64,000 bases of DNA, taken from NCBI GenBank assembly GCA_050949165.1, contig JBMNFF010000003.1, positions 235,081 through 299,080 on the forward strand, written 5' to 3'. The notes under the pieces are model-generated. The model worked only from the letters and a program-made list of their open reading frames with translations. It did not search any database and was not told the DNA's origin. Shown in pieces: positions 1 through 64,000 of this stretch. The stretch is from Bacillota bacterium (lineage in GTDB: Bacteria > Bacillota > Proteinivoracia > UBA4975). Every line of letters begins with the position of its first letter. The first letter of the stretch is position 1. Both the position numbers and the translations under genes were made by a program.

Positions 1-1375
1 CCTGCCTGCCGTCTTGGGGCTGTACTACCTGGCGCCCCGCCGATATAGAAACCTGGTGCTCTTTGTCTGCAGTCTATTTTTTTATGCCTGGGGAGAACCT
101 GTCTACATCACCCTCATGCTCTTCTCCTCGGTGGTAGACTACAGCCACGGTTACTTCATCGAAAAATACCGGCACCGCGGCAACTGGGCCAAGTTGTTTC
201 TGGTCTCATCGGTGCTCATCAACTTAGGGCTCTTGGGCTTCTTTAAGTATGCCGATTTTATTATCCTCAACCTCAACGGGCTTCTGGGCACTGCAATTCC
301 CTTGCTGAAGCTTCCCCTCCCCATCGGCATCTCCTTCTACACCTTTCAGACCATGTCCTATACCATCGATGTCTACCGGCGGGAGACCCCGGTGCAGCGA
401 AATTTCATCTCCTTTGCCGCCTATGTCACCCTCTTTCCCCAGTTGATTGCCGGGCCCATTGTGCGCTACCAGACCGTGGCCCAAGAACTGGATCACCGCC
501 AGGAAAGCGTGGACAAGTTCGCCGCCGGCATCCAGCGCTTCACCGTAGGCTTGGGCAAAAAGGTCCTCCTGGCCAATAATATCGGGCTGCTCTGGTCTCA
601 CATCAAGGACGCCGCCCCGGCGGAGCTCTCGGTGCTGACAGCCTGGCTGGGAATTATCGCCTTCGGCTTTCAGATCTACTATGACTTCAGCGGCTACTCG
701 GATATGGCCATCGGCATGGGCAAGATGTTTGGCTTTACCTTCCTGGAAAACTTCAACTACCCTTACATCTCCCGCTCGGTGACGGAGTTCTGGCGGCGCT
801 GGCACATCTCCCTGGGCACCTGGTTCCGGGACTACCTGTACATCCCCCTGGGGGGGAACCGCCGGAGCCACGCCAGGACCTACCTCAACCTCTTTATCAT
901 CTGGTTTGTCACCGGCTTCTGGCATGGAGCCAGTTGGAACTTCGTCCTCTGGGGTCTGTACTTCGGCCTCCTGATTATGCTGGAGCGCCTGTTCCTCCGC
1001 CGTGTGTTGGAGCGGGCCCCCGCCGTATTAGGCCACCTCTACCTCCTCCTGGCGGTGAGTATGGGCTGGGTGCTCTTTGAATTCGAGAGCTTCGCCGCCG
1101 GCTCCGGCTATCTCAGGGCAATGCTGGGCCTGGAGGGGAATGCCATCTGGGACACAGACTTCCTCTACCACCTGCTCAGCAACGGCTTGCTCATGATAAT
1201 TATGGGCCTGGGGGCGACGCCCCTGCCCGACAGGTTGTGGCAGCGGTTCACTGCCTGGCTGCAGGATAAGGGAGTCGGGGCCCTTTCCCCCATCCCTTAC
1301 CTCCTGATGCTGGTGGCCGCCACTGCCTACCTGGTGGATGCCAGTTATAACCCCTTCCTCTACTTCAGGTTTTAG
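1..1375 (+). CDS. MBOAT-family membrane O-acyltransferase (AlgI/DltB/PatA-like), 5' end cut by window edge
   Basis: ORF 14..1375 stays open in frame back to base 2. Polytopic membrane protein with FFYAWGEP near the N-terminus and the conserved His block FWRRWHISLGTWFRDYLYIPLGG, both typical of AlgI/MBOAT. Confidence 0.85.
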   Translation, partial: LPAVLGLYYLAPRRYRNLVLFVCSLFFYAWGEPVYITLMLFSSVVDYSHGYFIEKYRHRGNWAKLFLVSSVLINLGLLGFFKYADFIILNLNGLLGTAIPLLKLPLPIGISFYTFQTMSYTIDVYRRETPVQRNFISFAAYVTLFPQLIAGPIVRYQTVAQELDHRQESVDKFAAGIQRFTVGLGKKVLLANNIGLLWSHIKDAAPAELSVLTAWLGIIAFGFQIYYDFSGYSDMAIGMGKMFGFTFLENFNYPYISRSVTEFWRRWHISLGTWFRDYLYIPLGGNRRSHARTYLNLFIIWFVTGFWHGASWNFVLWGLYFGLLIMLERLFLRRVLERAPAVLGHLYLLLAVSMGWVLFEFESFAAGSGYLRAMLGLEGNAIWDTDFLYHLLSNGLLMIIMGLGATPLPDRLWQRFTAWLQDKGVGALSPIPYLLMLVAATAYLVDASYNPFLYFRF

Positions 1376-1387
1376 GAGCGTGATCTG

Positions 1388-2512
1388 ATGACGAAAAGTG
1401 CGGAAAAGATTCTGATCCTGGCCTTCATCCTCTTCCTGGGCGGCGCCATGCTCCTCAACCTCCTCACCCCAGACAGAGCTTACTCCCTGCGGGAAAACCG
1501 CTACCTGGCCAAGAGGCCCCGATTCGATGTACAGAACATCCTCAAGGGGCGCTTTTCCCGCCAGTTTGAGGAGTATATCACCGATCAATTCGCCTTCCGG
1601 GACCAATGGGTCCTCCTCAAGGGGGACCTGGAAATGCTCCTGCTCCGCCGGGAGAATAACGGCATCTTCTTTGGCCGGGATGGCTACCTCCTGGAGGATT
1701 TCCCCCCGCCGGGGCCGGCCCTGGCCAGGAATCTCGACAGGATCAACGCCTTTGCCCAGGCCTTTCCCCACCTCAAGATCCACCTGCTCCTGACCCCCAA
1801 TTCGGTAGCTATATATCCCGACAAGTTGCCCCCCTTTGCCCGGGTGCAGGACCAGGCCGAGGTTCTGGAACGGGTAAAGGGGGAGTTGGCGACAGGGATC
1901 GAGTTCATCCCCGTCCTCACGGCCCTGCAGGCCGAGAGGGAGCAGTATATCTACTTCCGCACCGACCACCATTGGACGGTGCGAGGCGCCTATTTGGCCT
2001 ACCGTCAGCTGGCGGCGGCCTTGGGCTTTCAGCCCCTGGTCCCCCAGGATTTCGAAAGTAAAGAGGTGGCCCAGGACTTTTGGGGGACCTACTATTCCAA
2101 GGCCAATAACCGCTACCTCAAGGGAGATGAGATCGAGGTCTGGCTGCCCAAAAAACCCGCCCAGGTGGAAGTCCGCTTCAACGACCGGGAAGGGAGCTTT
2201 TCCAGCCTCTACTTCCCCCATCACCTGGAGACCAGGGATAAGTACGCATATTTCCTGGACGGCAACCACCCCCTGGCCGTCATCAGCACCGACAGGGCCC
2301 AGGGCGGCAAGCTCGCCGTCATCAAGGACTCCTTTGCCCATGCCCTCCTCCCCTTCCTGGCCCAGCACTACCAGGAAATCCACGTCATCGACCTGCGCTT
2401 CTTCGATGCCGACCTGGGCCAGTACCTGGAGGAGCAGGGAATCCAGCAAGCCCTCTTTCTGTACAACCTCTCCAGCTTTGCCAGCGACAGCACCCTGGTC
2501 AACTTCCGCTGA
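1388..2512 (+). CDS. DHHW-family protein (AlgX/AlgJ/PatB-like partner of the MBOAT)
   Basis: N-terminal TM anchor and a literal DHHW motif (YFRTDHHWTVRGAY). Starts 12 bp after the MBOAT gene. Confidence 0.85.
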   Translation: MTKSAEKILILAFILFLGGAMLLNLLTPDRAYSLRENRYLAKRPRFDVQNILKGRFSRQFEEYITDQFAFRDQWVLLKGDLEMLLLRRENNGIFFGRDGYLLEDFPPPGPALARNLDRINAFAQAFPHLKIHLLLTPNSVAIYPDKLPPFARVQDQAEVLERVKGELATGIEFIPVLTALQAEREQYIYFRTDHHWTVRGAYLAYRQLAAALGFQPLVPQDFESKEVAQDFWGTYYSKANNRYLKGDEIEVWLPKKPAQVEVRFNDREGSFSSLYFPHHLETRDKYAYFLDGNHPLAVISTDRAQGGKLAVIKDSFAHALLPFLAQHYQEIHVIDLRFFDADLGQYLEEQGIQQALFLYNLSSFASDSTLVNFR

Positions 2513-2546
2513 CCGCGACACCGGGGACGCCTCGCTGTCGCAAACC
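2513..2546. repeat. About 33-nt repeat unit, copy 1 (inverted relative to copies 2 and 3)
   Basis: CCGCGACACCGGGGACGCCTCGCTGTCGCAAACC. Its reverse complement aligns with TGCGACA-N6-8-CGTCCCCGGTGTCGCG at 2743 and 2787. Confidence 0.6.
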
Positions 2547-2607
2547 ACAGGCCTGCCCGCGTAGATCGTTTATACTGGCAGCGGCGGCTACTGCGCCCCC
2601 AATAACG

Positions 2608-2640
2608 CAAAGAGGACACTGGCCATCAGTGTCCTCTTTG
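2608..2640. terminator. Hairpin terminator between convergent genes
   Basis: CAAAGAGGACACTG-GCCA-tCAGTGTCCTCTTTG, a 14-bp stem, lying between the + strand DHHW gene and the - strand GNAT gene. Confidence 0.6.
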
Positions 2641-2742
2641 CCTAGTCCCCAATTCCAGCCCTCCAGCTGCCAATCCACGACATCAGGTTTCGCCGCCTAG
2701 CCAAAGTGATGGGTAAGGGGCTCCCCCTATCTCGCAACAGCA

Positions 2743-2822
2743 AATCTGCGACAAACCGAAACGTCCCCGGTGTCGCGCGGCTGATCAATCTGCGACAAAG
2801 AGAAGCGTCCCCGGTGTCGCGG
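2743..2822. repeat. Two tandem copies (44-bp period) of the about 33-nt repeat unit
   Basis: AATCTGCGACAAACCGAAACGTCCCCGGTGTCGCG (2743-2777) and AATCTGCGACAAAGAGAAGCGTCCCCGGTGTCGCGG (2787-2822). Copy 3 overlaps the 3' end of the GNAT ORF. Confidence 0.6.
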
Positions 2823-3354
2823 ACAGGACGAAGGTCAGGGCGTCGTAGCGCTCTCCCTTCACCATCCGGACGCCGGGGAGGCGTTGGCAGAGGCGAAAGC
2901 CGCATTTCTCGGCCAGCTTAACCATCCTGACATTGCCCGACCAGGTCTGGCTGTATACCTCTTTATGCCCGGAGTTCTCGAGCTGATACTTCACCCAGAG
3001 GGGGAAGGCCTGGCTGCCCAGGCCCCGGCCCCAGTACGCGGACTCCCGCAGAGTGATGCCTAAGGCCAGCTTCTCAGGGTCCCCGTCGATATGGTAGGAA
3101 TTGACCATGCCGATGTGGGTACCGTCCCGAAAACAGATTTCCAGGGTGGTGCGGACCGGGGGCAGGGGCTGGTGCAAGCGCCTTTCCATGCGCTCCAGGT
3201 ATTGGCGCACAAACTCCGGGTCGTTCTGCTCCCAGGGGGCATCCCAATCCAGCCAGGCCGTCTCGGTGGTCAGCCAGCGCCGATGGTCGGCCAGGTCGCC
3301 GGGGATGCGGTCCCGGAGGATGACATCCCGATAGGTCAAAACCAAGGGCTCCAT
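2785..3354 (-). CDS. GNAT-family N-acetyltransferase (RimJ/RimL-like)
   Basis: Acetyl-CoA binding-type segment (WGRGLGSQAF) and GNAT-like length. I chose the ATG at 3354, which is preceded by GGAGGTGAGGGC; the track start at 3474 adds an unlikely 40-aa leader. Confidence 0.75.
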   Translation of the reverse strand: MEPLVLTYRDVILRDRIPGDLADHRRWLTTETAWLDWDAPWEQNDPEFVRQYLERMERRLHQPLPPVRTTLEICFRDGTHIGMVNSYHIDGDPEKLALGITLRESAYWGRGLGSQAFPLWVKYQLENSGHKEVYSQTWSGNVRMVKLAEKCGFRLCQRLPGVRMVKGERYDALTFVLSATPGTLLFVAD

Positions 3355-3587
3355 GCCCTCACCTCCCACTACAGTATTTCCAGCTGCGCCGCCCAGGACA
3401 CAGGTACCGAAACGAAAATACAGCAAGGGCGCTAATTGAGCCCTCGCCCTGTCTGAGGCAGTTCTGGCACTCATCCGTCAACCGGGCCAACGCCAGTCCT
3501 CCGGTATGGCATACCGGGCCGGGGACTAAAGGGGCCCTGAATAAGCATATGCTATAATGATTACAGCGCCCGGAAGGAGGTGAAAGA

Positions 3588-4145
3588 GTGGGCAAGTATC
3601 CCTGGTTGACGCTGCCAACCCTCCTATCCCTGAGCAGAATTTTTATGCTGCCGGTCTTGATATGGTTGGCCCATAGCCGGCCCGCCACGTTCCTGGCGGT
3701 GTACATCCTGGTTGGCGCCACCGATTACTTTGACGGGCTCTTGGCCAGGCGATACAACTGGGTTACCGAGGCTGGCAAACAATTCGATTCCGTCGGGGAC
3801 GTCTTTCTCTACCTGGGCTCGGCATACTTCCTCTACGTTCTCTTTACCCCGGTACTGACCAATAACCTCCCGTACTTATACGTATTTTTCGTCCTCCTGG
3901 TTCTATCCCTGTCGGTTCCCGTCTTCCTTTTTAAGAAGCTGCTGATAATGCACACCACGCTCTTAAAAATTGGCGCTGTCCTGGTGTACAGCTTGATCAT
4001 CCTGTCCTTTATATTGGACACCACCCTCTTGACCCGACTGACCTTAGTCCTGTACTGTATCGCCTTTGTGGAAACACTGCTGATCTACTTCCTCTACGGC
4101 GATGTCGATCCCGACACCCCGTCCATTTTCTCCCTGAGAAGTTAA
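3588..4145 (+). CDS. CDP-alcohol phosphatidyltransferase family protein
   Basis: Canonical motif D-x2-DG-x2-AR-x8-G-x3-D-x3-D (DYFDGLLARRYNWVTEAGKQFDSVGD). Polytopic membrane protein. GTG start after GGAGGTG. Confidence 0.8.
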   Translation: MGKYPWLTLPTLLSLSRIFMLPVLIWLAHSRPATFLAVYILVGATDYFDGLLARRYNWVTEAGKQFDSVGDVFLYLGSAYFLYVLFTPVLTNNLPYLYVFFVLLVLSLSVPVFLFKKLLIMHTTLLKIGAVLVYSLIILSFILDTTLLTRLTLVLYCIAFVETLLIYFLYGDVDPDTPSIFSLRS

Positions 4146-4150
4146 ACAGT

Positions 4151-6014
4151 AAGGGGCTGTCGCAAAACGTTTAATTAATAACGTTGGGCGATAGCCCTTT
4201 TTTCTTGGTTCTAGCTGAAAAATGGCCTCTTTCTAGGGCATTTTCCGCGGTTTCGGCCCATTTTTGGGTATGACAAAATAGGGGAAGGGGGCTTCCCCTA
4301 TGGATAACCTGTTATTTAGGCTTAAGCTACCTTAGAATTATGTAAATATGCTCCACAGCGTCCAGATCGGATTTTGTTGTGGAGTTTACTTATGTTGAAT
4401 GCCATAGCCAACAGCAGGAATTCTGTCTGTACTTTTACCTGGCCACGTAAGAGGAAACGCCGAAATCCCATGTCTTGTTTCAGCACACCGAAGGCACCCT
4501 CAACCTGGATGGAGCGATTCGTGCGTAATAGAATGCCTTTCTCGCTGTTAATACGTGCCTCCATCTCAGCGCGCTGCCTCTGAAAGGTCTTGGAAACGTG
4601 GAGGTTTTTGCTCCGCTTTTCAAGGGGTATCTTACTTGAGCCTTTTATGCATTTGGCCTTGTACGGGCAACCGGCACAGTGAGCGCAGGAATACACGGTT
4701 GTTACTGTGGGGTATCCAGACTTGGTTTTGGCTTTCTTCTCATACGCTGCCTGGATTTTATTGCCTGCGTAGCAAATGTAAGCATCGCTTTCTGCATCAT
4801 AGAGCATATTTTCTCGTTTGCCAATGTCGCTTCTGTATTTTCTTGTCTTGGCCCGGTCATGGTTTGCAGGTTTAATAAAAGCGATCTGGCCGTTTTCCTC
4901 GCACCAGGTATAATTCTCTTCGCTTTCGAAGCCAGCGTCAGCTACCGGCTCTGTGTAACCCAAGGGAAGCAGCTTTTCCATTATGGGAATAAATGTGGCC
5001 ATGTCGCTGCGTTCTTGTGAAATCATCGCAGCTACGATGTATTCTGCATCAACTGCTATAGTGACATTGTAGGCCGGTTTCAATTGGCCGTTCCTCATAT
5101 GGTCTTCTTTTAAACGCATGAAGGTTGCGTCCTTATCTGTTTTGGAAAAGCTGTTTCTGTCCCCAAAGATGTGGTTATGGCCATCATACCGCCTCTGGCG
5201 GGCCAGGTACCCTTCCACGGTTTCCACAGCTCTTTGTAAGGGAGTTTTCCGCTTCCCTTTGCCCTTGACGAATTTTGTGTCCCCTTTGAGAGCATATAGC
5301 CGCTTTCGGAGCTTTTTTAAATCCTTAGCCCGGATTTTCTCTCCTACCCGAAAGCGCAGGCCAAACTCGGCTGCAATTTTTGGCAGTTCGACTCGCAACT
5401 TCGCCTGCATCTTGGCTTCATTCTTTTGTGTGGACTTCTTCCACACAAAGCTGTACCGATTGGCGTTGGCCTCGAACTTCGTGCCATCGATAAACGCATT
5501 GAGTAGTGAGAGTTCCCCCGCTTCAGCTAAGTAATACACCAGTTGTGAAAACAGATCATCCATAACGCTAGGTAGTCGCTCACTTCGGAAGCGGGCGATG
5601 GTAGCATGATCGGGTGCTGAAGAACGTCCCAGCAGATACATGAAGTTTACGTCGCGCCTACAAGCTTGCTCCAAGGCACGGGAGGAATAGATGCCATTCA
5701 TGTATCCATACACCAGCACCTTGAATAGACTTTTGGGAGGCGTCTCGATTCTCCCTATACGGGAGTACGCAGCGTGCAGTTTTCTATAATCCATCCTTTC
5801 AAGCACGGCGTTGAGTAGTCTCACCGAATCGTCTTCCGGGATTAATTCGCCAATGTCCATGGGTAGGACCAGTTGATATGCACCCCCGGTTGGTGTATAA
5901 TCTGGTCGTAAAATATTGTCTTGCATAACTATATTTTACAGCAAAAGACGGCTTCTGGGTACTACCAGTCGCCGTCTTTTGTGTGTTTTTCAAGGGCTGT
6001 TAGTGCAACAGCCC
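4151..6014 (-). mobile_element. IS1182-family insertion sequence, copy A (1864 bp)
   Basis: Boundaries come from alignment with copy B (34941-36804). Imperfect terminal inverted repeats GGGCTGTTGCA / GGGGCTGTCGCA. One 534-aa transposase. Confidence 0.85.
4322..5926 (-). CDS. IS1182-family DDE transposase
   Basis: N-terminal IS1182/DUF772-type segment (LVLPMDIGELIPEDDSVRLLNAVLERMDY, FKVLVYGYMNGIYSSRALEQACRRDVNFMYLLG), a DDE core and a C-terminal Cys cluster. Differs at 10 or more residues from copy B. Confidence 0.9.
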   Translation of the reverse strand: MQDNILRPDYTPTGGAYQLVLPMDIGELIPEDDSVRLLNAVLERMDYRKLHAAYSRIGRIETPPKSLFKVLVYGYMNGIYSSRALEQACRRDVNFMYLLGRSSAPDHATIARFRSERLPSVMDDLFSQLVYYLAEAGELSLLNAFIDGTKFEANANRYSFVWKKSTQKNEAKMQAKLRVELPKIAAEFGLRFRVGEKIRAKDLKKLRKRLYALKGDTKFVKGKGKRKTPLQRAVETVEGYLARQRRYDGHNHIFGDRNSFSKTDKDATFMRLKEDHMRNGQLKPAYNVTIAVDAEYIVAAMISQERSDMATFIPIMEKLLPLGYTEPVADAGFESEENYTWCEENGQIAFIKPANHDRAKTRKYRSDIGKRENMLYDAESDAYICYAGNKIQAAYEKKAKTKSGYPTVTTVYSCAHCAGCPYKAKCIKGSSKIPLEKRSKNLHVSKTFQRQRAEMEARINSEKGILLRTNRSIQVEGAFGVLKQDMGFRRFLLRGQVKVQTEFLLLAMAFNISKLHNKIRSGRCGAYLHNSKVA

Positions 6015-6033
6015 CTTGCTTTCTTTGGGAATA

Positions 6034-6888
6034 CTAGGCCAGGGAGTCCAGGTATTTGGCGGCGCTGAGGGCGGCGATCTGGCCCTCGCCCACAGCTTTG
6101 GCCAGCTGGTAGGGGCGCCCGGTTACATCGCCGGCGGCAAAGAGGCCGGGGATATTGGTGGACATGTCCCGGTTGACCTTGATGTGGTTTTTCTCCAGTT
6201 CCAGGCCCGGCACTATCCTGGCTGCCGGCAGCTGTTCCTTGTGGAAGAAGCAGCCGTCCACCGACAACTCCCTGCCGGACTTCAGCACCAGTTTCTCCAG
6301 GCGCTGGCCACCGACAACTTCTACCGGCCTGTCCTCCAGCACCTCCACATTGCCCCGCAAATTATACTCGCCCTGGTACAGGGGTATGTACCAGATCGCC
6401 GCGGCCAGCTCGGCCAGAAAATTGACCTCTTCTTCCCCCTCGGGGCTATCGGCGATGACCGCGACCTTCTTCCCCTTGTAAAAGTTTCCGTCGCAAGTGG
6501 CACAATAGCTCACACCCCTGCCGATGAACTCCTCTTCCCCGGGAATGGGCCGGGCGACGCTGACCCCGGTGGTGATTATCAGGGTTCTGGCCTGCAGATT
6601 TTCCCGGCGCAATTGCAGTTCAAAGTAGTCGCCCATGGGGTAGACAGCAGTGACGGATTCGGTGTCGGGAACGACTCCCATGGAGCGGGCATGATCCAGG
6701 AAGAGTTTGCGCAGATCATCCCCCCGAATCTCGGGAAAGCCCAGGTAATTGTCGATGCGGTGGGCCTTGTGCAGGGCGGGGCTGCACAGTTTGACGCCGA
6801 AGACCTTGACCTCCTTGCCCCGGGCCCGGCCGTTGATGGCCGCCGACAAGCCGGCAGGGCCACAGCCGATAATGGCCATGTCTAACAT
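6034..6888 (-). CDS. Thioredoxin-reductase-family FAD-dependent oxidoreductase
   Basis: GCGPAG dinucleotide-binding motif at the N-terminus and the redox-active CATCDG motif. Confidence 0.8.
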   Translation of the reverse strand: MLDMAIIGCGPAGLSAAINGRARGKEVKVFGVKLCSPALHKAHRIDNYLGFPEIRGDDLRKLFLDHARSMGVVPDTESVTAVYPMGDYFELQLRRENLQARTLIITTGVSVARPIPGEEEFIGRGVSYCATCDGNFYKGKKVAVIADSPEGEEEVNFLAELAAAIWYIPLYQGEYNLRGNVEVLEDRPVEVVGGQRLEKLVLKSGRELSVDGCFFHKEQLPAARIVPGLELEKNHIKVNRDMSTNIPGLFAAGDVTGRPYQLAKAVGEGQIAALSAAKYLDSLA

Positions 6889-6961
6889 TCATACCACCCC
6901 TTTCGCTTGGTTACACCCAGTGTAATCTCTCCAGAGAAATTTTTCCAGTTTTACCTGCCCA

Positions 6962-8935
6962 TCAGGGCATTTTTGTTACCACCGTCCCGGGGAAGTAATG
7001 TTCGAGTATCTGCTTGCGGCTCCAACCCAGGGCGGCCAATTCTCTGACCCCGTACTGGCTCATGCCCACCCCGTGGCCAAATCCGCCGCCAAAAAACCGC
7101 ACCGCCTTCAATTGCTCGCCTTCCCGCTCCAGCTCCCAGGTCACAAAGGCGCTGGGAAGGAGGTTAAAATTCACCCTCTTACTGCCGTCATGGAGAACCA
7201 ATTCAATGGCTGGCCCGCCAAGGGCCTGGGGACGGAGGACCTGGCGAATGTAGTACTCCCTCTGAACCCGCCAGGTTCCCCGGCTGCCGACAATGTCCAC
7301 GGCCATGAGGAGTCCCCCGGCTCCCCTTTGGGCGGGGATGAGATCCAGGAGTTCTCCCAGGGGGTCATCGGGCATTGTCCTGACCGGGGCAAACCCATCC
7401 CCGGTCTGCACCAAGAGAACTTCCGGGTTGTCGGCAAAAACCTGCCGAAGATTTTCCCGGATTATCTCCTCCAACTGCCCGACGGGGATGGCCGCATGCC
7501 AGCGGAACCAAGGGGATTTGGCATCATAGGCCCCCGCCGGGGGTTTTTTGATAAAGGAAGCAAAGGCCTCTTCCCCCGCCAAGTCCATGGGCTCCCGGGG
7601 ATGCTGGGGGCGGGCGGTTAGCCAGGGAATAGGTGTCCCGGGAAAGCCATCCTTGCCTGCCCAGACCTGGTGGGCATTGGCGGTATACCCGCAGCTGGTG
7701 GAAAAAAAGCGGACTGCGGCGGGGGAACCGTTGGCTGCCAGATATTCTCCCCGGGTGGCTTCCACTGCGGCAATGGCGGAACTGTTGGTGCCGCCGTTGT
7801 TATAGACCTGGCTGAGGACCGAGTCCACCACATGGGCGGAGGTGCTCCGCCATTGGGAAGCGTAGAGATTGCCCAGGGCAAAGGTCCTGGCCACCACGGC
7901 CTGGACCTCCAGGGCCTGGGGCCCGAAGTAAGCTGGCATCTCCCCGGGCACAACATAGTACAGATACTGCTCCAGGGGGACCTCATTGACCACCACCAGT
8001 TTCCCCCCGAAATTGGCGACCTCCAGAGTGCCGTAGTAGGAAGGAGGACCGCCGGAACGGCTTATTGAGGAAAATTCCAGCTGGCCGTCCCCGTTCCCGG
8101 GGGCAAAGAGCAAGCGGTGAGCAAACTCCTGAGAATCCATGAGGATTTTCTCATCCCTGGCCTGCAACTCCACTGTTCCGGGAGGCAGGGAAATCTGGCG
8201 GCCGGTGACCGCTTCGGTAACCTGCCAGCCGCGGCTGGAGCTCAGCTTAACCTTCTCATGATAGATGCTGCCATGGCCGGTGGTGCTGAGGTTGACCCGG
8301 ATGAGCCGGGGGACATAGGGCTCGGCGGCAACGGCAGCGGCCAGGCGCCCATTGTGTTGGTACAGGGCCAGGTCCGTCATTCCCACTATCAGGTCGGTGG
8401 GCTGATCATCATGAAAGGCGGCAAAATACGGGGCCATCTCCAGCCAGCCCTGGTTTAACCCCTCCACCCGGTCGGGCTGCAGGGTCAAGAGCTTGTCTGA
8501 ACCCAAGGGCTGCAGCGCCTTTCTCAGGGTGGCATCTCCCACTTTCAGGGCCAGACGGGGCAGAGTATCGGCGACAACGGACAGGCTGGACTGTATTCCC
8601 CCAGGCCGCCACTTGCCCCCCACCCGCTCCAGGGGCAGGAAAAAGTCTCCGCCTTCTGCGCCCTGGAGCCGGATTTTTGCCCGGGCCTTGCCTACAGCGA
8701 CGAGGCGAACTCTTGCCACCGTCACCTTGGGCATGCCGAATTCCAAGAGGTTTTCTGCCAACTGCAGCGCTTCACCCTCAATATGCGGGGGAATCTGGCC
8801 CCGGGCCAAAGCGCTGAAATACTCCTCTGCCCCACTGCGGGCAGCCCGGGTCTGAGCGCCCGCCCAGAGATATAAGAACGCCAAGCCGACCAGTATGGTC
8901 AGGACGATAATCCCTATTGCTTTACGCATTTTCAT
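6962..8935 (-). CDS. SpoIID/LytB-domain protein
   Basis: N-terminal TM anchor. C-terminal SpoIID signature (FFGGGFGHGVGMSQYGVRELA). Confidence 0.85.
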   Translation of the reverse strand: MKMRKAIGIIVLTILVGLAFLYLWAGAQTRAARSGAEEYFSALARGQIPPHIEGEALQLAENLLEFGMPKVTVARVRLVAVGKARAKIRLQGAEGGDFFLPLERVGGKWRPGGIQSSLSVVADTLPRLALKVGDATLRKALQPLGSDKLLTLQPDRVEGLNQGWLEMAPYFAAFHDDQPTDLIVGMTDLALYQHNGRLAAAVAAEPYVPRLIRVNLSTTGHGSIYHEKVKLSSSRGWQVTEAVTGRQISLPPGTVELQARDEKILMDSQEFAHRLLFAPGNGDGQLEFSSISRSGGPPSYYGTLEVANFGGKLVVVNEVPLEQYLYYVVPGEMPAYFGPQALEVQAVVARTFALGNLYASQWRSTSAHVVDSVLSQVYNNGGTNSSAIAAVEATRGEYLAANGSPAAVRFFSTSCGYTANAHQVWAGKDGFPGTPIPWLTARPQHPREPMDLAGEEAFASFIKKPPAGAYDAKSPWFRWHAAIPVGQLEEIIRENLRQVFADNPEVLLVQTGDGFAPVRTMPDDPLGELLDLIPAQRGAGGLLMAVDIVGSRGTWRVQREYYIRQVLRPQALGGPAIELVLHDGSKRVNFNLLPSAFVTWELEREGEQLKAVRFFGGGFGHGVGMSQYGVRELAALGWSRKQILEHYFPGTVVTKMP

Positions 8936-10073
8936 CCTCCTTGGGCCTGGGGGGCGGAGGCCCTATAAACTGGTAATAGTCGCACTGAATTCTCCCGTTG
9001 TAGAGTTTGCGTTTCCTGTCCGCCCGGCGGCCAAAATGCTTTTCGAAGTCTCGGCTGCTGGTAAGCACATAGATGGACCAGGTATCCCAGGGGGCAAATA
9101 TCCGCCCCATCTCCTGGTACAGCTTCTGCACATTGTCAGCATCCTCCAGCCTCTCCCCATAGGGGGGGTTGGTGATGACGCAGCCGTATTTGCGGGAGGA
9201 GCGCACCTCGCCCAGGGCCCGGCGCTGGAAGTGGATTTTATCGCCGACGCCGGCATTGTCGGCATTGCTCCTGGCCAGGGCCAGCACCCGCCCGTCGATA
9301 TCCGAACCCTGCAGTTCCAGCGGATTGTCCTGGATCTGGGCGCTGGCCTCGGCCCGGGCGTCGGTCCAGAGACTCCGCCCCAGCACCGGCCAGTCCTCGG
9401 CGGCAAAGCGCCGGGTCAAGCCGGGCGCGATATTGTCCCCCAAGAGGGCGGCCTCGATGAGGACTGTACCGGAGCCGCACAGGGGGTCCAAGAGCAGCCG
9501 CCCGGGCCGCCAATGGCTGAGTTGAACCAGGGCTGCGGCCAGGGTCTCCTTGATGGGGGCCTCGCCTGCCCCTTCCCGGTATCCCCGCTTATGCAAGCCG
9601 GCGCCGCTGGTATCTACGGTCAGGGTAACCCGGTCCTTGAGGAGAGCGACCTGAATGGAGTAGCGGGGGCCGGTCTCCTCAAACCACTGCACTTTATATT
9701 TTTGCTTCAGCCTTTCCACCACGGCCTTTTTGACGATGGCCTGGCAGTCGGGAACGCTGTGCAATTGCGATTTGACGGACTTGCCCTGGACGGGAAACTC
9801 TCCCTGCAGGGGAATCCAGTCTTCCCAGGGCAAGGCCTTGGTCTTTTCAAAGAGCTCTTCGAAGCTCCGGGCCTCAAATTCCCCCATCAGTAATTGCACC
9901 CGGTCGGCGGACCGCAACCACAGATTGGCCTTGGCTATCCCGGCCAGGTCGGATTTAAACAGCACCCGCCCGTTCTCCACTGCTTGGTCTGCAAAGCCCA
10001 GATCCTTCAATTCCCGAGCCACCACCGCCTCCAAGCCGAAGGCCGCCGTGGCTATTAAGCGAACCTCTTGCAT
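8922..10073 (-). CDS. THUMP-domain class I SAM-dependent RNA methyltransferase (RlmL/YpsC-like)
   Basis: THUMP-like N-terminus, SAM motif LLDPLCGSGT and catalytic NPPYG. Start ATG at 10073 follows GAGAGGTGA. Confidence 0.8.
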   Translation of the reverse strand: MQEVRLIATAAFGLEAVVARELKDLGFADQAVENGRVLFKSDLAGIAKANLWLRSADRVQLLMGEFEARSFEELFEKTKALPWEDWIPLQGEFPVQGKSVKSQLHSVPDCQAIVKKAVVERLKQKYKVQWFEETGPRYSIQVALLKDRVTLTVDTSGAGLHKRGYREGAGEAPIKETLAAALVQLSHWRPGRLLLDPLCGSGTVLIEAALLGDNIAPGLTRRFAAEDWPVLGRSLWTDARAEASAQIQDNPLELQGSDIDGRVLALARSNADNAGVGDKIHFQRRALGEVRSSRKYGCVITNPPYGERLEDADNVQKLYQEMGRIFAPWDTWSIYVLTSSRDFEKHFGRRADRKRKLYNGRIQCDYYQFIGPPPPRPKEDENA

Positions 10074-10126
10074 CCTGTCACCTCTCGCTCTTATCTTGCC
10101 CAGAAAAAAAGGGCCGCACACGACCC

Positions 10127-10804
10127 TTAATTATACTCATAGAGCTGGACAGTATCCAGTATGTGCTCGAAGATCGGCGTATAACCAGCCGAGGTACCGC
10201 TGGAGCAAGTCAGGGTGACCAGGTAGGTATAGGTCTGAGTCAGGCCGTTGGGCGTCGACAAGGTGCGCTTGAAGTACAGCTGATACTTGGTGACCAGGTA
10301 ACCGCCTTCGTTGCCCTGGGCCATGGTATAGGAGGCCTCGCCGAATCCTTCCAGGAATATGGTTTCCTGCTTGATGATGGTAAAGACCTGTGGCTTGTTA
10401 TCGATGCGATAACTGTCCGGGTTCAGGATGGCGGGGCCGAGGATGTTGATTTCCAGCACTCCGCGCAGCTCATCCCTGAAGATAACCTGGGACTGAGCAT
10501 CGTAGTGCAAATACCACCCGGTGCCCGGAATCTCCATGGCAATGCCATAGGGGTCGAACTTCATGGGCACCCACTCCCTGCCCTCGGGACTGTAACCCTG
10601 AACCGGATCCTTATCCCCGGGCAGTTGGGACCAATAAGCGTAACCTCCTCCGGCCACGAGAACGACAATTAACACAACTAATAGTACGGTAACCAGGCCG
10701 GTTCTGCCGCCTTCAGCGCCTTTAATCTTGACCAATGAGCGCCCGCATTTAGTACAGGATTTAGCAGTATCCACCACTTCTGTACCGCATTCAGGACAGA
10801 ACAT
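10127..10804 (-). CDS. Zinc-ribbon membrane-anchored protein, function unknown
   Basis: N-terminal CPECG...CTKCG zinc ribbon, then a single TM helix and an extracytoplasmic domain. Confidence 0.6.
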   Translation of the reverse strand: MFCPECGTEVVDTAKSCTKCGRSLVKIKGAEGGRTGLVTVLLVVLIVVLVAGGGYAYWSQLPGDKDPVQGYSPEGREWVPMKFDPYGIAMEIPGTGWYLHYDAQSQVIFRDELRGVLEINILGPAILNPDSYRIDNKPQVFTIIKQETIFLEGFGEASYTMAQGNEGGYLVTKYQLYFKRTLSTPNGLTQTYTYLVTLTCSSGTSAGYTPIFEHILDTVQLYEYN

Positions 10805-10882
10805 CTACTTCCCCCCCCAATGTGAATAGTGGTTTTCCTAATTCTACATGAATGCAGCCAATTCCTTCCTGCAGGATTTTTT

Positions 10883-11131
10883 TTAGGTTTCCGTAACACT
10901 TTTGGCCAAAAACACCTTGAGTTCAGCTTCCTCCTTTCGAGGCACCAGGTACAGTTTGGTCTGGGCATCCCAGCGTTCTTTAACGGGATAGGCAATCATC
11001 TGAGCTTCTCGCCGATCCCTGGTAATCCAGGCTTTGACATCGGCCTCCCAGGTTTTGTCCACTAAAAATACTTTTACCGCCAACTTCTTTCCCCCCGCAA
11101 AACTTATTCTGGAATCATCCTTAAGGGGCAT
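10883..11131 (-). CDS. Small hypothetical protein (82 aa)
   Basis: ORF with internally repeated KVFL..-EAD/EAE segments. No family confidently recognised. Confidence 0.4.
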   Translation of the reverse strand: MPLKDDSRISFAGGKKLAVKVFLVDKTWEADVKAWITRDRREAQMIAYPVKERWDAQTKLYLVPRKEEAELKVFLAKSVTET

Positions 11132-11190
11132 TGTAACACAGCATGCTTGCGAAAAATGTCACTTATTCTGGTACGTAAAAAATATTACGG

Positions 11191-11219
11191 TTGACTTTAT
11201 CTGAGAATCCATTTATTAT
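11191..11219 (+). promoter_or_regulatory. Sigma-A-type promoter of the metal-efflux operon
   Basis: TTGACT (11191-11196), a 17-nt spacer, then TATTAT (11214-11219). Confidence 0.45.
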
Positions 11220-11221
11220 TG

Positions 11222-11237
11222 ACATATGAACATATGT
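11222..11237. promoter_or_regulatory. Candidate ArsR/SmtB operator
   Basis: Perfect 7-2-7 inverted repeat ACATATG-AA-CATATGT, 3 bp downstream of the -10 box. Confidence 0.5.
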
Positions 11238-11241
11238 TTAA

Positions 11242-11595
11242 TTGTTTGGGGGTTGCGTTTTGACTGATCATCCAAGTTGCTTCGATCCCGAGGCCGTGAG
11301 CCGGCTCAAAGAAGGATTGCCGGAAGTTGACAGGCTGAGTCACCTTTTCAAGGTGCTGGCCGATGAGACCAGGCTGAAAATCGTCTACATCCTCGCTCAG
11401 CAGGAGCTGTGCGTCGCCGATATTGCCGAGGTCCTGGGGAGCACTGCTTCCAATGTCTCTCACCACCTGCGCTTGCTGCGCAATGCCCGCCTGGTGAGGT
11501 ACCGCAGAGACGGAAAACTGGTCTACTATACCCTGGACGATGATCATGTGGAGGCAATTATCCAGCAGGGTTTCCTGCACGTAGCCCATACCTAG
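11242..11595 (+). CDS. ArsR/SmtB-family metalloregulator (CadC/CzrA-like)
   Basis: Winged-helix segment ELCVADIAEVLGSTASNVSHHLRLLRNARLV. Immediately upstream of the P1B-ATPase. The start may instead be the TTG at 11260. Confidence 0.85.
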   Translation: MFGGCVLTDHPSCFDPEAVSRLKEGLPEVDRLSHLFKVLADETRLKIVYILAQQELCVADIAEVLGSTASNVSHHLRLLRNARLVRYRRDGKLVYYTLDDDHVEAIIQQGFLHVAHT

Positions 11596-11609
11596 AAGGG
11601 GGGACATCT

Positions 11610-13658
11610 GTGCATCCAGTAAGTGCTACCTCAGTTTTCGCCCTGGAAAATTTACACTGTGCCGACTGCGCCGCCAAACTGGAAAAGGCGGTCCGGGAAT
11701 TGGAGGGGGTGGAAACAGCTCAGGTCAACATCATCGCTTCGAAAATTACCGTGCGTCACCGGGGCAACGAGGGGCCGATTCGCGCCCTGCTGGCCCGTCA
11801 GGGCTACCTGGCCAAGCGGGACCGGACCAACTTTTGGCTACAGCCCAGAACCCTTTCCACCCTGGGGGCTGCGCTTTTAATCCTCAGCGCCGTCCTCAGT
11901 CCCCAACCAGTAAAAACCTGGCTCTTGGTGGCCGCTACCGGTCTGGGCGCCTGGTTTCCCGCCCTGTCCGGCATCAAGAACCTGCTCGGGTCCAGAACCT
12001 TTGACATCAACTTTCTCATGACCATAGCCGTTATCGGCGCCCTGGCCATCGGCGAATTGGGCGAGGCGGCGACGGTGGTCCTGCTCTTTGCCTTCAGCCA
12101 CAGCTTAGAGGCTTTTACCATGGGGCGCACCCGGCGCTCGGTACACAACTTGATGGAATTGGCGCCCGACACCGCCTGGATAGAGGAAGGGGAAGATCTG
12201 ATCGCCGTCCCCACCGCCAGTTTGCAGCCGGGACAGCAGATAGTCGTAAAGCCCGGCGAGCGCATCCCCGTGGACGGAGAGATCCTCGCCGGGGTCAGCG
12301 AAGTCAACCAGGCCCAGATCACCGGCGAATCCATGCCGATGAGTCGGGGACCGGGGGATGCGGTATATGCCGGCAGCGTCAACGGCAGCGGGCAAATTAG
12401 AGTCGTCGCCAGTAAGGCCGCCGCCGATTCCAGCCTGGCCAGGATAGTCGCCATGGTGGAGGAGGCCGCCACTTCCCGGCCGCCGGTTCAGCAATTCGTC
12501 GACTCCTTTGCCCGCTGGTACACCCCCCTGGTCATTGCCCTGGCCATAGGGATAACGGTGCTGCCGCCACTCTTCCTCCATCAGGCTTGGCAACCCTGGC
12601 TGTACCGGGGGCTGGCCCTCCTGGTGGTGGCCTGCCCCTGCGCCCTGGTAATCTCCACTCCCGTCAGCATCGTCTCCGCCCTGGGCAATGCCGCCCGCCG
12701 CGGCGTCCTGATAAAAAACGGCGCCGCCCTGGAGCGGACCGCCGCCATTTCCATCATCGCCATGGACAAGACCGGGACCCTGACCCGAGGCGAGCCTCGC
12801 CTGGTGGCCATACACCCTGCCGGAGGCCACAGCGAGACCGAAGTGTTGCGCCTGGCCGCCTCGGTGGAGCAGGGATCCAGCCACCCCCTGGCTGCGGCCG
12901 TCATCGCCGCCGCCCGGGACCGCCAACTCAAACCTGCTGCGGGCATGGAATACAAGACCCTGCCGGGCCACGGGGCCATGGCCACCATTGACGGGACAAA
13001 TGTCTATGCCGTCAGTCCCACCTTCGCCCAGCGGGAGCTGGGCTTATCTCCCCGGCTGGCCGCATCGGGCAAGACCCAGGTTATTCTGGCCAAGGATTGC
13101 AAGGAACTGGCTCATTTGGAGTTTCAGGACACCCTGCGGCCCGGGGCCAGGGAGATTATCAGACAACTGAAGGCCCTGAGCGCCAATCCGGTAATGCTTA
13201 CCGGAGACAGCCAGGGCGTCGCCGCCGAGATTGCCCGGGAGGCGGGAATCGCCGATTTTCACGCCCACCTGCTTCCCCAGGAAAAGCTGTCCAAAATAAA
13301 AGACCTCCGCTCCCAGGGCGCCACCATGATGGTGGGAGACGGCATCAACGACGCCCCCGCCCTGGCGGCGGCAGATGTAGGGGTGGCCATGGGGGCTGCC
13401 GGCAGCGATACTGCCCTGGAGTCGGCGGATATCGCCCTGATGGCCGATGATCTCAGTCAACTTCCCTTCCTGCTCCGGCTCAGCCGCAGGGCCCTGGCCA
13501 CCATTCGCTTTAACATCTGGTTTGCCGTCGCCGTCAAGCTTTTGGCCGTTGCCCTGGTCTTCCCCGGTTGGTTGACCCTCTGGTTGGCGATTATGGCCGA
13601 CACCGGCGCCGCCGTCCTGGTCACCCTGAACGGAATGAGGTTGCTGAAACTGAAATAA
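11610..13658 (+). CDS. Heavy-metal translocating P1B-type ATPase (Cd/Zn/Co-type, CadA/ZntA-like)
   Basis: N-terminal HMA CxxC (CADCAAKL), membrane CPC (ACPCALVISTP), phosphorylation site DKTGTLT and hinge GDGINDAP. Confidence 0.9.
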   Translation: MHPVSATSVFALENLHCADCAAKLEKAVRELEGVETAQVNIIASKITVRHRGNEGPIRALLARQGYLAKRDRTNFWLQPRTLSTLGAALLILSAVLSPQPVKTWLLVAATGLGAWFPALSGIKNLLGSRTFDINFLMTIAVIGALAIGELGEAATVVLLFAFSHSLEAFTMGRTRRSVHNLMELAPDTAWIEEGEDLIAVPTASLQPGQQIVVKPGERIPVDGEILAGVSEVNQAQITGESMPMSRGPGDAVYAGSVNGSGQIRVVASKAAADSSLARIVAMVEEAATSRPPVQQFVDSFARWYTPLVIALAIGITVLPPLFLHQAWQPWLYRGLALLVVACPCALVISTPVSIVSALGNAARRGVLIKNGAALERTAAISIIAMDKTGTLTRGEPRLVAIHPAGGHSETEVLRLAASVEQGSSHPLAAAVIAAARDRQLKPAAGMEYKTLPGHGAMATIDGTNVYAVSPTFAQRELGLSPRLAASGKTQVILAKDCKELAHLEFQDTLRPGAREIIRQLKALSANPVMLTGDSQGVAAEIAREAGIADFHAHLLPQEKLSKIKDLRSQGATMMVGDGINDAPALAAADVGVAMGAAGSDTALESADIALMADDLSQLPFLLRLSRRALATIRFNIWFAVAVKLLAVALVFPGWLTLWLAIMADTGAAVLVTLNGMRLLKLK

Positions 13659-13659
13659 T

Positions 13660-13684
13660 GAGAGGAGGCTCCGGGCCTCCTCTC
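13660..13684 (+). terminator. Hairpin after the ATPase gene
   Basis: GAGAGGAGGC-TCCGG-GCCTCCTCTC, a perfect 10-bp stem. There is no strong T-run. Confidence 0.5.
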
Positions 13685-13734
13685 TGGCTAGAAAAAACCC
13701 TCCCCGCAAATACTAAGCGAAGAGGAGGGTTCTT

Positions 13735-14487
13735 ATGGATTTAATTTCCCATGGCCTCTGGGGCGGCCTGGTGTTGGGGCGGAGGCGGAGTTTCTTGGGG
13801 GCGGCCCTCTTTGGCCTGCTGCCCGATGTCCTGGCCTTCGCTCCCTACCTGGTCCTTCGAGCCGTCCGGGGCGGTTTGCCGGACGTTTTTGTCCATCCCC
13901 GGTCCTACCCCCAATGGGTGCTCCTGCTGTACAATTCCAGCCACAGCCTGGTGGCAGCGGGACTGATCTTTATCGTCCTTCGGCGCTGGCGTCCCCGGCT
14001 GGCCATTCCCTTTCTGGCCTGGCCCCTGCACATCCTCATGGACATACCCACCCACTCGGCCGACAATTTCCCGACAAAATTCCTCTTCCCCTTGAGCGGG
14101 TTCCATTTTGATGGGGTGCACTGGCGCAGTCGCCATGTATTCCTGGCCAACTGGACGGCCGTTGTCCTGGCCTATGTAGGGTGGGCTGTCTATCGCAAGC
14201 TCAGAGAAACGACAGTCTCGGCGCCCTCAGGACCAAAGCTTTTCCAAACCCGAATATACCCAGCGGGGGATGCGCACGCACCAGCTGAGCAAATCCACAT
14301 CGCAGAGGCGGGTGATTCCAAAGGCGCCGGCGGCCAGCAAACCCGCTTCGGTGTAGACCAGCTCGACCCTGCCTATGGCCAGCACCAGGAGGAGCACGGT
14401 GCAGAAAAAGGCGATATTGCTCCCCACCCCGGTCCAGGTCCAGTTCTCGGTAACCAGGGCGCCTGTGCAACTGGCCAGGAGGATTAG
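13735..14487 (+). CDS. Membrane-bound metal-dependent hydrolase-like protein (YdjM/DUF457-like) with an unusual long tail
   Basis: TM-rich N-terminal 160 aa or so with His-containing segments (SHSLV, DIPTHS). The last 85 aa or so look like antisense-type low-complexity sequence and overlap the convergent gene. Confidence 0.5.
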   Translation: MDLISHGLWGGLVLGRRRSFLGAALFGLLPDVLAFAPYLVLRAVRGGLPDVFVHPRSYPQWVLLLYNSSHSLVAAGLIFIVLRRWRPRLAIPFLAWPLHILMDIPTHSADNFPTKFLFPLSGFHFDGVHWRSRHVFLANWTAVVLAYVGWAVYRKLRETTVSAPSGPKLFQTRIYPAGDAHAPAEQIHIAEAGDSKGAGGQQTRFGVDQLDPAYGQHQEEHGAEKGDIAPHPGPGPVLGNQGACATGQED

Positions 14488-14760
14488 CCCCGCGGCGCCA
14501 TAGAAGAGGGGCAGGAAGATGGGTCTCAGCACAGCCACATAGACATAAAACATCAGGGGAATTCCCAGGCCCAGCAAGGTCAGCAGGGCGGGGTGCTGCC
14601 AGACCCGCAATATGTAATATACGCTAAGGCTTGCGGCGACGGTGACGGCGCCGGCACAGAAAAATTGGGGAACACACTGTTCTATGGCGCCCAGGCGCCA
14701 TAAGATCAGCGCCGGCACCAAGCCAGCCAAGCCGGCGCTGAGGTCCTTCATCGACCTCAC
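14227..14760 (-). CDS. Polytopic membrane protein, function unknown
   Basis: Five or six hydrophobic helices. No recognisable motif. Confidence 0.45.
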   Translation of the reverse strand: MRSMKDLSAGLAGLVPALILWRLGAIEQCVPQFFCAGAVTVAASLSVYYILRVWQHPALLTLLGLGIPLMFYVYVAVLRPIFLPLFYGAAGLILLASCTGALVTENWTWTGVGSNIAFFCTVLLLVLAIGRVELVYTEAGLLAAGAFGITRLCDVDLLSWCVRIPRWVYSGLEKLWS

Positions 14761-14798
14761 CCCCTCTCCTCCGACTTAGTTCGACAGGGTAAATAAAT

Positions 14799-15622
14799 TT
14801 ACCTTTTCCCCTGTGGTATTTTGGTAATTTTGTGAAAAGGATTTAACCAAAAAGCCATCAGGAGGGCCGATGGAACTCCCTGGGCTGAATTCGATTCAGA
14901 TATCCCCGGCTTTATCAGTTTAAACCCATTGCGCTCCAGCAGCCTCTTGGCCTCCGGGCCCTTGCCCTTTTCCACCTTCATTATGACCATGACCGTGTAG
15001 GCGAAGCGGCTTTGGGTGGAGATGATGGTCTCGATGCTGATGTCGTTTTTCTTCATCAGACCGGTAATATCCGCCAAGCGTCCCACCACATCGGGAACGG
15101 CAATCATGACCCGGTCGCCGCCCTTGGGTCCGTAACCGAAAGATTTCGTCAAACACCCGGAGGATGTCGCCCTTGGTGAGGACCCCCACCAACTGGTTAT
15201 CGTCGTCGACCACCGGCAGGATATCTACAGAATGGCGGAACATCAGGTAGGAAGCCTGCTCGATGGGTTCGTCGGCCTTAATGTACTACCACAACTTCTT
15301 CGTCGGGAAGGACCAGCTCGCTGACGGTGCGGCGATGGAGGAAATGTGCGATCCGGCGCTTGTCGGGCTCAATGGTCACCTTGGTGGAGGCAAAGGGGAT
15401 GGGCATATCGGTATCGATACCGGCCTCTTGGTTTTGTTGAGCGCAGCAGGCGCAGAACTCCCGCATAATAATCTTTTCGTCCACGACCCCGATGATTCTA
15501 CCTTTATCTACAATGGGCACACCGTCAAATTGGTTGTCCTCCAAGATTTTCAGGACCTGGTACAGCGATACATCCGGCGTCACCGAAACCACTTTTTGAG
15601 TCATACGGTTCTTGACAAGCAT
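14799..15622 (-). pseudogene. AcuB-like CBS-CBS-ACT protein gene broken by two frameshifts
   Basis: Three consecutive ORF pieces in three different frames. They encode CBS1 (15278-15622), the end of CBS2 (about 15140-15285) and GYGPKGGDRVMIAV plus an ACT domain (14799-15140). The joins require 1-nt indels near 15278-15288 and 15136-15142. Confidence 0.7.
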
Positions 15623-15707
15623 TAATTGGAACCCCCTCATATATTATATATGGTATCATTATTGTCCTATCAGGGCTGGACTTTGTCAACCCAAATTTAA
15701 TAATTAA

Positions 15708-15741
15708 AAAGAAGCCGATAAGGAAAATGCTATCGGCTTCT
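15708..15741. terminator. Hairpin at the GC-rich/AT-rich junction
   Basis: AAGAAGCCGATA-(10 nt)-TATCGGCTTCTT, a perfect 12-bp stem flanked by A/T runs. Confidence 0.6.
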
Positions 15742-15749
15742 TGTTCTAA

Positions 15750-16376
15750 TTATCGCTTATTGAGCATTTTGTCAATTATTTTCTCTGCCCTTGCAGGATT
15801 AAATACCCCACAATGACACATCCCGGCAAGTTTTTCCGCCGCTTGACTAGATGTTAAACGCCCTTTTTCCACTTTGGTGACCAAATCTTTGATTAAGGAA
15901 AATGCTACCATGCCATGACCGCACATTGTACTTATTTCCAGCACCTCATCCTCGGGAAGAAGCTCTGTCCGGCCAAAAATGCCCAGTGAATGTTCAACAG
16001 TGTGGGGTTCAATTCCCGCCTTGTGGCAGCATTCCCTGACCTGTTCAACTAGTCCTGATACAACTATTGAAGCTCCTAAATCAGCTTGGCGCAGTTCATT
16101 GAGAACTTCTGCGACAGTATTCTCATCTGTAAAGACGGCATGAACTATTGAGTTATCCCTATACCCTTCTGCGATTGCCTCCATGCCGACTCCAAATTGG
16201 TTTCCAGTCTTCATGTCGCCAAAACTAACCGGGTTATATTTTAAGACAATGTCAGCAAACTGTTTAAATAGAGGGGCTGTACCCTTTGCGTTGACTGTCT
16301 GAGCGGTAATCGCAAAGACCACATAATCATTAGCTAAGTTTTCCTGGGTTCCTTTCCGGTGCAATGTGTGTGTCAT
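15750..16376 (-). CDS. Uncharacterised protein with C-terminal Cys motifs (last gene of the catabolic operon)
   Basis: 208 aa with MCGHGMV and MCHCGVFNP motifs. No family recognised. Its start lies 2 bp from the stop of the upstream gene. Confidence 0.6.
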   Translation of the reverse strand: MTHTLHRKGTQENLANDYVVFAITAQTVNAKGTAPLFKQFADIVLKYNPVSFGDMKTGNQFGVGMEAIAEGYRDNSIVHAVFTDENTVAEVLNELRQADLGASIVVSGLVEQVRECCHKAGIEPHTVEHSLGIFGRTELLPEDEVLEISTMCGHGMVAFSLIKDLVTKVEKGRLTSSQAAEKLAGMCHCGVFNPARAEKIIDKMLNKR

Positions 16377-16378
16377 TT

Positions 16379-17098
16379 CTATTCCTCCTTAGCAAGAGGC
16401 CGTCCTAGGCCAACGTTTGTTTTGCCGTTAAGAGAGCATCTAAACCCAGCTTTATTAGCCAGCTCGACGGCGGGATTGCGGCCGTCCGGCTCAAGCCTAC
16501 AAGCCAAATCAAGGCTGAAGACAGTGCTGATTTCAGTGCTTACATCGCGTATTACTTCTAAGGCAGGGACAACCTTATCTTGCGGGAGGTCAAATTCAAT
16601 TATAGCTGACAGAACTCGCTCATTTAGCACATCGTCTCTCAGTTTTCCAGTCGACTTATCTGTCATTAAACTTGTAACCGGATTATAAGGTTCAAAGTGG
16701 ATTCCCAAGGGGGCTAGTGCCATTGCCACCTTTTCCACATCGGCAAAGGTAGTGCTTGTCCCTGGTCGCCCCATTTCAATTGCGATGCCAGCTTGTCCCC
16801 TCTTGAAACGTCCGGTTACTTCATTGGTCTTCATTTCTTCCGTTCCTCTGCCGGGAACACCGGTATCCGGATGACTGATTAAGGGATTGGAAAATTGATT
16901 GCGGATGGTTCTATACTCATCTAACTCCTGCATCTGTAAGGAATCAGTAGGACAAACCTTAGCATTTCTGCAGATTTCACATTCGACGCACTTGTCTAAG
17001 TCAATTGTCACCGATTTGTCTTCTGCTACGTAAATAGCCTGGACTGGGCAATAGGGAATACATTTCCTGCACTTTATACAAGTATCTTTAATAATCAT
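16379..17098 (-). CDS. 4Fe-4S dicluster ferredoxin domain fused to an uncharacterised domain of about 175 aa
   Basis: CIKCRKCIPYCP and CVECEICRNAKVCP motifs in the first 60 aa. The remainder is not recognisable. Confidence 0.7.
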   Translation of the reverse strand: MIIKDTCIKCRKCIPYCPVQAIYVAEDKSVTIDLDKCVECEICRNAKVCPTDSLQMQELDEYRTIRNQFSNPLISHPDTGVPGRGTEEMKTNEVTGRFKRGQAGIAIEMGRPGTSTTFADVEKVAMALAPLGIHFEPYNPVTSLMTDKSTGKLRDDVLNERVLSAIIEFDLPQDKVVPALEVIRDVSTEISTVFSLDLACRLEPDGRNPAVELANKAGFRCSLNGKTNVGLGRPLAKEE

Positions 17099-17115
17099 AT
17101 TGATTACCTCCTACC

Positions 17116-18426
17116 CTAAAATGTTTGAACCACACCTGATTTAATAACCTTGTATGGCCATGCCGTAAAAATTACATCTTTGTAGGGCGAATAATCTACT
17201 GCTGACGGAATTTCGTCTGGATCAACTAGCCTTTTAATCCCCGTATCCATAATCACTGCATCAGCATCGCTACCAATTTGCAGTGTACCTTTCTGAGGGT
17301 ATAGATTAAATAGCTTAGCGGATTCAGTGCTACTAATCCTAACAACGTCTTCCAGCCTTAGGCCACGTTTATGGACGCCCTCGGTGAAAAGGATCGGTAA
17401 GATGTAAGCATTGCCGGGGAGGCCAGCTAAGCCTTCCCAGAGATCTTGCTTGTTTTCCCGGCGCCAGGGGTTATGATCTGAACCCATAATTACTGGGCGG
17501 CCGGAAAGAATGGCTTCCCATAACTTGTCCTGATCCTGCTGCTTTCTGATAGGAGGACTGACCTTACCCAAACTTCCCAGCCCAGAGTCTGTAGTCAGGG
17601 CAAGGTAGTGAGGGCAGGTTTCCAAGATTACATCATCCCCGGCTTCAACGATTAAGTCTGTGGCATCAGCAGAACTGACATGAGCAATGCACAGTTTGCA
17701 TCCTACTTTTTTAGCCAGGTAAATTACCTTGGCTACAGCTTCCCCCTCAACAATTGCTGGGCGTGTAGCTTCCCATATTCCCATATCATGGCGGGATCCG
17801 TCATAAAATTTACCCATGTAGTAGTCAATCATCTCCGGGTTCTCCGCATGGACAATAGGCAGAGCATTGTACTGCTTTAGCTTACTGAATGCCTCTAGAA
17901 GTTGGCCGTCATCCAAGCTGCTAAGCCCACCCAGTTTTAGAGCCTCTTCACCTTTATACGGAAGAAAAATCTTGAAAGACCGCAATCCCAATTCAACATA
18001 CTTGTCTATTTCAGAAAGGTGCAGGTCATTCATCAAGGAGCCATGATAGACCATATCAACCCTGCTATGCTCCTTAGCCATTCTAACCAGACCCGGCAGT
18101 ACCGCACCCATGGATTCTTGAGAAAAAATATAGTTCACCACGCTGGTAATTCCGCCATACAGAGCAGATGCACTTTCAGACTTGTAATATTCTTCCCTAC
18201 TAAATAAACGGGGCTGACCAGGACCGGGCATCTGACCGATGTGAGAATGGCTGTCGATGCCACCCGGCAACACATATCTACCCTGGGCATCGACTATCTT
18301 CTTAGCTGCCACATCTGAATTGCGTCGGGCAAGGTTGACGATCTTCCCGTTCTTAACCCATATATCACCTTCATAAATCCCAAAGGACTCAACGATCTTG
18401 CCATTTTTGATTGCCAGGTCTATCAA
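17116..18426 (-). CDS. Cyclic amidohydrolase (hydantoinase/dihydropyrimidinase/allantoinase superfamily)
   Basis: Beta-sandwich N-terminus followed by LPGGIDSHSH, the metal-binding HxH motif. Length of 436 aa fits the family. Confidence 0.8.
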   Translation of the reverse strand: MIDLAIKNGKIVESFGIYEGDIWVKNGKIVNLARRNSDVAAKKIVDAQGRYVLPGGIDSHSHIGQMPGPGQPRLFSREEYYKSESASALYGGITSVVNYIFSQESMGAVLPGLVRMAKEHSRVDMVYHGSLMNDLHLSEIDKYVELGLRSFKIFLPYKGEEALKLGGLSSLDDGQLLEAFSKLKQYNALPIVHAENPEMIDYYMGKFYDGSRHDMGIWEATRPAIVEGEAVAKVIYLAKKVGCKLCIAHVSSADATDLIVEAGDDVILETCPHYLALTTDSGLGSLGKVSPPIRKQQDQDKLWEAILSGRPVIMGSDHNPWRRENKQDLWEGLAGLPGNAYILPILFTEGVHKRGLRLEDVVRISSTESAKLFNLYPQKGTLQIGSDADAVIMDTGIKRLVDPDEIPSAVDYSPYKDVIFTAWPYKVIKSGVVQTF

Positions 18427-18446
18427 ATATATCCACCTCCAGATTC

Positions 18447-19532
18447 CTATTGTTCGTCATCAATAAATTCGAGGCGAATTCCCGACAGGTTATTGACTAA
18501 ACTAGCCAAGAGAGATACCGCGTCCACAACATCATTAATATCCACTACTTCGCCAGGGGAATGAGCGTACCTCCGGGGAATTGAGACAAAACCCGTGGGA
18601 ATCCCCCTGCCGCTGGTATGAATAGCCGCAGCATCAGTGGTCCAATAACCTACTTCAGCAGAGAGCTGAAGGTGTACTTTGGCTCTTTCAGCAGCTTCCT
18701 GTATCGCGGCTTTTACTGCAGGGTGAATAATAGTCCCCACATACGCGGTTTGCACGCCTTCAATTAATTGAAGAACTGGTCCATCACCGATAGCAAACTT
18801 ATTTCGTCCAGGTTCAATATCGTCGGCAGGAACAGTGTCCAACGCGACGGCAAAATTTGGCATGATCCCCGCGGCAACCATAGCCGCACCGCTCATATTT
18901 GTCTCTTCCCTTACTGAGATCACAACATAGACGTCCCCAGCAGGTGTATCCTTCATTTCCCGCAATAACTCTAGCAAAATGGCGCAACCTACCCTGTCAT
19001 CAATGGCTCGGCCGCATAACCTATCGGAAATGCCAAGCTCTGTAAGTTCGCCGGCAAAGGAAACGGGGGAACCGATATCTATCCCAAGCCTCCGTACTTC
19101 TTCAGGAGAGGCAGCTCCAACATCAATATGCAGCTGATTTATTGGTGTTACTTTACCCTGCTCACCGGGGAGCTCCAGGTGAGCAGGTTTTGCCCCAATC
19201 ACTCCAGGGACTTCACCAACCCAAACCTTGGTGGCGGGCAGCACAGTCTCACTGACAAAGCCGATTTTCCTCATCCGCAAAAGGCCATTGGGCAAAACTT
19301 CGTTTACCACGCCACCGACTTCGTCGGCATGAGCAACCAACATAACGCTTGGGCCTATTCCCAAACCATTCTTCTTGGCAACGACATTGCCAAATACATC
19401 TACACTAATCTCGTCGGCATATTTTGCTAACAATCGCTTCATTTCGCGGACCACCTGTTGCTCGTAACCCGAAACTCCACGAATTGAGCAGAGGTCCTTT
19501 AGCGTTTGAACCAGTCTCCCCTTATCTACCAT
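18447..19532 (-). CDS. M42-family metallohydrolase (FrvX/glutamyl aminopeptidase-like)
   Basis: VSGYE, HADEVG, DDRVGC, REET and RYAHSPGE blocks in M42 order. Confidence 0.8.
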   Translation of the reverse strand: MVDKGRLVQTLKDLCSIRGVSGYEQQVVREMKRLLAKYADEISVDVFGNVVAKKNGLGIGPSVMLVAHADEVGGVVNEVLPNGLLRMRKIGFVSETVLPATKVWVGEVPGVIGAKPAHLELPGEQGKVTPINQLHIDVGAASPEEVRRLGIDIGSPVSFAGELTELGISDRLCGRAIDDRVGCAILLELLREMKDTPAGDVYVVISVREETNMSGAAMVAAGIMPNFAVALDTVPADDIEPGRNKFAIGDGPVLQLIEGVQTAYVGTIIHPAVKAAIQEAAERAKVHLQLSAEVGYWTTDAAAIHTSGRGIPTGFVSIPRRYAHSPGEVVDINDVVDAVSLLASLVNNLSGIRLEFIDDEQ

Positions 19533-20993
19533 TTAACTCTCCTCAATGGCAACCAAGTCATTGTCGGTATACTTTTCCCCGAAAGCGCGCAAAGCCTTTT
19601 CGAAGCAACCCTGGGGAGCTCGTACAATTCCTGCACCCACTAGTCCGTGGCCCGGCTCCTTATGGGCGATTCCAGTATTGATAATGGGAAGAATCCCTGT
19701 ATCGGCGACTCTAACAATGTCTATCCCGGTAGGGGAACCGGCAAAAGAAAGACCCGGCAACCTGTAGTTATTGTTTTTGCCAAGAGTAATTTGGTACATT
19801 TCCCTGGTCATTGCCAAAGCATCTTCTGGGGTCCCGCCAACAAACTGAACGATGGCCGGCGATGATCCCATAACAAAGGCTCCGATTCCCCCGGTTTCGG
19901 TAATTGCGCTATCCCCAATATCCGGGTTTGCATCTTCTTCAGAATAACCTGGGAAGTACAGACCATGGGCAACTGAAGCAGTTTCGGTAAACCACTGGTT
20001 TCCCATTCCGCTTACCTGGATTCCAACCTCTACTCCATTACGGGCCATTGCAGTAACCATTGAGCAGTAGGGAATGTCCTGAGCAGCGACCAAGCAAGCT
20101 TTGCAGGCGGCCATGGCCAGGTTAAGGAAGAAATGCTCGTGATCGCCTAAGAACTTAACAACCTGTCTTACTTTATTTTGAGGGAAGTCGCTGTCTACCA
20201 ATACTGGCGTAGCAATTTTAAAGAATAAATTAGTGACGGCGATGTCCCTGTTATGACATTCATCACCCATCTGTAGAGCCTGGGCGATCATGTTCTTTAG
20301 ATCGATACCGTCCAGTTTTTCAATAACAAGTTTCATGGCCGGTGCGAGGGTCTCTTGCATCCAGATTAAGCGCTCAATAACGTCCTTATCATATGCTCCA
20401 AACCTGAGGGTTCGACCCCATCCTTCATTCATCGTTGAGAAGGCTAGATTGCCGAAGGTTTTATTTTTTACCACCCAAACAGGCATTGAGGGAGATATAA
20501 CTCCCGCCATTGGCCCCACAGCATTTTTCGAATGACATGGCGCATATTTGATTTTTCCGGATCCTGCTAAGGCCACTGCTTCATCCGCGTTTTTTGCTCG
20601 CCCTTCGTAAATCAGGGCGCCAATAACCGCACCTTTCATGGGGCCGCACATATTCTCCCACTCAACAGGGGGGCCAGCGTGTAAAATGGTATTCTCGGTC
20701 ATACCGGGTAGCACTTCTAACGCTGGCTTGACGTCTACTAGTACCGGCTCAGATTCCAACATCCTTGACAGGGCGGTCTGATTAGCATGCTGGACCTTTT
20801 CAGCTACCGTCCCAGGTGTAGAATCAGGTAACAAAGTAGCAACAATCCTTGCTAATTCTGAGTTGCCCCATCCAGGTGGTTTCCAATCAATTAAGTGCAT
20901 ATCTGTGTGTTGTGCAATTGTTTCGCCAATACTTTTTAGCCCTAAATTCAGCACCTTGGGGCGGTTGGTCAGTACACCCTGGAATTTGCTCAT
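19533..20993 (-). CDS. DUF1116 (YlbE-like) protein, FdrA partner
   Basis: Size and position immediately after fdrA, as for E. coli ylbE. ATG at 20993 follows AGGTGG, and the fdrA stop is 1 nt upstream. Confidence 0.7.
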   Translation of the reverse strand: MSKFQGVLTNRPKVLNLGLKSIGETIAQHTDMHLIDWKPPGWGNSELARIVATLLPDSTPGTVAEKVQHANQTALSRMLESEPVLVDVKPALEVLPGMTENTILHAGPPVEWENMCGPMKGAVIGALIYEGRAKNADEAVALAGSGKIKYAPCHSKNAVGPMAGVISPSMPVWVVKNKTFGNLAFSTMNEGWGRTLRFGAYDKDVIERLIWMQETLAPAMKLVIEKLDGIDLKNMIAQALQMGDECHNRDIAVTNLFFKIATPVLVDSDFPQNKVRQVVKFLGDHEHFFLNLAMAACKACLVAAQDIPYCSMVTAMARNGVEVGIQVSGMGNQWFTETASVAHGLYFPGYSEEDANPDIGDSAITETGGIGAFVMGSSPAIVQFVGGTPEDALAMTREMYQITLGKNNNYRLPGLSFAGSPTGIDIVRVADTGILPIINTGIAHKEPGHGLVGAGIVRAPQGCFEKALRAFGEKYTDNDLVAIEES

Positions 20994-20994
20994 A

Positions 20995-22488
20995 TTACTT
21001 TCCACCTTTCCCAGCCCCATCAACTAGTTTAAGGGCAGTCATAACGGCATCGTAGTTGTTGTTACAAACTACCGCTCCGGCTGTCGATAGTTTTTCTGCT
21101 TGGGAAGCGTAACCTTGGACATCTAAATCAGTACCCAGGAGGTTAATCACAACCCTTGGCCCTTCAGGCCGACAAAATTCCCTTATATAGGGAGCTAGCT
21201 CCGAGGCCGGATTCGAGTGGGCTCCATATCCAAGGACAACATCCAACAGGATAACGCCAACATCTGGATTGGACGCCTCTTTCTTAAACATTGCCAACCT
21301 GTCGGTCAAATCGATAATGGGATGAGGTTTCCCTCTAGTGAATTCATCACTGCCCATATCCAGTATCAAATGCATATTGTCCGATTCCCGGCGCATAAAT
21401 TCTGCATTTGTCGCAATACTGCCTAATTCTTTACTGAGAAGCATATAGGCCTCATTTGCCAAAGTACCTCCGGAAAATAGCCCGCGAATATACCTGCCCG
21501 GGGCCTTGGCGTCGCTATCCCCATAGAAACAAGACTCCGCCTCAATACCAGTCGCCAAGCTAGCTGCTTCTGCTAAAGTGTTGGCAAACTGAACCTTTCC
21601 ATACCTCTGTCCAGGAGCCATCCCCTGAAGACAGGCAATGACCTTTTTGGTACACTGAGCAAACTCATTTAAAATATGATCTGCCACTCTCTGAGACGGG
21701 AATTTAGAAACCAGAATAATAGTATCGGTACTATCATCGGCCTCCAGTGCGGCCAAGGCCGATCGGGTGCTTAGACCTTCGACAGCATCAGTCAGGTCCC
21801 GTCCACCGGTCCCGATGATATGGGAGATTCCACTACCCTGTTTATGAATCTGAGTCATAATTTCCTGAATACCGGTGCCAGAGGAACCCACGATACCAAT
21901 GCTCCCCCGACGGACCTGATTTACAAAGCCGAAGGGGACACCGTCAATGTAAGCTGTGCCACAGTCAGGACCCATTAGGATTAATCCCTTGCGCCATGCG
22001 TACTTTTTCAGTTGGATCTCGTCCATTAGCGATACGTTATCACTGAACAAAAAAACATTTAAGTTACTTTTTAATGCCTTTAAGGCTTCTGCAGCTGCAA
22101 ATTCACCCGGGACGGATATTGCCACCATATTTACTTCAGGATGCTCTTGAACCGCCATCCTAATACTACTATATTTCAATTTAGCCCCTGGCTGAGAAGA
22201 GTTGGTATCAAGATCAGGAGCAGCCATAAGCTTGTCCACAAGTTCAACGGCTTTGCTAGCAACTGATTTACTTTCTGCGTCAAAGGCTATTATTAAATCA
22301 CTGGGTTTAGCATCCTGCACCTCTGGCAAGAACAGTCCCGATTCCTTCAAGACATTCTTATTCTGGGGAGTGCCCATTACCACTGCAGCTTGATTTATTC
22401 CAGGCAGTTTGCTGACGTGGGACGATATGCGCATTAATGCAACTGAATCCTGGTACATGTTAGATTTGATTAATACTTGTACTGCCAC
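20995..22488 (-). CDS. fdrA: FdrA-family protein (succinyl-CoA-synthetase-alpha-like fold)
   Basis: N-terminus MYQDSVALMRIS and CoA-ligase-like Gly-rich segments (IGIVGSSGTGIQE, IIGTGGRD). Confidence 0.8.
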   Translation of the reverse strand: MAVQVLIKSNMYQDSVALMRISSHVSKLPGINQAAVVMGTPQNKNVLKESGLFLPEVQDAKPSDLIIAFDAESKSVASKAVELVDKLMAAPDLDTNSSQPGAKLKYSSIRMAVQEHPEVNMVAISVPGEFAAAEALKALKSNLNVFLFSDNVSLMDEIQLKKYAWRKGLILMGPDCGTAYIDGVPFGFVNQVRRGSIGIVGSSGTGIQEIMTQIHKQGSGISHIIGTGGRDLTDAVEGLSTRSALAALEADDSTDTIILVSKFPSQRVADHILNEFAQCTKKVIACLQGMAPGQRYGKVQFANTLAEAASLATGIEAESCFYGDSDAKAPGRYIRGLFSGGTLANEAYMLLSKELGSIATNAEFMRRESDNMHLILDMGSDEFTRGKPHPIIDLTDRLAMFKKEASNPDVGVILLDVVLGYGAHSNPASELAPYIREFCRPEGPRVVINLLGTDLDVQGYASQAEKLSTAGAVVCNNNYDAVMTALKLVDGAGKGGK

Positions 22489-22514
22489 TACTATTCACCA
22501 CGCTTATAATTAAT

Positions 22515-23321
22515 TTACGCTAGCGAGTACTGGAATGGAATAATCCCAGTAAAAACTAGCGTGTACCATGCAACAACGGCAACAGCACATATGATACAGA
22601 TTAGTCTACATGTAGATGTCATCGATATCTCATCAACATAAACCCTGTAGGGGTGCGCACCAAATCCTCTGCTCTCCATTGAATGAGTAGTTACCGATGC
22701 ACCCCGCAAACTTCTAATTAACAGCGGAACCGTAAAACGCTTAATGTTCTCCAGTTTACCTCTTATTCCTGCTTTATTCCCAACACCTCGGACTGAGTGT
22801 GCTTCATTTATACACCTTGCCTCCTTTTCAATAAGAGGTATAATTCTTAACGCTATGAAGAATGCGTAAGGAATTTTATAGGGAATATTAAGTATCTGTA
22901 CAAATGATACTACGAGGTCCCTTGGATGCGTTGTGCGGATAAAAATGAAAGAGGCGAGAAATATAGTGAAGATTCTTAGGGAAACAGCTGCCGCGTAGTC
23001 AACTACTTCGTAGTATATTATCTTATTTCCAATGCGAAGTAGTTCAATATCGCCTTGTATTTTTAGCATCCACGTTTGGATTAAGAAAAACGCAACACAG
23101 GCTAAAATTAACCACTTAGTTGCCCGCCAAACATCTGAAAACGATAATCTAGCAAAAACAAATGCACAAATTAAGGTAAAGAGCAAAAAAGCAAATTGAA
23201 CTGCCCCAATGAAGCTACCAAATGCCAGAAAAGATATTGCAAGCAACACTACAGTCTTAGTTACAGCGTCCATGTGATGAATAAAGGAATTGCCCTTCCG
23301 ATACTGAAATATTACTTCCAT
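22515..23321 (-). CDS. ECF transporter T component (EcfT/CbiQ/YkoC-like)
   Basis: 268-aa polytopic protein directly downstream of the duplicated ATPase, with CbiQ-type Arg-rich coupling-helix segments. Confidence 0.8.
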   Translation of the reverse strand: MEVIFQYRKGNSFIHHMDAVTKTVVLLAISFLAFGSFIGAVQFAFLLFTLICAFVFARLSFSDVWRATKWLILACVAFFLIQTWMLKIQGDIELLRIGNKIIYYEVVDYAAAVSLRIFTIFLASFIFIRTTHPRDLVVSFVQILNIPYKIPYAFFIALRIIPLIEKEARCINEAHSVRGVGNKAGIRGKLENIKRFTVPLLIRSLRGASVTTHSMESRGFGAHPYRVYVDEISMTSTCRLICIICAVAVVAWYTLVFTGIIPFQYSLA

Positions 23322-23323
23322 TC

Positions 23324-25066
23324 TTATTCACCCTCAATCGAAAACAATTTCATAAAGTTGTCTACTGTGTAGACCGTTTTTGGCAAATTATGACCCGATT
23401 TATCAAGTTTGTGCATCAATGTAGAAACCGGTGGCGCTAATAAACAGGCCTTCTCTAATAAGCTTTCCTGGATAAACACATTGTCAATTAAGCCATCATA
23501 TAAGACGTTGGACTCAGACATTACAAATGCTCTATCAACCCATTTACTAACAAGTCTCATATCATGTGAAATTATTATTATGGTCTTTCCAGATTTATTA
23601 AGCTTATCAAGGTAACCCATTAAAAGGTCTGAACTAGTCTGATCCTGCCCAATAGTTGGTTCATCGAGAATAATCACATCCTGATCAAGGATTAGCATGG
23701 TCGCAACACTGAGAAGTCGCCGTTGTCCCATGCTTAAAGAAAATGGTGATGCCTCCTTGTGTTTACTAAGGTTAAACAGGTCTAATACTGAATTAACTCT
23801 TTCTTCGATTATGTTTTCAGATGTTTTCCTCACCCGCAAACTATACGCTACTTCATCATAGACAGTATCGGCTACAAACTGGTGATCAGGACTTTGGAAC
23901 ACATAACCAATGGTATCTGTAAGCTCGAAATTTGATAAATCAACAATATCTTTACCTTTTATAAAGACCTTGCCCCGAGGAACTTTATTTATTTTCATTA
24001 GCACTTTGGCAAGGGTTGATTTACCGGAGCCGTTTTTTCCTAGAATTGACAAAAAATCTTTGGGAAAGACACGCAGGTTTACATTTGATAGGGCTTGCCT
24101 TTCATTTGCGGCGTATATAAAGGTCAAATCTTTAACCTCTATTAAAGGCAACTCATCTGGTTCCTTGTATTCTGTAATTGCATAGTCTAATCTTGGTATG
24201 ATGGTTTGAGATTTGAGAGCAGAATCAATTGAAGGTATTGCCTCATCTACGGTTAGAGGAACCTTTTCAAAACTAATAATGTTGCCAGCTCTAATGGCTA
24301 ACTCGCTAACTTGTGGTGTCCAAAGTCCTAGTTCTTTAGATGCTTTACTGAATTCTTTACTAAATATTTGACGCGGCTCACCAACAGCCAATATCCTGCC
24401 GTCTTTCATTACAACAACTTTGTTAATCATCCGTGCAAGATGGTCAACCTCATGTTCGATAACTACTACAGTCATCTGATAATCTTTATTTAGCTTCTCC
24501 AAAATATTAAACACATCAAGCTTAGTTTGAGGGTCAAGGTTAGCGGTCGGTTGATCCAATACTATAATCTCTGGTTCCATAGCTAAGATAGCTGCAATAG
24601 CAACTTTTTGTTTTTGACCACCCGACAATTGAAAAAGCCCTTCATCCATTAAAGAAGTAATTTCAACCAGCTTCATAGCCCTTGAGGCATTCTCAATTAT
24701 TTTCTCCCTAGGGAAAATAAGATTTTCTGGGCCAAAATAGATTTCATCTTTCACCATAACATTTATAAGTTGGGATTCTGGATCTTGAAATACAAGCCCA
24801 ACTTTGGAGGCGAGTTCGCTTAACGCGACCTCTTTTGTATTACACCCCGAAATGATGACATCTCCTTGCAGGTCACCTTCAAACAAATTTGGAATCGAGC
24901 CGTTAAGTAAATTTGCTAAAGTACTCTTTCCTGAGCTACTTGGTCCCAGGATTAATACAAAGTCTCCTTTGTCTATTTCTAAGTTGATATCTTTTAAGGA
25001 AGGACTAGAATCGCCTAAATATGTGAAACTGACATTTTCGATCTTTATGATTGGTTCTATTGTCAT
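23324..25066 (-). CDS. Duplicated ABC ATPase of an ECF transporter (YkoD-like A-A fusion)
   Basis: Two Walker A motifs (GPSSSGKST, GKNGSGKST), two signature motifs (LSGGQKQ, LSMGQRR) and two Walker B motifs (IIVLDQPT, VIILDEPT). Confidence 0.9.
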   Translation of the reverse strand: MTIEPIIKIENVSFTYLGDSSPSLKDINLEIDKGDFVLILGPSSSGKSTLANLLNGSIPNLFEGDLQGDVIISGCNTKEVALSELASKVGLVFQDPESQLINVMVKDEIYFGPENLIFPREKIIENASRAMKLVEITSLMDEGLFQLSGGQKQKVAIAAILAMEPEIIVLDQPTANLDPQTKLDVFNILEKLNKDYQMTVVVIEHEVDHLARMINKVVVMKDGRILAVGEPRQIFSKEFSKASKELGLWTPQVSELAIRAGNIISFEKVPLTVDEAIPSIDSALKSQTIIPRLDYAITEYKEPDELPLIEVKDLTFIYAANERQALSNVNLRVFPKDFLSILGKNGSGKSTLAKVLMKINKVPRGKVFIKGKDIVDLSNFELTDTIGYVFQSPDHQFVADTVYDEVAYSLRVRKTSENIIEERVNSVLDLFNLSKHKEASPFSLSMGQRRLLSVATMLILDQDVIILDEPTIGQDQTSSDLLMGYLDKLNKSGKTIIIISHDMRLVSKWVDRAFVMSESNVLYDGLIDNVFIQESLLEKACLLAPPVSTLMHKLDKSGHNLPKTVYTVDNFMKLFSIEGE

Positions 25067-25134
25067 GGATTTCTCTCCTCAACAAACTTAATAACAGGAA
25101 CAGGGATGAGAGAAAAAATTAGATTATTTAATAA

Positions 25135-25743
25135 CTAGCCTCTAACCTCTTTATCTAACATGGTTCCACGTAGGACACCGGCTTTAGCAACTGCATTGAA
25201 TATAACCATACCGACTAAGCCAAAAACAGCCCCACTTATAGCCCTAACTACCCAGGCTATAATATTAAACCAAAGGCTAATTTCTAGCATTCCGAAAAAG
25301 TATGCATCAATCCATGTGCCAAGAAAAGAGCTAAAGACACCTGCTAGCGCAACCTGAAACGGGCCCCATTTTTTGTATCCGAAAATTGCATACGCAGCGT
25401 CGGCTCCAAATCCTTGTAAGAATGTTGTAATCAAAACGATCACACCATTGGGGTTTCCTGTTAAAACTTGGGCTACACCGCTAATCACTTCTCCTAGCGT
25501 GGAAGCACCAGGTTTTCTGACAATATATCCCCCCAGAACACCTGCCAGATAAAACCACCCCAAAATTAGAGCGAATCCTATCCAACCATATGTCCCAAGA
25601 GCAGTCATAAAAAATCTGCCTAGGAATACCATAGGGGTTCCACCAACGCCAAAGACAATACCTACTACTGCTAAAATAACAATTTCGCCAGTAGTAAATG
25701 CCTTAAAGAAACCTTTCTTGCCTTCTTTTTTTTCAGCTGCCAT
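25135..25743 (-). CDS. ECF transporter S component, YkoE family
   Basis: VRKPGASTLGEVISGVAQVLTGNPNG closely resembles the B. subtilis YkoE block IRKPGAALVSEIIAALVECLLGNPSG (from memory). Gene order is S, then AA, then T, as in ykoEDC. Confidence 0.75.
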   Translation of the reverse strand: MAAEKKEGKKGFFKAFTTGEIVILAVVGIVFGVGGTPMVFLGRFFMTALGTYGWIGFALILGWFYLAGVLGGYIVRKPGASTLGEVISGVAQVLTGNPNGVIVLITTFLQGFGADAAYAIFGYKKWGPFQVALAGVFSSFLGTWIDAYFFGMLEISLWFNIIAWVVRAISGAVFGLVGMVIFNAVAKAGVLRGTMLDKEVRG

Positions 25744-25781
25744 GTGTTTCCCCTCCTATTCCCTCATCCCTGAACTAAACT

Positions 25782-26855
25782 TTATGGCTTAATTGCTACA
25801 CGAATGGTGCTACCATTATTGTTCATATAAAAATTCATTGCCTCATCAGCTTTTTCTAATGGGTAAACATGAGTAACCAATTTTTCTACGGGATATTTGC
25901 GTGAGTTTATAATTTTAACAGCTGGCTCAGTATCCCATGATTGGCCTAAACCACCAATAACCTTTAGCTCCTTAAAGACAATAATGTCAGTCGTCAGAGC
26001 ATTTCTTTCGAAACCGCATGTGCCTACCATAATATATCTCGCTGCAGGGCGCGCTAAGTGGATACCTAATTCCATCATTGCTTCTGCCCCTGTTGTCTCG
26101 ATCACAACATCTGCTAATTTTCCCTGAGTGAGACAATTTACCATTTCAACGGGATCGTCTTTGGTAATATCGACTACGTAATCAGCACCATATTCCTTGG
26201 CCAAAGCCCATTTTTCAGGATTTCGGGTCCGTCCTAGTATTATAATCGGGTATGCCCCCGCCTCTTTGGCTGCGATAATTGATGTTAATCCTTGAGCACC
26301 AGGACCAATAATTACTACTGACTCGCCAAATTTAACTTGACCCAATGTTCGAACCCAGCGTACGCCATTTCCCAAAACAGAGGACATACATGCTGCTTCG
26401 TCAGGAACATCAGTTTCAATTTTATGAACCTTTGACCCAGGTGCAACATACATATACTCAGCATATGCTCCCCACAAGTACGGCTCTTCAGATGAGGTAA
26501 TGTTTACACCGTATACCTTACTATGTTCGCAGAACTGATATAGGCTATTTAAGCAGTAGTAGCACTTCCCACAAACTATATATGGTTCAATAGTAACTTT
26601 GTCACCAACATCCGCTGTATACATTTGCTTGGCTATTGAACCAATTTTATATACCGTTCCAACTAATTCATGACCTAATATTAAAGGGTAGTGAGTTTTT
26701 TGGTTCTTACCTTCATATTCGATCGGATCTCCACCACAGATACCCACCATATCAATTTTAATAATCATACCTTCTGGTGTAATATCAGGCATTGGGAACG
26801 TTTTCATTACCATTTTCCTTGGAGCTTCTAGAACCATCGCCTTTACTTGATCCAT
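25782..26855 (-). CDS. Zn-dependent medium-chain alcohol/polyol dehydrogenase
   Basis: GICGGD catalytic Zn ligand, GHELVG, structural Zn Cys cluster (CGKCYYCLNSLYQFC) and GPGAQG Rossmann motif. Confidence 0.85.
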   Translation of the reverse strand: MDQVKAMVLEAPRKMVMKTFPMPDITPEGMIIKIDMVGICGGDPIEYEGKNQKTHYPLILGHELVGTVYKIGSIAKQMYTADVGDKVTIEPYIVCGKCYYCLNSLYQFCEHSKVYGVNITSSEEPYLWGAYAEYMYVAPGSKVHKIETDVPDEAACMSSVLGNGVRWVRTLGQVKFGESVVIIGPGAQGLTSIIAAKEAGAYPIIILGRTRNPEKWALAKEYGADYVVDITKDDPVEMVNCLTQGKLADVVIETTGAEAMMELGIHLARPAARYIMVGTCGFERNALTTDIIVFKELKVIGGLGQSWDTEPAVKIINSRKYPVEKLVTHVYPLEKADEAMNFYMNNNGSTIRVAIKP

Positions 26856-26972
26856 GTGTATCCTCCTTTATTCCTGTTAAATAACTTGAACTACTAACCA
26901 ACTTATAATGCTCCCCGTTGTCAAGACACAAAATTTATTTTGTAAGTTGTCCTCCTTTCTACATTTGAATTT

Positions 26973-27839
26973 TCAGGCAGCCATGCTGCCATTGTAAACT
27001 TCCGCGGGGCAAAAACCATTAATCGATGAATGGGGCCGGTAGGTGTTGTATGTGTGTATGTAATCGTTGAGGGCGATCCTGAGCTCTCTGGGGCTATTAA
27101 ATTCATTGATGTAAACGCAATCATATTTGATTGTCCGGAACACCCTTTCTGTCCTTACGTTGTCTAGGGCTTGTCCCTTTCCATCCATCGAGATTTTAAT
27201 CCCGTTTGCCTCGAGCAGGCTCAGATAGTCTGGGTTGGTGAAATGTGACCCCTGATCACTGTTCATTATCTCTGGCCGCCTGGTCCTAAAGGCGCGTTTT
27301 AAGCAGGTCATGACAAAGCTCTTCTCCAAGGTGCTGGATAGCTCGAAGTCTACTATGCACCGGCTATACCAGTCGATTATCACAAATAAGTACATAAAGC
27401 CATTTTTAATGGGGACATAGGTGATATCTACCCCCCACACCTGGTCTGCACGGTTGATGTCCAGGTTTCTTAGAAGATATGGCTGAACATATTGGGCGTG
27501 GTACCGCTTGCTCAGATTTGGCTTAGGAAAAATGGTGTAGATACCCATGGCGCGCATCATCCGGCGCACCTTTTTGCGGTTAATCTTTAGGTGGTCATCC
27601 CTCCTCAGAATCCTCGTGATAGTGCGATACCCCCATGTAGGATAGGCAGTATGGAGCTCGTCGATCCTTCGCATTATATGCAAATCCTCAGCACTAATGG
27701 TTTTAGGGCGAGCCTGGCGATAAAAGCTGGTACGGTTAATCCCTAGGAGCTCTGCCTGGCGCTTGATGGTAATAGGGAAGTCGGTATCAACGAGACTTTT
27801 TCTTCCAGCTGGGTCCGATGATTTCCTCAGATTTTTTTT
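26973..27839 (-). CDS. IS3-family OrfB (rve integrase-core DDE), expressed by recoding from orfA
   Basis: The reading frame opens at the T9/A9 run. Motifs: DQVWGVDITY, DWYSR, NSDQGSHF, and the E in NVRTERVFRTIK. Confidence 0.8.
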   Translation of the reverse strand, partial: KKNLRKSSDPAGRKSLVDTDFPITIKRQAELLGINRTSFYRQARPKTISAEDLHIMRRIDELHTAYPTWGYRTITRILRRDDHLKINRKKVRRMMRAMGIYTIFPKPNLSKRYHAQYVQPYLLRNLDINRADQVWGVDITYVPIKNGFMYLFVIIDWYSRCIVDFELSSTLEKSFVMTCLKRAFRTRRPEIMNSDQGSHFTNPDYLSLLEANGIKISMDGKGQALDNVRTERVFRTIKYDCVYINEFNSPRELRIALNDYIHTYNTYRPHSSINGFCPAEVYNGSMAA

Positions 27840-28149
27840 TCAGCCAGTCAACCTCATAGGTGAGTTGACCGACCTTACGCTCAAGCTGGGCTACCATATT
27901 CTCCTTTTCTATTAGCTCCTTTTCGGCTGCGGAGGGTCCTTTCTTAAACACTCCTGGAGCTCGTTCTAGGAACTCATTTTTCCAGCGTCCGATGACTACA
28001 GGGCTTATGCCATACTTAGCCCCAATCTCGCTAATTGTAGAGGCCTCTTGGAGCACCTCCAAAACTACCTTGCATTTGAACTCTGCTGAATACTGATTTC
28101 GCTTTTTCATGTCTCTAGTATAACTTACTTTTGAAATTTCGTGTCTCAC
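27787..28149 (-). CDS. IS3-family OrfA (HTH/leucine-zipper transposase subunit)
   Basis: 120 aa, YSAEFKCKVVLEVL...ISEIGAKYGISPVVIGRWKNEF, typical IS3/IS911 OrfA. Confidence 0.85.
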   Translation of the reverse strand: MRHEISKVSYTRDMKKRNQYSAEFKCKVVLEVLQEASTISEIGAKYGISPVVIGRWKNEFLERAPGVFKKGPSAAEKELIEKENMVAQLERKVGQLTYEVDWLKKKSEEIIGPSWKKKSR

Positions 28150-28181
28150 CCTATGGGAGCATTATAACTGACCTCCTTCAT

Positions 28182-28216
28182 AAAAAAATTGGCTTACTTC
28201 TTTAAGTAAACCAATT
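28182..28216 (-). terminator. Rho-independent terminator of the pucR-like gene
   Basis: On the minus strand: AATTGGTTTACTT-AAAG-AAGTAAGCCAATT followed by a U7 run. Confidence 0.55.
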
Positions 28217-28272
28217 AGCTAAATAGCCTATTAAAACCTTTATGACCTTTTCACAAAGCAAAGCCCAATAAG

Positions 28273-29952
28273 TTATAATGTTTTTGCTTCCGACAATAAA
28301 TCCCCCAATATTATTGCTAGCTGAAGATTAAACCTATCATTGCTATCCCCAAGACTTAATCCTGTTATCTCCTGAATTTTATTAAGCCGGTAAACAATAG
28401 TATTGTAATGGGAAAAAATGGTCTTTGCTACCTTGCTGACGTTACCGTTACATTGAAAATATACCCGTATAGTATTGGTAAGTTCGGAGTTTGTAGCTTG
28501 GTCATGTTGTATTAGGGGCATATAGATTTCGTTGACAATCTTATTTGCTTCTTTTAAATTACTACTGTTCAGAAGCCTTAACACTCCTAAATCATCGTAG
28601 CATAGTATTCCATTTTTACTGTCAAACTGCCTTATTACCTCAAGGGCCTTCTTGGCTTCAAGATAGCTCTTAGGAATTTGGGTTACAGGTTCCCTGAACC
28701 TGCCTATCCCGGCGGAACAAGTATGCTTAGTAATTCTACCAAACATCTTTCGTACTCTGCCTGCAACATCCATAGCTAATTTATGGTTCTCCCGATTTCC
28801 AGAGTCATGTTCTGCTCTAAGCAAAAGAACAAAACGGCCGCCCCTTTCACCAATAATAAAATAAGTACAGCAACCGCTGGCGACCTGTTCAATACACTCG
28901 TAAAGGCGGTTTTTCAAGTAGGATATACTCGACTTGCTTTTTGTATCCTGTTGCCAGAGTTTCTGATAGTCGTCAATTTCAAATACGATTAGCATAAAAT
29001 GATACCTTAACTCTAGCCCCACAAGCTCTCCCCGGGAAACTAGCTCAATTTCAGACGTAATTTTGCCGCTTACCCAATCAAAGATAAACTCATTTTTATA
29101 TTTTTTTTCCACCTCGGTTAATGCAAATTGGTTTATCAAAGTTAAAGCAGCGACGGTAGCGGCCTGCTCCATGGCAATGAAATCTGTTTCGTGCAAAACT
29201 CGATTAATCTCAATTATTATGATGGTTCCATGCCACTTGCCGGAAATATGAATAGGGTATTTAATAATGTTAAATTTCTTGCCATCGAGGGTTAAAATTT
29301 CTTTGGACATTGAGCTTGAGTAATATCCTTGACCTGTTTTCATTACTTCAATCAAATCGTCCCTGACATAAGCGACCTGACTTAACGGAGCCTCGCCAAG
29401 AATTTTTGAATCCGTTCCCACAATAAAAACCACATTATCGGTAATTTCGAATAAACTTTCGCAAATGGCAGGAATACCTCCGCCTTCCAAAGCCACTTTC
29501 ATTAGCTTTTGGTGAGCTGCAATTGAACGCCTTAAAATAGCCGCCTGCCTGTTTACTAAAGCACTATACACCGTTTCTAATATTATGGGGTGAGAAAGAT
29601 GCTGAGGCATTTCTAATAGGGGAAAATCATTCACGTCTGCAGCATCTATCATCACCTGAGGAACTTCTTCCAGATATCGTTTAGTTTTTATAACCAACCC
29701 AGCAAGGCCTTTTTCTGTTAAAGCAGGAATTAAACTTTCTTGCGCCACGGGATCATCCTTGATTGAAAAGGCTGTAGTTAACAATAACTGCCCTTCCTTA
29801 ACCCAAGGTATAATATCCGGCACTTCCATAACATTAACACTTAGTATAGGCCGGTCTAAGCCATTTTCTCCACCAAGTACTATTAGATCTTTCAATGAAT
29901 CCATCTGCAGGGCTTTTCTTACTGTGATCCCGAGAAGTCTACGGCTTTCCAT
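28273..29952 (-). CDS. PucR-family transcriptional regulator
   Basis: 559 aa. N-terminal PucR-like purine-catabolism regulator domain and C-terminal PucR HTH (NVSKVAKTIFSHYNTIVYRLNKIQEITG). Confidence 0.85.
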   Translation of the reverse strand: MESRRLLGITVRKALQMDSLKDLIVLGGENGLDRPILSVNVMEVPDIIPWVKEGQLLLTTAFSIKDDPVAQESLIPALTEKGLAGLVIKTKRYLEEVPQVMIDAADVNDFPLLEMPQHLSHPIILETVYSALVNRQAAILRRSIAAHQKLMKVALEGGGIPAICESLFEITDNVVFIVGTDSKILGEAPLSQVAYVRDDLIEVMKTGQGYYSSSMSKEILTLDGKKFNIIKYPIHISGKWHGTIIIIEINRVLHETDFIAMEQAATVAALTLINQFALTEVEKKYKNEFIFDWVSGKITSEIELVSRGELVGLELRYHFMLIVFEIDDYQKLWQQDTKSKSSISYLKNRLYECIEQVASGCCTYFIIGERGGRFVLLLRAEHDSGNRENHKLAMDVAGRVRKMFGRITKHTCSAGIGRFREPVTQIPKSYLEAKKALEVIRQFDSKNGILCYDDLGVLRLLNSSNLKEANKIVNEIYMPLIQHDQATNSELTNTIRVYFQCNGNVSKVAKTIFSHYNTIVYRLNKIQEITGLSLGDSNDRFNLQLAIILGDLLSEAKTL

Positions 29953-30978
29953 GAATAAGCCTCCCTATATTAAAGTTAGTGTCAAGTTTTGTTCGCAAAA
30001 TCCATCTGCACGCCGTAAATGGATTATGCCACCTGCATTCGATCTTCCTTTGTTAACTGGATAATATCTGGCTTTATATAACATCTCCCTGACGACCAAT
30101 CCTCGGCATATTCAATCAGGTATGTCGTAACAAGACGGATATAAGAATCCATGCTTGGAAAGATGCCAACAACAGATGTCCGCCGACGAATCTCCCTGTT
30201 AAGCCGCTCTAACATGTTCGTTGAGGATATCTTCCTAGCATCTAGCCGGTTAAAATTGTAGAACTGCAAAGAGTCTTCCAAGCCAGATTCAAGAACTTCT
30301 ACTGCTCCAGGGTATTGGTTTTCGTAGGTGTCCATCAATGCATTGGCGTATTTCTTAGCACTTTCAAGATCCGGCTGCAACCAGATTTGCTTCAACCTAT
30401 CAGCAAAAGCTGCTTTGCCTTTGGCGGGCAGGTGAGCCAAGATGTTACGCATGAAGTGCACTTTACAACGCTGCCAACTGCAACCGATAAATGACGTCTG
30501 AACAGCTTTTACCAACCCTTTGTGAGCATCGGACACTACCAGCCATGTATCTTTGAGGCCCCTGTCCTTTAGCCTCTGGAACAGCTCCCTGTAGGTAGCC
30601 TCAGACTCATCCTGCATCGGCTCAATGGCTAATATGTCGCGCCTGCCGCTTTCATCAAGCCCGACAACTACAAGGACTGCCATGTTCTTCACGTGCCGGT
30701 CGTACCTAATCTTCTCGTATAATGCATCAACCCATAGGACAGGATACGTCTTTTTCAACGGACGTTTCCGGAAAGCTTCCACCTGATCGTTTAATTCCCT
30801 TGTGATTTGAGAAACCTGGCTTCGGGAGATTGAGTCGATGCCAAGGCTCTTGGCCAGCTTCTCAATCTTGCGGGTGGAAACTCCGTTAACATAGGCCTCC
30901 TGGATAACATTCATAAGGGCAACTTCTGATCGTTTCTTTTCAGTTACGAAGAAGGGAATGTTATAATGCTCCCATAGG

Positions 30979-31341
30979 GTGAGACACGAAATTTCAAAAG
31001 TAAGTTATACTAGAGACATGAAAAAGCGAAATCAGTATTCAGCAGAGTTCAAATGCAAGGTAGTTTTGGAGGTGCTCCAAGAGGCCTCTACAATTAGCGA
31101 GATTGGGGCTAAGTATGGCATAAGCCCTGTAGTCATCGGACGCTGGAAAAATGAGTTCCTAGAACGAGCTCCAGGAGTGTTTAAGAAAGGACCCTCCGCA
31201 GCCGAAAAGGAGCTAATAGAAAAGGAGAATATGGTAGCCCAGCTTGAGCGTAAGGTCGGTCAACTCACCTATGAGGTTGACTGGCTGAAAAAAAAATCTG
31301 AGGAAATCATCGGACCCAGCTGGAAGAAAAAGTCTCGTTGA
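30979..31341 (+). CDS. IS3-family OrfA
   Basis: Translation identical to 27787-28149. Confidence 0.85.
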   Translation: MRHEISKVSYTRDMKKRNQYSAEFKCKVVLEVLQEASTISEIGAKYGISPVVIGRWKNEFLERAPGVFKKGPSAAEKELIEKENMVAQLERKVGQLTYEVDWLKKKSEEIIGPSWKKKSR

Positions 31342-32155
31342 TACCGACTTCCCTATTACCATCAAGCGCCAGGCAGAGCTCCTAGGGATTAACCGTACCA
31401 GCTTTTATCGCCAGGCTCGCCCTAAAACCATTAGTGCTGAGGATTTGCATATAATGCGAAGGATCGACGAGCTCCATACTGCCTATCCTACATGGGGGTA
31501 TCGCACTATCACGAGGATTCTGAGGAGGGATGACCACCTAAAGATTAACCGCAAAAAGGTGCGCCGGATGATGCGCGCCATGGGTATCTACACCATTTTT
31601 CCTAAGCCAAATCTGAGCAAGCGGTACCACGCCCAATATGTTCAGCCATATCTTCTAAGAAACCTGGACATCAACCGTGCAGACCAGGTGTGGGGGGTAG
31701 ATATCACCTATGTCCCCATTAAAAATGGCTTTATGTACTTATTTGTGATAATCGACTGGTATAGCCGGTGCATAGTAGACTTCGAGCTATCCAGCACCTT
31801 GGAGAAGAGCTTTGTCATGACCTGCTTAAAACGCGCCTTTAGGACCAGGCGGCCAGAGATAATGAACAGTGATCAGGGGTCACATTTCACCAACCCAGAC
31901 TATCTGAGCCTGCTCGAGGCAAACGGGATTAAAATCTCGATGGATGGAAAGGGACAAGCCCTAGACAACGTAAGGACAGAAAGGGTGTTCCGGACAATCA
32001 AATATGATTGCGTTTACATCAATGAATTTAATAGCCCCAGAGAGCTCAGGATCGCCCTCAATGATTACATACACACATACAACACCTACCGGCCCCATTC
32101 ATCGATTAATGGTTTTTGCCCCGCGGAAGTTTACAATGGCAGCATGGCTGCCTGA
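31289..32155 (+). CDS. IS3-family OrfB (rve DDE core), +1 frame relative to orfA
   Basis: The frame opens at 31289, right at the A9 run (31288-31296). The upstream part reads ...FPITIKRQAELLGINRTSFYRQ, an HTH typical of OrfB N-termini. Confidence 0.8.
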   Translation, partial: KKNLRKSSDPAGRKSLVDTDFPITIKRQAELLGINRTSFYRQARPKTISAEDLHIMRRIDELHTAYPTWGYRTITRILRRDDHLKINRKKVRRMMRAMGIYTIFPKPNLSKRYHAQYVQPYLLRNLDINRADQVWGVDITYVPIKNGFMYLFVIIDWYSRCIVDFELSSTLEKSFVMTCLKRAFRTRRPEIMNSDQGSHFTNPDYLSLLEANGIKISMDGKGQALDNVRTERVFRTIKYDCVYINEFNSPRELRIALNDYIHTYNTYRPHSSINGFCPAEVYNGSMAA

Positions 32156-32645
32156 AAATTCAAATGTAGAAAGGAGGACAACTTACAAAATAAATTTTGT
32201 GTCTTGACAACGGGGAGCATTATATGTAGCCGCCTTTGCGCAACTTAGGGACAAACAAATACAGGGTCCCCATTCTAGTGTCGAACCGGCGGACACGGTA
32301 CCCGGAGCGGTATCCGGACCTTTCTGAGTTACGCTCTGACTTGGAAGCATTGACCTTAGATGTTACTTCGGCTTCCATAAGTTGCTCGCACAGCCACTTC
32401 AGCATCGAGAGCATTGGGTCTTCTTCTGACATGAATTGCAATAGCATTTTCTCGAAGTTTCCAGTAGAATAAGAGTAAGCCATCGGTAACAACTCCTTTT
32501 GGTTTGCTCGTCACATACCATTTCGGGGTTGCCGATGGTTTTTCCTTTTTACTTTTGCGAACTTAATTGTACACTATCTATATTAAATCAGCAATATCAC
32601 ATATGATAATACTTCAACGCGTTAAACATTAAATCCTCTATAATA

Positions 32646-33581
32646 TTACTCCTTGACTATCCTAGTCCCATCTAGTCCCTGAAGGGCCAAGTTTAACTTA
32701 TCCAGAGAAGTAATAATTGCGGTGCCGCTGGCGTTTTTTACGAAATTTACTGCAGCGCGGATTTTGGGCCCCATGCTCCCAATGCCAAACTGACCTTCTT
32801 CTAAATATATTATGGCGTCCTTCACTGATAGACAATCTAAATTCTTTTGCTCAGGCGCGCCATAATTCAAAGCAACCTTATTTACATCGGTAAGGATTAA
32901 AAAAAAGTCTGCATCTATATCGCAAGCCAACCGACTGGCAACAAAGTCTTTATCTATTACCGCTTCTATACCTTCAAGCTCCCCATTTTTTTCGATAACA
33001 GGGATGCCGCCTCCACCACCCGCGACAACCAGCCCACCAGAATTCGTTAGCACCTTGATCATTTCTAATTCAATAATTTCAATTGGTTCAGGTGAAGGAA
33101 CTATTCGCCGCCAGCCTCGGCCGCTATCTTCCATCCAAGACTCTCCGTCAGCTATCTTTTGTTCGGCATGATCTTTATCAAAAAAAGGGCCAATTGGCTT
33201 GGTTGGATGGTCAAAAGCCAAGTCGTTTGAATCAACTCTTACCCGGGTTATTATAGTTACAACCGGTATATCTATCCCAATTTTATTGATGTGGTTATCC
33301 AGGCAATTTTGGATCATGTACCCGATTTGCCCTTGAGTTTGGGCACCGCACACATCCAGCGGTTGCGCAGGAACTTGTCCCTTAGCAGCCTCATGCTGTA
33401 TAAGGACATTCCCTACTTGAGGACCGTTGCCGTGGGTAACAATTACTCTATGCCCTTCTCTCAATAGGTTGACTATAGAGTTTGCTGTTAGCTCTATGTT
33501 GGCAATCTGCTCTTGATAAGTTCCCTTTTGCCCAGGGCGAAGAATGGCATTACCCCCTAATGCCACAACAATTAACGACAT
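32646..33581 (-). CDS. arcC: Carbamate kinase
   Basis: VVALGGNAI, VTHGNGPQVG, and a length of 311 aa. Confidence 0.9.
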   Translation of the reverse strand: MSLIVVALGGNAILRPGQKGTYQEQIANIELTANSIVNLLREGHRVIVTHGNGPQVGNVLIQHEAAKGQVPAQPLDVCGAQTQGQIGYMIQNCLDNHINKIGIDIPVVTIITRVRVDSNDLAFDHPTKPIGPFFDKDHAEQKIADGESWMEDSGRGWRRIVPSPEPIEIIELEMIKVLTNSGGLVVAGGGGGIPVIEKNGELEGIEAVIDKDFVASRLACDIDADFFLILTDVNKVALNYGAPEQKNLDCLSVKDAIIYLEEGQFGIGSMGPKIRAAVNFVKNASGTAIITSLDKLNLALQGLDGTRIVKE

Positions 33582-33603
33582 AAGTCATCACTCCTTATTA
33601 TTT

Positions 33604-33758
33604 GGGGCTGTCGCAAAACGAGGTATTCATGTATATTACCTCGCATAATCGCTGTGGGTGGGGGCCGATAGGCCCCTACAGCTTGGCGGGTTTTCCCGCG
33701 GCGCACAAGATTGACCAACCGAGGCAATATGGCAGAATGTCAGTTTTGCGACGGCCCC
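33604..33758. mobile_element. 155-bp MITE with terminal inverted repeats matching the IS1182 element end
   Basis: GGGGCTGTCGCAAAAC ... GTTTTGCGACGGCCCC. The first 17 nt are identical to the IS1182 end at 4153/36802. No coding capacity. Confidence 0.65.
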
Positions 33759-33760
33759 TT

Positions 33761-34597
33761 TTAAACATCCATTGTCCTTGAAATATTTAAGTAGTGCGAA
33801 TGAGCGCCGATAAGAACGCCAAGAAGCAGATCACTTCCAGAAGTTGAACCAACACCATTAATCACCCTTCGACAAGCAGTTTCCAGCGCTGCCGGATTGT
33901 CCAACTGTACCAAGACATTGTCGAGGAGCTCCTGGACAAGTCCCAAACATGCAAAATAAATAGAAGTTGCGCTAAGAATTGTGCTTTCAGCCAAGGCTTT
34001 AGCTATCAGATTGTCACACCACTCCATATTTAAAACACCAAGTCTTCGCATTAGGGCGCAGTAACCTGTTAGAATATCGTCACCTGCCGGGGTAAACCCA
34101 AAACCAAGCCCGATTAGATTGTACCCTGCTTGGGGATTATTAATAAGCGACCGCGCAGCCAATGCAACTTTTTGCGTGATAAGCTCCCCTTTGTCCAAAC
34201 CTAAAAAGGTTAAGCAAGCCCCACTCCCCCACGATAAAGTTCTCTGCAGAACCTCAATAGTGGTATCAACCAATAATGGGGTGCCCGAAAATTCATCATT
34301 CGACGGACTGAAGTAAATTGTTGTATCTTGAAAGAAGCATCTTCCTTCCCTGACCTCGACAATATCGCCAGGGTGTAACCTAATCCTCTCCATGGCCCCG
34401 GGAGGCAGAATAACTCTATTGGGAGCAGAATCTAGACCCGCGTCAACAAGGCTTAAACAAAGCCCTTCTGGCATTCGTACATTAATAGCACGGCTAAAAA
34501 CAGTATCAACGACTCCAGGTCCCTTTAATAAGGTACCCGGAGCACAGCCGCATCGTTCTGCCCAAAGGTTTATGACCATCACCCCTCTCCTACTCAA
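33761..34597 (-). CDS. DUF2877 (YlbF-like) protein
   Basis: Size of about 270 aa, GLGFGFTPAGDDILTG segment, and genomic association with fdrA, DUF1116 and carbamate kinase. Confidence 0.65.
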   Translation of the reverse strand: MSRRGVMVINLWAERCGCAPGTLLKGPGVVDTVFSRAINVRMPEGLCLSLVDAGLDSAPNRVILPPGAMERIRLHPGDIVEVREGRCFFQDTTIYFSPSNDEFSGTPLLVDTTIEVLQRTLSWGSGACLTFLGLDKGELITQKVALAARSLINNPQAGYNLIGLGFGFTPAGDDILTGYCALMRRLGVLNMEWCDNLIAKALAESTILSATSIYFACLGLVQELLDNVLVQLDNPAALETACRRVINGVGSTSGSDLLLGVLIGAHSHYLNISRTMDV

Positions 34598-34752
34598 GAC
34601 TATTTATATCTACTTGACTTGTTCTCCTTTGTTAACCATCGCCAAAAGATCTAATAACTGTTTAACAATAATCACATCATGAATCGGTAATAACCAAATT
34701 CAATGGATATGTTATAATTAGGTCAGGTATTTTTTGAAACGGAGGAGAGGAC

Positions 34753-34938
34753 ATGAATAAATCCGTTGCGCTGGCGCCCATGCTCTTATTATTGGCGCCG
34801 GGAATGTATATCGGCACGAAGTTGGCGAGCCGTAATTTCCGCCTTTATTATCCAATCTTTGCGGTCCTCATGGTTGCCCTGTTGATTAACATAGTTATGA
34901 TGGTTTGGCATCGTAAAAAGCAAAAGCAGAACAAATAA
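34753..34938 (+). CDS. Small membrane protein (61 aa), hypothetical
   Basis: Two hydrophobic helices and a Lys-rich tail. Preceded by GGAGGAG and an extended -10 (TGtTATAAT, 34710-34718). Confidence 0.35.
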   Translation: MNKSVALAPMLLLLAPGMYIGTKLASRNFRLYYPIFAVLMVALLINIVMMVWHRKKQKQNK

Positions 34939-34940
34939 AA

Positions 34941-36804
34941 GGGCTGTTGCACTAACAGCCCTTGAAAAACACACAAAAGACGGCGACTGGTAGTACCCAG
35001 AAGCCGTCTTTTGCTGTAAAATATAGTTATGCAAATCAATATTTTACGACCAGATTATACACCAACCGGGGGTGCATATCAACTGGTCCTACCCATGGAC
35101 ATTGGCGAATTAATCCCGGAAGACGATTCGGTGAGACTACTCAACGCCGTGCTTGAAAGGATGGATTATAGAAAGCTGCACGCTGCGTACTCCCGTTTAG
35201 GGAGAATCGAGACGCCTCCCAAAAGTCTATTCAAGGTGCTGGTGTATGGATACATGAATGGCATCTATTCCTCCCGTGCCTTGGAGCAAGCTTGTAGGCG
35301 CGACGTAAACTTCATGTATCTGCTGGGACGTTCTTCAGCACCCGATCATGCTACCATCGCCCGCTTCCGAAGTGAGCGACTACCTAGCGTTATGGATGAT
35401 CTGTTTTCACAACTGGTGTATTACTTAGCTGAAGCGGGGGAACTCTCACTACTCAATGCGTTTATCGATGGCACGAAGTTCGAGGCCAACGCCAATCGGT
35501 ACAGCTTTGTGTGGAAGAAGTCTACTCAAAAGAATGAAGCCAAGATGCAGGCGAAGTTGCGAGTCGAACTGCCAAAAATTGCAGCCGAGTTTGGCCTGCG
35601 CTTTCGGGTAGGAGAGAAAATCCGGGCTAAGGATTTAAAAAAGCTCCGAAAGCGGCTATATGCTCTCAAAGGGGACACAAAATTCGTCAAGGGCAAAGGG
35701 AAGCGGAAAACTCCCTTACAAAGAGCTGTGGAAACCGTGGAAGGGTACCTGGCCCGCCAGAGGCGGTATGATGGCCATAACCACATCTTTGGGGACAGAA
35801 ACAGCTTTTCCAAAACAGATAAGGACGCAACCTTCATGCGTTTAAAAGAAGACCACATGCGAAACGGTCAGTTGAAACCGGCCTACAATGCTACTATAGC
35901 AGTTGATGCAGAATACATAGTAGCTGCGATGATTTCACAAGAACGCAGCGACATGGCCACATTTATTCCCATAATGGAAAAGCTGCTTCCTCTGGGCTAC
36001 ACAGAGCCGGTAGCTGACGCTGGCTTCGAAAGCGAAGAGAATTATACCTGGTGCGAGGAAAACGGCCAGATCGCTTTTATTAAACCTGCAAACCATGACC
36101 GGGCCAAGACAAGAAAATACAGAAGCGACATTGGCAAACGAGAAAATATGCTCTATGATGCAGAAAGCGATGCTTACATTTGCTACGCAGGCAATAAAAT
36201 CCAGGCAGCGTATGAGAAGAAAGCCAAAACCAAGTCTGGATATCCCACAGTAACAACCGTGTATTCCTGCGCTCGCTGTGCCGGTTGTCCTCATAAGGCC
36301 AAATGCATAAAAGGCTCGAGTAAAATACCCCTCGAAAAGCGGAGCAAGAATCTCCACGTTTCTAAGTCTTTTCAAAGGCAGCGCGCTGAGATGGAGGCAC
36401 GCATTAACAGTGAGAAAGGTGTTCTGTTACGCATGAACCGCTCCATTCAGGTTGAGGGCGCCTTCGGTGTGCTGAAACAAGACATGGGATTTCGGCGTTT
36501 CCTCTTACGTGGCCAGGTAAAAGTACAGACAGAATTCCTGCTGTTGGCTATGGCATTCAACATAAATAAACTCCACAACAAAATCCGATCTGGACGCTGT
36601 GGAGCATATTTACATAATCCTAAGGTGGCTTAAGCCTAAATAACAGGTTATCCATAGGGGAAGCCCCCTTCCCCTATTTTGTCATACCCAAAAATGGGCC
36701 GAAACCACGGAAAATGCCCTAGAAAGAGGCCATTTTTCAGCTAGAACCAAGAAAAAAGGGCTATCGCCCAACGTTATTAATTAAACGTTTTGCGACAGCC
36801 CCTT
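34941..36804 (+). mobile_element. IS1182-family insertion sequence, copy B (1864 bp)
   Basis: Colinear with copy A in inverted orientation, with the same termini. Confidence 0.85.
35029..36633 (+). CDS. IS1182-family DDE transposase
   Basis: 534 aa, with 10 or more substitutions relative to copy A. Confidence 0.9.
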   Translation: MQINILRPDYTPTGGAYQLVLPMDIGELIPEDDSVRLLNAVLERMDYRKLHAAYSRLGRIETPPKSLFKVLVYGYMNGIYSSRALEQACRRDVNFMYLLGRSSAPDHATIARFRSERLPSVMDDLFSQLVYYLAEAGELSLLNAFIDGTKFEANANRYSFVWKKSTQKNEAKMQAKLRVELPKIAAEFGLRFRVGEKIRAKDLKKLRKRLYALKGDTKFVKGKGKRKTPLQRAVETVEGYLARQRRYDGHNHIFGDRNSFSKTDKDATFMRLKEDHMRNGQLKPAYNATIAVDAEYIVAAMISQERSDMATFIPIMEKLLPLGYTEPVADAGFESEENYTWCEENGQIAFIKPANHDRAKTRKYRSDIGKRENMLYDAESDAYICYAGNKIQAAYEKKAKTKSGYPTVTTVYSCARCAGCPHKAKCIKGSSKIPLEKRSKNLHVSKSFQRQRAEMEARINSEKGVLLRMNRSIQVEGAFGVLKQDMGFRRFLLRGQVKVQTEFLLLAMAFNINKLHNKIRSGRCGAYLHNPKVA

Positions 36805-36807
36805 TAT

Positions 36808-37785
36808 TTAGGGTGTTACTGGCGCAGTATGGCTGCAGGTACACAGGCCCAGGTCCACCTGGGCCGTTTCCATTGTCCGGATTATTGCCGAGAGGATATC
36901 CTGGACATTGCCCTGACCGTTGAAGCCAGCATAATCTGCATTCCCCCAGAAGTTGGTGCGGGGGTATGCCTGGACTGACGCTTCTAAAATGGTGTGGAGG
37001 TTTAGATGGTGGGCAGTGGAAGGGTTTTTTGCCAGCCTGATAAAACAACTGTCCTGCTGCTGATAGCCCACCACGGAGACATCTGCACCCAATTCCACCA
37101 GCATCATGGCCACATAGTAGACATAGTTGCGCTCCGCCCTGGTGGATGCCACCAGGCAATTGCCCACCCTGTGCAGCTGGGCCGAGAATGCGGCATGGAG
37201 GCGGACCTCCCGGTCAATCCTGCTGGTGATTTGCAGCACCCGCAGCAAGGCCTGGTAATTGGTCTGCCCTTCTTCGAGGATTGCCGCTAAGTCGCCGATG
37301 CTGGCATTGGCGGCGGTGGCGAGATATCTGGTGTCGCCCATAATTCCGGCCCCCAGAGCCAGAGCCATGTTCTCATCCAAAGTAACGCCCAGCCTGCGGC
37401 AGATGCGCCAGACCAATTGACAGGTGGAATCCGTCAAGTCATGGACTGCCGCCAGGGCGCCTGCGACCAATGTGTTTTTGGCATGGTGGTCCACCAGGAG
37501 GTATTCCTGGGGCATGCAGCCGGGGAGCTGTTGGGCGTCGGCGGTGTCCACCAGGATCGTCATGTCGTACCTGCTCGTGTCCGGCTGGAATAGCACCTGC
37601 ATGCCCAGCTTCCACTCCAGTTCCCGGGCATGCTCGCTGATGAGTCGGGGCACAGCCATATCTGCCTGCAGGACCCTGGCCAGGACATGGGCCGCCCCCA
37701 GGGCGTCGCTGTCTGCATCGTCATGGCAGAGAATCAGCAGGCGCCCAAGCCGGTATTTTTCCAATGTCGCCAAAAAGTCCTCCAC
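36808..37785 (-). CDS. DHH-family phosphoesterase (NrnA-like)
   Basis: ILCHDDADSDALG, VDTAD and LLVDHH motifs in DHH order. The DHHA1 GGGH motif is degenerate. Confidence 0.75.
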   Translation of the reverse strand: MEDFLATLEKYRLGRLLILCHDDADSDALGAAHVLARVLQADMAVPRLISEHARELEWKLGMQVLFQPDTSRYDMTILVDTADAQQLPGCMPQEYLLVDHHAKNTLVAGALAAVHDLTDSTCQLVWRICRRLGVTLDENMALALGAGIMGDTRYLATAANASIGDLAAILEEGQTNYQALLRVLQITSRIDREVRLHAAFSAQLHRVGNCLVASTRAERNYVYYVAMMLVELGADVSVVGYQQQDSCFIRLAKNPSTAHHLNLHTILEASVQAYPRTNFWGNADYAGFNGQGNVQDILSAIIRTMETAQVDLGLCTCSHTAPVTP

Positions 37786-37808
37786 TTGTCCTCACCGCCC
37801 CAGGGGTG

Positions 37809-38720
37809 TTAATCCTTAAATTTACCCCAGATTTTTACCTCGGTCTGTAAATCAACATCGTGCTTGGCCTTGACCTTCGCCTTGACCAAGGTGATCAGGT
37901 CGTAGATGTCCTGGGCTGAGGCCTTATTTTCATTGACGATAAAGCCGCAATGCTTTTCAGAAACTGCCGCGCCTCCCAAGCGCTCTCCCCTGAGCTGGCA
38001 GGATTCGATGAGCTGACCGGCGTAATGGCCCGGCGGACGCCGGAAGGTGCTGCCGGCGCTGGGCTTATCCAGGGGCTGCTTTTCCTTGCGGCGACGGGTA
38101 TACTCCTGCATCTTGGCGGCAATTTCGTCACAGTCCCCGGGGGCCAGTTCCATCTCCACCTCCAGGACAACATTGCCGTTGCTCTGAAAGATACTGGAAC
38201 GATAACCCATTTCCAATTCGCCGCCGCAGTAGGTGACGAATTCTCCCTGGGGGGTGACTGCCAGAACCCGGCGCACCACATCCTTCATCTCGCCGCCGTA
38301 AGCACCGGCATTCATTACCACCGCGCCCCCGACGGTACCGGGAATGCCGCTGGCAAATTCCAAACCCGTCAGGCAGTTGGCCCGGGCTATGGAGCTGACC
38401 CGAGGCAGGGAGGCGCCGGCCTGGGCCACGATCAGGGTATCGGCCACCCGCACCTCGGCCAGGTTGGCCTCCAGGACCATGACCACCCCTTCCAGGCCGG
38501 AATCGCTGACCAGAAGGTTGGTGCCCTTGCCCATGACATACCACTTTAGGCCATTCTCATTGCAGTAGGTAATTATCTGAGCCACCTGGCTGTAATCCCG
38601 GGGCATCACCAGGTACTCGGCGGGCCCTCCCACCTGAAAGGATGTATATCTCGACATGGCTTGCTGGCACAAGACCGAATTGACATCGGTAATGGCTTCC
38701 AGGTCAGCCTTGACCTTCAT
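37809..38720 (-). CDS. murB: UDP-N-acetylenolpyruvoylglucosamine reductase
   Basis: FQVGGPAEY, GKGTNLLVSD and GIPGTVGGAVVMNAGAYG blocks. Confidence 0.9.
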   Translation of the reverse strand: MKVKADLEAITDVNSVLCQQAMSRYTSFQVGGPAEYLVMPRDYSQVAQIITYCNENGLKWYVMGKGTNLLVSDSGLEGVVMVLEANLAEVRVADTLIVAQAGASLPRVSSIARANCLTGLEFASGIPGTVGGAVVMNAGAYGGEMKDVVRRVLAVTPQGEFVTYCGGELEMGYRSSIFQSNGNVVLEVEMELAPGDCDEIAAKMQEYTRRRKEKQPLDKPSAGSTFRRPPGHYAGQLIESCQLRGERLGGAAVSEKHCGFIVNENKASAQDIYDLITLVKAKVKAKHDVDLQTEVKIWGKFKD

Positions 38721-38845
38721 AAATAATTCCTCCCAATTCTTTCTATACGGTAAAGCTCCTGCAAGGCAAGCAGGAAAAGACCCGCTTCCCGCAGAAACTA
38801 TACTTGACCCGGTTTTCGGGGAGTATCTGACCAGGAGGGCTTGTC

Positions 38846-39202
38846 ATGAGCCAAGACCAGAAAGTAAAGATATGGTCGGCACTCTGCTACCTGCCGCCCC
38901 TCTTCTTGCCCCTGCTCTTTTTTAAGCGCAGGACCCCGCTGATCTATTCCCATGCCAAACAGGCGCTGGTGACATGGATTTTCCTGGGTCTGGCCTATGT
39001 TATCTCCTTGCTGCCGGGACCGCTCTTTGCCGTCGGCAAGTGGCCGGTCAGCATCGGCCTCGGCATCCTCTTTCTCCTCCATCTGGCCATGGGCCTGGCC
39101 ACAGCTGTCCGTGGCCAAGCAAAGCCACTGCCACTGGGAGAATGGATTGACAACCTGCCCATTTTTTCCAGCAGCGAAACCTCCGGCGAAGAAACCCGCT
39201 AG
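38846..39202 (+). CDS. Small membrane protein (DUF4870/Tic20-like)
   Basis: Three TM helices and a ...SHAKQAL... segment. Confidence 0.5.
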   Translation: MSQDQKVKIWSALCYLPPLFLPLLFFKRRTPLIYSHAKQALVTWIFLGLAYVISLLPGPLFAVGKWPVSIGLGILFLLHLAMGLATAVRGQAKPLPLGEWIDNLPIFSSSETSGEETR

Positions 39203-39214
39203 GAGGTTTCTTTT

Positions 39215-39892
39215 TTACTCCAGCGTCAATTCGGCGCCGGGGTCCATTACCTCCACCCGGGCAAAGCCCCGGCCTTCGACCTGGACCTTGAATTGGTAGG
39301 GGTCCTGGCGAATCAGCTCAAAGGTGTTGTAGTGCATGGGAATGACCACCCGGGGCCGGAGCATTTCCACCGCCAGGGCGGCGTCGGCGGGGCCCATGGT
39401 GTAGTTGTCACCGATGGGCAGGAGGGCATAGTCGATATCTTCCAGCTGCCCCAGGAGCTTCATGTCGGAAAAGAGGCCGGTGTCGCCGGCAAAGTAAATT
39501 CCCCGCTGATGAAAGTTTACATAAAAGCCGCAGGCCAGCCCCCCTGCTACGCCGGCGCCGTGGAGGGCCGGGGTGAAGCGCAGATAGCCGAAGGGGAAGT
39601 TAACCCTCCCGCCAATGTGCCCGGTGTGAATGCGGCTGACCCCCTGGCTGCGACAGAGATTGCCCACTTCGAAGGTCGAGACCAGGACGGCATTGTTGTG
39701 CTGGCAGATTTCCACGGCGTCCCCCAGATGGTCGGCGTGGGCATGGCTGACCAGAACATAGTCCACCTTGATGTCCTGAGGATCGATTTCCCCCGCACCG
39801 GGATTGCCATTGATATGCGGATCGAAGATAAGGCTGTCTTGCTCAGATTTCAGGATGAAACAAGAATGCCCCAGGTATGAAAGCGTAAGCAT
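39215..39892 (-). CDS. Metallo-beta-lactamase-fold hydrolase (UPF0173/YtkL-like)
   Basis: LGHSCF at the N-terminus, SHAHADHLGD metal motif, 225 aa. Confidence 0.8.
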   Translation of the reverse strand: MLTLSYLGHSCFILKSEQDSLIFDPHINGNPGAGEIDPQDIKVDYVLVSHAHADHLGDAVEICQHNNAVLVSTFEVGNLCRSQGVSRIHTGHIGGRVNFPFGYLRFTPALHGAGVAGGLACGFYVNFHQRGIYFAGDTGLFSDMKLLGQLEDIDYALLPIGDNYTMGPADAALAVEMLRPRVVIPMHYNTFELIRQDPYQFKVQVEGRGFARVEVMDPGAELTLE

Positions 39893-39905
39893 TCAAAAAT
39901 CCCCC

Positions 39906-40766
39906 CTATAAATTATCCGGTTCGACGTGCAGGGCGGAGCGGCTGTGCGGCAAGGTTTGCCGCAGGTGCTCCTCCAGGTGATCGCAAATATCATGGGCCT
40001 GTTCTACAGAAAGCGCTCCGTCCACCAGCAAATGGACTTCCAGGTATCTGAATCTCCCCACCCTGCGGGTCCTCAACTTGTGGAATCCCCGCAGGGGCGG
40101 CATATGCCGGGTAAAGATTTCCTCTATGCTCTCCCGCTCGGCCCGGGGAAGGCTGGAATCTACCAGATCCAGACTGGCCGAATAGATTAGCTTTATCCCT
40201 CCTGCGGCAATGAGGGCGGTAACCGCCAGGGCGGCGATGGCGTCTGCTATCAGTATTCCCCAAAAGTGAGCGATAGCCAGCCCAACCAGAACCGCCACCG
40301 AGGAAGCCACGTCGGTGAGCATGTGCAAGGCGCCTCCCAGCACAGCGAGGGATTCGGTTTTCTTTGCCACCTGCCACATGCGCCAGCTGACAAGGCCCTG
40401 CAGGATTATGGCCACCAGGGTGACCGCCATCCCCACCCCCGCTATTTCCAGGGGAGCTGGCGCCAGCAACCTCTCCACCGCCTCCCAGCCGATGATGGCG
40501 GCAGATATCAGGATCAGGACTCCCTGGCCCAAGGCGGCCAGGTTTTCATACTTGCCGTGCCCCCAGGGATGGCAGGCGTCCTCGGGCCTCAGGGCAACCC
40601 TCACGCTTATCCAGGCCCCCACCGCCGCCATAAAATCGGTGACGGTATGAATGCCATCGGAAATCATGGCCACAGAGCCGGCCAGGATGCCGATGGCAAT
40701 CTGCAGGGCCATGATCAGTAAATTTGCGGCAATGGCCAATAGCGAAACCTTGCCCTTGCTATCCAC
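39906..40766 (-). CDS. Cation diffusion facilitator (CDF) metal efflux transporter
   Basis: Six TM helices with the HxxxD pattern (DGIHTVTD, HMLTD). Cytoplasmic C-terminal domain. Confidence 0.85.
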   Translation of the reverse strand: MDSKGKVSLLAIAANLLIMALQIAIGILAGSVAMISDGIHTVTDFMAAVGAWISVRVALRPEDACHPWGHGKYENLAALGQGVLILISAAIIGWEAVERLLAPAPLEIAGVGMAVTLVAIILQGLVSWRMWQVAKKTESLAVLGGALHMLTDVASSVAVLVGLAIAHFWGILIADAIAALAVTALIAAGGIKLIYSASLDLVDSSLPRAERESIEEIFTRHMPPLRGFHKLRTRRVGRFRYLEVHLLVDGALSVEQAHDICDHLEEHLRQTLPHSRSALHVEPDNL

Positions 40767-40824
40767 TCCCCAAACCTCCCCGTACCTGATGTTCCAGTAT
40801 ACGCGGAGGTCTTTGAAGCGGTAA

Positions 40825-41817
40825 CTAAATCAGTCCGTTAACTTCGGCTTGCAGGCGGATGGTCTCCCGGACCATTTTCCGGAGCTCCCTGGGCTCAACC
40901 ACCTTAACCTCGGCCCCGTGGCTGAGGACCCAGGGGAATATTTCCTCCAGGGCGCTGACGGTCTTGGAAAACTCCAGGCCGCCATTGTCCAGCTCCTTAA
41001 GCTCGTCTGCCTTGTTGCCGTGGTATTCCCGGATAAACCTGCTGTACTCCGGGCTGAAGTGCAGGACCACCTGGTAATTTTCCTCGCCTTTGAAGACATC
41101 CCAACAGCGGCTTTTATAGTCCTCGTACTTGAAATTGGGATCGGGTTGAAATTCGGTTTCCAGGGGCTCCGCCTCCAATATCCTGTCCAGACGGAATTCC
41201 CGGATGGAGTTTCGCGCCTTGCACCAGGCCACAATATAGTATTGCTGGCGGAAGTAAATTGTATAAGGCTGAATTGTACGCTGGCTGATCTCGTCACTGG
41301 CGAAGGCATGGTAAAGAATGCGCACTTCCCGATGGCAACGCATCGCCTCGATCATGGTCTGGATTATCGGTCCCCCGCGGCTCAGGTTGCCCGGAAGCTC
41401 AACCCGAAAAAGCCGATAGATTCCCTGTAAATAACGCTGCTGCAAGTCCGGCAGGCTGGCCATCAGGCGACGGGTCAGTTCAATCCCTGCATCGACAACG
41501 GGGTCGCTGCCCAGGGCCTCCAGGAGCCTGTTGATAAAGACCAGGGCCATCAACTCGACAAAGGAGCACTGCATCCCTTCCAGCTTAAAATGGTCCATCA
41601 GGTAATAGTAGTTCTTATTCTCCCTTACCGTTTCAGTGATGGGAAAATGCAGGGAAAGATCGTCCAGATCACGATAGACAGTACGCAAACTGACATCGAC
41701 ACCCAACTGATCCTTCAGCTCCCGGTGCAGGTCCTCGGCAGTGCGGCCTTGCCTCCAGCTATCCAGAGCCCGCAGCAGGTAGAGCTGGCGATCCAGTTTG
41801 CTGAAACTCACAAGCAT
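40825..41817 (-). CDS. HTH-WYL-domain transcriptional regulator (YafY/PafBC-like)
   Basis: DeoR-like HTH (RTAEDLHRELKDQLGVDVSLRTVYRDLDDL) and WYL domain (IQPYTIYFRQQYYIVAWCKARNSIREFRLDRI). ATG at 41817 follows GGGGGGA. Confidence 0.8.
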   Translation of the reverse strand: MLVSFSKLDRQLYLLRALDSWRQGRTAEDLHRELKDQLGVDVSLRTVYRDLDDLSLHFPITETVRENKNYYYLMDHFKLEGMQCSFVELMALVFINRLLEALGSDPVVDAGIELTRRLMASLPDLQQRYLQGIYRLFRVELPGNLSRGGPIIQTMIEAMRCHREVRILYHAFASDEISQRTIQPYTIYFRQQYYIVAWCKARNSIREFRLDRILEAEPLETEFQPDPNFKYEDYKSRCWDVFKGEENYQVVLHFSPEYSRFIREYHGNKADELKELDNGGLEFSKTVSALEEIFPWVLSHGAEVKVVEPRELRKMVRETIRLQAEVNGLI

Positions 41818-41879
41818 TCCCCCCAATAAACAATTCCACCTTACCCTCAATATACTTCGCGGAAGTCGCAACAATTTCC

Positions 41880-41892
41880 TTCCTGGCAGGAA
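41880..41892. promoter_or_regulatory. Candidate operator in the divergent intergenic region
   Basis: Perfect 6-1-6 palindrome TTCCTG-G-CAGGAA, about 50 nt upstream of the first DUF4438-like gene. Confidence 0.3.
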
Positions 41893-41941
41893 TGTCTGTT
41901 TGCCACCGCGAATATCTTAACCATTGTCAGGAGGTGTAGTA

Positions 41942-42799
41942 ATGTTAAAAACCAATTCGCAAAGGCTGGTCCAGATCGCTGTGGCCGGCCAAGTGGCCTT
42001 CGCCCGTTCCTTCGGCTGGGAAGTTGCCCAGGACGGCCGGCCCTTCACCCTGCCCAGTGTGGGTGGAATCGCCTACAATGTAAAGATCGGCGACCTGGCC
42101 AGCGGTTTTGAGGCCGACCATGTGGAGCCGGGGGTGAGCATCCGCCGCAAGGATGATAAGGAAAATGCCGGTCTCAACACCCTGGCCTGCGTGGGCAATG
42201 TCGCCACCGTGGTCAGCGGCGATGCCAAGGGGGCCAAGGGATTCGTCACCGGCAAGCACGGGGGCATCGAACACGTCTTGGTCTGGTTCGACCAGGATAC
42301 CCTGGAAAAGTTGGGTCCCGAGGATAATATCCAGATCAGGAGCTGGGGCACCGGCCTTGCCCTGGAGGAGCTGCCGGATATCAAGATCAAGAACCTGGAT
42401 CCCGAGCTCCTGGCCAAGATGGACCTGCAGATAAAGGATGGGGTGTTGGAGGTGCCGGTGGTCACCACGGTGCCCGCCTACCTCATGGGTTCCGGGATGG
42501 GCTCAGCCACCGCCCACCGGGGCGATTACGACATCATGACTGCAGACCCCAAGGCTTATAAGCAGTTTGGCCTGGACAGGCTCCGCTTCGGCGACCTGGT
42601 CCTGCTCCAGGACTGCGACACCACCTATGGCCGCGGTTACCTTGAAGGGGCCATCACCGTAGGCGTTGTGGTACACAGCGACTGCCTCTTGGCCGGCCAC
42701 GGCCCCGGCATCACCACCCTCTTCACCTGCAAGACCCCGAAGATCCGGGGCATCAAGAGCGAGAAGGCCAATATCGGCTATTGGCTGGGCATTCTCTAA
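41942..42799 (+). CDS. Protein of unknown function, DUF4438-like, paralog 1
   Basis: 285 aa. ATG at 41942 follows AGGAGGTG. By eye about two-thirds identical to the next gene. Family assignment is from memory of size and motif pattern (DHVEPGVS, GKHGG, GDYDIMT, GHGPG). Confidence 0.7.
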   Translation: MLKTNSQRLVQIAVAGQVAFARSFGWEVAQDGRPFTLPSVGGIAYNVKIGDLASGFEADHVEPGVSIRRKDDKENAGLNTLACVGNVATVVSGDAKGAKGFVTGKHGGIEHVLVWFDQDTLEKLGPEDNIQIRSWGTGLALEELPDIKIKNLDPELLAKMDLQIKDGVLEVPVVTTVPAYLMGSGMGSATAHRGDYDIMTADPKAYKQFGLDRLRFGDLVLLQDCDTTYGRGYLEGAITVGVVVHSDCLLAGHGPGITTLFTCKTPKIRGIKSEKANIGYWLGIL

Positions 42800-42814
42800 G
42801 GAGGTCATAGAAAT

Positions 42815-43687
42815 ATGCTTACCACCAATAAAGATCGACTGGTACAAATCGCCGTTTCCGGGCCGGTGGCCCACTCCATGGCAAGCTCTCCCTACCGAAT
42901 CAAGACCGACGGCACCCCCATCACCCTGCCCGGCACCGGGGGCATCACCTACAATGTCAAGGTGGGGGACCCGGCCTGCGGCTGGGTGGCCGACCATGTG
43001 GAACCGGGGGTCAGCCTCCGCCACAAGGACGAGAAGGAAAACGCCGGCCTCCACACCCTGGCCTGCGTGGGCAACGTCGCCACCGTGGTCAGCGGCGAGG
43101 CCAAAGGAGCCAAGGGCTTCGTCACCGGCAAGCACGGCGGCATCAACCATGTCCTGGTCCACTTTGACCGGGAAACCCTGGAGAAAATGGCCATCGGCGA
43201 CAAGGTCCAGATCCGGGGCTGGGGCACCGGCCTCAAGATCCTGGAGGCCCCGGAAGTGACGGTCATGAACCTGGACCCGGAGCTCCTGGAAAAGATGGAC
43301 CTGAAGGTAGTGGACGGCGTCCTGGAGGTGCCGGTAACCACCTTCATCCCTCCCTACCTCATGGGCTCCGGCATCGGCGCCTCCACCTGCCACACCGGAG
43401 ATTATGACATCATGACCCACGACCCCGAGGCCTATGAACAGTGCGGCCTGGATAAGTTGCGCCTGGGCGACCTGGTCCTGCTCCAGGACTGCGACAATCA
43501 GTACGGCCGGGGTTACCTCAAGGGAGCGGTCTCGGTCGGGGTTGTCGTCCACAGCGACTGCGTCATCACCGGCCACGGCCCCGGCGTCACCACCCTCTTC
43601 ACATGCAAAAAGCCCCTGATCCGGGGCGTCAAGAGCGACACAGCAAATATCACCCACTGGGGACGGTTCTTAGTGGATGATTTTTAG
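42815..43687 (+). CDS. Protein of unknown function, DUF4438-like, paralog 2
   Basis: 290 aa, RBS GGAGG. Long nucleotide-identical stretches with paralog 1, for example CTGGCCTGCGTGGGCAA(T/C)GTCGCCACCGTGGTCAGCGGCGA. Confidence 0.7.
   Translation: MLTTNKDRLVQIAVSGPVAHSMASSPYRIKTDGTPITLPGTGGITYNVKVGDPACGWVADHVEPGVSLRHKDEKENAGLHTLACVGNVATVVSGEAKGAKGFVTGKHGGINHVLVHFDRETLEKMAIGDKVQIRGWGTGLKILEAPEVTVMNLDPELLEKMDLKVVDGVLEVPVTTFIPPYLMGSGIGASTCHTGDYDIMTHDPEAYEQCGLDKLRLGDLVLLQDCDNQYGRGYLKGAVSVGVVVHSDCVITGHGPGVTTLFTCKKPLIRGVKSDTANITHWGRFLVDDF
43650..43687. repeat. Palindromic repeat element, copy 1 (terminator-like)
   Basis: TCACCCACT-GGGGACGGTTCTT-AGTGGATGA-TTTTTAG. Overlaps the last codons and the stop of paralog 2. 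Confidence 0.6.
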
Positions 43688-43713
43688 GCCGGAGGAATAT
43701 AAGGCGGGGTGAT

Positions 43714-44520
43714 GTGATGGAGACAGGCAGGCCAATTGCCCAAGGGAGGACGGCAGAAATCTTTGCCCAAGGGGATGAGCGGGTCCTGAAGCTATTCCGG
43801 GCGAACATGTCCCAAAAGGCGGTGGCAAAGGAATACGCCTTGGCCCAGGCAATTTTCGAAGCAGGGGTTCCCGCTCCTGCAGTCTATGAAATGGTCACAG
43901 CGGATGGGCGCTGGGGCATTGTCTATCAAAGGATAGCCGGCCAGACAATGTTGGAGTTTCTCGCCCGGAGGCCCCTGTCTTTTCTGGGCCAGGCCCGCAG
44001 GCTCGCCCGGCTCCACCACTCTATTCATCAGCACCCGGCGGATAATCTGCCGGGACAAAAGCAGGTCCTTGCTGAAAGTATAAGCAAGGTGAGGACTCTT
44101 TCCGACCAGGACAAGCAGACAATCCTCGACTATTTAGAGGCTCTGCCCCAGGGAAATAGACTGTGCCATGGCGACTTTCACCCAGATAATGTAATGGTAA
44201 ACTCCGGGGAAGCCGTGGTCCTGGACTGGATGAATGCCAGCATTGGCAGCCCTGCCGCGGATGTTGCTCGTTCCGTACTGTTGCTGCGGGATGCCAGCCC
44301 CTTGTCGCAAACCACCGATTGGAGGGCTAAGCTCATAAGCATTTTCCGCAAGGGCTTTTTTACGGCCTATCTCCGGGAATACTGCCGAATTTCCGGTATT
44401 GACCCTGCGCAGGTTGCCGCCTGGATGCTGCCGGTTGCCGCGGCCCGACTCAGTGAAGATCTGCCCCAAGCCGAGAAAATGACCCTGCTGCAGATTGTCC
44501 GCCGCTGGGGACGGTTCTAA
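43714..44520 (+). CDS. APH/choline-kinase-family phosphotransferase
   Basis: Brenner motif HGDFHPDNVM plus a downstream LDW. N-terminal Lys (VLKLF). Confidence 0.8.
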   Translation: MMETGRPIAQGRTAEIFAQGDERVLKLFRANMSQKAVAKEYALAQAIFEAGVPAPAVYEMVTADGRWGIVYQRIAGQTMLEFLARRPLSFLGQARRLARLHHSIHQHPADNLPGQKQVLAESISKVRTLSDQDKQTILDYLEALPQGNRLCHGDFHPDNVMVNSGEAVVLDWMNASIGSPAADVARSVLLLRDASPLSQTTDWRAKLISIFRKGFFTAYLREYCRISGIDPAQVAAWMLPVAAARLSEDLPQAEKMTLLQIVRRWGRF

Positions 44521-44535
44521 ATGGATGATTTTTAG
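44502..44535. repeat. Palindromic repeat element, copy 2 (left arm degenerate)
   Basis: CCGCTGGGGACGGTTCTAAATGGATGATTTTTAG. Overlaps the 3' end of the kinase gene. Confidence 0.55.
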
Positions 44536-45053
44536 TGCCAACGCAGCCCCACCGGCAGGCGCCAGCGCCGGCGCTTCATGCCCCGTTGGGTTAGGGCGGC
44601 GGTATCGCCGAAATCCTGATCCTGCCTTTGGGAGATTACCGGTCCCGGCACGGTGCTGCGCTCCATGCCGTCCTCCACTACAAAGGCCAGGCTCACCTGG
44701 GTTTTCCGGGCCCGGGCCCAAACCAGCCTACCCGTCAGGGCTTCCTGAACCTGGCTCTGGATTACCAAGTAGGTGGAGACCCTCACGGCATGGCGGAACT
44801 CTTTATCAGGTATTAGCTGAGCCAGGGGCGGCGAGGAATAATTATAGCGGGAGAAGTTCAAGGCCCGCTTTTTTATTTGCCCCCAATTTCCCTGAATCAC
44901 CGGACCGTCCACAATCCTTTCCCGGCTGCTGAGAGCCACAAGCATGGGTTGGAGACCCCAATTCTCCAGGGACATGAAAAAAATCAATCCCCGGAACCTT
45001 GCCGCCAGACCCGGATAATGGGCCAGCGGCGCTCGGCAGATGAAAATAATCAT
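44532..45053 (-). CDS. Hypothetical protein (173 aa)
   Basis: ORF only. Its ATG lies inside the palindromic element and overlaps the upstream stop (ATGA). The true start may be the internal MSLENW. Confidence 0.35.
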   Translation of the reverse strand: MIIFICRAPLAHYPGLAARFRGLIFFMSLENWGLQPMLVALSSRERIVDGPVIQGNWGQIKKRALNFSRYNYSSPPLAQLIPDKEFRHAVRVSTYLVIQSQVQEALTGRLVWARARKTQVSLAFVVEDGMERSTVPGPVISQRQDQDFGDTAALTQRGMKRRRWRLPVGLRWH

Positions 45054-45085
45054 CCACTGGGAACCGTCCCCAGTGGATGATTATT
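45045..45085. repeat. Palindromic repeat element, copy 3 (perfect 17-bp arms)
   Basis: AATAATCATCCACTGGG-AACCGTC-CCCAGTGGATGATTATT. Its reverse complement matches copy 1. Confidence 0.65.
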
Positions 45086-45559
45086 CCAGTAAAATTCTTC
45101 TACATACAGGGTCCATTCCGAAAGGTACTTGACCTCGAGGGGCTTTCCTCCTTCTATTTTCAGGGAATAGCCCTGAAATTCCGCCCAATCCTGGAAGTTG
45201 GCCAGCTCGCCGGCAGCGAGAATCTGTCGGGATAGTTCCGCCAGGCAATAGTAGGGGGGCTGCCGGGGGAAGTCTTCCCATTCCAATTCCCCCTGGTCCA
45301 GGTTGAGGAGCAGGTTGTCGGGACCATACTCCAACCGCAATGTCCCCGAGGGCATTGTTATGTCCAGGACCAGGGCCTCGGCCCTGGCTTCCCAAACTTC
45401 CATGGACAAGTCTCCGTCTTGCTGATGAAAGTCAATCCGGTACCGGGCCACCCAGGTTTCGGCCGCCGCCTTCTCGGCCCAGGTCTTTGCCCTGGATGCG
45501 GGAGAGCAGCCAGCGATTAACAAACCCAAAACCAGCAAGATGACCAATCTGCCTCTCAT
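45050..45559 (-). CDS. Lipoprotein, function unknown
   Basis: Signal peptide with lipobox LLIAGC. Confidence 0.6.
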   Translation of the reverse strand: MRGRLVILLVLGLLIAGCSPASRAKTWAEKAAAETWVARYRIDFHQQDGDLSMEVWEARAEALVLDITMPSGTLRLEYGPDNLLLNLDQGELEWEDFPRQPPYYCLAELSRQILAAGELANFQDWAEFQGYSLKIEGGKPLEVKYLSEWTLYVEEFYWNNHPLGTVPSG

Positions 45560-46008
45560 CGGCCAACGGTGCCTCGCAGGACATCACTGCGGGTGACGAT
45601 ACCCACCAGGCGACCTCCCTCCAGGACGGGAATGCGATTCACACCCCGTTCCAGGATTATCTGCGCTGCTTCTTCCAGGGGCGCATCGGCTTCCACCGTC
45701 GCCACGTCCCTGGTCATCAGCTGTTCGACCCGGGTGGCGACGGTCTTTTCCAACTGGCGCTGAAATTCCATGACATCGTCCAGGAACACTATCCCTCCCA
45801 ACAATTCCAGGTATCTGGGAGGTTTGGGGGGAGTCCTGGCCGCCAACAAATCCCTTTCGCTGAGGATCCCTACCACTTCTTCGCCCTGAACCACCGGCGC
45901 ACCGCTGATCCCCTGCTCCACAAGGATTCTGGCCGCCTCATCCAAAGTCTGATCTGGCCTTAGGGTAAACACATCCCTGGTCATTACTTCGGATACCTTC
46001 ATAGACAT
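45556..46008 (-). CDS. CBS-domain pair protein
   Basis: Two CBS repeats (VMTRDVFTL...GAPVV and LMTRDVATV...RIPVL). Confidence 0.8.
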   Translation of the reverse strand: MSMKVSEVMTRDVFTLRPDQTLDEAARILVEQGISGAPVVQGEEVVGILSERDLLAARTPPKPPRYLELLGGIVFLDDVMEFQRQLEKTVATRVEQLMTRDVATVEADAPLEEAAQIILERGVNRIPVLEGGRLVGIVTRSDVLRGTVGR

Positions 46009-46061
46009 CCCTCCACATACACATTGTATTTATTTCGACAAAAAATATTCCCCGGGCAATT

Positions 46062-47570
46062 TTATGTCGAAACCGCTTCCAACCGGGCAAGGGCCAAACC
46101 GATCTGGGCCAAGACATCCCGGGGCAACTGGGAAGCGAGACTGGCTGTCTCAGCCAATTCAGAAGCAGTGCCCAGCAGCCAGGTCGCCGTACAGGCGGCG
46201 GCAAAGGGCTCTGCCCCTTGGGCCAAAAGGCCCAAGAGCAACCCTGTCAGGATGTCTCCCGAGCCGCCGGTGGCCAGGCCATGGGTGCCGGTTATATTCA
46301 CTGCGGCGTTGCCCCGGGGGTCGGAGATGTAGGAGCTGGCGCCCTTGAGGATTACCGTGCACCCCCACTGGCGGGCCGCCCTGCGACAGGTATCCAGGGG
46401 ATTCGCCAGGATATCCTCTGTATTGCAGGCCAAGAGTCGGGCCATCTCTCCGGGATGGGGAGAGATCACCGTGGGGTAGTCCCGGACGGGGATACCCGGC
46501 GCCAGGGTGTTGAGGGCGTCGGCATCCAGGACCAGGGGCAGGGGAGAGCGGATGAGTCTCTCCGCCAAGGCCGCGGTGCCGGGACAGACCCTGCAGCCGG
46601 GGCCGATGGCGGCGGCGCTGTATTTCTCCAAATCCAGATCCTGAGCTGCCTCGGGGGCAAAGGTCCCCGCCTCAGTGGAGGGAAGGGGCAGGGAGAGGGC
46701 TTCCCAGAGGCTGCCCTGAATGGTGGCGTTGAGCGGGTGGGGGCAGGCGATGGTCAGGAGGCCGATGCCGCTGCGCAAAGCGGAATTGCCGGCAAGAATG
46801 GCCGCCCCCGCCATACCTCGGCTACCCGCCACCAGAAGACCGTGGCCGAAGCTCCCCTTGTGGCTGTCAGGGGGCCGGCGGGGCAAGCCCCGGGCAGCAT
46901 TGGCGGCATCATTTAGGACGAGACCGGTATCGGCCAGGAGCTGGGGCGGCAAGCCGATGGCATCCACAAAGACCGTGCCCGCTGCTCTGCGCCCCGCCGG
47001 GGTGTAGAGGCCGGCCTTGGCCAGGCCAAAGGTGGCCGTTGCCTCCGCCTGGACCACCTCGCCGGCGGCGGGCAGGCATCCGGCGGGTAAGCCAGAGGGA
47101 ATGTCCACTGCCAGCACCGGCGCCGGGGCGGAATTGATGGCGGCAATTATCTCCGCCGCCTGTCCCCGGGGCGCTCCCTTGACCCCGGTCCCCAACAAGG
47201 CGTCGAGAATCAGGGCGCAGTGGGCAAATTGCTCCCGCCCCCGGTACATCTCCCAGGGGAGCCCATATCCCTGATAGAGGGCGAACTGAGCGGCGGCATC
47301 TCCCTGTAGCTCGGCGGGATCCACCGAGGTCACCACCTTGACGGACCGCCCCGCCGCCGCCAGGTGGCGGGCGGCGCCCCAGCCGTCGCCGCCGTTATTG
47401 CCGCCTCCGGCCACCACCACTACTGGCCCCTGGGGCCGAAAGACCTCCAGAGCAATCCGGGCGGCAAAGCTGGAGGCCGCCTCCATCAGGAGCAGGCCGG
47501 GCACGGCATATTCCGCCATGGCCTGCCTGTCAATATTGCGCATCTGCTCGCCGTCGGCCAAGTAGATCAT
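46062..47570 (-). CDS. nnr: Bifunctional NAD(P)H-hydrate repair enzyme (epimerase/ADP-dependent dehydratase)
   Basis: YjeF-N (VVAGGGNNGGDGW) plus a carbohydrate-kinase C-domain (GSGDILTG). The ATG at 47570 overlaps the acpS stop (ATGA). Confidence 0.85.
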   Translation of the reverse strand: MIYLADGEQMRNIDRQAMAEYAVPGLLLMEAASSFAARIALEVFRPQGPVVVVAGGGNNGGDGWGAARHLAAAGRSVKVVTSVDPAELQGDAAAQFALYQGYGLPWEMYRGREQFAHCALILDALLGTGVKGAPRGQAAEIIAAINSAPAPVLAVDIPSGLPAGCLPAAGEVVQAEATATFGLAKAGLYTPAGRRAAGTVFVDAIGLPPQLLADTGLVLNDAANAARGLPRRPPDSHKGSFGHGLLVAGSRGMAGAAILAGNSALRSGIGLLTIACPHPLNATIQGSLWEALSLPLPSTEAGTFAPEAAQDLDLEKYSAAAIGPGCRVCPGTAALAERLIRSPLPLVLDADALNTLAPGIPVRDYPTVISPHPGEMARLLACNTEDILANPLDTCRRAARQWGCTVILKGASSYISDPRGNAAVNITGTHGLATGGSGDILTGLLLGLLAQGAEPFAAACTATWLLGTASELAETASLASQLPRDVLAQIGLALARLEAVST

Positions 47571-47944
47571 TTCATCCCCTCCGCAACACAAAATGCCATC
47601 GCCCTGCCCTGATCGTGGGTCAGGGAGATGTGAATGGCGACAATACCCCGGGCTGCCGCCGTAGACGCGGCCTGGCCGTGCAAGTGAACTCCCGGCGCCC
47701 CCAACTCATCGTGGAGAATCTCCACCTGCTGCCAGCTGTGCTCCTTTAGCCCTGTGCCCAGGGCCTTGAGCACCGCTTCCTTGCCGGCAAAGAGGGCTGC
47801 CATCCGGGAAAAGGCCTTGTCCCCCGAGGGAAGCTGGGCCAGCTCCCTGGCAGTGTAGAGGCGCGTCCGCAAGCGGGGGCGCCCCCGAACGGCCCGGGCA
47901 ACCCGGTCGATTTCTATGCTATCTATGCCAATTCCGATAATCAC
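47567..47944 (-). CDS. acpS: Holo-[acyl-carrier-protein] synthase
   Basis: MIIGIGIDSIEIDRV N-terminus, 125 aa. Confidence 0.9.
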   Translation of the reverse strand: MIIGIGIDSIEIDRVARAVRGRPRLRTRLYTARELAQLPSGDKAFSRMAALFAGKEAVLKALGTGLKEHSWQQVEILHDELGAPGVHLHGQAASTAAARGIVAIHISLTHDQGRAMAFCVAEGMK

Positions 47945-48046
47945 GAGAATCTCACCTCTCGCTACCTAGTTTCTACCCCACCTTGTATTTTCCTTTTATT
48001 GTATCCGAAAAGGTAAAAATTAGCGGCGCCTTGCGGCGCCGCCACT

Positions 48047-49552
48047 TTATTCATTGCCTTTGCCCTTGGAATGTCCGGGCGGGCGTTTATCCTTGGACTG
48101 GCCCGGGGGACCGGAATGGCCCGGCGGGCCATTGCCCTTGGACTGGCCAGGAGCCTGTGGGTTCTTCTGTCCCCCTGGCTTGCCGTTGCCGGCTCCCTGG
48201 CCATCCAGGTAATCCTTGAGGGATTTGGGTTTTTTCCCGAGGATTTCCGCGGTCTCTTCCGGGTCGCAACCCCGGGCCAGGATATACAGGACCTGGCCCC
48301 GGGGGACTTTATACTCTGAACTGAGCTGCGCTACAGCAGGGGAACTTTCCCACCGTTCTGCTGCCGCCACCAGTCCCTCCAGGCGCTGACGCCGGCTTTC
48401 AAACTCAGAAGTATCTACATCCAAGTCCTCCAGCAGGGCTTGGATGCCAACTTCCTTGCCCCGGCGGATCAGGGTCTGCAGCTTGCCGGCCCCCATTTCC
48501 TCCAGCACCAAGATGGCCTGAAGGTCGGAGGGGTCCAGTCCCTTGCCGAGATTGCTGGAGAGCTGTCCCGCCGGGTGGCCAAATTCCTGGGCCAGAAAGT
48601 CGGCCAGCCAGTCGGGCCCGGCCAGAATCGGTTTTTGGGCACCGCCCTGGCTCTTGTGCTCCTTGAGGAATTGGCCCGGGGGAAGTCCTGACTCCTTGAA
48701 GGCCTTAAAAATATCCCCGGGGGTCAGCTTTTCCTTGGCGGCCAATTCCAGCAGGTCGGCAATCTCTTCTTCCTCCAGCCCCGTCTCCAGCATATCCTCC
48801 ACCAGTTGGCTGCTGACCAAGTACTGCTCCACAAAAGCCTGGACAATGGGGTTATTGTGCCAGGGCATTACTTCCAGGGTAGCAGCCAGCTCCGAACCCA
48901 AATTCTCCAGGGCGGCTTCGGCCACCGGCGCAGATTCGCTGAGTTCGGTTCCCGCCCTGCGATTTAAGTAGCCCCGCAGGGGGGAACCGGATTGGGAATT
49001 GTATTCCCTGGCTTCCAAGCGGACGAGGTGCAACCTGGCCTTGGCGCCCTGGCCCTCAAAGGCCCCCAGGAGGCGGTCCATGTCCAGGGGAACTTCCGCC
49101 GGAGCCGTGACAAAGATATCCTGGTCATCCTGGGCCAGCTCCAGCTCGAGGCAACGGAGGAAAACACTGTTCAGGGCTGCATAGAGATCCTGGGGCATGG
49201 CCAAGTCCGCCAGGACCTCCCTGCCCCTTTCGTTAAAGGCGCGCCAATCCAGCATTTGCTGGTCCTCATCGTAGACAAACTCCAGGCTGGGGTTGATGTC
49301 CAGGGCCAGACAGTAACTGGCAGGCTCGGGAGCCCCGGGAAGCAGGTGCAGGGAGGAAATTATGGCCAAAGTCAGGACCGCCGCCACGGCCACACCTCGG
49401 AGCCATGCTCCCCTGGCATCGGCAAGCTTGATCCTGTCTCCCAACCCTTTCCCGGCCGGGGGGGAGCCGCGGCGCAGGAGAAAGTCCCCCTCTGGGGTCA
49501 GGACATAATAGCGGTCCCTTTCCAGCTGGCAGATAATCCCGATTTTACTCAT
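48047..49552 (-). CDS. rsgI: Anti-sigma-I factor RsgI-like protein with uncharacterised extracytoplasmic domain
   Basis: RsgI_N-type N-terminus (GIICQLERDRYYVLTPEGDFL), one TM helix, and a 4-nt overlap with sigI. Gly/Pro-rich repetitive C-terminus. Confidence 0.7.
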   Translation of the reverse strand: MSKIGIICQLERDRYYVLTPEGDFLLRRGSPPAGKGLGDRIKLADARGAWLRGVAVAAVLTLAIISSLHLLPGAPEPASYCLALDINPSLEFVYDEDQQMLDWRAFNERGREVLADLAMPQDLYAALNSVFLRCLELELAQDDQDIFVTAPAEVPLDMDRLLGAFEGQGAKARLHLVRLEAREYNSQSGSPLRGYLNRRAGTELSESAPVAEAALENLGSELAATLEVMPWHNNPIVQAFVEQYLVSSQLVEDMLETGLEEEEIADLLELAAKEKLTPGDIFKAFKESGLPPGQFLKEHKSQGGAQKPILAGPDWLADFLAQEFGHPAGQLSSNLGKGLDPSDLQAILVLEEMGAGKLQTLIRRGKEVGIQALLEDLDVDTSEFESRRQRLEGLVAAAERWESSPAVAQLSSEYKVPRGQVLYILARGCDPEETAEILGKKPKSLKDYLDGQGAGNGKPGGQKNPQAPGQSKGNGPPGHSGPPGQSKDKRPPGHSKGKGNE

Positions 49553-50220
49553 GCTTCTTCCCTCCCCAGGCCCAAGTAGGTAGCGATAAAGGGAAAATCC
49601 CCGGCCCTGGCAGCCACTGCCAGCAAGGCCAGTAGGTAGCGGCGCCGGTTGGCTAAAGCCTTCTTGCTCTCCCCGGTGAGTTGAGAAAGCTGCTCCAAGG
49701 GCAGCCTTCCCTTTTCCAGAATCAGGGTCAGGAGTTGCTCCTGGGCGGCAATAATCCTTGCTGCCCGTAGAATCCTCTCCCGCACGCCTTGTTGGCGCGG
49801 AGACTCCTTAACCAAATCGGCGAAGCTGATCCCGTATTTGCCCAGCAAGCGGGAGAATTCTTCAAGCTCCGCCGCCCTTTCCAGGCGCAGGAACTCTTCC
49901 CCGGTTTGGGATAGCTTAGCCCCCCTAGGAAGTTCTTCCACGCACACCTCCCGCTCCCGCCGGCGCAGAGTGCGCTGGTAGTCGATGAGGCGGCGTTTGA
50001 TTACCAGGGAAGCAAAGGTATCGAAGCCCGCCCCCTTCTGAGGCTGGTAAATATCTATGGCCGAATCCAGGGCGAGCAGGGCGATGCTCAATTCCTCATC
50101 CCTGCCCCATTCCAGCAACCTGCGGCAATGAGCCGAGGCCACTTTGCGAACAAAGCCCCTGTACTTTTCCAAAAAGAGATTGCGGCTGACTGGATCGCCC
50201 TTTGCCTCGAGATAGTCCAC
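49549..50220 (-). CDS. sigI: RNA polymerase sigma-I factor
   Basis: SigI-type region 2 (DEELSIALLALDSAIDIYQPQKGAGFDTFASLVIKRRLIDYQR) and pairing with an RsgI_N protein. Confidence 0.8.
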   Translation of the reverse strand: MDYLEAKGDPVSRNLFLEKYRGFVRKVASAHCRRLLEWGRDEELSIALLALDSAIDIYQPQKGAGFDTFASLVIKRRLIDYQRTLRRREREVCVEELPRGAKLSQTGEEFLRLERAAELEEFSRLLGKYGISFADLVKESPRQQGVRERILRAARIIAAQEQLLTLILEKGRLPLEQLSQLTGESKKALANRRRYLLALLAVAARAGDFPFIATYLGLGREEA

Positions 50221-50314
50221 TGCGCCAGCCCTCCTTTATGCTATATTCGCTCCTGAAACCGATGATTTGGGGATTTTCAGCAACGCCCGACAAAAAAGAC
50301 TGCCGCAGCAGTCC

Positions 50315-50842
50315 TTACAGTTCTCCCTCAATTCTCGTCTGGTCCAGCCAATTGGAGTAAAGGCGGACAAAATTGGGGCGGCAGACCTCCAAATCCATCT
50401 TGTACTGGTGCAAGATCTTTAATTGCTCTTCGATATGGCTGCCCCGCAACACGGTAACCACCAGTTTAAAAGTGTTGTCCAGGGCCCGGCAACGCTGGTA
50501 AAGGACCTCCAGGTCCTGGGGGGAAATATCTTCGTACAGGACCACCCAATTATTTTCCTGGCTACGGAGAAACTGGCTGGCCAGTTCGACAATTTCCGGG
50601 TCCTTTATGACGTGAATCGCTATCATCAGGAGGGCATCCTCCAAAGCATTTTCCAGGGTGGGAATCCATGTGACCTTGACCGGTTCGCCCTCTCCCTGCA
50701 CCTCGGGGAACAGAACCAGGGACGGCCTGGTGTTCTCCAAAAAATACAGGCGGTGACTGGGCTCGATTCCGTCATGGTAGGGATGCCCGCGGCCAATCAA
50801 GATTTGCGCGGTAACCGTTGCCAATGTATATACCCTCCCCAT
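50315..50842 (-). CDS. Hypothetical cytoplasmic protein
   Basis: ORF with good coding character. No family recognised. Confidence 0.5.
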   Translation of the reverse strand: MGRVYTLATVTAQILIGRGHPYHDGIEPSHRLYFLENTRPSLVLFPEVQGEGEPVKVTWIPTLENALEDALLMIAIHVIKDPEIVELASQFLRSQENNWVVLYEDISPQDLEVLYQRCRALDNTFKLVVTVLRGSHIEEQLKILHQYKMDLEVCRPNFVRLYSNWLDQTRIEGEL

Positions 50843-50951
50843 ATTCAATTCCTTCATCGGTCAATATTCCACACACCCCGGGAAAAATCCTGCCATAATT
50901 ATTAAACAAAACTGTCCCCCACCCCTGCATACAGAAAGTTACACTTTCACC

Positions 50952-50979
50952 TTGACAATTTTAATCAATCCCATAAAAT
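50952..50979 (+). promoter_or_regulatory. Candidate promoter of the ABC exporter operon
   Basis: TTGACA (50952-50957), a 16-nt spacer, then TAAAAT (50974-50979). Confidence 0.4.
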
Positions 50980-51001
50980 ATTTAATAAAGGGGTGACCTA
51001 T

Positions 51002-52759
51002 ATGTCTTACAAATCCGAACTCCGCCTGCTCTGGCGCCGGCTTAGCGGGCAGGGCAGCTGGCTGGTAATTGCCGTTTTGGGGGCAATAACCGCTTCGGTC
51101 TTGACCCTCGTTACCTTTGACCGGTTTCGGCAAATGGTGGACGTTGTCCTGGCCGGTGACGGATCGCTTTTTATCGCCAACGCCAAAATCCTATGCCTGT
51201 TGGTTCCGGCCGCCGTGGCGGTGGAGTACATGCTGCGCTATAGTTCCGGGCGCTTTGCCGAGGCAGGCACCGCGGCAATCCGCGACCAGATGATCGTAAA
51301 AATTCAGGAGCTGTCCATGGAATTCCTGGACGGCCGGCACAGCGGCGACATCATGTCCCGACTGACCAATGATGTCAATCTCGTAAGGGACTTCCTGGCC
51401 AATTCCTTTACCAGGCTCTTCACCATTCCCCTGATGGCCGTCTTTGCCCTGGCCTATATGGTCTGGGTAAGCTTGCCCTTAACCCTCCTCAGCGTCCTCC
51501 TGATCCCCATAATGGGATGGGTTTCCGGGCGAATTAGTTCGGCCATGGCCAAGAGCAGCCGCGAACTCCAACAGCAATTGGGCGCGGTCAACGAGGCCGC
51601 CAGAGATTCCCTGGGCGGAATCCTGGTGACCAAGGCCTTCAATCTGGAAGACCGCCAGAACGCAGCCTTTGCCGCCAGGGTCCAGGCCACTGTCAAGAGC
51701 AGCTTGAAACTGGCCAGAGGGCGCAGCATTCTCAGCGGCCTGGCCAGTATATTCAACATCAGTCCCTTCATAATCTGCCTGTTCTATGGAGGCATCCTGG
51801 TCGGGCGCGGTGAGATCAGCGCCGGGCAGCTCATCGCCTTTGTGAACTTCCTGAACTACCTGGCCAACCCCATGCAACAAGTCCCCCGCCTGCTGGGAGA
51901 AATCCAGATTACCCGGGCCGCCCTCGGACGGATTGCCGAAATCCTGGCCGGCGAAACTGATCGGACAGGCGGCCAAGCTTTCGCTCCCGGCCAGGACCCG
52001 CTCCTGGAAGTAAGAAATGTCTCCTTCGGCTATGGGGATAAGCTGGTTCTCGACAACCTCAGCTTTGAGATACGTCGGGGCGAGCAGGTGGCCCTGGCGG
52101 GCCCCAGCGGCGGCGGCAAGTCCTCCATCCTCAAACTCATCGCCGGTTTTTATCAGCCCCAGCGAGGCGAAATCCGCTTGTACGGCCACTCCCTGACAGA
52201 ATGGGAACTCAATGCCCTGCGGGAGAATATGGCCATGGTCACTCAAGACACCTACCTCTACCCTGGCACCATCGCAGAGAACATCGGTTGGGGCAAGCCC
52301 GGCTCCACCCTGGAGGAGATAATAGCGGCGGCAAAGCTGGCCAACGCCCATGATTTCATCACTGCTCTGCCCGGGGCTTATCAAAGTCAGGTGGGCGAGC
52401 TGGGCGCAAAGCTCTCGGGGGGGCAGCGGCAACGCATTGCCATCGCCCGGGCCATCCTCAACGACGCCGACTTGCTCCTCCTGGACGAGCCCACTTCCGC
52501 CCTGGACGCCGAATCAGAACGCTCGGTCCAGCAGGCCCTGGACTCTTTCATGGCCGGCAAGACCAGCATTATCGTAGCCCATCGGCTTTCCACCATCAAA
52601 AACGCCCGGCGGATACTGGTCATCGATGGGGGCCGGGTAGTGGAATCCGGCAGCCACCAGGAGCTCTTGGCTAAGCAGGGGGTCTATTCAAAACTGTACC
52701 AGGCCCAACTGGCTTCCGAGACGGAGCAAAATCTAACAGGGCAGGAGGTGGGAGCGTGA
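51002..52759 (+). CDS. ABC exporter, fused permease-ATPase subunit 1
   Basis: Six-TM domain plus NBD (GPSGGGKSS, LSGGQRQR, LLLLDEPTSALD). The ATG at 51002 has better RBS spacing than the GTG at 50993. Confidence 0.9.
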   Translation: MSYKSELRLLWRRLSGQGSWLVIAVLGAITASVLTLVTFDRFRQMVDVVLAGDGSLFIANAKILCLLVPAAVAVEYMLRYSSGRFAEAGTAAIRDQMIVKIQELSMEFLDGRHSGDIMSRLTNDVNLVRDFLANSFTRLFTIPLMAVFALAYMVWVSLPLTLLSVLLIPIMGWVSGRISSAMAKSSRELQQQLGAVNEAARDSLGGILVTKAFNLEDRQNAAFAARVQATVKSSLKLARGRSILSGLASIFNISPFIICLFYGGILVGRGEISAGQLIAFVNFLNYLANPMQQVPRLLGEIQITRAALGRIAEILAGETDRTGGQAFAPGQDPLLEVRNVSFGYGDKLVLDNLSFEIRRGEQVALAGPSGGGKSSILKLIAGFYQPQRGEIRLYGHSLTEWELNALRENMAMVTQDTYLYPGTIAENIGWGKPGSTLEEIIAAAKLANAHDFITALPGAYQSQVGELGAKLSGGQRQRIAIARAILNDADLLLLDEPTSALDAESERSVQQALDSFMAGKTSIIVAHRLSTIKNARRILVIDGGRVVESGSHQELLAKQGVYSKLYQAQLASETEQNLTGQEVGA

Positions 52760-54492
52760 AAAGACATACATTGGCTCGCCTCTTGTCCATGGTGGAGGGA
52801 AAGGGCTGGTACTGGGCGGGTTTGGCCGGAACCGGCCTGGAACCCATGCTCCGCAACCTCATCGTCGCCATCTGGCTGATGACGGTCATCGATACAGCAG
52901 TCGCCGGCGACGTCCCCGGGATAATCAGGGGTACCGCCTGGGGCTTCGCCGCCATGCTTCTCCTCAGCCTCTATCAAATTTTCTTTAACTATGTTTGGGA
53001 AAAGGGCGTGACCCTGACCACAGCTGCAATTCGCCGCCGCGTCTTCGACCATGCCCAGCGCCTGCCCTACGCATACAGCAATAACCAGCACAGCGGCGAC
53101 ATCATCTCCAGGGCCACCAACGATATCAAGGCTGCCGAAGAGGCCTATGGGGTCAACCTGCAACTTCTGGTTTCCGACCTGTTGGGAGCGGTCATCTCCC
53201 TGGCCATCGTCTTCGCACTCAGTTGGCAACTGGGCCTGGCCTCTTCCCTCATGGCGCTGGTGTTTTTCCTGGCCAGCCTCCCCCTTTCCAGATCCCTGCG
53301 CCTGATCGGCGCCAAAGTTCAAACCGGTCTGGGGCGAATAACCGAGGCCCTCTCGGATATCCTGGCCAGCGTCCCGGTAACTCGAATCTTTAATCTGAAG
53401 GACATAGTCACCGCAGACTACAGGCAAAAAAATGCCCGGGTCTTGCACCTGTCCCTGGCCAGGGCGGCCCTCAGCGCCGGCTTGGCGGCCCTGGGCGTCC
53501 TGGGTTTTCTCGGCTCCCAAATTGGCATTATCTCCCTGGGGAGCTACTTGGCCCTGAACAACCAGATCAGCCTTGGCCAAATAGCCTTTACCACCCAGAT
53601 GGTCAGCGCCCTCTTCATTACCCTGGGCACGGTTTTCGGCAGGCTCCAGGCCTCCCTGGCCGGGGCAGACCGGGTGCTGGAAATCCTGGCAGTCCCCCAG
53701 GAGCGCCGGGACGGCGCCCCAGCCGCCCAGGCCGGCGATTCCCGGGGCATCTCGGTAAAGGACCTGTCCTTCCGCTACAGCGCCGACGCCCCCGTCCTGG
53801 ACAAGGTCAGCTTCGAAGTCCCTCCGGGCAAGGTCTATGCCCTGGTGGGTCCCAGCGGCAGCGGCAAGAGCACGGTATTGCAGCTGCTCCTGGGTCTCTA
53901 CCCCCTGGAGCAGGGGGAAATCCTCATCAACGGTTATGACTTGGCCGCAACTTCCCCTGCCGTCATTCGGGAACAGATCGCCTATGTACCCCAGTCATCC
54001 TGGCTCTACGCCGCCAGCATCGCAGAAAACATCGCCTGCGCCCGGGAAGGCGCCACCGCCGCCCAGGTGGAGGCGGCAGCCAGAGCGGCCAATGCCCATG
54101 ATTTTATCATGAAACTGCCCCAGGGCTACGCCACGCCGGTAGGGGAGCAGGGCTCCCGCCTTTCCGGGGGTCAGCGCCAGCGCATTGCCATCGCCCGGGC
54201 CCTCCTCAAGGACAGTCCAATCCTCCTCCTGGACGAAGCCACATCCGCCCTGGATGCCGAGTCGGAGCACCTGGTCCAGCAAGCCCTGGAGACCCTGATG
54301 GAGGGGAGGACAACCCTGGTGGTAGCCCACCGCCTCTCCACCATCCGCAATGCCGACCAGATCCTGGTCCTGGATCAGGGGAGAATAGTTGAACAGGGAA
54401 CCCATGCTGAACTGCTGGCCCAAGGCGGGGTTTATCGCCGGCTCTATGAGCTTCAGTTTTCCCGGCAGGCAAGCGCCGGTGACCCGGCATAG
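52756..54492 (+). CDS. ABC exporter, fused permease-ATPase subunit 2
   Basis: GPSGSGKST, LSGGQRQR, ILLLDEATSALD. Overlaps subunit 1 by 4 nt, as in a heterodimeric pair. Confidence 0.9.
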   Translation: MKRHTLARLLSMVEGKGWYWAGLAGTGLEPMLRNLIVAIWLMTVIDTAVAGDVPGIIRGTAWGFAAMLLLSLYQIFFNYVWEKGVTLTTAAIRRRVFDHAQRLPYAYSNNQHSGDIISRATNDIKAAEEAYGVNLQLLVSDLLGAVISLAIVFALSWQLGLASSLMALVFFLASLPLSRSLRLIGAKVQTGLGRITEALSDILASVPVTRIFNLKDIVTADYRQKNARVLHLSLARAALSAGLAALGVLGFLGSQIGIISLGSYLALNNQISLGQIAFTTQMVSALFITLGTVFGRLQASLAGADRVLEILAVPQERRDGAPAAQAGDSRGISVKDLSFRYSADAPVLDKVSFEVPPGKVYALVGPSGSGKSTVLQLLLGLYPLEQGEILINGYDLAATSPAVIREQIAYVPQSSWLYAASIAENIACAREGATAAQVEAAARAANAHDFIMKLPQGYATPVGEQGSRLSGGQRQRIAIARALLKDSPILLLDEATSALDAESEHLVQQALETLMEGRTTLVVAHRLSTIRNADQILVLDQGRIVEQGTHAELLAQGGVYRRLYELQFSRQASAGDPA

Positions 54493-54536
54493 TATTGGCC
54501 CTCAATACCCCGCACCTTTTCCCTTTTCTTACCCCA

Positions 54537-54545
54537 TGGTATAAT
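54537..54545 (+). promoter_or_regulatory. Extended -10 element upstream of the GntR gene
   Basis: TGgTATAAT. Confidence 0.35.
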
Positions 54546-54574
54546 TGGGTAAAAATCTGTGGCGGTGATAATAA

Positions 54575-55297
54575 ATGTTGGAGAACTCCGGGATGCCCTT
54601 ATATCTGCAAGTATACGAAGCCCTGAAGCAGAAGATAACCGCCGGGGATTGGCCCGAAGAGTCGGCCATACCCACCGAAGCCAACCTGATGAAGACTTTC
54701 GGCGTCGGCCGGGAGACGGTGCGCCGGGCGGTGCTGAGGTTGGTCAACGAGGGCTACCTCTTCCGACAGCGAGGCAAGGGCACCTTTGTCTGCCGCCGGC
54801 GCCCCGAGGACGGCCTGGAGCAGCTGGTCTCCTTCACCGCCGAAATGTTGTCCCGGGGCTACCGGCCGGGCACCCAGGTCCTGGTCCACCGCCGGCAACA
54901 GCCCGACCCGGAAACCGCCAGGCTCCTGAACTCTGCCCCCTCTGAAGATATCTTGTACATCAAGCGCCTGCGCACCGCTAATCAACTGGCAGTGGCTCTG
55001 GAAGAATCCTTCCTGCGCACCGACGTCTTCGGGGAATTGGACCCCGACAAGCTGGGGGGATCCTTTTACGACTACCTGGTCTATGACAAAGGAATCAAGC
55101 CGGGGAAGATCGTCCAGGAAATCAGCTCAGGCCTGGCCGACCCGGAAACAGCTAATCTCCTGGAAGTTGAACCCGGGCACCCCATCCTCCAGCTCTCCCG
55201 GATGATGTATACCGTCGACGGCACTCCCTTCTTCTGGCTGGTCTTCCGCTACCGGGGCGATATTTACTCCATCAAGACCAAGCTGGACTTCGCCTAG
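54575..55297 (+). CDS. GntR-family regulator, HutC subfamily (UTRA effector domain)
   Basis: SAIPTEANLMKTFGVGRETVRRAVLRLVNEGYLFRQRGKGTFV. The start may be the ATG at 54593. Confidence 0.85.
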   Translation: MLENSGMPLYLQVYEALKQKITAGDWPEESAIPTEANLMKTFGVGRETVRRAVLRLVNEGYLFRQRGKGTFVCRRRPEDGLEQLVSFTAEMLSRGYRPGTQVLVHRRQQPDPETARLLNSAPSEDILYIKRLRTANQLAVALEESFLRTDVFGELDPDKLGGSFYDYLVYDKGIKPGKIVQEISSGLADPETANLLEVEPGHPILQLSRMMYTVDGTPFFWLVFRYRGDIYSIKTKLDFA

Positions 55298-55316
55298 GCT
55301 ATCTGACCGCTGAAAA

Positions 55317-55347
55317 AAGACCCTATCGCGCTGCGATAAGGTCTTTT
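55317..55347 (+). terminator. Rho-independent terminator after the GntR gene
   Basis: AAAGACCCTATCGC-GCT-GCGATAAGGTCTTT followed by TTATT. Confidence 0.5.
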
Positions 55348-55419
55348 ATTGTCTATTACCTGGGCTGATAGTCTTCCGACCCTGAAGGGAGCAGGTCTCC
55401 TGAGTGGCTTCCAGGGGGT

Positions 55420-55968
55420 TTACTGCTGCCTGCTTATTCCCTGACTCTCCAGGATGGCCGCCAACTCCCGGACAGCAAATCGGTCGTGGAGATCCCATTT
55501 TAGCTGCTTGGGGCGGCCCCGCCAATCTGTCCTGGTGGTGCTGATGTACACCACCGTCCCCTCGGTCCGGTATTCCAGGATCTGGTCCCAGGTGTAAATG
55601 CGCCCCAGGTAAATCCCCTCTCTGCGAACCTGGCCATCCAGGGCGCTGCCAGCAATGCCGGCGAGAGCAACAGCTGCAGTGGAAGCAGTCATGACCATCT
55701 GTTGGCGGTAATATTCCATAACCCACTCAGGGGAGGCGCCCCCGGGGATCTGCCTGATCAGGATAATCAGGTTCATTGCCGAAATCAGGGCGGAAATTGC
55801 TCCCAAGATCAGGCTCCACTTCTTGCGGGGTGGCATCACCTTCATGAGGGTCCCCCCGAGGATTATCCTGATCCGAAACCATATCATGATTACCAAACTG
55901 ATGAAACTGATGGTAATAATCAAGTGCCACTCTATAAATACCATTGCCCCACCTCCCGTCTTCCCCAA
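55420..55968 (-). CDS. Membrane protein, function unknown
   Basis: Three hydrophobic helices followed by a soluble C-terminal domain. Confidence 0.45.
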   Translation of the reverse strand: MGKTGGGAMVFIEWHLIITISFISLVIMIWFRIRIILGGTLMKVMPPRKKWSLILGAISALISAMNLIILIRQIPGGASPEWVMEYYRQQMVMTASTAAVALAGIAGSALDGQVRREGIYLGRIYTWDQILEYRTEGTVVYISTTRTDWRGRPKQLKWDLHDRFAVRELAAILESQGISRQQ

Positions 55969-56140
55969 TTATACCATATCCACCAGGCGCCCCGGACTTT
56001 TTTACCGCAGGCCTCGCAAGCGGCAGCCATTGCCAGCACCGATGATTCCGCGGCCCTGGCAAGGACCTTCCCCATTAGACTTAATTCTCCCCTCGCGCTA
56101 CAATAGTAAAGGTGTTTACTATACAAATGGAGTGAATTGC

Positions 56141-57787
56141 ATGCTTAAGGACTTCATTGATGATCTCAAGAGGGAGTTCAAGGGCTATTCCGGGCAGAAG
56201 TTAAAGCAAGATATGCTGGCCGGTTTGACGGTGACTGCCGTGGCCCTTCCCCTGGCCCTGGCCTTTGGCGTAGGCAGCGGGGCCACTGCAGCGGCAGGTT
56301 TGATAACAGCCATCCTTTCCGGCTATATAATAGGGGGGCTTTCCGGCGCCTCTTACCAGATTTCCGGCCCCACCGGCGCCATGACGGCAATCCTGCTCCT
56401 CTTAGCTCAAGAATACGGCTTAAATGGAATCTGGCTGGCCGGAGCCCTGTCGGGAATCATCCTGATCATCGCCGGTCTGATGAAATTTGGCAAAATCGTC
56501 TCTTACATCCCCGCCCCGGTGGTCACCGGTTTTACTTCGGGCATCGCCCTGATAATCGCCATCGGCCAGATTGACAACTTCTTCGGCGTCCAGTCGGCCC
56601 CGGCCGGGTCCGCCGCTCTCAAACTCGTCAATTACTTGCAGACCGGGATAAACCCTAATTGGTCAGCTGTCCTTTTGGGCGCCATAGTAATAGCGGTGAT
56701 GATCCTGTGGCCGAAAAAATGGAATGCCATCTTCCCCTCCTCCCTGGCGGGGCTGATCCTCGCCCTGGGGGTCAGCATGGTCTGGAAATTTCCGGTGGCT
56801 ACAATTGGTGAAATTCCCAAGACCCTGCTCTCCGAAAGCCGCCTGGACTTAGCAGCCATAAAGCTTGGCGATTTCCAGAACATGCTCTTTCCCGCCCTGT
56901 CCATCGCCGCCTTGGGCATGATAGAAAGCCTTCTCTGCGGAGAAGTGGGCGGAAAGATGAAGGGCGAGCAGCTCAATGCCAACCGCGAGCTGGTAGCCCA
57001 GGGAATTGGCAACTTCATCATCCCCTTCTTCGGGGGCGTCCCGTCTACCGCCGCCATCGCCCGGTCCAGCGTGGGGATAAAATCCGGCGGACAGACCCGG
57101 CTGGTCAGCATTTTCCACTCCCTGGGCCTGCTGATTGCCATGTTCCTGCTGGCGCCGGTGATGTCCCAAATCCCCCTGGCCGCTTTGGCGGGAGTGCTGA
57201 TGGTAACGGCCTGGCGCATGAATGAGTGGCGGAGCATCAGGTACATGTTCAGCAAGAGGTTGGTAGGCGCAATTTCCCTGTTCCTGATCACCATGTTTGC
57301 CACCATTATCTTCGACCTCACCCAGGCCATCATCATTGGCGTTGCCTTCGCCAGCCTGTTATTTATGCTCAAAATCGCCAATGTAGAGATTATTGTCCAA
57401 TCTGTGGACGAAAAAAGGCTGATGGGCAGGCACATTGCCTCTGCCGACAAGCCTTTGGAGCATATCCGCGTCGTCTATTGCACGGGCCCGCTTTTCTTTG
57501 CCAATGTCCAAAAGCTAAGGGCCCAGCTGGCCAATCTGGCCAAGGGCAAGGTCATCATCCTGTCCATGCGAGGGGTTCCCATGATTGATACCACCGGCCT
57601 GCAGTGCCTGGAGGAGCTGCACCTCATGCTGCAGAGCGAGAATCGCAGGCTGATGCTCTGCGGGCTCCAGCCCCAGGTGGCCAATATGCTCCAGAAAAGT
57701 TCGCTCACCCAGAGCATTGGCGAAAAGATGATCTTCTGGGGCGCCGCCGAAGCGATTATCGCCGCCCAGGACATGGGAGCAGCCTAA
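56141..57787 (+). CDS. SulP-family anion transporter with C-terminal STAS domain
   Basis: GLTVTAVALPLALAFG start of the SulP core and a STAS-like C-terminus. The ATG at 56141 follows GGAGTG; the upstream part of the track ORF is antisense to the neighbouring gene. Confidence 0.85.
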   Translation: MLKDFIDDLKREFKGYSGQKLKQDMLAGLTVTAVALPLALAFGVGSGATAAAGLITAILSGYIIGGLSGASYQISGPTGAMTAILLLLAQEYGLNGIWLAGALSGIILIIAGLMKFGKIVSYIPAPVVTGFTSGIALIIAIGQIDNFFGVQSAPAGSAALKLVNYLQTGINPNWSAVLLGAIVIAVMILWPKKWNAIFPSSLAGLILALGVSMVWKFPVATIGEIPKTLLSESRLDLAAIKLGDFQNMLFPALSIAALGMIESLLCGEVGGKMKGEQLNANRELVAQGIGNFIIPFFGGVPSTAAIARSSVGIKSGGQTRLVSIFHSLGLLIAMFLLAPVMSQIPLAALAGVLMVTAWRMNEWRSIRYMFSKRLVGAISLFLITMFATIIFDLTQAIIIGVAFASLLFMLKIANVEIIVQSVDEKRLMGRHIASADKPLEHIRVVYCTGPLFFANVQKLRAQLANLAKGKVIILSMRGVPMIDTTGLQCLEELHLMLQSENRRLMLCGLQPQVANMLQKSSLTQSIGEKMIFWGAAEAIIAAQDMGAA

Positions 57788-57839
57788 AAGAGAGCACCCC
57801 CTGGATTCTTCTGAAACCAGGGGGTGGTTTGTTTCCTGA

Positions 57840-59552
57840 TTACCAGCGCCTTTTTTCCGGGGGCAGGTCCAGGGCCAGGGTGCCGCCGGGGTTAAGGATG
57901 TTGTCGGGGTCCAGGTGGCGCTTGATGGCCCGAAGCAGCTCCAGCTCATTGGTGCCCAGGGACTCCTCATACCAGGGGGCCAGCATGCGGCCGATGCCGT
58001 GGTGATGGCTGAGGGCGGCGCCGGTCTTGCAGATATGGTCGATGACCTTGGCCTGATAGTCCACGTACTCCTCACTATCCATGCGGGCAATGAAGATGAA
58101 ATAAAGGTTGGTGCCCTGGGGATAGAAGTGGGAAGAGTGGGACATGCAGATGGTCTGGGGCCGGGACTTGCAGAAGGCCCGCACCTCCCGCCACACATCC
58201 TCCAGGCGGTCCCAGGGCACGGCGCATTCCAGGGTATCGATGATGACGCCGTAGTCCTGGAGGTCTTCCCGGAGGTAGGGATCCAGGAAGCGCCCTTCTT
58301 CCCACTTGCGAGTGACATAACCGGTGGTAGACATGGCCCCATACCGCTTGGCAATCTGGCGAATCCGCCGGGCGACCAAGCGGGTATAGCCGGCATCGCC
58401 ATCGGCGGTGCCCAGGAGCAGGCAGCGCTGATTGGGCTTATAGCCCCGGGCCCGGAGCATGGTGTCCAGAATGGTGCCCTCCACCCCATACAGCTTCATC
58501 CCCACCTCGGTCTCTTCGGGGTCCGAGAGGCGGAAGACCGAGGGCAGGCCGAACTCGCCCTGGGAGATCTCCCGCACCGCCTCCAGGGCGCTCATATAAT
58601 CCCGGAAGATATAGCTGAAGCGCCGGGTGTTTTCCGGCTGGTATTTAAAGATCTTGAGGGTGGCCTCCACCAGGATGCCATAGGTCCCTTCGGAACCTAT
58701 CATAATCTGGTCGATGTCGGGGCCGATGGCCTCGGCGGGATACTCTTTGGTGACGATGTCCCCCACCGGCGTCACATATTCCTGGCAGATAACCAGGTCC
58801 TCAATCTTCCCGTAATAGGTGGAGTTCTGCCCTGCCCCCCGGGTGACGATCCAGCCGCCGATGGTGGAGGAATCAAAGGACTGGGGCAGGTGCCCGCCGG
58901 TGTAGCGCTCCTTGGCGCCAAACAAATTGGGGGCATCCCGGAGGGCGGCCTCGTAATCGGGGCCCATCATTCCCGGCTGGACGGTTACGGTCTGGTTGAT
59001 GGGGTTGAGCTTGATGATCTTGTTCATATGCACCCGCATATCCAGGGAGATGCCGCCCCGGGGGCACTCTGTTCCCCGCATCACCGAAGAGCCGCCGCCA
59101 AAGGGCGTCACCGGCACTTTGTTTTCCCGGCACCAGCGCACCAGGTTGCGGACATCCTCCTTATTGCGGGGGCTGACCACGGCATCGGGCAGGTTTTCGA
59201 TCTTCTTCTCCCGCAGGCGGATGAGGTCGTATATCATCTTGCCATAAGCCACCCGCAGGCGGTTGTAATCATCGGTGTGGACATTCTCGGCCCCCACCAG
59301 GGCCCGCAGCTCTTGCAGTTGCTCCTGGCTGAGGCGGGAGGGAATGTCGTATTCCACCTTTTCCTCTCCCACATTCTGCTTGACCTGAAAGTCTGCATCG
59401 GTCATGGCAAAGGTTTCCTTCATCAGGGCATAGAGGCGCTTGTTGGGATGCTTGAAGCGGTCGGGATAACCCCATTTAAATATGGATCTGTATGATTGCT
59501 CCGGCGGCACCTTCTCGTACCAATCGGGATAAAAGGGCTTTTTCTCGGCCAT
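57840..59552 (-). CDS. FAD-linked oxidase (GlcD / alkyl-DHAP-synthase-like)
   Basis: FAD-binding PCMH segment (VVSPRNKEDVRNLVRWCRENKVPVTPFGGGSSV). The ATG at 59552 follows GGGGAGGAG. Confidence 0.8.
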   Translation of the reverse strand: MAEKKPFYPDWYEKVPPEQSYRSIFKWGYPDRFKHPNKRLYALMKETFAMTDADFQVKQNVGEEKVEYDIPSRLSQEQLQELRALVGAENVHTDDYNRLRVAYGKMIYDLIRLREKKIENLPDAVVSPRNKEDVRNLVRWCRENKVPVTPFGGGSSVMRGTECPRGGISLDMRVHMNKIIKLNPINQTVTVQPGMMGPDYEAALRDAPNLFGAKERYTGGHLPQSFDSSTIGGWIVTRGAGQNSTYYGKIEDLVICQEYVTPVGDIVTKEYPAEAIGPDIDQIMIGSEGTYGILVEATLKIFKYQPENTRRFSYIFRDYMSALEAVREISQGEFGLPSVFRLSDPEETEVGMKLYGVEGTILDTMLRARGYKPNQRCLLLGTADGDAGYTRLVARRIRQIAKRYGAMSTTGYVTRKWEEGRFLDPYLREDLQDYGVIIDTLECAVPWDRLEDVWREVRAFCKSRPQTICMSHSSHFYPQGTNLYFIFIARMDSEEYVDYQAKVIDHICKTGAALSHHHGIGRMLAPWYEESLGTNELELLRAIKRHLDPDNILNPGGTLALDLPPEKRRW

Positions 59553-59578
59553 GCTAACTCCTCCCCATCTTTTTTTCC

Positions 59579-59953
59579 TCAATGGTAAGCGGACTGTTCT
59601 TCACCCATGTCGGCGGTGGCAATCAAAGACACGTCGGTGCCCGCCAACCGGGGGATCACCACATCCCCGGGCCGCAGCCTTCGCTCCACCCGCACCGAGT
59701 TAATCTCCCCCATGCAGGCGAAGATTCGGGCCAAGGGCACCTCGCCCTGGGTGCGCACCGGCAGCATGGGATAATCGGAGAAGCTGGTGCGCACGGTGGT
59801 GGTCAGAGTGCGGCTGGGATTGGTCAGTTCCTTCTCGGCATAGGCCACACCCCGGGGACACCTGTTTCCCTGGACCACCAGGTCCTGCCCCCGGGAGCTG
59901 ACCTGCAGGCGGCAGCCCTGGGGACATTGGATGCAGATGATTTCCCTAGCCAT
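59579..59953 (-). CDS. DUF1667 protein (small Cys-rich subunit of the GlpA-like complex)
   Basis: CIQCPQGCRL...GNRCPRG motifs, 124 aa, in the conserved position after two flavoproteins. Confidence 0.75.
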   Translation of the reverse strand: MAREIICIQCPQGCRLQVSSRGQDLVVQGNRCPRGVAYAEKELTNPSRTLTTTVRTSFSDYPMLPVRTQGEVPLARIFACMGEINSVRVERRLRPGDVVIPRLAGTDVSLIATADMGEEQSAYH

Positions 59954-61214
59954 TTTCCTCCCCCTTCAAGTTCAAGATTACTTTTTCCGCCCCGGCGGGA
60001 ATGGCGGTCAAATCCAGGACGAGCCGCTCCATCTCCGGCGGCCGCATCACCGGGTACCGCTTGCGCATCAAGGTTTCCCCGCCGACAGTGACCGCCACTT
60101 GGGCATTGCGCAAGGTGCGGGCAGAGCGCAGGTAAATCACCGCCTGCCCCCCCGCCGCCACATCCAGGCGGCTGGGCACGGCATAGAGGATATCCCCCTC
60201 CGGGCTCAGCTCCAGATGCCGGGGCTCCCTTCCCTGGCCCAGGGCATACTCAGCGGCGGCCCGACCGGCAGTGGTCCCGCTTTCCGAGACATAGTCCACC
60301 AAGTCGTTGACATGGAGGGCGTTGCCGCAACTGTAGAGTCCCGGCACATTGGTGGCCAGGTGCTGGTCCACCGCGGGTCCGCCGGTGCGGGGGTTGAGCT
60401 CCACCCCCAGAGGGGCTAGGATGTCGTTTTCGGGGATCAGCCCCACCGAGAGGACCAGGGTATCGCAGGGCACAAGGCGGCCCTGCCCCGGCAGCGGCCG
60501 CAGCCTCTCATCCACCGGGCTGACCATTACTCCCTCCACCCTTTCCCGGCCCAGGACCTGGGTTACGGTGGCGCTGAGGTGGAGGGGGATATTGTAGTCC
60601 TGCAGGCACTGAACCAGGTTTCGGGTGAGCCCCGATGGCTCGGGCTTGATCTCGTACACCCCTTCCACCTGGGCCCCTTCCAGGACCAGGCGCCGGGCCA
60701 TGATCAAGCCGATATCCCCGGAACCCAGAATGACGCAGCGCCGCCCCGGGAGCAAGCCCTCGATATTGATGAGGTGCTGGACGGTGCCGGCGGTGTAGAT
60801 TCCCGCCGGGCGCTGGCCGTGGATGAAGACCTGGCGGGAGGTGCGCTCCCGGCAGCCAGTGGCCGCCACTAGGGCCCGGGCCTGGAGCTGAAACACCGCC
60901 TGCTCCCGATTCTGCAGGATGAGGGCGAACCCTTCTCCTTCCCGCCTCAGTTCCAGGAGGAAGGTCTCGGTGAAGATGGGGATTCCGCGCCGACGGACCT
61001 CCTGGATATCCCGCCAGGCGTATTCCGGGCCGGTGAGTTTTTCGCCGTAGCGCACCAGGCCAAAGCCGTCGTGGATGCACTGCTTGAGGATGCCCCCGGG
61101 CCGCGACTCCCGCTCGATCAGGCAGACCCCGGCCCCGGCCTCGTGGGCCGCTATGGCCGCCGCCAGCCCCGCCGGACCCGCACCGATGACTACTGTATCC
61201 CATACTTTACCCAT
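59946..61214 (-). CDS. NAD(P)/FAD-dependent pyridine-nucleotide-disulfide-family oxidoreductase
   Basis: VVIGAGPAGLAAA and ILGSGDIGLIMA dinucleotide motifs. Confidence 0.8.
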   Translation of the reverse strand: MGKVWDTVVIGAGPAGLAAAIAAHEAGAGVCLIERESRPGGILKQCIHDGFGLVRYGEKLTGPEYAWRDIQEVRRRGIPIFTETFLLELRREGEGFALILQNREQAVFQLQARALVAATGCRERTSRQVFIHGQRPAGIYTAGTVQHLINIEGLLPGRRCVILGSGDIGLIMARRLVLEGAQVEGVYEIKPEPSGLTRNLVQCLQDYNIPLHLSATVTQVLGRERVEGVMVSPVDERLRPLPGQGRLVPCDTLVLSVGLIPENDILAPLGVELNPRTGGPAVDQHLATNVPGLYSCGNALHVNDLVDYVSESGTTAGRAAAEYALGQGREPRHLELSPEGDILYAVPSRLDVAAGGQAVIYLRSARTLRNAQVAVTVGGETLMRKRYPVMRPPEMERLVLDLTAIPAGAEKVILNLKGEENG

Positions 61215-62931
61215 CTCTGGCCACCTCCCTGGGCTCCTTGGTGGGCGCCAGCACCAGCTGGGAGCCCGGCCTGCCCTTCACCACCCCGGTGAGAGCAGTC
61301 CCCGTCTCCCGGGCCAGGATCTCCAGCAGGGCAGGGGTGCAGAATCCGCCCTGACAGCGCCCCATCCCCGCCCGCACCCGGCGCTTGATGGCATCCAGGG
61401 AAGCGGCGGGAACGGAACTCCTGATGGCGGCGACTATCTCTCCCTCGGAAATGGCCTCGCACCGGCAGACTATCCTGCCGTAGGCAGGGTTTTCCCGGAT
61501 CAGTCGGGCCCGCTCCTCCAGACTCAAATCCTCCAGGCGAGGGTTGGGCCTGCGCACGGGGTCAAAGCGGGGATTGAGGCGAACCTCCATGACCTTTGCC
61601 AGCAGTTTTACCGTCATCTCCGCCACATCCTGGGCGATGGCCGGGGCCGAGGCCAGTCCCGGAGACTGAATCCCTGCCGCGTGAACCAGGTTGGCCACAT
61701 ACTCCGACGGTTCGATGACAAAATCCTCTTCAAAGGTGCAGGCCCGCACCCCGGCAAAATAGGTAATGACATCCCCCGGCCGGAGCCGGGTATTGAGGGG
61801 CAGGTGCCGGGAGAGCAGAAACTCTATATCTTCAGGCCCCGTGGACCAGTCTTCCCGTTGGGGCACTTCCACGGCATTGGGCCCCATGAGGAGGTTGCCC
61901 TCCACGGTGGGGTTGAGGCCCCCGCCCTTGGTATGGGCTTTGCTGTTCAGCTTGGGTATGGCCAGGACGCCCCTCTGCAGGGGACGGGTCTTCTTGTCCA
62001 GAATGGCAATGGTCCCCTTGCGGCCGTGGATGGTGAAGAACCGGTCATTGGCAAAGCCTGCCACCTTATCCGCCCACACTCCGGCGGCATTGATGACCAC
62101 CTTGGCCCTGAGGCTGCCCCGGTTGGTCCTTACCTCCACAATCCGGTTTCCTTCCATGACAAACCCCTGGACCATGGTGTTCAGGAAGACTTGGGCGCCG
62201 TTTTCCACGGCGTTTTCGGCATAGGCCACCGTCACCTCATAGGGGGCCACCACCCCCGTCGAGGGCAAGAGCACCCCGCCCTTCTGGGCGGGAGTGACAT
62301 TGGGCTCCCGCTGGAACACCTCTCGCCGGGAAAGGGGAATTACCCCGTCCACGCCCTTGGCCAGGGCCTGCTTGCGCACCCAGGGCAGGAGGAGCTGATA
62401 GATGCTCCTTTCCAGCAAGACCAGAGAGCCGCACCGCTCCAGCTTGAACCCCAGCTCTCGGGCAGCCTGGGTGTACATCCGGTTGCCCCGGATGTTGTAG
62501 GCGAGTTTTTTGCTCCCCCTGGAAGGGGCGATACCCGGGTGGATCATGCCGTTATTGCGGCTGGAGGCCTGTTTAGCCACGTCGTCCTCCTTCTCCAACA
62601 CCGCCACCTTCAGGTCCCAGCGGGTCAGCTCCCGGGCGATGGCGCAGCCGATGACGCCCCCTCCCACAACCGCGACGTCGAATTCCCGCCCCGCCAGGGC
62701 CTGGTCCGTAAGGGGAGGGCTGTATTCCTCCGGCGGGCTGACACCCTCCACCTGGATATCGTTGACCACTCCCTTGTAGCCGTGGCCGGCGGCCGCATAC
62801 CCGGCGGCGATGTACTGCTGCCAACTCTGAACCCGGCCCTCCAGGACCACGGACTGGCGCCACTGGCGGGCTTCAACTTCCGCCAGCCCTTCCCGCGCCA
62901 ATGCCCTTCTCACTGCCTTCAGCCCAGTCAT
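61207..62931 (-). CDS. FAD-dependent glycerol-3-phosphate-dehydrogenase/LhgO-like oxidoreductase with BFD-like [2Fe-2S] domain and an N-terminal extension
   Basis: VAVVGGGVIGCAIARE and C-terminal CRCEAISEGEI...GMGRCQGGFC. About 85 extra residues precede the FAD motif. Confidence 0.8.
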   Translation of the reverse strand: MTGLKAVRRALAREGLAEVEARQWRQSVVLEGRVQSWQQYIAAGYAAAGHGYKGVVNDIQVEGVSPPEEYSPPLTDQALAGREFDVAVVGGGVIGCAIARELTRWDLKVAVLEKEDDVAKQASSRNNGMIHPGIAPSRGSKKLAYNIRGNRMYTQAARELGFKLERCGSLVLLERSIYQLLLPWVRKQALAKGVDGVIPLSRREVFQREPNVTPAQKGGVLLPSTGVVAPYEVTVAYAENAVENGAQVFLNTMVQGFVMEGNRIVEVRTNRGSLRAKVVINAAGVWADKVAGFANDRFFTIHGRKGTIAILDKKTRPLQRGVLAIPKLNSKAHTKGGGLNPTVEGNLLMGPNAVEVPQREDWSTGPEDIEFLLSRHLPLNTRLRPGDVITYFAGVRACTFEEDFVIEPSEYVANLVHAAGIQSPGLASAPAIAQDVAEMTVKLLAKVMEVRLNPRFDPVRRPNPRLEDLSLEERARLIRENPAYGRIVCRCEAISEGEIVAAIRSSVPAASLDAIKRRVRAGMGRCQGGFCTPALLEILARETGTALTGVVKGRPGSQLVLAPTKEPREVARDG

Positions 62932-63223
62932 CTCACTCCCCTCCTATATATCCGAATGTCCGGACTTTTCCTGGTTTAATTTTATTTTGCCCTCGGCAAA
63001 CTGTCAAGGTTTTCCCCTTTATTGTATGACCACGCCGGGGCAGATTTGCATTCTTGTCGCCGGAGGCAGGATTTTTTGCCCCGGATGTCAAATACTTAGA
63101 TGACACCGCCAGCAGGGCGTGCCCTGCTCTTCTTACAGCCTCAGGGCTGTTTTTTTGTTCATGCATAAAGGCCAGCGCCTGCCAATAGTATTTTAAGGAG
63201 CAAGAATATAAGGAGTGAATTCC

Positions 63224-63802
63224 GTGCTCTCCGACAGGCTGACCTTCCTGAAACAGCTGCCCCGGGGCCCCGCTTTGCGCAAGATTTTTTCGGTGCTCCT
63301 CTGGGTCCTGGCGGCCCTGACGATCTTTGCCGGCCTCTATTTCATCATCGACATGTTCATGGCCCTGTCCCAGGCCGAACACCCGGCGGCGGTGCTGGGA
63401 ACCATCATCGCCGCCCTCGCTACGGCGGTAGGGACGGCCCTGATTGTCCTCACCATCCTCCACCACCTGCCCGACCTCCGGGGCACATCCCCCCCAGACT
63501 ACCCGGTGATCCACCTGGTCGCCCTGCTCCTGCGCCTGCTGGGGGAGGGCCTGGCGGCGTTTCACCTTGCAGCGGGGCTGGCTACCGGCATCGCCTTCTG
63601 GTTTGGCAGCCGTCCTAGCTTGCCCTACTTCCAGAGCCTGATGTGGAGGATCCTCGGTTTCGCCGCCTTCCCGCCCTTCATCTCCGGTCTGATCGCCATC
63701 CTCGCCAGCGTCTTCCAGGCCGCCCTGTCGCTGCTGGCCTGTTACCTGGCGGCAGAATTGCTCCTGCTGCTCCGGGAACTGCCCCTGAAAACCAAAAGGT
63801 AG
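63224..63802 (+). CDS. Polytopic membrane protein, function unknown
   Basis: Four or five TM helices. The GTG at 63224 lies 8 nt after AGGAG. Confidence 0.5.
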   Translation: MLSDRLTFLKQLPRGPALRKIFSVLLWVLAALTIFAGLYFIIDMFMALSQAEHPAAVLGTIIAALATAVGTALIVLTILHHLPDLRGTSPPDYPVIHLVALLLRLLGEGLAAFHLAAGLATGIAFWFGSRPSLPYFQSLMWRILGFAAFPPFISGLIAILASVFQAALSLLACYLAAELLLLLRELPLKTKR

Positions 63803-63879
63803 AATTGCGGTTCCACCTACAGTTTTTTCCATGAATCCGCGCATTAGTTAATAGGAAACCAACTATTGGAGGTGGAACG

Positions 63880-64000
63880 GTGAAAATCTCTCAAATAGAA
63901 CCTTTTGTGGAATCCTTATCCCAAGGTCCTCAGCTCCGCAAAATCCTGGCCTTGGTCTTAAGGGTGCTGGCAGTGCTTGCAGGGTGCACAGGCCTCTTCT
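63880..64000 (+). CDS. Paralog of the preceding membrane protein, 3' end outside the window
   Basis: GTG after GGAGGTGG. The N-terminus (SLSQGPQLRKILALVLRVLAVLAG) parallels LKQLPRGPALRKIFSVLLWVLAALT of the upstream gene. Confidence 0.4.
   Translation, partial: MKISQIEPFVESLSQGPQLRKILALVLRVLAVLAGCTGLF

Follow-up and report, generated by a model that had tools for sequence, protein, structure and literature searches.

A predicted cyclic-ureide catabolic island carrying an AllFGH-type carbamoyltransferase and carbamate kinase in a Bacillota bacterium

The 64,000-nucleotide stretch of Bacillota contig JBMNFF010000003.1 analyzed here (the window) contains a compact gene island of low GC content. 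ORF calling, combined with Pfam and NCBIfam scans, returned 13 non-IS genes at the positions, on the minus strand and in the transcription order of the original prediction (Table 1). What had been said of strand and extent stood for these genes but required correction for the mobile elements, as the minus strand also carries one IS3 copy and the IS256 fragments, and the island does not stop at 34597 but extends as far as an IS1182-like transposase. The GC content is 0.44 in the island versus 0.59 in the remainder of the window, a 15-point difference that marks the island as foreign, horizontally acquired DNA.

Table 1. Genes and other features of the island, from its right to its left edge (window positions).
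Feature	Position	Strand	Length (aa)	Characteristics
IS1182-like DDE transposase	35029..36633	+		Right edge of low-GC island; DUF772, DDE_Tnp_1, DDE_Tnp_1_6
AllH (DUF2877) subunit of AllFGH-type carbamoyltransferase	33761..34597	-	278	PF11392
Carbamate kinase	32646..33581	-	311	TIGR00746 arcC equivalog
IS256-family (Mutator) transposase, N-terminal fragment	32220..32492	-		Split off by IS3 insertion
IS3-family element, copy B	30960..32227	+		orfA 30979-31341, orfB 31445-32155; within IS256 element
IS256-family transposase, C-terminal part	30024..30914	-	296	PF00872 profile positions 105-378 of 379
PucR-family transcriptional regulator	28273..29952	-	559	PF07905, GGDEF_2, HTH_30
Terminator-like hairpin after PucR	28187..28216	-		13-bp stem, then T run
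IS3-family element, copy A	26901..28168	-		PucR/Zn-ADH intergenic region
Zn-dependent MDR dehydrogenase (Zn-ADH)	25782..26855	-	357	First operon gene; ADH_N, ADH_zinc_N
ECF transporter S component, YkoE family	25135..25743	-	202	PF09819
Fused ECF A-A ATPase	23324..25066	-	580	Two ABC_tran domains; TIGR04520, TIGR04521 above cut-offs
ECF T component	22515..23321	-	268	PF02361 CbiQ
AllF (FdrA) subunit	20995..22488	-	497	NF004760; CoA_binding and Ligase_CoA domains
AllG (DUF1116) subunit	19533..21023	-	496	PF06545
M42-family binuclear metallohydrolase	18447..19532	-	361	PF05343, E 1.4e-73
Cyclic amidohydrolase (Hyd)	17116..18426	-	436	Hydantoinase/dihydropyrimidinase/allantoinase superfamily; Amidohydro_1
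Fer4X	16379..17098	-	239	N-terminal 2x[4Fe-4S] ferredoxin domain, C-terminal two ACT/PII-like repeats
UnkC, Cys/His protein	15750..16376	-	208	Last operon gene; invariant MTHxLHR, TMCGHGM, CxCG motifs
Terminator-like hairpin	15709..15742	-		8 nt past UnkC stop; 13-bp stem, 5 GC pairs, then T run

The ten genes from Zn-ADH to UnkC overlap or are separated by gaps of 0-68 nt, and a strong terminator-like hairpin directly follows UnkC. This arrangement indicates a single transcription unit that ends at the hairpin, which also marks the island's left edge. The IS elements and the PucR gene set AllH and carbamate kinase apart from this ten-gene operon. In two related clusters (L168 and L170), a PucR 61% identical to that of the island is encoded immediately upstream of the Zn-ADH gene, and the PucR-family protein is probably the regulator of the operon. 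The S component of the importer belongs to a family that imports the pyrimidine HMP; here, it is found without a TPP riboswitch, as neither this nor any other Rfam family was matched in the window.

All components of the AllFGH-carbamate kinase core score above the curated Pfam or NCBIfam cut-offs, upholding their original assignment. AllF reaches 482.7 bits against NF004760 (cut-off 433) and shares 39% identity with its E. coli counterpart, AllG matches PF06545 with 314 bits (E 6.6e-94) and shares 47% identity with E. coli AllG, and AllH matches PF11392 with 63 bits (cut-off 25; E 4.5e-17), its C-terminal 110 aa being 30% identical to E. coli AllH. The names AllG and AllH are now also those used in Pfam for DUF1116 and DUF2877, respectively. 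N-terminal residues 24-64 of AllG align with the C-terminal end of E. coli AllF. The carbamate kinase scores 396.5 bits (cut-off 358) and is 38% identical to E. coli AllK/YbcF. The oxamate transcarbamylase role assigned to the E. coli homologues is experimentally established: purified AllFGH is an oxamic transcarbamylase that reversibly converts oxalurate and phosphate to oxamate and carbamoyl phosphate (PMC11326118). The carbamate kinase adjoining E. coli allFGH has likewise been characterized and is catabolic (PMC9843812).

Catalytic residues are intact in the three remaining enzymes of the operon. Zn-ADH, closest among solved structures to L-threonine 3-dehydrogenases and sorbitol dehydrogenase, has Cys40/His62/Glu63 and the structural-zinc ligands Cys95/98/101/109, and its orthologues in related clusters are 63-80% identical. 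The M42 hydrolase has TET aminopeptidases as its nearest solved structures, falls below every NCBIfam equivalog cut-off and carries the expected metal-ligand motifs (His68, Asp179, Glu209/210, Asp232 and His324). We propose it as a candidate amidase or decarbamoylase; one related cluster (L083) lacks the M42 gene and has an FmdA/AmdA-family amidase, which fits an amide-hydrolysis role for this position. Hyd possesses the metal ligands His60, His62, Lys152, His193, His249 and Asp317. Its best solved structure is the L-hydantoinase 1GKR (2e-69), and it remains below all equivalog cut-offs, including those for allantoinase (257 versus 358 bits) and dihydropyrimidinase (280 versus 393). It matches no named family, a result compatible with more than one type of ring.

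The two additional redox or unknown proteins, Fer4X and UnkC, are indeed present but are not specific to the island. Fer4X lies directly upstream of UnkC in 79 out of 79 loci, distributed over many anaerobic phyla and mostly without AllFG, so that both constitute a widespread, obligate and uncharacterized pair. The UnkC family comprises 823 representatives at 50% identity. Fer4 families cover only residues 2-58 of Fer4X, and its AF2 model (pLDDT 88) has no PDB fold match at E<1e-3. UnkC has no sequence match in Pfam, NCBIfam or PDB, and its AF2 model (pLDDT 83) no significant fold match. Most copies of the pair have unrelated neighbors (Tct/TRAP transporters, AOR, CODH-like proteins, Pyr_redox_2), and the pair could be a generic redox accessory.

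Neighborhood mining revealed that Zn-ADH, AllF, AllG, M42, Hyd, Fer4X and UnkC occur again, in shuffled order, in no fewer than 10 further contigs of Bacillota and Anaerolineae. L168 and L170 read PucR-ZnADH-ECF-(SDR)-AllF-AllG-M42-Hyd-Fer4X-UnkC, L173 reads Fer4X-UnkC-ZnADH-ECF-Hyd-PucR-ECF-SDR-AllF-AllG-M42, and in L039 Fer4X-UnkC is inserted between AllF and AllG. AllF-AllG-M42-AllH-Hyd is found in the cultured Thermanaeromonas sp. C210 (L167) and AllF-AllG-M42-Hyd-CK (CK, carbamate kinase) in L085, while a single operon in L174 combines Fer4X-UnkC-ZnADH-SDR-AllF-AllG-M42-AllH-Hyd-DHPase-DeoC-CK. In a tree with 77 other AllGs (that of E. coli and 76 from loci with plain AllF-AllG(-CK)), the 11 AllGs that accompany these genes group together as one clade (bootstrap 100/100), and none of the 77 outside it, E. 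coli included, has the linked genes. Recurrence in independent contigs with shuffled order, together with AllG monophyly, indicates that the gene set exceeds chance and is not an accident created by IS elements. The predicted link of the core to the other island genes is thus real, as illustrated by the L174 operon and the dedicated AllG clade.

Given the core assignment and this link, an ATP-yielding ureide module, as first suggested, is the best reading. On balance, and with modest confidence, we favor a catabolic module that conserves energy from a small cyclic ureide, hydantoin-like or (dihydro)pyrimidine-like, whose origin is most likely a pyrimidine base or nucleoside and not allantoin. 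We infer the chemistry of each step, the step order and the substrate from the genes present. The substrate would enter through the dedicated ECF importer with its YkoE-type S component and be opened by Hyd to a linear ureido acid. The threonine-dehydrogenase-like Zn-ADH may then oxidize a hydroxyl beside the ureido nitrogen to give an N-acyl-urea, a step paralleling the conversion of ureidoglycolate to oxalurate. The AllF/AllG/AllH complex, whose clade is separate from that of the E. coli enzyme, would convert this N-acyl-urea and phosphate to carbamoyl phosphate and an amide, and carbamate kinase would use carbamoyl phosphate and ADP to form ATP, NH3 and CO2. M42 is a candidate for hydrolysis of the remaining amide or of a second ureido group, Fer4X-UnkC may perform or serve some redox step, and the ten-gene operon would be under PucR control. 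HyuA, YgeW, YqeA and YgeY of the 2,8-dioxopurine pathway provide a precedent, yielding ATP by the same logic. Genes beside the relatives, among them DeoC, nucleoside ABC transporters, a true dihydropyrimidinase and a uridine phosphorylase equivalog, favor a ureide of pyrimidine origin, and the HMP-importing family of the S component leans the same way. None of the relatives' genes for dihydropyrimidinase, uridine phosphorylase, DeoC and PfkB/SIS/BtpA is present in the window, and the island substrate may therefore differ from theirs. If the proposal is correct, an anaerobe opens a urea-containing ring for ATP via a distinct branch of a recently characterized enzyme, together with the iron-sulfur pair Fer4X-UnkC.

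The original prediction substituted the island enzymes step by step onto the allantoin pathway. In the corresponding allantoin-to-oxamate route (oxalurate branch), non-orthologous replacements would act as allantoinase (Hyd), allantoate amidohydrolase (M42) and ureidoglycolate dehydrogenase (Zn-ADH), with AllFGH and carbamate kinase functioning as in E. coli. We consider this route unlikely, although it is the sole pathway with a characterized AllFGH. Hyd shares 32% full-length identity with E. coli AllB, but its scores fall below the allantoinase and dihydropyrimidinase cut-offs as given above, it is nearer to hydantoinase structures than to allantoinases, and the step-by-step mapping is not supported. 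M42 also matches the M20 Pfam profile, to which allantoate amidohydrolase had been ascribed; no AllC, AllD or AllE homologue, however, is present anywhere in the window. PucR-family regulators control purine and allantoin genes in Bacillus, and a sister Hyd clade (L169) adjoins an Asp/Glu/hydantoin-racemase-family gene, tartronate-semialdehyde reductase, glycerate kinase and urease, a neighborhood resembling allantoin catabolism. In contrast, the related clusters contain pyrimidine-nucleoside genes and no purine or allantoin genes, their AllGs are fully separated from that of E. coli, and the allantoin route leaves Fer4X-UnkC without a role.

Very unlikely is a succinyl-CoA-synthetase-like, NDP-forming acyl-CoA synthetase composed of AllF and AllG, conserving thioester energy and having AllH and carbamate kinase as unrelated neighbors. 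The AllF domains and the NCBIfam name, still 'acyl-CoA synthetase FdrA', would fit such an enzyme. Moreover, AllH and carbamate kinase were not seen in the sequenced stretch of five related AllF-AllG clusters (L039, L083, L168, L170 and L171), some of whose contigs end just upstream. Nevertheless, AllH and/or carbamate kinase lie within the operon in L174, L167, L084 and L085, transcarbamylase activity is proven for the E. coli enzyme, and the island has no CoA-transferase or thioester-forming enzyme. In addition, GHAGA, the phosphohistidine motif of SucD, corresponds to (I/L)RGL(F/Y)SGGTLA in all six AllFs aligned, the histidine being absent from each. We regard as extremely unlikely a synthetic direction, in which carbamate kinase supplies carbamoyl phosphate and AllFGH carbamoylates an amide to an N-acyl-urea or cyclic ureide: the E. 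coli reaction is reversible and was assayed toward oxalurate, and cyclic amidohydrolases are reversible too, but the dedicated importer, the PucR-type catabolic regulator, the amidases and the nucleoside-catabolic neighbors (uridine phosphorylase, DeoC) indicate catabolism, and the kinase exceeds the cut-off of the TIGR00746 arcC family, which we take to comprise catabolic kinases.

Equally little credence can be given to decaying or silent mobile DNA, functionless in its host after IS insertions separated the operon from the regulator and promoter that served it. Four IS-derived segments lie within this foreign DNA, and an adjacent CBS/ACT gene has a frameshift in the window. Upstream of Zn-ADH, IS3 copy A stops 45 nt short of the start codon, at an intergenic position without an IS in L168 and L170, and the operon may have been severed from its native promoter and PucR site. 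Against decay, each of the 13 metabolic, transport and regulatory ORFs has its full length when compared with relatives, the L001 alignment shows 0 differences over its island part (window 16000-26376), and metagenome contig L163 is 99.95% identical across window 18273-37167. The 1268-nt arm of IS3 copy B (domains HTH_Tnp_1 and rve) is 100% complementary to copy A, and this identity points to recent insertion. A promoter-like site pointing outward from the IS end argues weakly against decay. In L163, an 87-aa PF00872 product is called for the N-terminal IS256 fragment. The IS1182-like transposase has a second copy, 97.6% identical, at about 4151-6014.

Six-frame ORF listing combined with Pfam and NCBIfam scans identified 13 genes in the island besides its insertion sequences (IS), all on the minus strand and exactly those listed in the original prediction. 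The central family assignments also held up against profile HMMs: AllF (FdrA; NF004760, 482.7 against a cut-off of 433), AllG (DUF1116; PF06545, 313.9 bits against 27), AllH (DUF2877; PF11392, 63.1 bits against 25) and the carbamate kinase (CK; TIGR00746 equivalog, 396.5 against 358), whose gene adjoins that of AllH, all score over the curated cut-offs. The oxamate transcarbamylase role assigned to the E. coli homologues is likewise borne out, as E. coli AllF-AllG-AllH has been purified and constitutes oxamic transcarbamylase (PMC11326118). It is co-transcribed with AllK, a catabolic carbamate kinase (PMC11326118, PMC9843812). The island proteins are 39% (AllF), 47% (AllG), 30% (AllH, C-terminal part) and 38% (CK) identical to those of E. 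coli.

Coordinates of island genes and other features
Feature	Sequence	Coordinates	Strand	Transcription order
AllH/DUF2877	window	33761-34597	-	1
Carbamate kinase	window	32646-33581	-	2
PucR-family regulator	window	28273-29952	-	3
Zn-dependent MDR dehydrogenase (Zn-ADH)	window	25782-26855	-	4
ECF S component, YkoE family	window	25135-25743	-	5
ECF A-A ATPase	window	23324-25066	-	6
ECF T component	window	22515-23321	-	7
AllF/FdrA	window	20995-22488	-	8
AllG/DUF1116	window	19533-21023	-	9
M42 hydrolase	window	18447-19532	-	10
Cyclic amidohydrolase Hyd	window	17116-18426	-	11
Fer4X, 2x[4Fe-4S] fusion protein	window	16379-17098	-	12
UnkC, 208-aa Cys/His protein without family match	window	15750-16376	-	13
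IS3, left copy	window	26901-28168
IS3, right copy	window	30960-32227
CBS-ACT-CBS gene	window	14760-15640	-
IS1182-like, left copy	window	~4151-6014
IS1182-like, right copy	window	~34938-36800
WYL/WCX-domain regulator	window	40825-41874
Tandem DUF4438 paralogues	window	41924-43687	+
PfkB-SIS-BtpA trio	L167	510-3467
PfkB-SIS-BtpA trio	L169	373-3333
PfkB-SIS-BtpA trio	L083	4200-7596
PfkB-SIS-BtpA trio	L039	351-5806
PfkB-SIS-BtpA trio	L172	19999-21377

Residues 24-64 of the window AllG resemble the C-terminus of E. coli AllF (residues 513-554; 33% identity, E 0.02; E. coli locus L166, 15681-17348). A segment that moves between the AllF and AllG ORFs would fit a tight AllF-AllG complex. The same ~40-residue N-terminal extension starts several metagenomic AllGs. 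A classical NDP-forming acyl-CoA synthetase role for AllF is argued against by the missing phosphohistidine: in a MAFFT alignment the SucD motif GHAGA is replaced by (I/L)RGL(F/Y)SGGTLA, and none of six AllFs has the histidine. When every island ORF of 115 aa or longer was scanned with Pfam, no OTCace domain was detected, and hence no YgeW-type transcarbamylase of the OTC/ATC fold.

Neighbourhood searches were anchored on UnkC, AllG and Hyd. With AllG, 76 of 80 metagenome loci contained a plain AllF-AllG pair, mostly followed by CK, while M42, Hyd or Fer4X-UnkC are also encoded in the four loci nearest to the window. The Hyd subfamily is small (about 30 clusters at 52-79% identity) and its contexts repeat the island genes. 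Neighbourhood mining, suggested along with the original prediction, thus showed that the set recurs in relatives in shuffled order. Retention of a gene set while its order shuffles is a classical signature of functional coupling, and we interpret the relatives in this way; on the strength of the same conservation we rejected a fusion of unrelated genes created by insertion sequences. CK lies within the operon in L174 and L085, and neither AllH nor CK was found in the available stretch of five related contigs.

Gene order in related loci
Locus	Gene order
L168, L170	PucR-ZnADH-ECF-(SDR)-AllF-AllG-M42-Hyd-Fer4X-UnkC
L171	as L168/L170, without M42
L173	Fer4X-UnkC-ZnADH-ECF-Hyd-PucR-ECF-SDR-AllF-AllG-M42
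L174 (single operon)	nucleoside-type ABC permeases-Fer4X-UnkC-ZnADH-SDR-AllF-AllG-M42-AllH-Hyd-dihydropyrimidinase-DeoC-carbamate kinase
L167 (cultured Thermanaeromonas sp. C210, GCA_013167955.1)	ECF T-PfkB-SIS-BtpA-DeoC-SDR-AllF-AllG-M42-AllH-Hyd
L083	ZnADH-ECF-PfkB-PCC-SIS-BtpA-SDR-AllF-AllG-Hyd-FmdA/AmdA amidase-Fer4X-UnkC-DeoC
L039 (Anaerolineaceae)	...SDR-ZnADH-AllF-Fer4X-UnkC-AllG-M42-Hyd-FAH-uridine phosphorylase
L085	SDR-AllF-AllG-M42-Hyd-CK
L084	PucR, then AllF-AllG-M42-AllH-ferredoxin-CODH-like-Fer4X-UnkC-Pyr_redox_2

In a neighbour-joining tree of 88 AllG sequences (100 bootstraps), the 11 AllGs linked to M42, Hyd or Fer4X form one clade with 100/100 support, and the AllGs of E. coli and of every plain locus fall outside it. 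The island AllG would therefore not be assigned to the orthologous group of E. coli AllG, and the island-type AllFGH is, judged from these sequences, a distinct subfamily whose evolution has been coupled to that of Hyd, M42, Zn-ADH and Fer4X-UnkC. A common chromosomal origin with the L173 cluster was rejected, as the HMA-ATPase/ArsR genes beside both clusters are only 37% identical and their presence is a coincidence.

Motif inspection, rather than a structure, indicates that the binuclear-centre ligands of Hyd are complete (His60, His62, Lys152, His193, His249, Asp317), corresponding to the HxH, carbamylated Lys, His, His and Asp predicted for a member of the cyclic amidohydrolase superfamily. 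Hyd nevertheless scores under every NCBIfam equivalog cut-off, including those for allantoinase AllB (TIGR03178, 256.7 bits against 357.85) and dihydropyrimidinase/D-hydantoinase (TIGR02033, 280 bits against 393.25), with dihydroorotase and ErtD scores lower still. The best solved relative is the HyuH L-hydantoinase of Arthrobacter aurescens (1GKR, E 2e-69); D-hydantoinases come next, ahead of allantoinases. In L174, L169 and L172 a second amidohydrolase is encoded beside Hyd, and where scanned it passes the dihydropyrimidinase cut-off (499 bits in L174, 468 in L169). Hyd is therefore not the dihydropyrimidinase itself, yet works in the same neighbourhood.

These scores also bear on a plain allantoin reading of the island, in which its enzymes would take the E. 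coli steps. An allantoin-like mapping of the steps was part of the original prediction. That mapping failed: when E. coli AllB, AllC, AllD and AllE were searched against the whole window by tblastn, the sole match was Hyd (32%, AllB-like), which lies below the allantoinase cut-off, and AllC, AllD and AllE homologues were not found. We consider the plain allantoin reading unlikely, and the other readings less likely still.

The M42 hydrolase (PF05343, E 1.4e-73) carries the motifs AHADEVG, DDRVGC, REETN, ALDTV and YAHSP, which identify it as an intact binuclear metallohydrolase nearest to the TET aminopeptidases. It remains under the cut-off of all named aminopeptidase equivalogs (lysyl-, glutamyl-, FrvX, YpdE; at best 172 against 700 bits). 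Its gene directly follows AllG in eight clusters, and L083, where M42 is absent, has a small-amide amidase of the FmdA/AmdA family instead. This substitution hints that M42 may hydrolyse the amide left by AllFGH, which in E. coli is oxamate (PMC11326118), or else a second ureido group.

The Zn-ADH resembles L-threonine 3-dehydrogenase and sorbitol dehydrogenase. Dehydrogenases of this type oxidise a secondary alcohol beside a heteroatom-bearing carbon. By analogy with AllD acting on ureidoglycolate, the Zn-ADH would convert an N-(1-hydroxyalkyl)urea to an N-acyl-urea. The importer has the YkoEDC-type layout, its YkoE-family S component (PF09819), T component (PF02361) and A-A ATPase (TIGR04520/TIGR04521) all exceeding their cut-offs. 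A search of the whole window against Rfam returned no family at gathering score, TPP riboswitch included, which indicates that the importer is not a thiamine-precursor system.

The relatives carry additional genes pointing to the substrate: a uridine phosphorylase equivalog in L039 (281 against a cut-off of 280), DeoC (292 against 117) and BmpA/Nup-type nucleoside ABC transporters. These neighbours do not identify the exact compound, and we tend to favour a ureide derived from a pyrimidine or nucleoside over allantoin. In the window itself, tblastn detected no PfkB, SIS, BtpA, DeoC, uridine phosphorylase, racemase, FmdA amidase or FAH. A trio of PfkB kinase, double-SIS (GlmS C-terminal-like) protein and BtpA/SgcQ TIM barrel recurs with the Hyd clade and uridine phosphorylase, and could act on the sugar moiety of an N-glycoside; the literature searched gave no function for BtpA/SgcQ. 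L169, a sister cluster without AllFG, encodes urease, tartronate-semialdehyde reductase and glycerate kinase (18234-21377). Its urease parallels the situation in enterobacteria, where urease-negative species depend on the transcarbamylase route (PMC11326118).

Taking the observed family assignments, operon structure and co-conservation together, we propose the following general scheme. The ECF system would import the substrate, Hyd would open its ring, and Zn-ADH would dehydrogenate the product to an N-acyl-urea. AllFGH would then use phosphate to split the N-acyl-urea into carbamoyl phosphate and an amide, CK would form ATP from the carbamoyl phosphate and M42 would hydrolyse the leftover amide, with Fer4X-UnkC handling electrons and PucR acting as regulator. 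All chemical steps are modelled on E. coli allB/allD/allFGHK and on the HyuA-YgeW-YqeA-YgeY system, and we rate the general scheme as slightly more probable than its negation. As to the intermediate, we speculate on a malonurate-type compound derived from a pyrimidine ring, homologous to oxalurate but longer by one carbon. Tentatively, and with the balance of probability somewhat against all of its parts holding jointly, the island and its relatives may encode an undescribed anaerobic route for a pyrimidine (nucleoside) or related ureide. In this proposal the new AllFGH clade would phosphorolyse an N-acyl-urea other than oxalurate (e.g. malonurate/ureidomalonate, arising from ring opening and dehydrogenation, with ATP formed via CK), M42 would be a small-amide hydrolase and not a peptidase, and Fer4X-UnkC would be an iron-sulfur enzyme or electron module of a new class.

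Several known systems share parts of this organization. The E. coli allFGHK system (PMC11326118, PMC9843812) has the AllF, AllG, AllH and CK families in common with the island, has a cyclic amidohydrolase and a dehydrogenase nearby as well, and follows the same logic of substrate-level phosphorylation. In contrast to E. coli, the island has an AllG of a separate clade, no AllC, AllD or AllE homologues, a Hyd that is not an allantoinase equivalog and an ECF importer in place of AllW, the E. coli allantoin transporter; it adds M42, Zn-ADH and Fer4X-UnkC, and encodes the ~40-residue AllF C-terminal segment at the AllG N-terminus. The 2,8-dioxopurine (reductive uric acid) pathway comprises ring opening by SsnA/HyuA, the YgeW carbamoyltransferase, the CK YqeA and the M20 amidase YgeY, and in its HyuA-YgeW-YqeA-YgeY part the carbamoyltransferase and CK were shown to make ATP (bioRxiv 10.1101/2025.04.24.650524; PMC12507026). 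It resembles the island in combining a hydantoinase-type amidohydrolase, a carbamoyltransferase with CK for ATP and a binuclear metallo-amidase for a second ureido group. The island differs in that its carbamoyltransferase is AllFGH-type, unrelated to the OTC/ATC fold, and its amidase is M42 rather than M20; matches to the xanthine dehydrogenase, YgfK, SsnA and YgeX families were absent from the island ORFs scanned with Pfam. The hyu system of A. aurescens, which consists of HyuH and the N-carbamoyl-amino-acid amidohydrolase HyuC, also pairs a ring-opening amidohydrolase with a metallo-amidase. Its pathway is purely hydrolytic, is not known to involve a carbamoyltransferase or CK, and uses an M20 amidase. 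The reductive pyrimidine (Pyd) pathway proceeds through the dihydropyrimidine dehydrogenase PydA, the dihydropyrimidinase PydB and the beta-ureidopropionase PydC (PMC7332683). Relatives of the island approach it in having a true dihydropyrimidinase and uridine phosphorylase beside Hyd, and iron-sulfur proteins occur in both. In contrast to Pyd, Hyd is not a dihydropyrimidinase equivalog and decarbamoylation in the island would be phosphorolytic and ATP-yielding instead of hydrolytic; neither the scanned island ORFs nor the genes called in related loci included a PydA-like family.

The eight Cys of Fer4X form two CxxCxxCxxxC-type motifs (residues 7-49), and behind them lies a ~180-residue domain in which an AF2 model (pLDDT 88) predicts ferredoxin-fold (ACT/PII-like) repeats; a fold search against PDB gave no match at E<1e-3. 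In the UnkC model (pLDDT 83) the N-terminal half is PII-like and the C-terminal half helical, and the invariant residues include His3, His6, His79, Cys117, His125, Cys152, His154, Cys187 and Cys189. UnkC has no sequence match and no significant fold match in PDB, and the pair has no Pfam family of its own. Homology searches with both proteins (Pfam, NCBIfam, PDB, AF2 with Foldseek, and a profile search of 1.8 billion representatives) returned generic results only, namely ferredoxin domains and weak ACT/PII-like resemblance. The name DUF362, which some databases give to Fer4X homologues, was traced to the LarA clan, but the lead was abandoned because the window Fer4X has no PF04015 match at E<0.01.

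The UnkC family counts 823 representatives at 50% identity from anaerobic bacteria and archaea, nearly all of them stand-alone proteins of 205-220 aa starting with MTHxLHR; the rare fusions are solely to further Fer4 domains. Fer4X is encoded immediately upstream in 79/79 genome loci, spanning Bacillota, Chloroflexota, Thermodesulfobacteriota, Acidobacteriota, NC10, Bathyarchaeia and others, and island genes are also present in just two of them. Elsewhere the pair is found near Tct/TRAP carboxylate transporters, aldehyde:ferredoxin oxidoreductase, Zn-ADHs, a truncated CODH/prismane-like protein, a Pyr_redox_2 flavoprotein and Fer4_11 ferredoxins. The high conservation of the pair in such varied settings points to a shared role more than to catalysis on a specific substrate, possibly electron transfer to or from a dehydrogenase, and we conclude that Fer4X-UnkC is a redox module recruited into the island pathway. 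In ~15 of the 79 genomes (L018, L019, L024-L030, L033, L038, L041, L048, L084; around locus position 10000) the pair lies within ~4 kb of both the CODH/prismane-like protein (390-520 aa, far under the CooS cut-off) and the flavoprotein, whose genes directly flank it in L018.

Ureide catabolism with substrate-level phosphorylation via carbamoyl phosphate is already known. What appears to be new is the combination of a separate AllFGH clade and an unnamed Hyd clade with M42, Zn-ADH and Fer4X-UnkC; literature searches for this gene combination, for the function of BtpA/SgcQ/SgcX, and for hydantoinase/dihydropyrimidinase with carbamate kinase in anaerobes yielded no account of such a cluster. A function for AllFGH was not established until 2024, and then solely for oxalurate in E. 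coli. A well-supported sister clade in a different conserved gene set suggests a broader range of N-acyl-urea or ureide substrates, in which case ATP gain from carbamoyl phosphate may be a more general fermentative strategy in anaerobic Bacillota and Chloroflexi than is apparent from the arginine, allantoin and uric acid cases known so far. The cluster also provides candidates, open to testing, for the enzymes still missing from anaerobic nucleobase or ureide breakdown, and a first metabolic foothold for the large uncharacterised Fer4X-UnkC pair across anaerobic phyla. As one carrier, Thermanaeromonas sp. C210, is cultured, these ideas are directly testable.

The island has a GC content of 44% against 59% in the rest of the window and is flanked by housekeeping genes (SpoIID, RlmL and HMA ATPase to the left; DHH, MurB, CDF transporter and Nnr to the right). 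A near-identical copy occurs on a 55.9-kb metagenome contig; alignment with L001 shows zero differences across window positions 16000-26376, and L163 is 99.95% identical to positions 18273-37167. The genes from Zn-ADH to UnkC overlap or are spaced by 0-68 nt and form a single 10-gene unit, with a terminator (13-bp stem) 8 nt past the UnkC stop, and PucR has a separate terminator (28216-28187). None of the metabolic ORFs is truncated compared with its homologues. Two inverted, 100% identical IS3 copies of 1268 nt each are present. The right copy interrupts an IS256-family transposase (87-90-aa N-terminal fragment, 296-aa C-terminal part), and the left one lies between PucR and Zn-ADH, ending 45 nt before the start codon of Zn-ADH, where it may have altered expression. 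In L168 and L170, which are free of IS at this site, Zn-ADH is immediately preceded by a 61% identical PucR, so that PucR is part of the module and the IS a recent intruder. Recombination between the IS3 copies, which bracket PucR and the IS256 remnant, would invert the regulator.

Just downstream of the operon, a CBS-ACT-CBS gene requires three reading frames in the window and is an intact 239-aa ORF in L001; the two versions show 92 differences, including 17 single-base insertions, within ~0.6 kb. This reflects either decay to a pseudogene, or a local assembly error or recombination patch. Two IS1182-like copies, ~97.6% identical and apparently inverted, enclose the island and ~10 kb of chromosomal genes, the left copy corresponding to a second low-GC patch at 4-6 kb. 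Further along the window, two tandem DUF4438 paralogues (291 and 290 aa) adjoin a divergently transcribed WYL/WCX-domain regulator.
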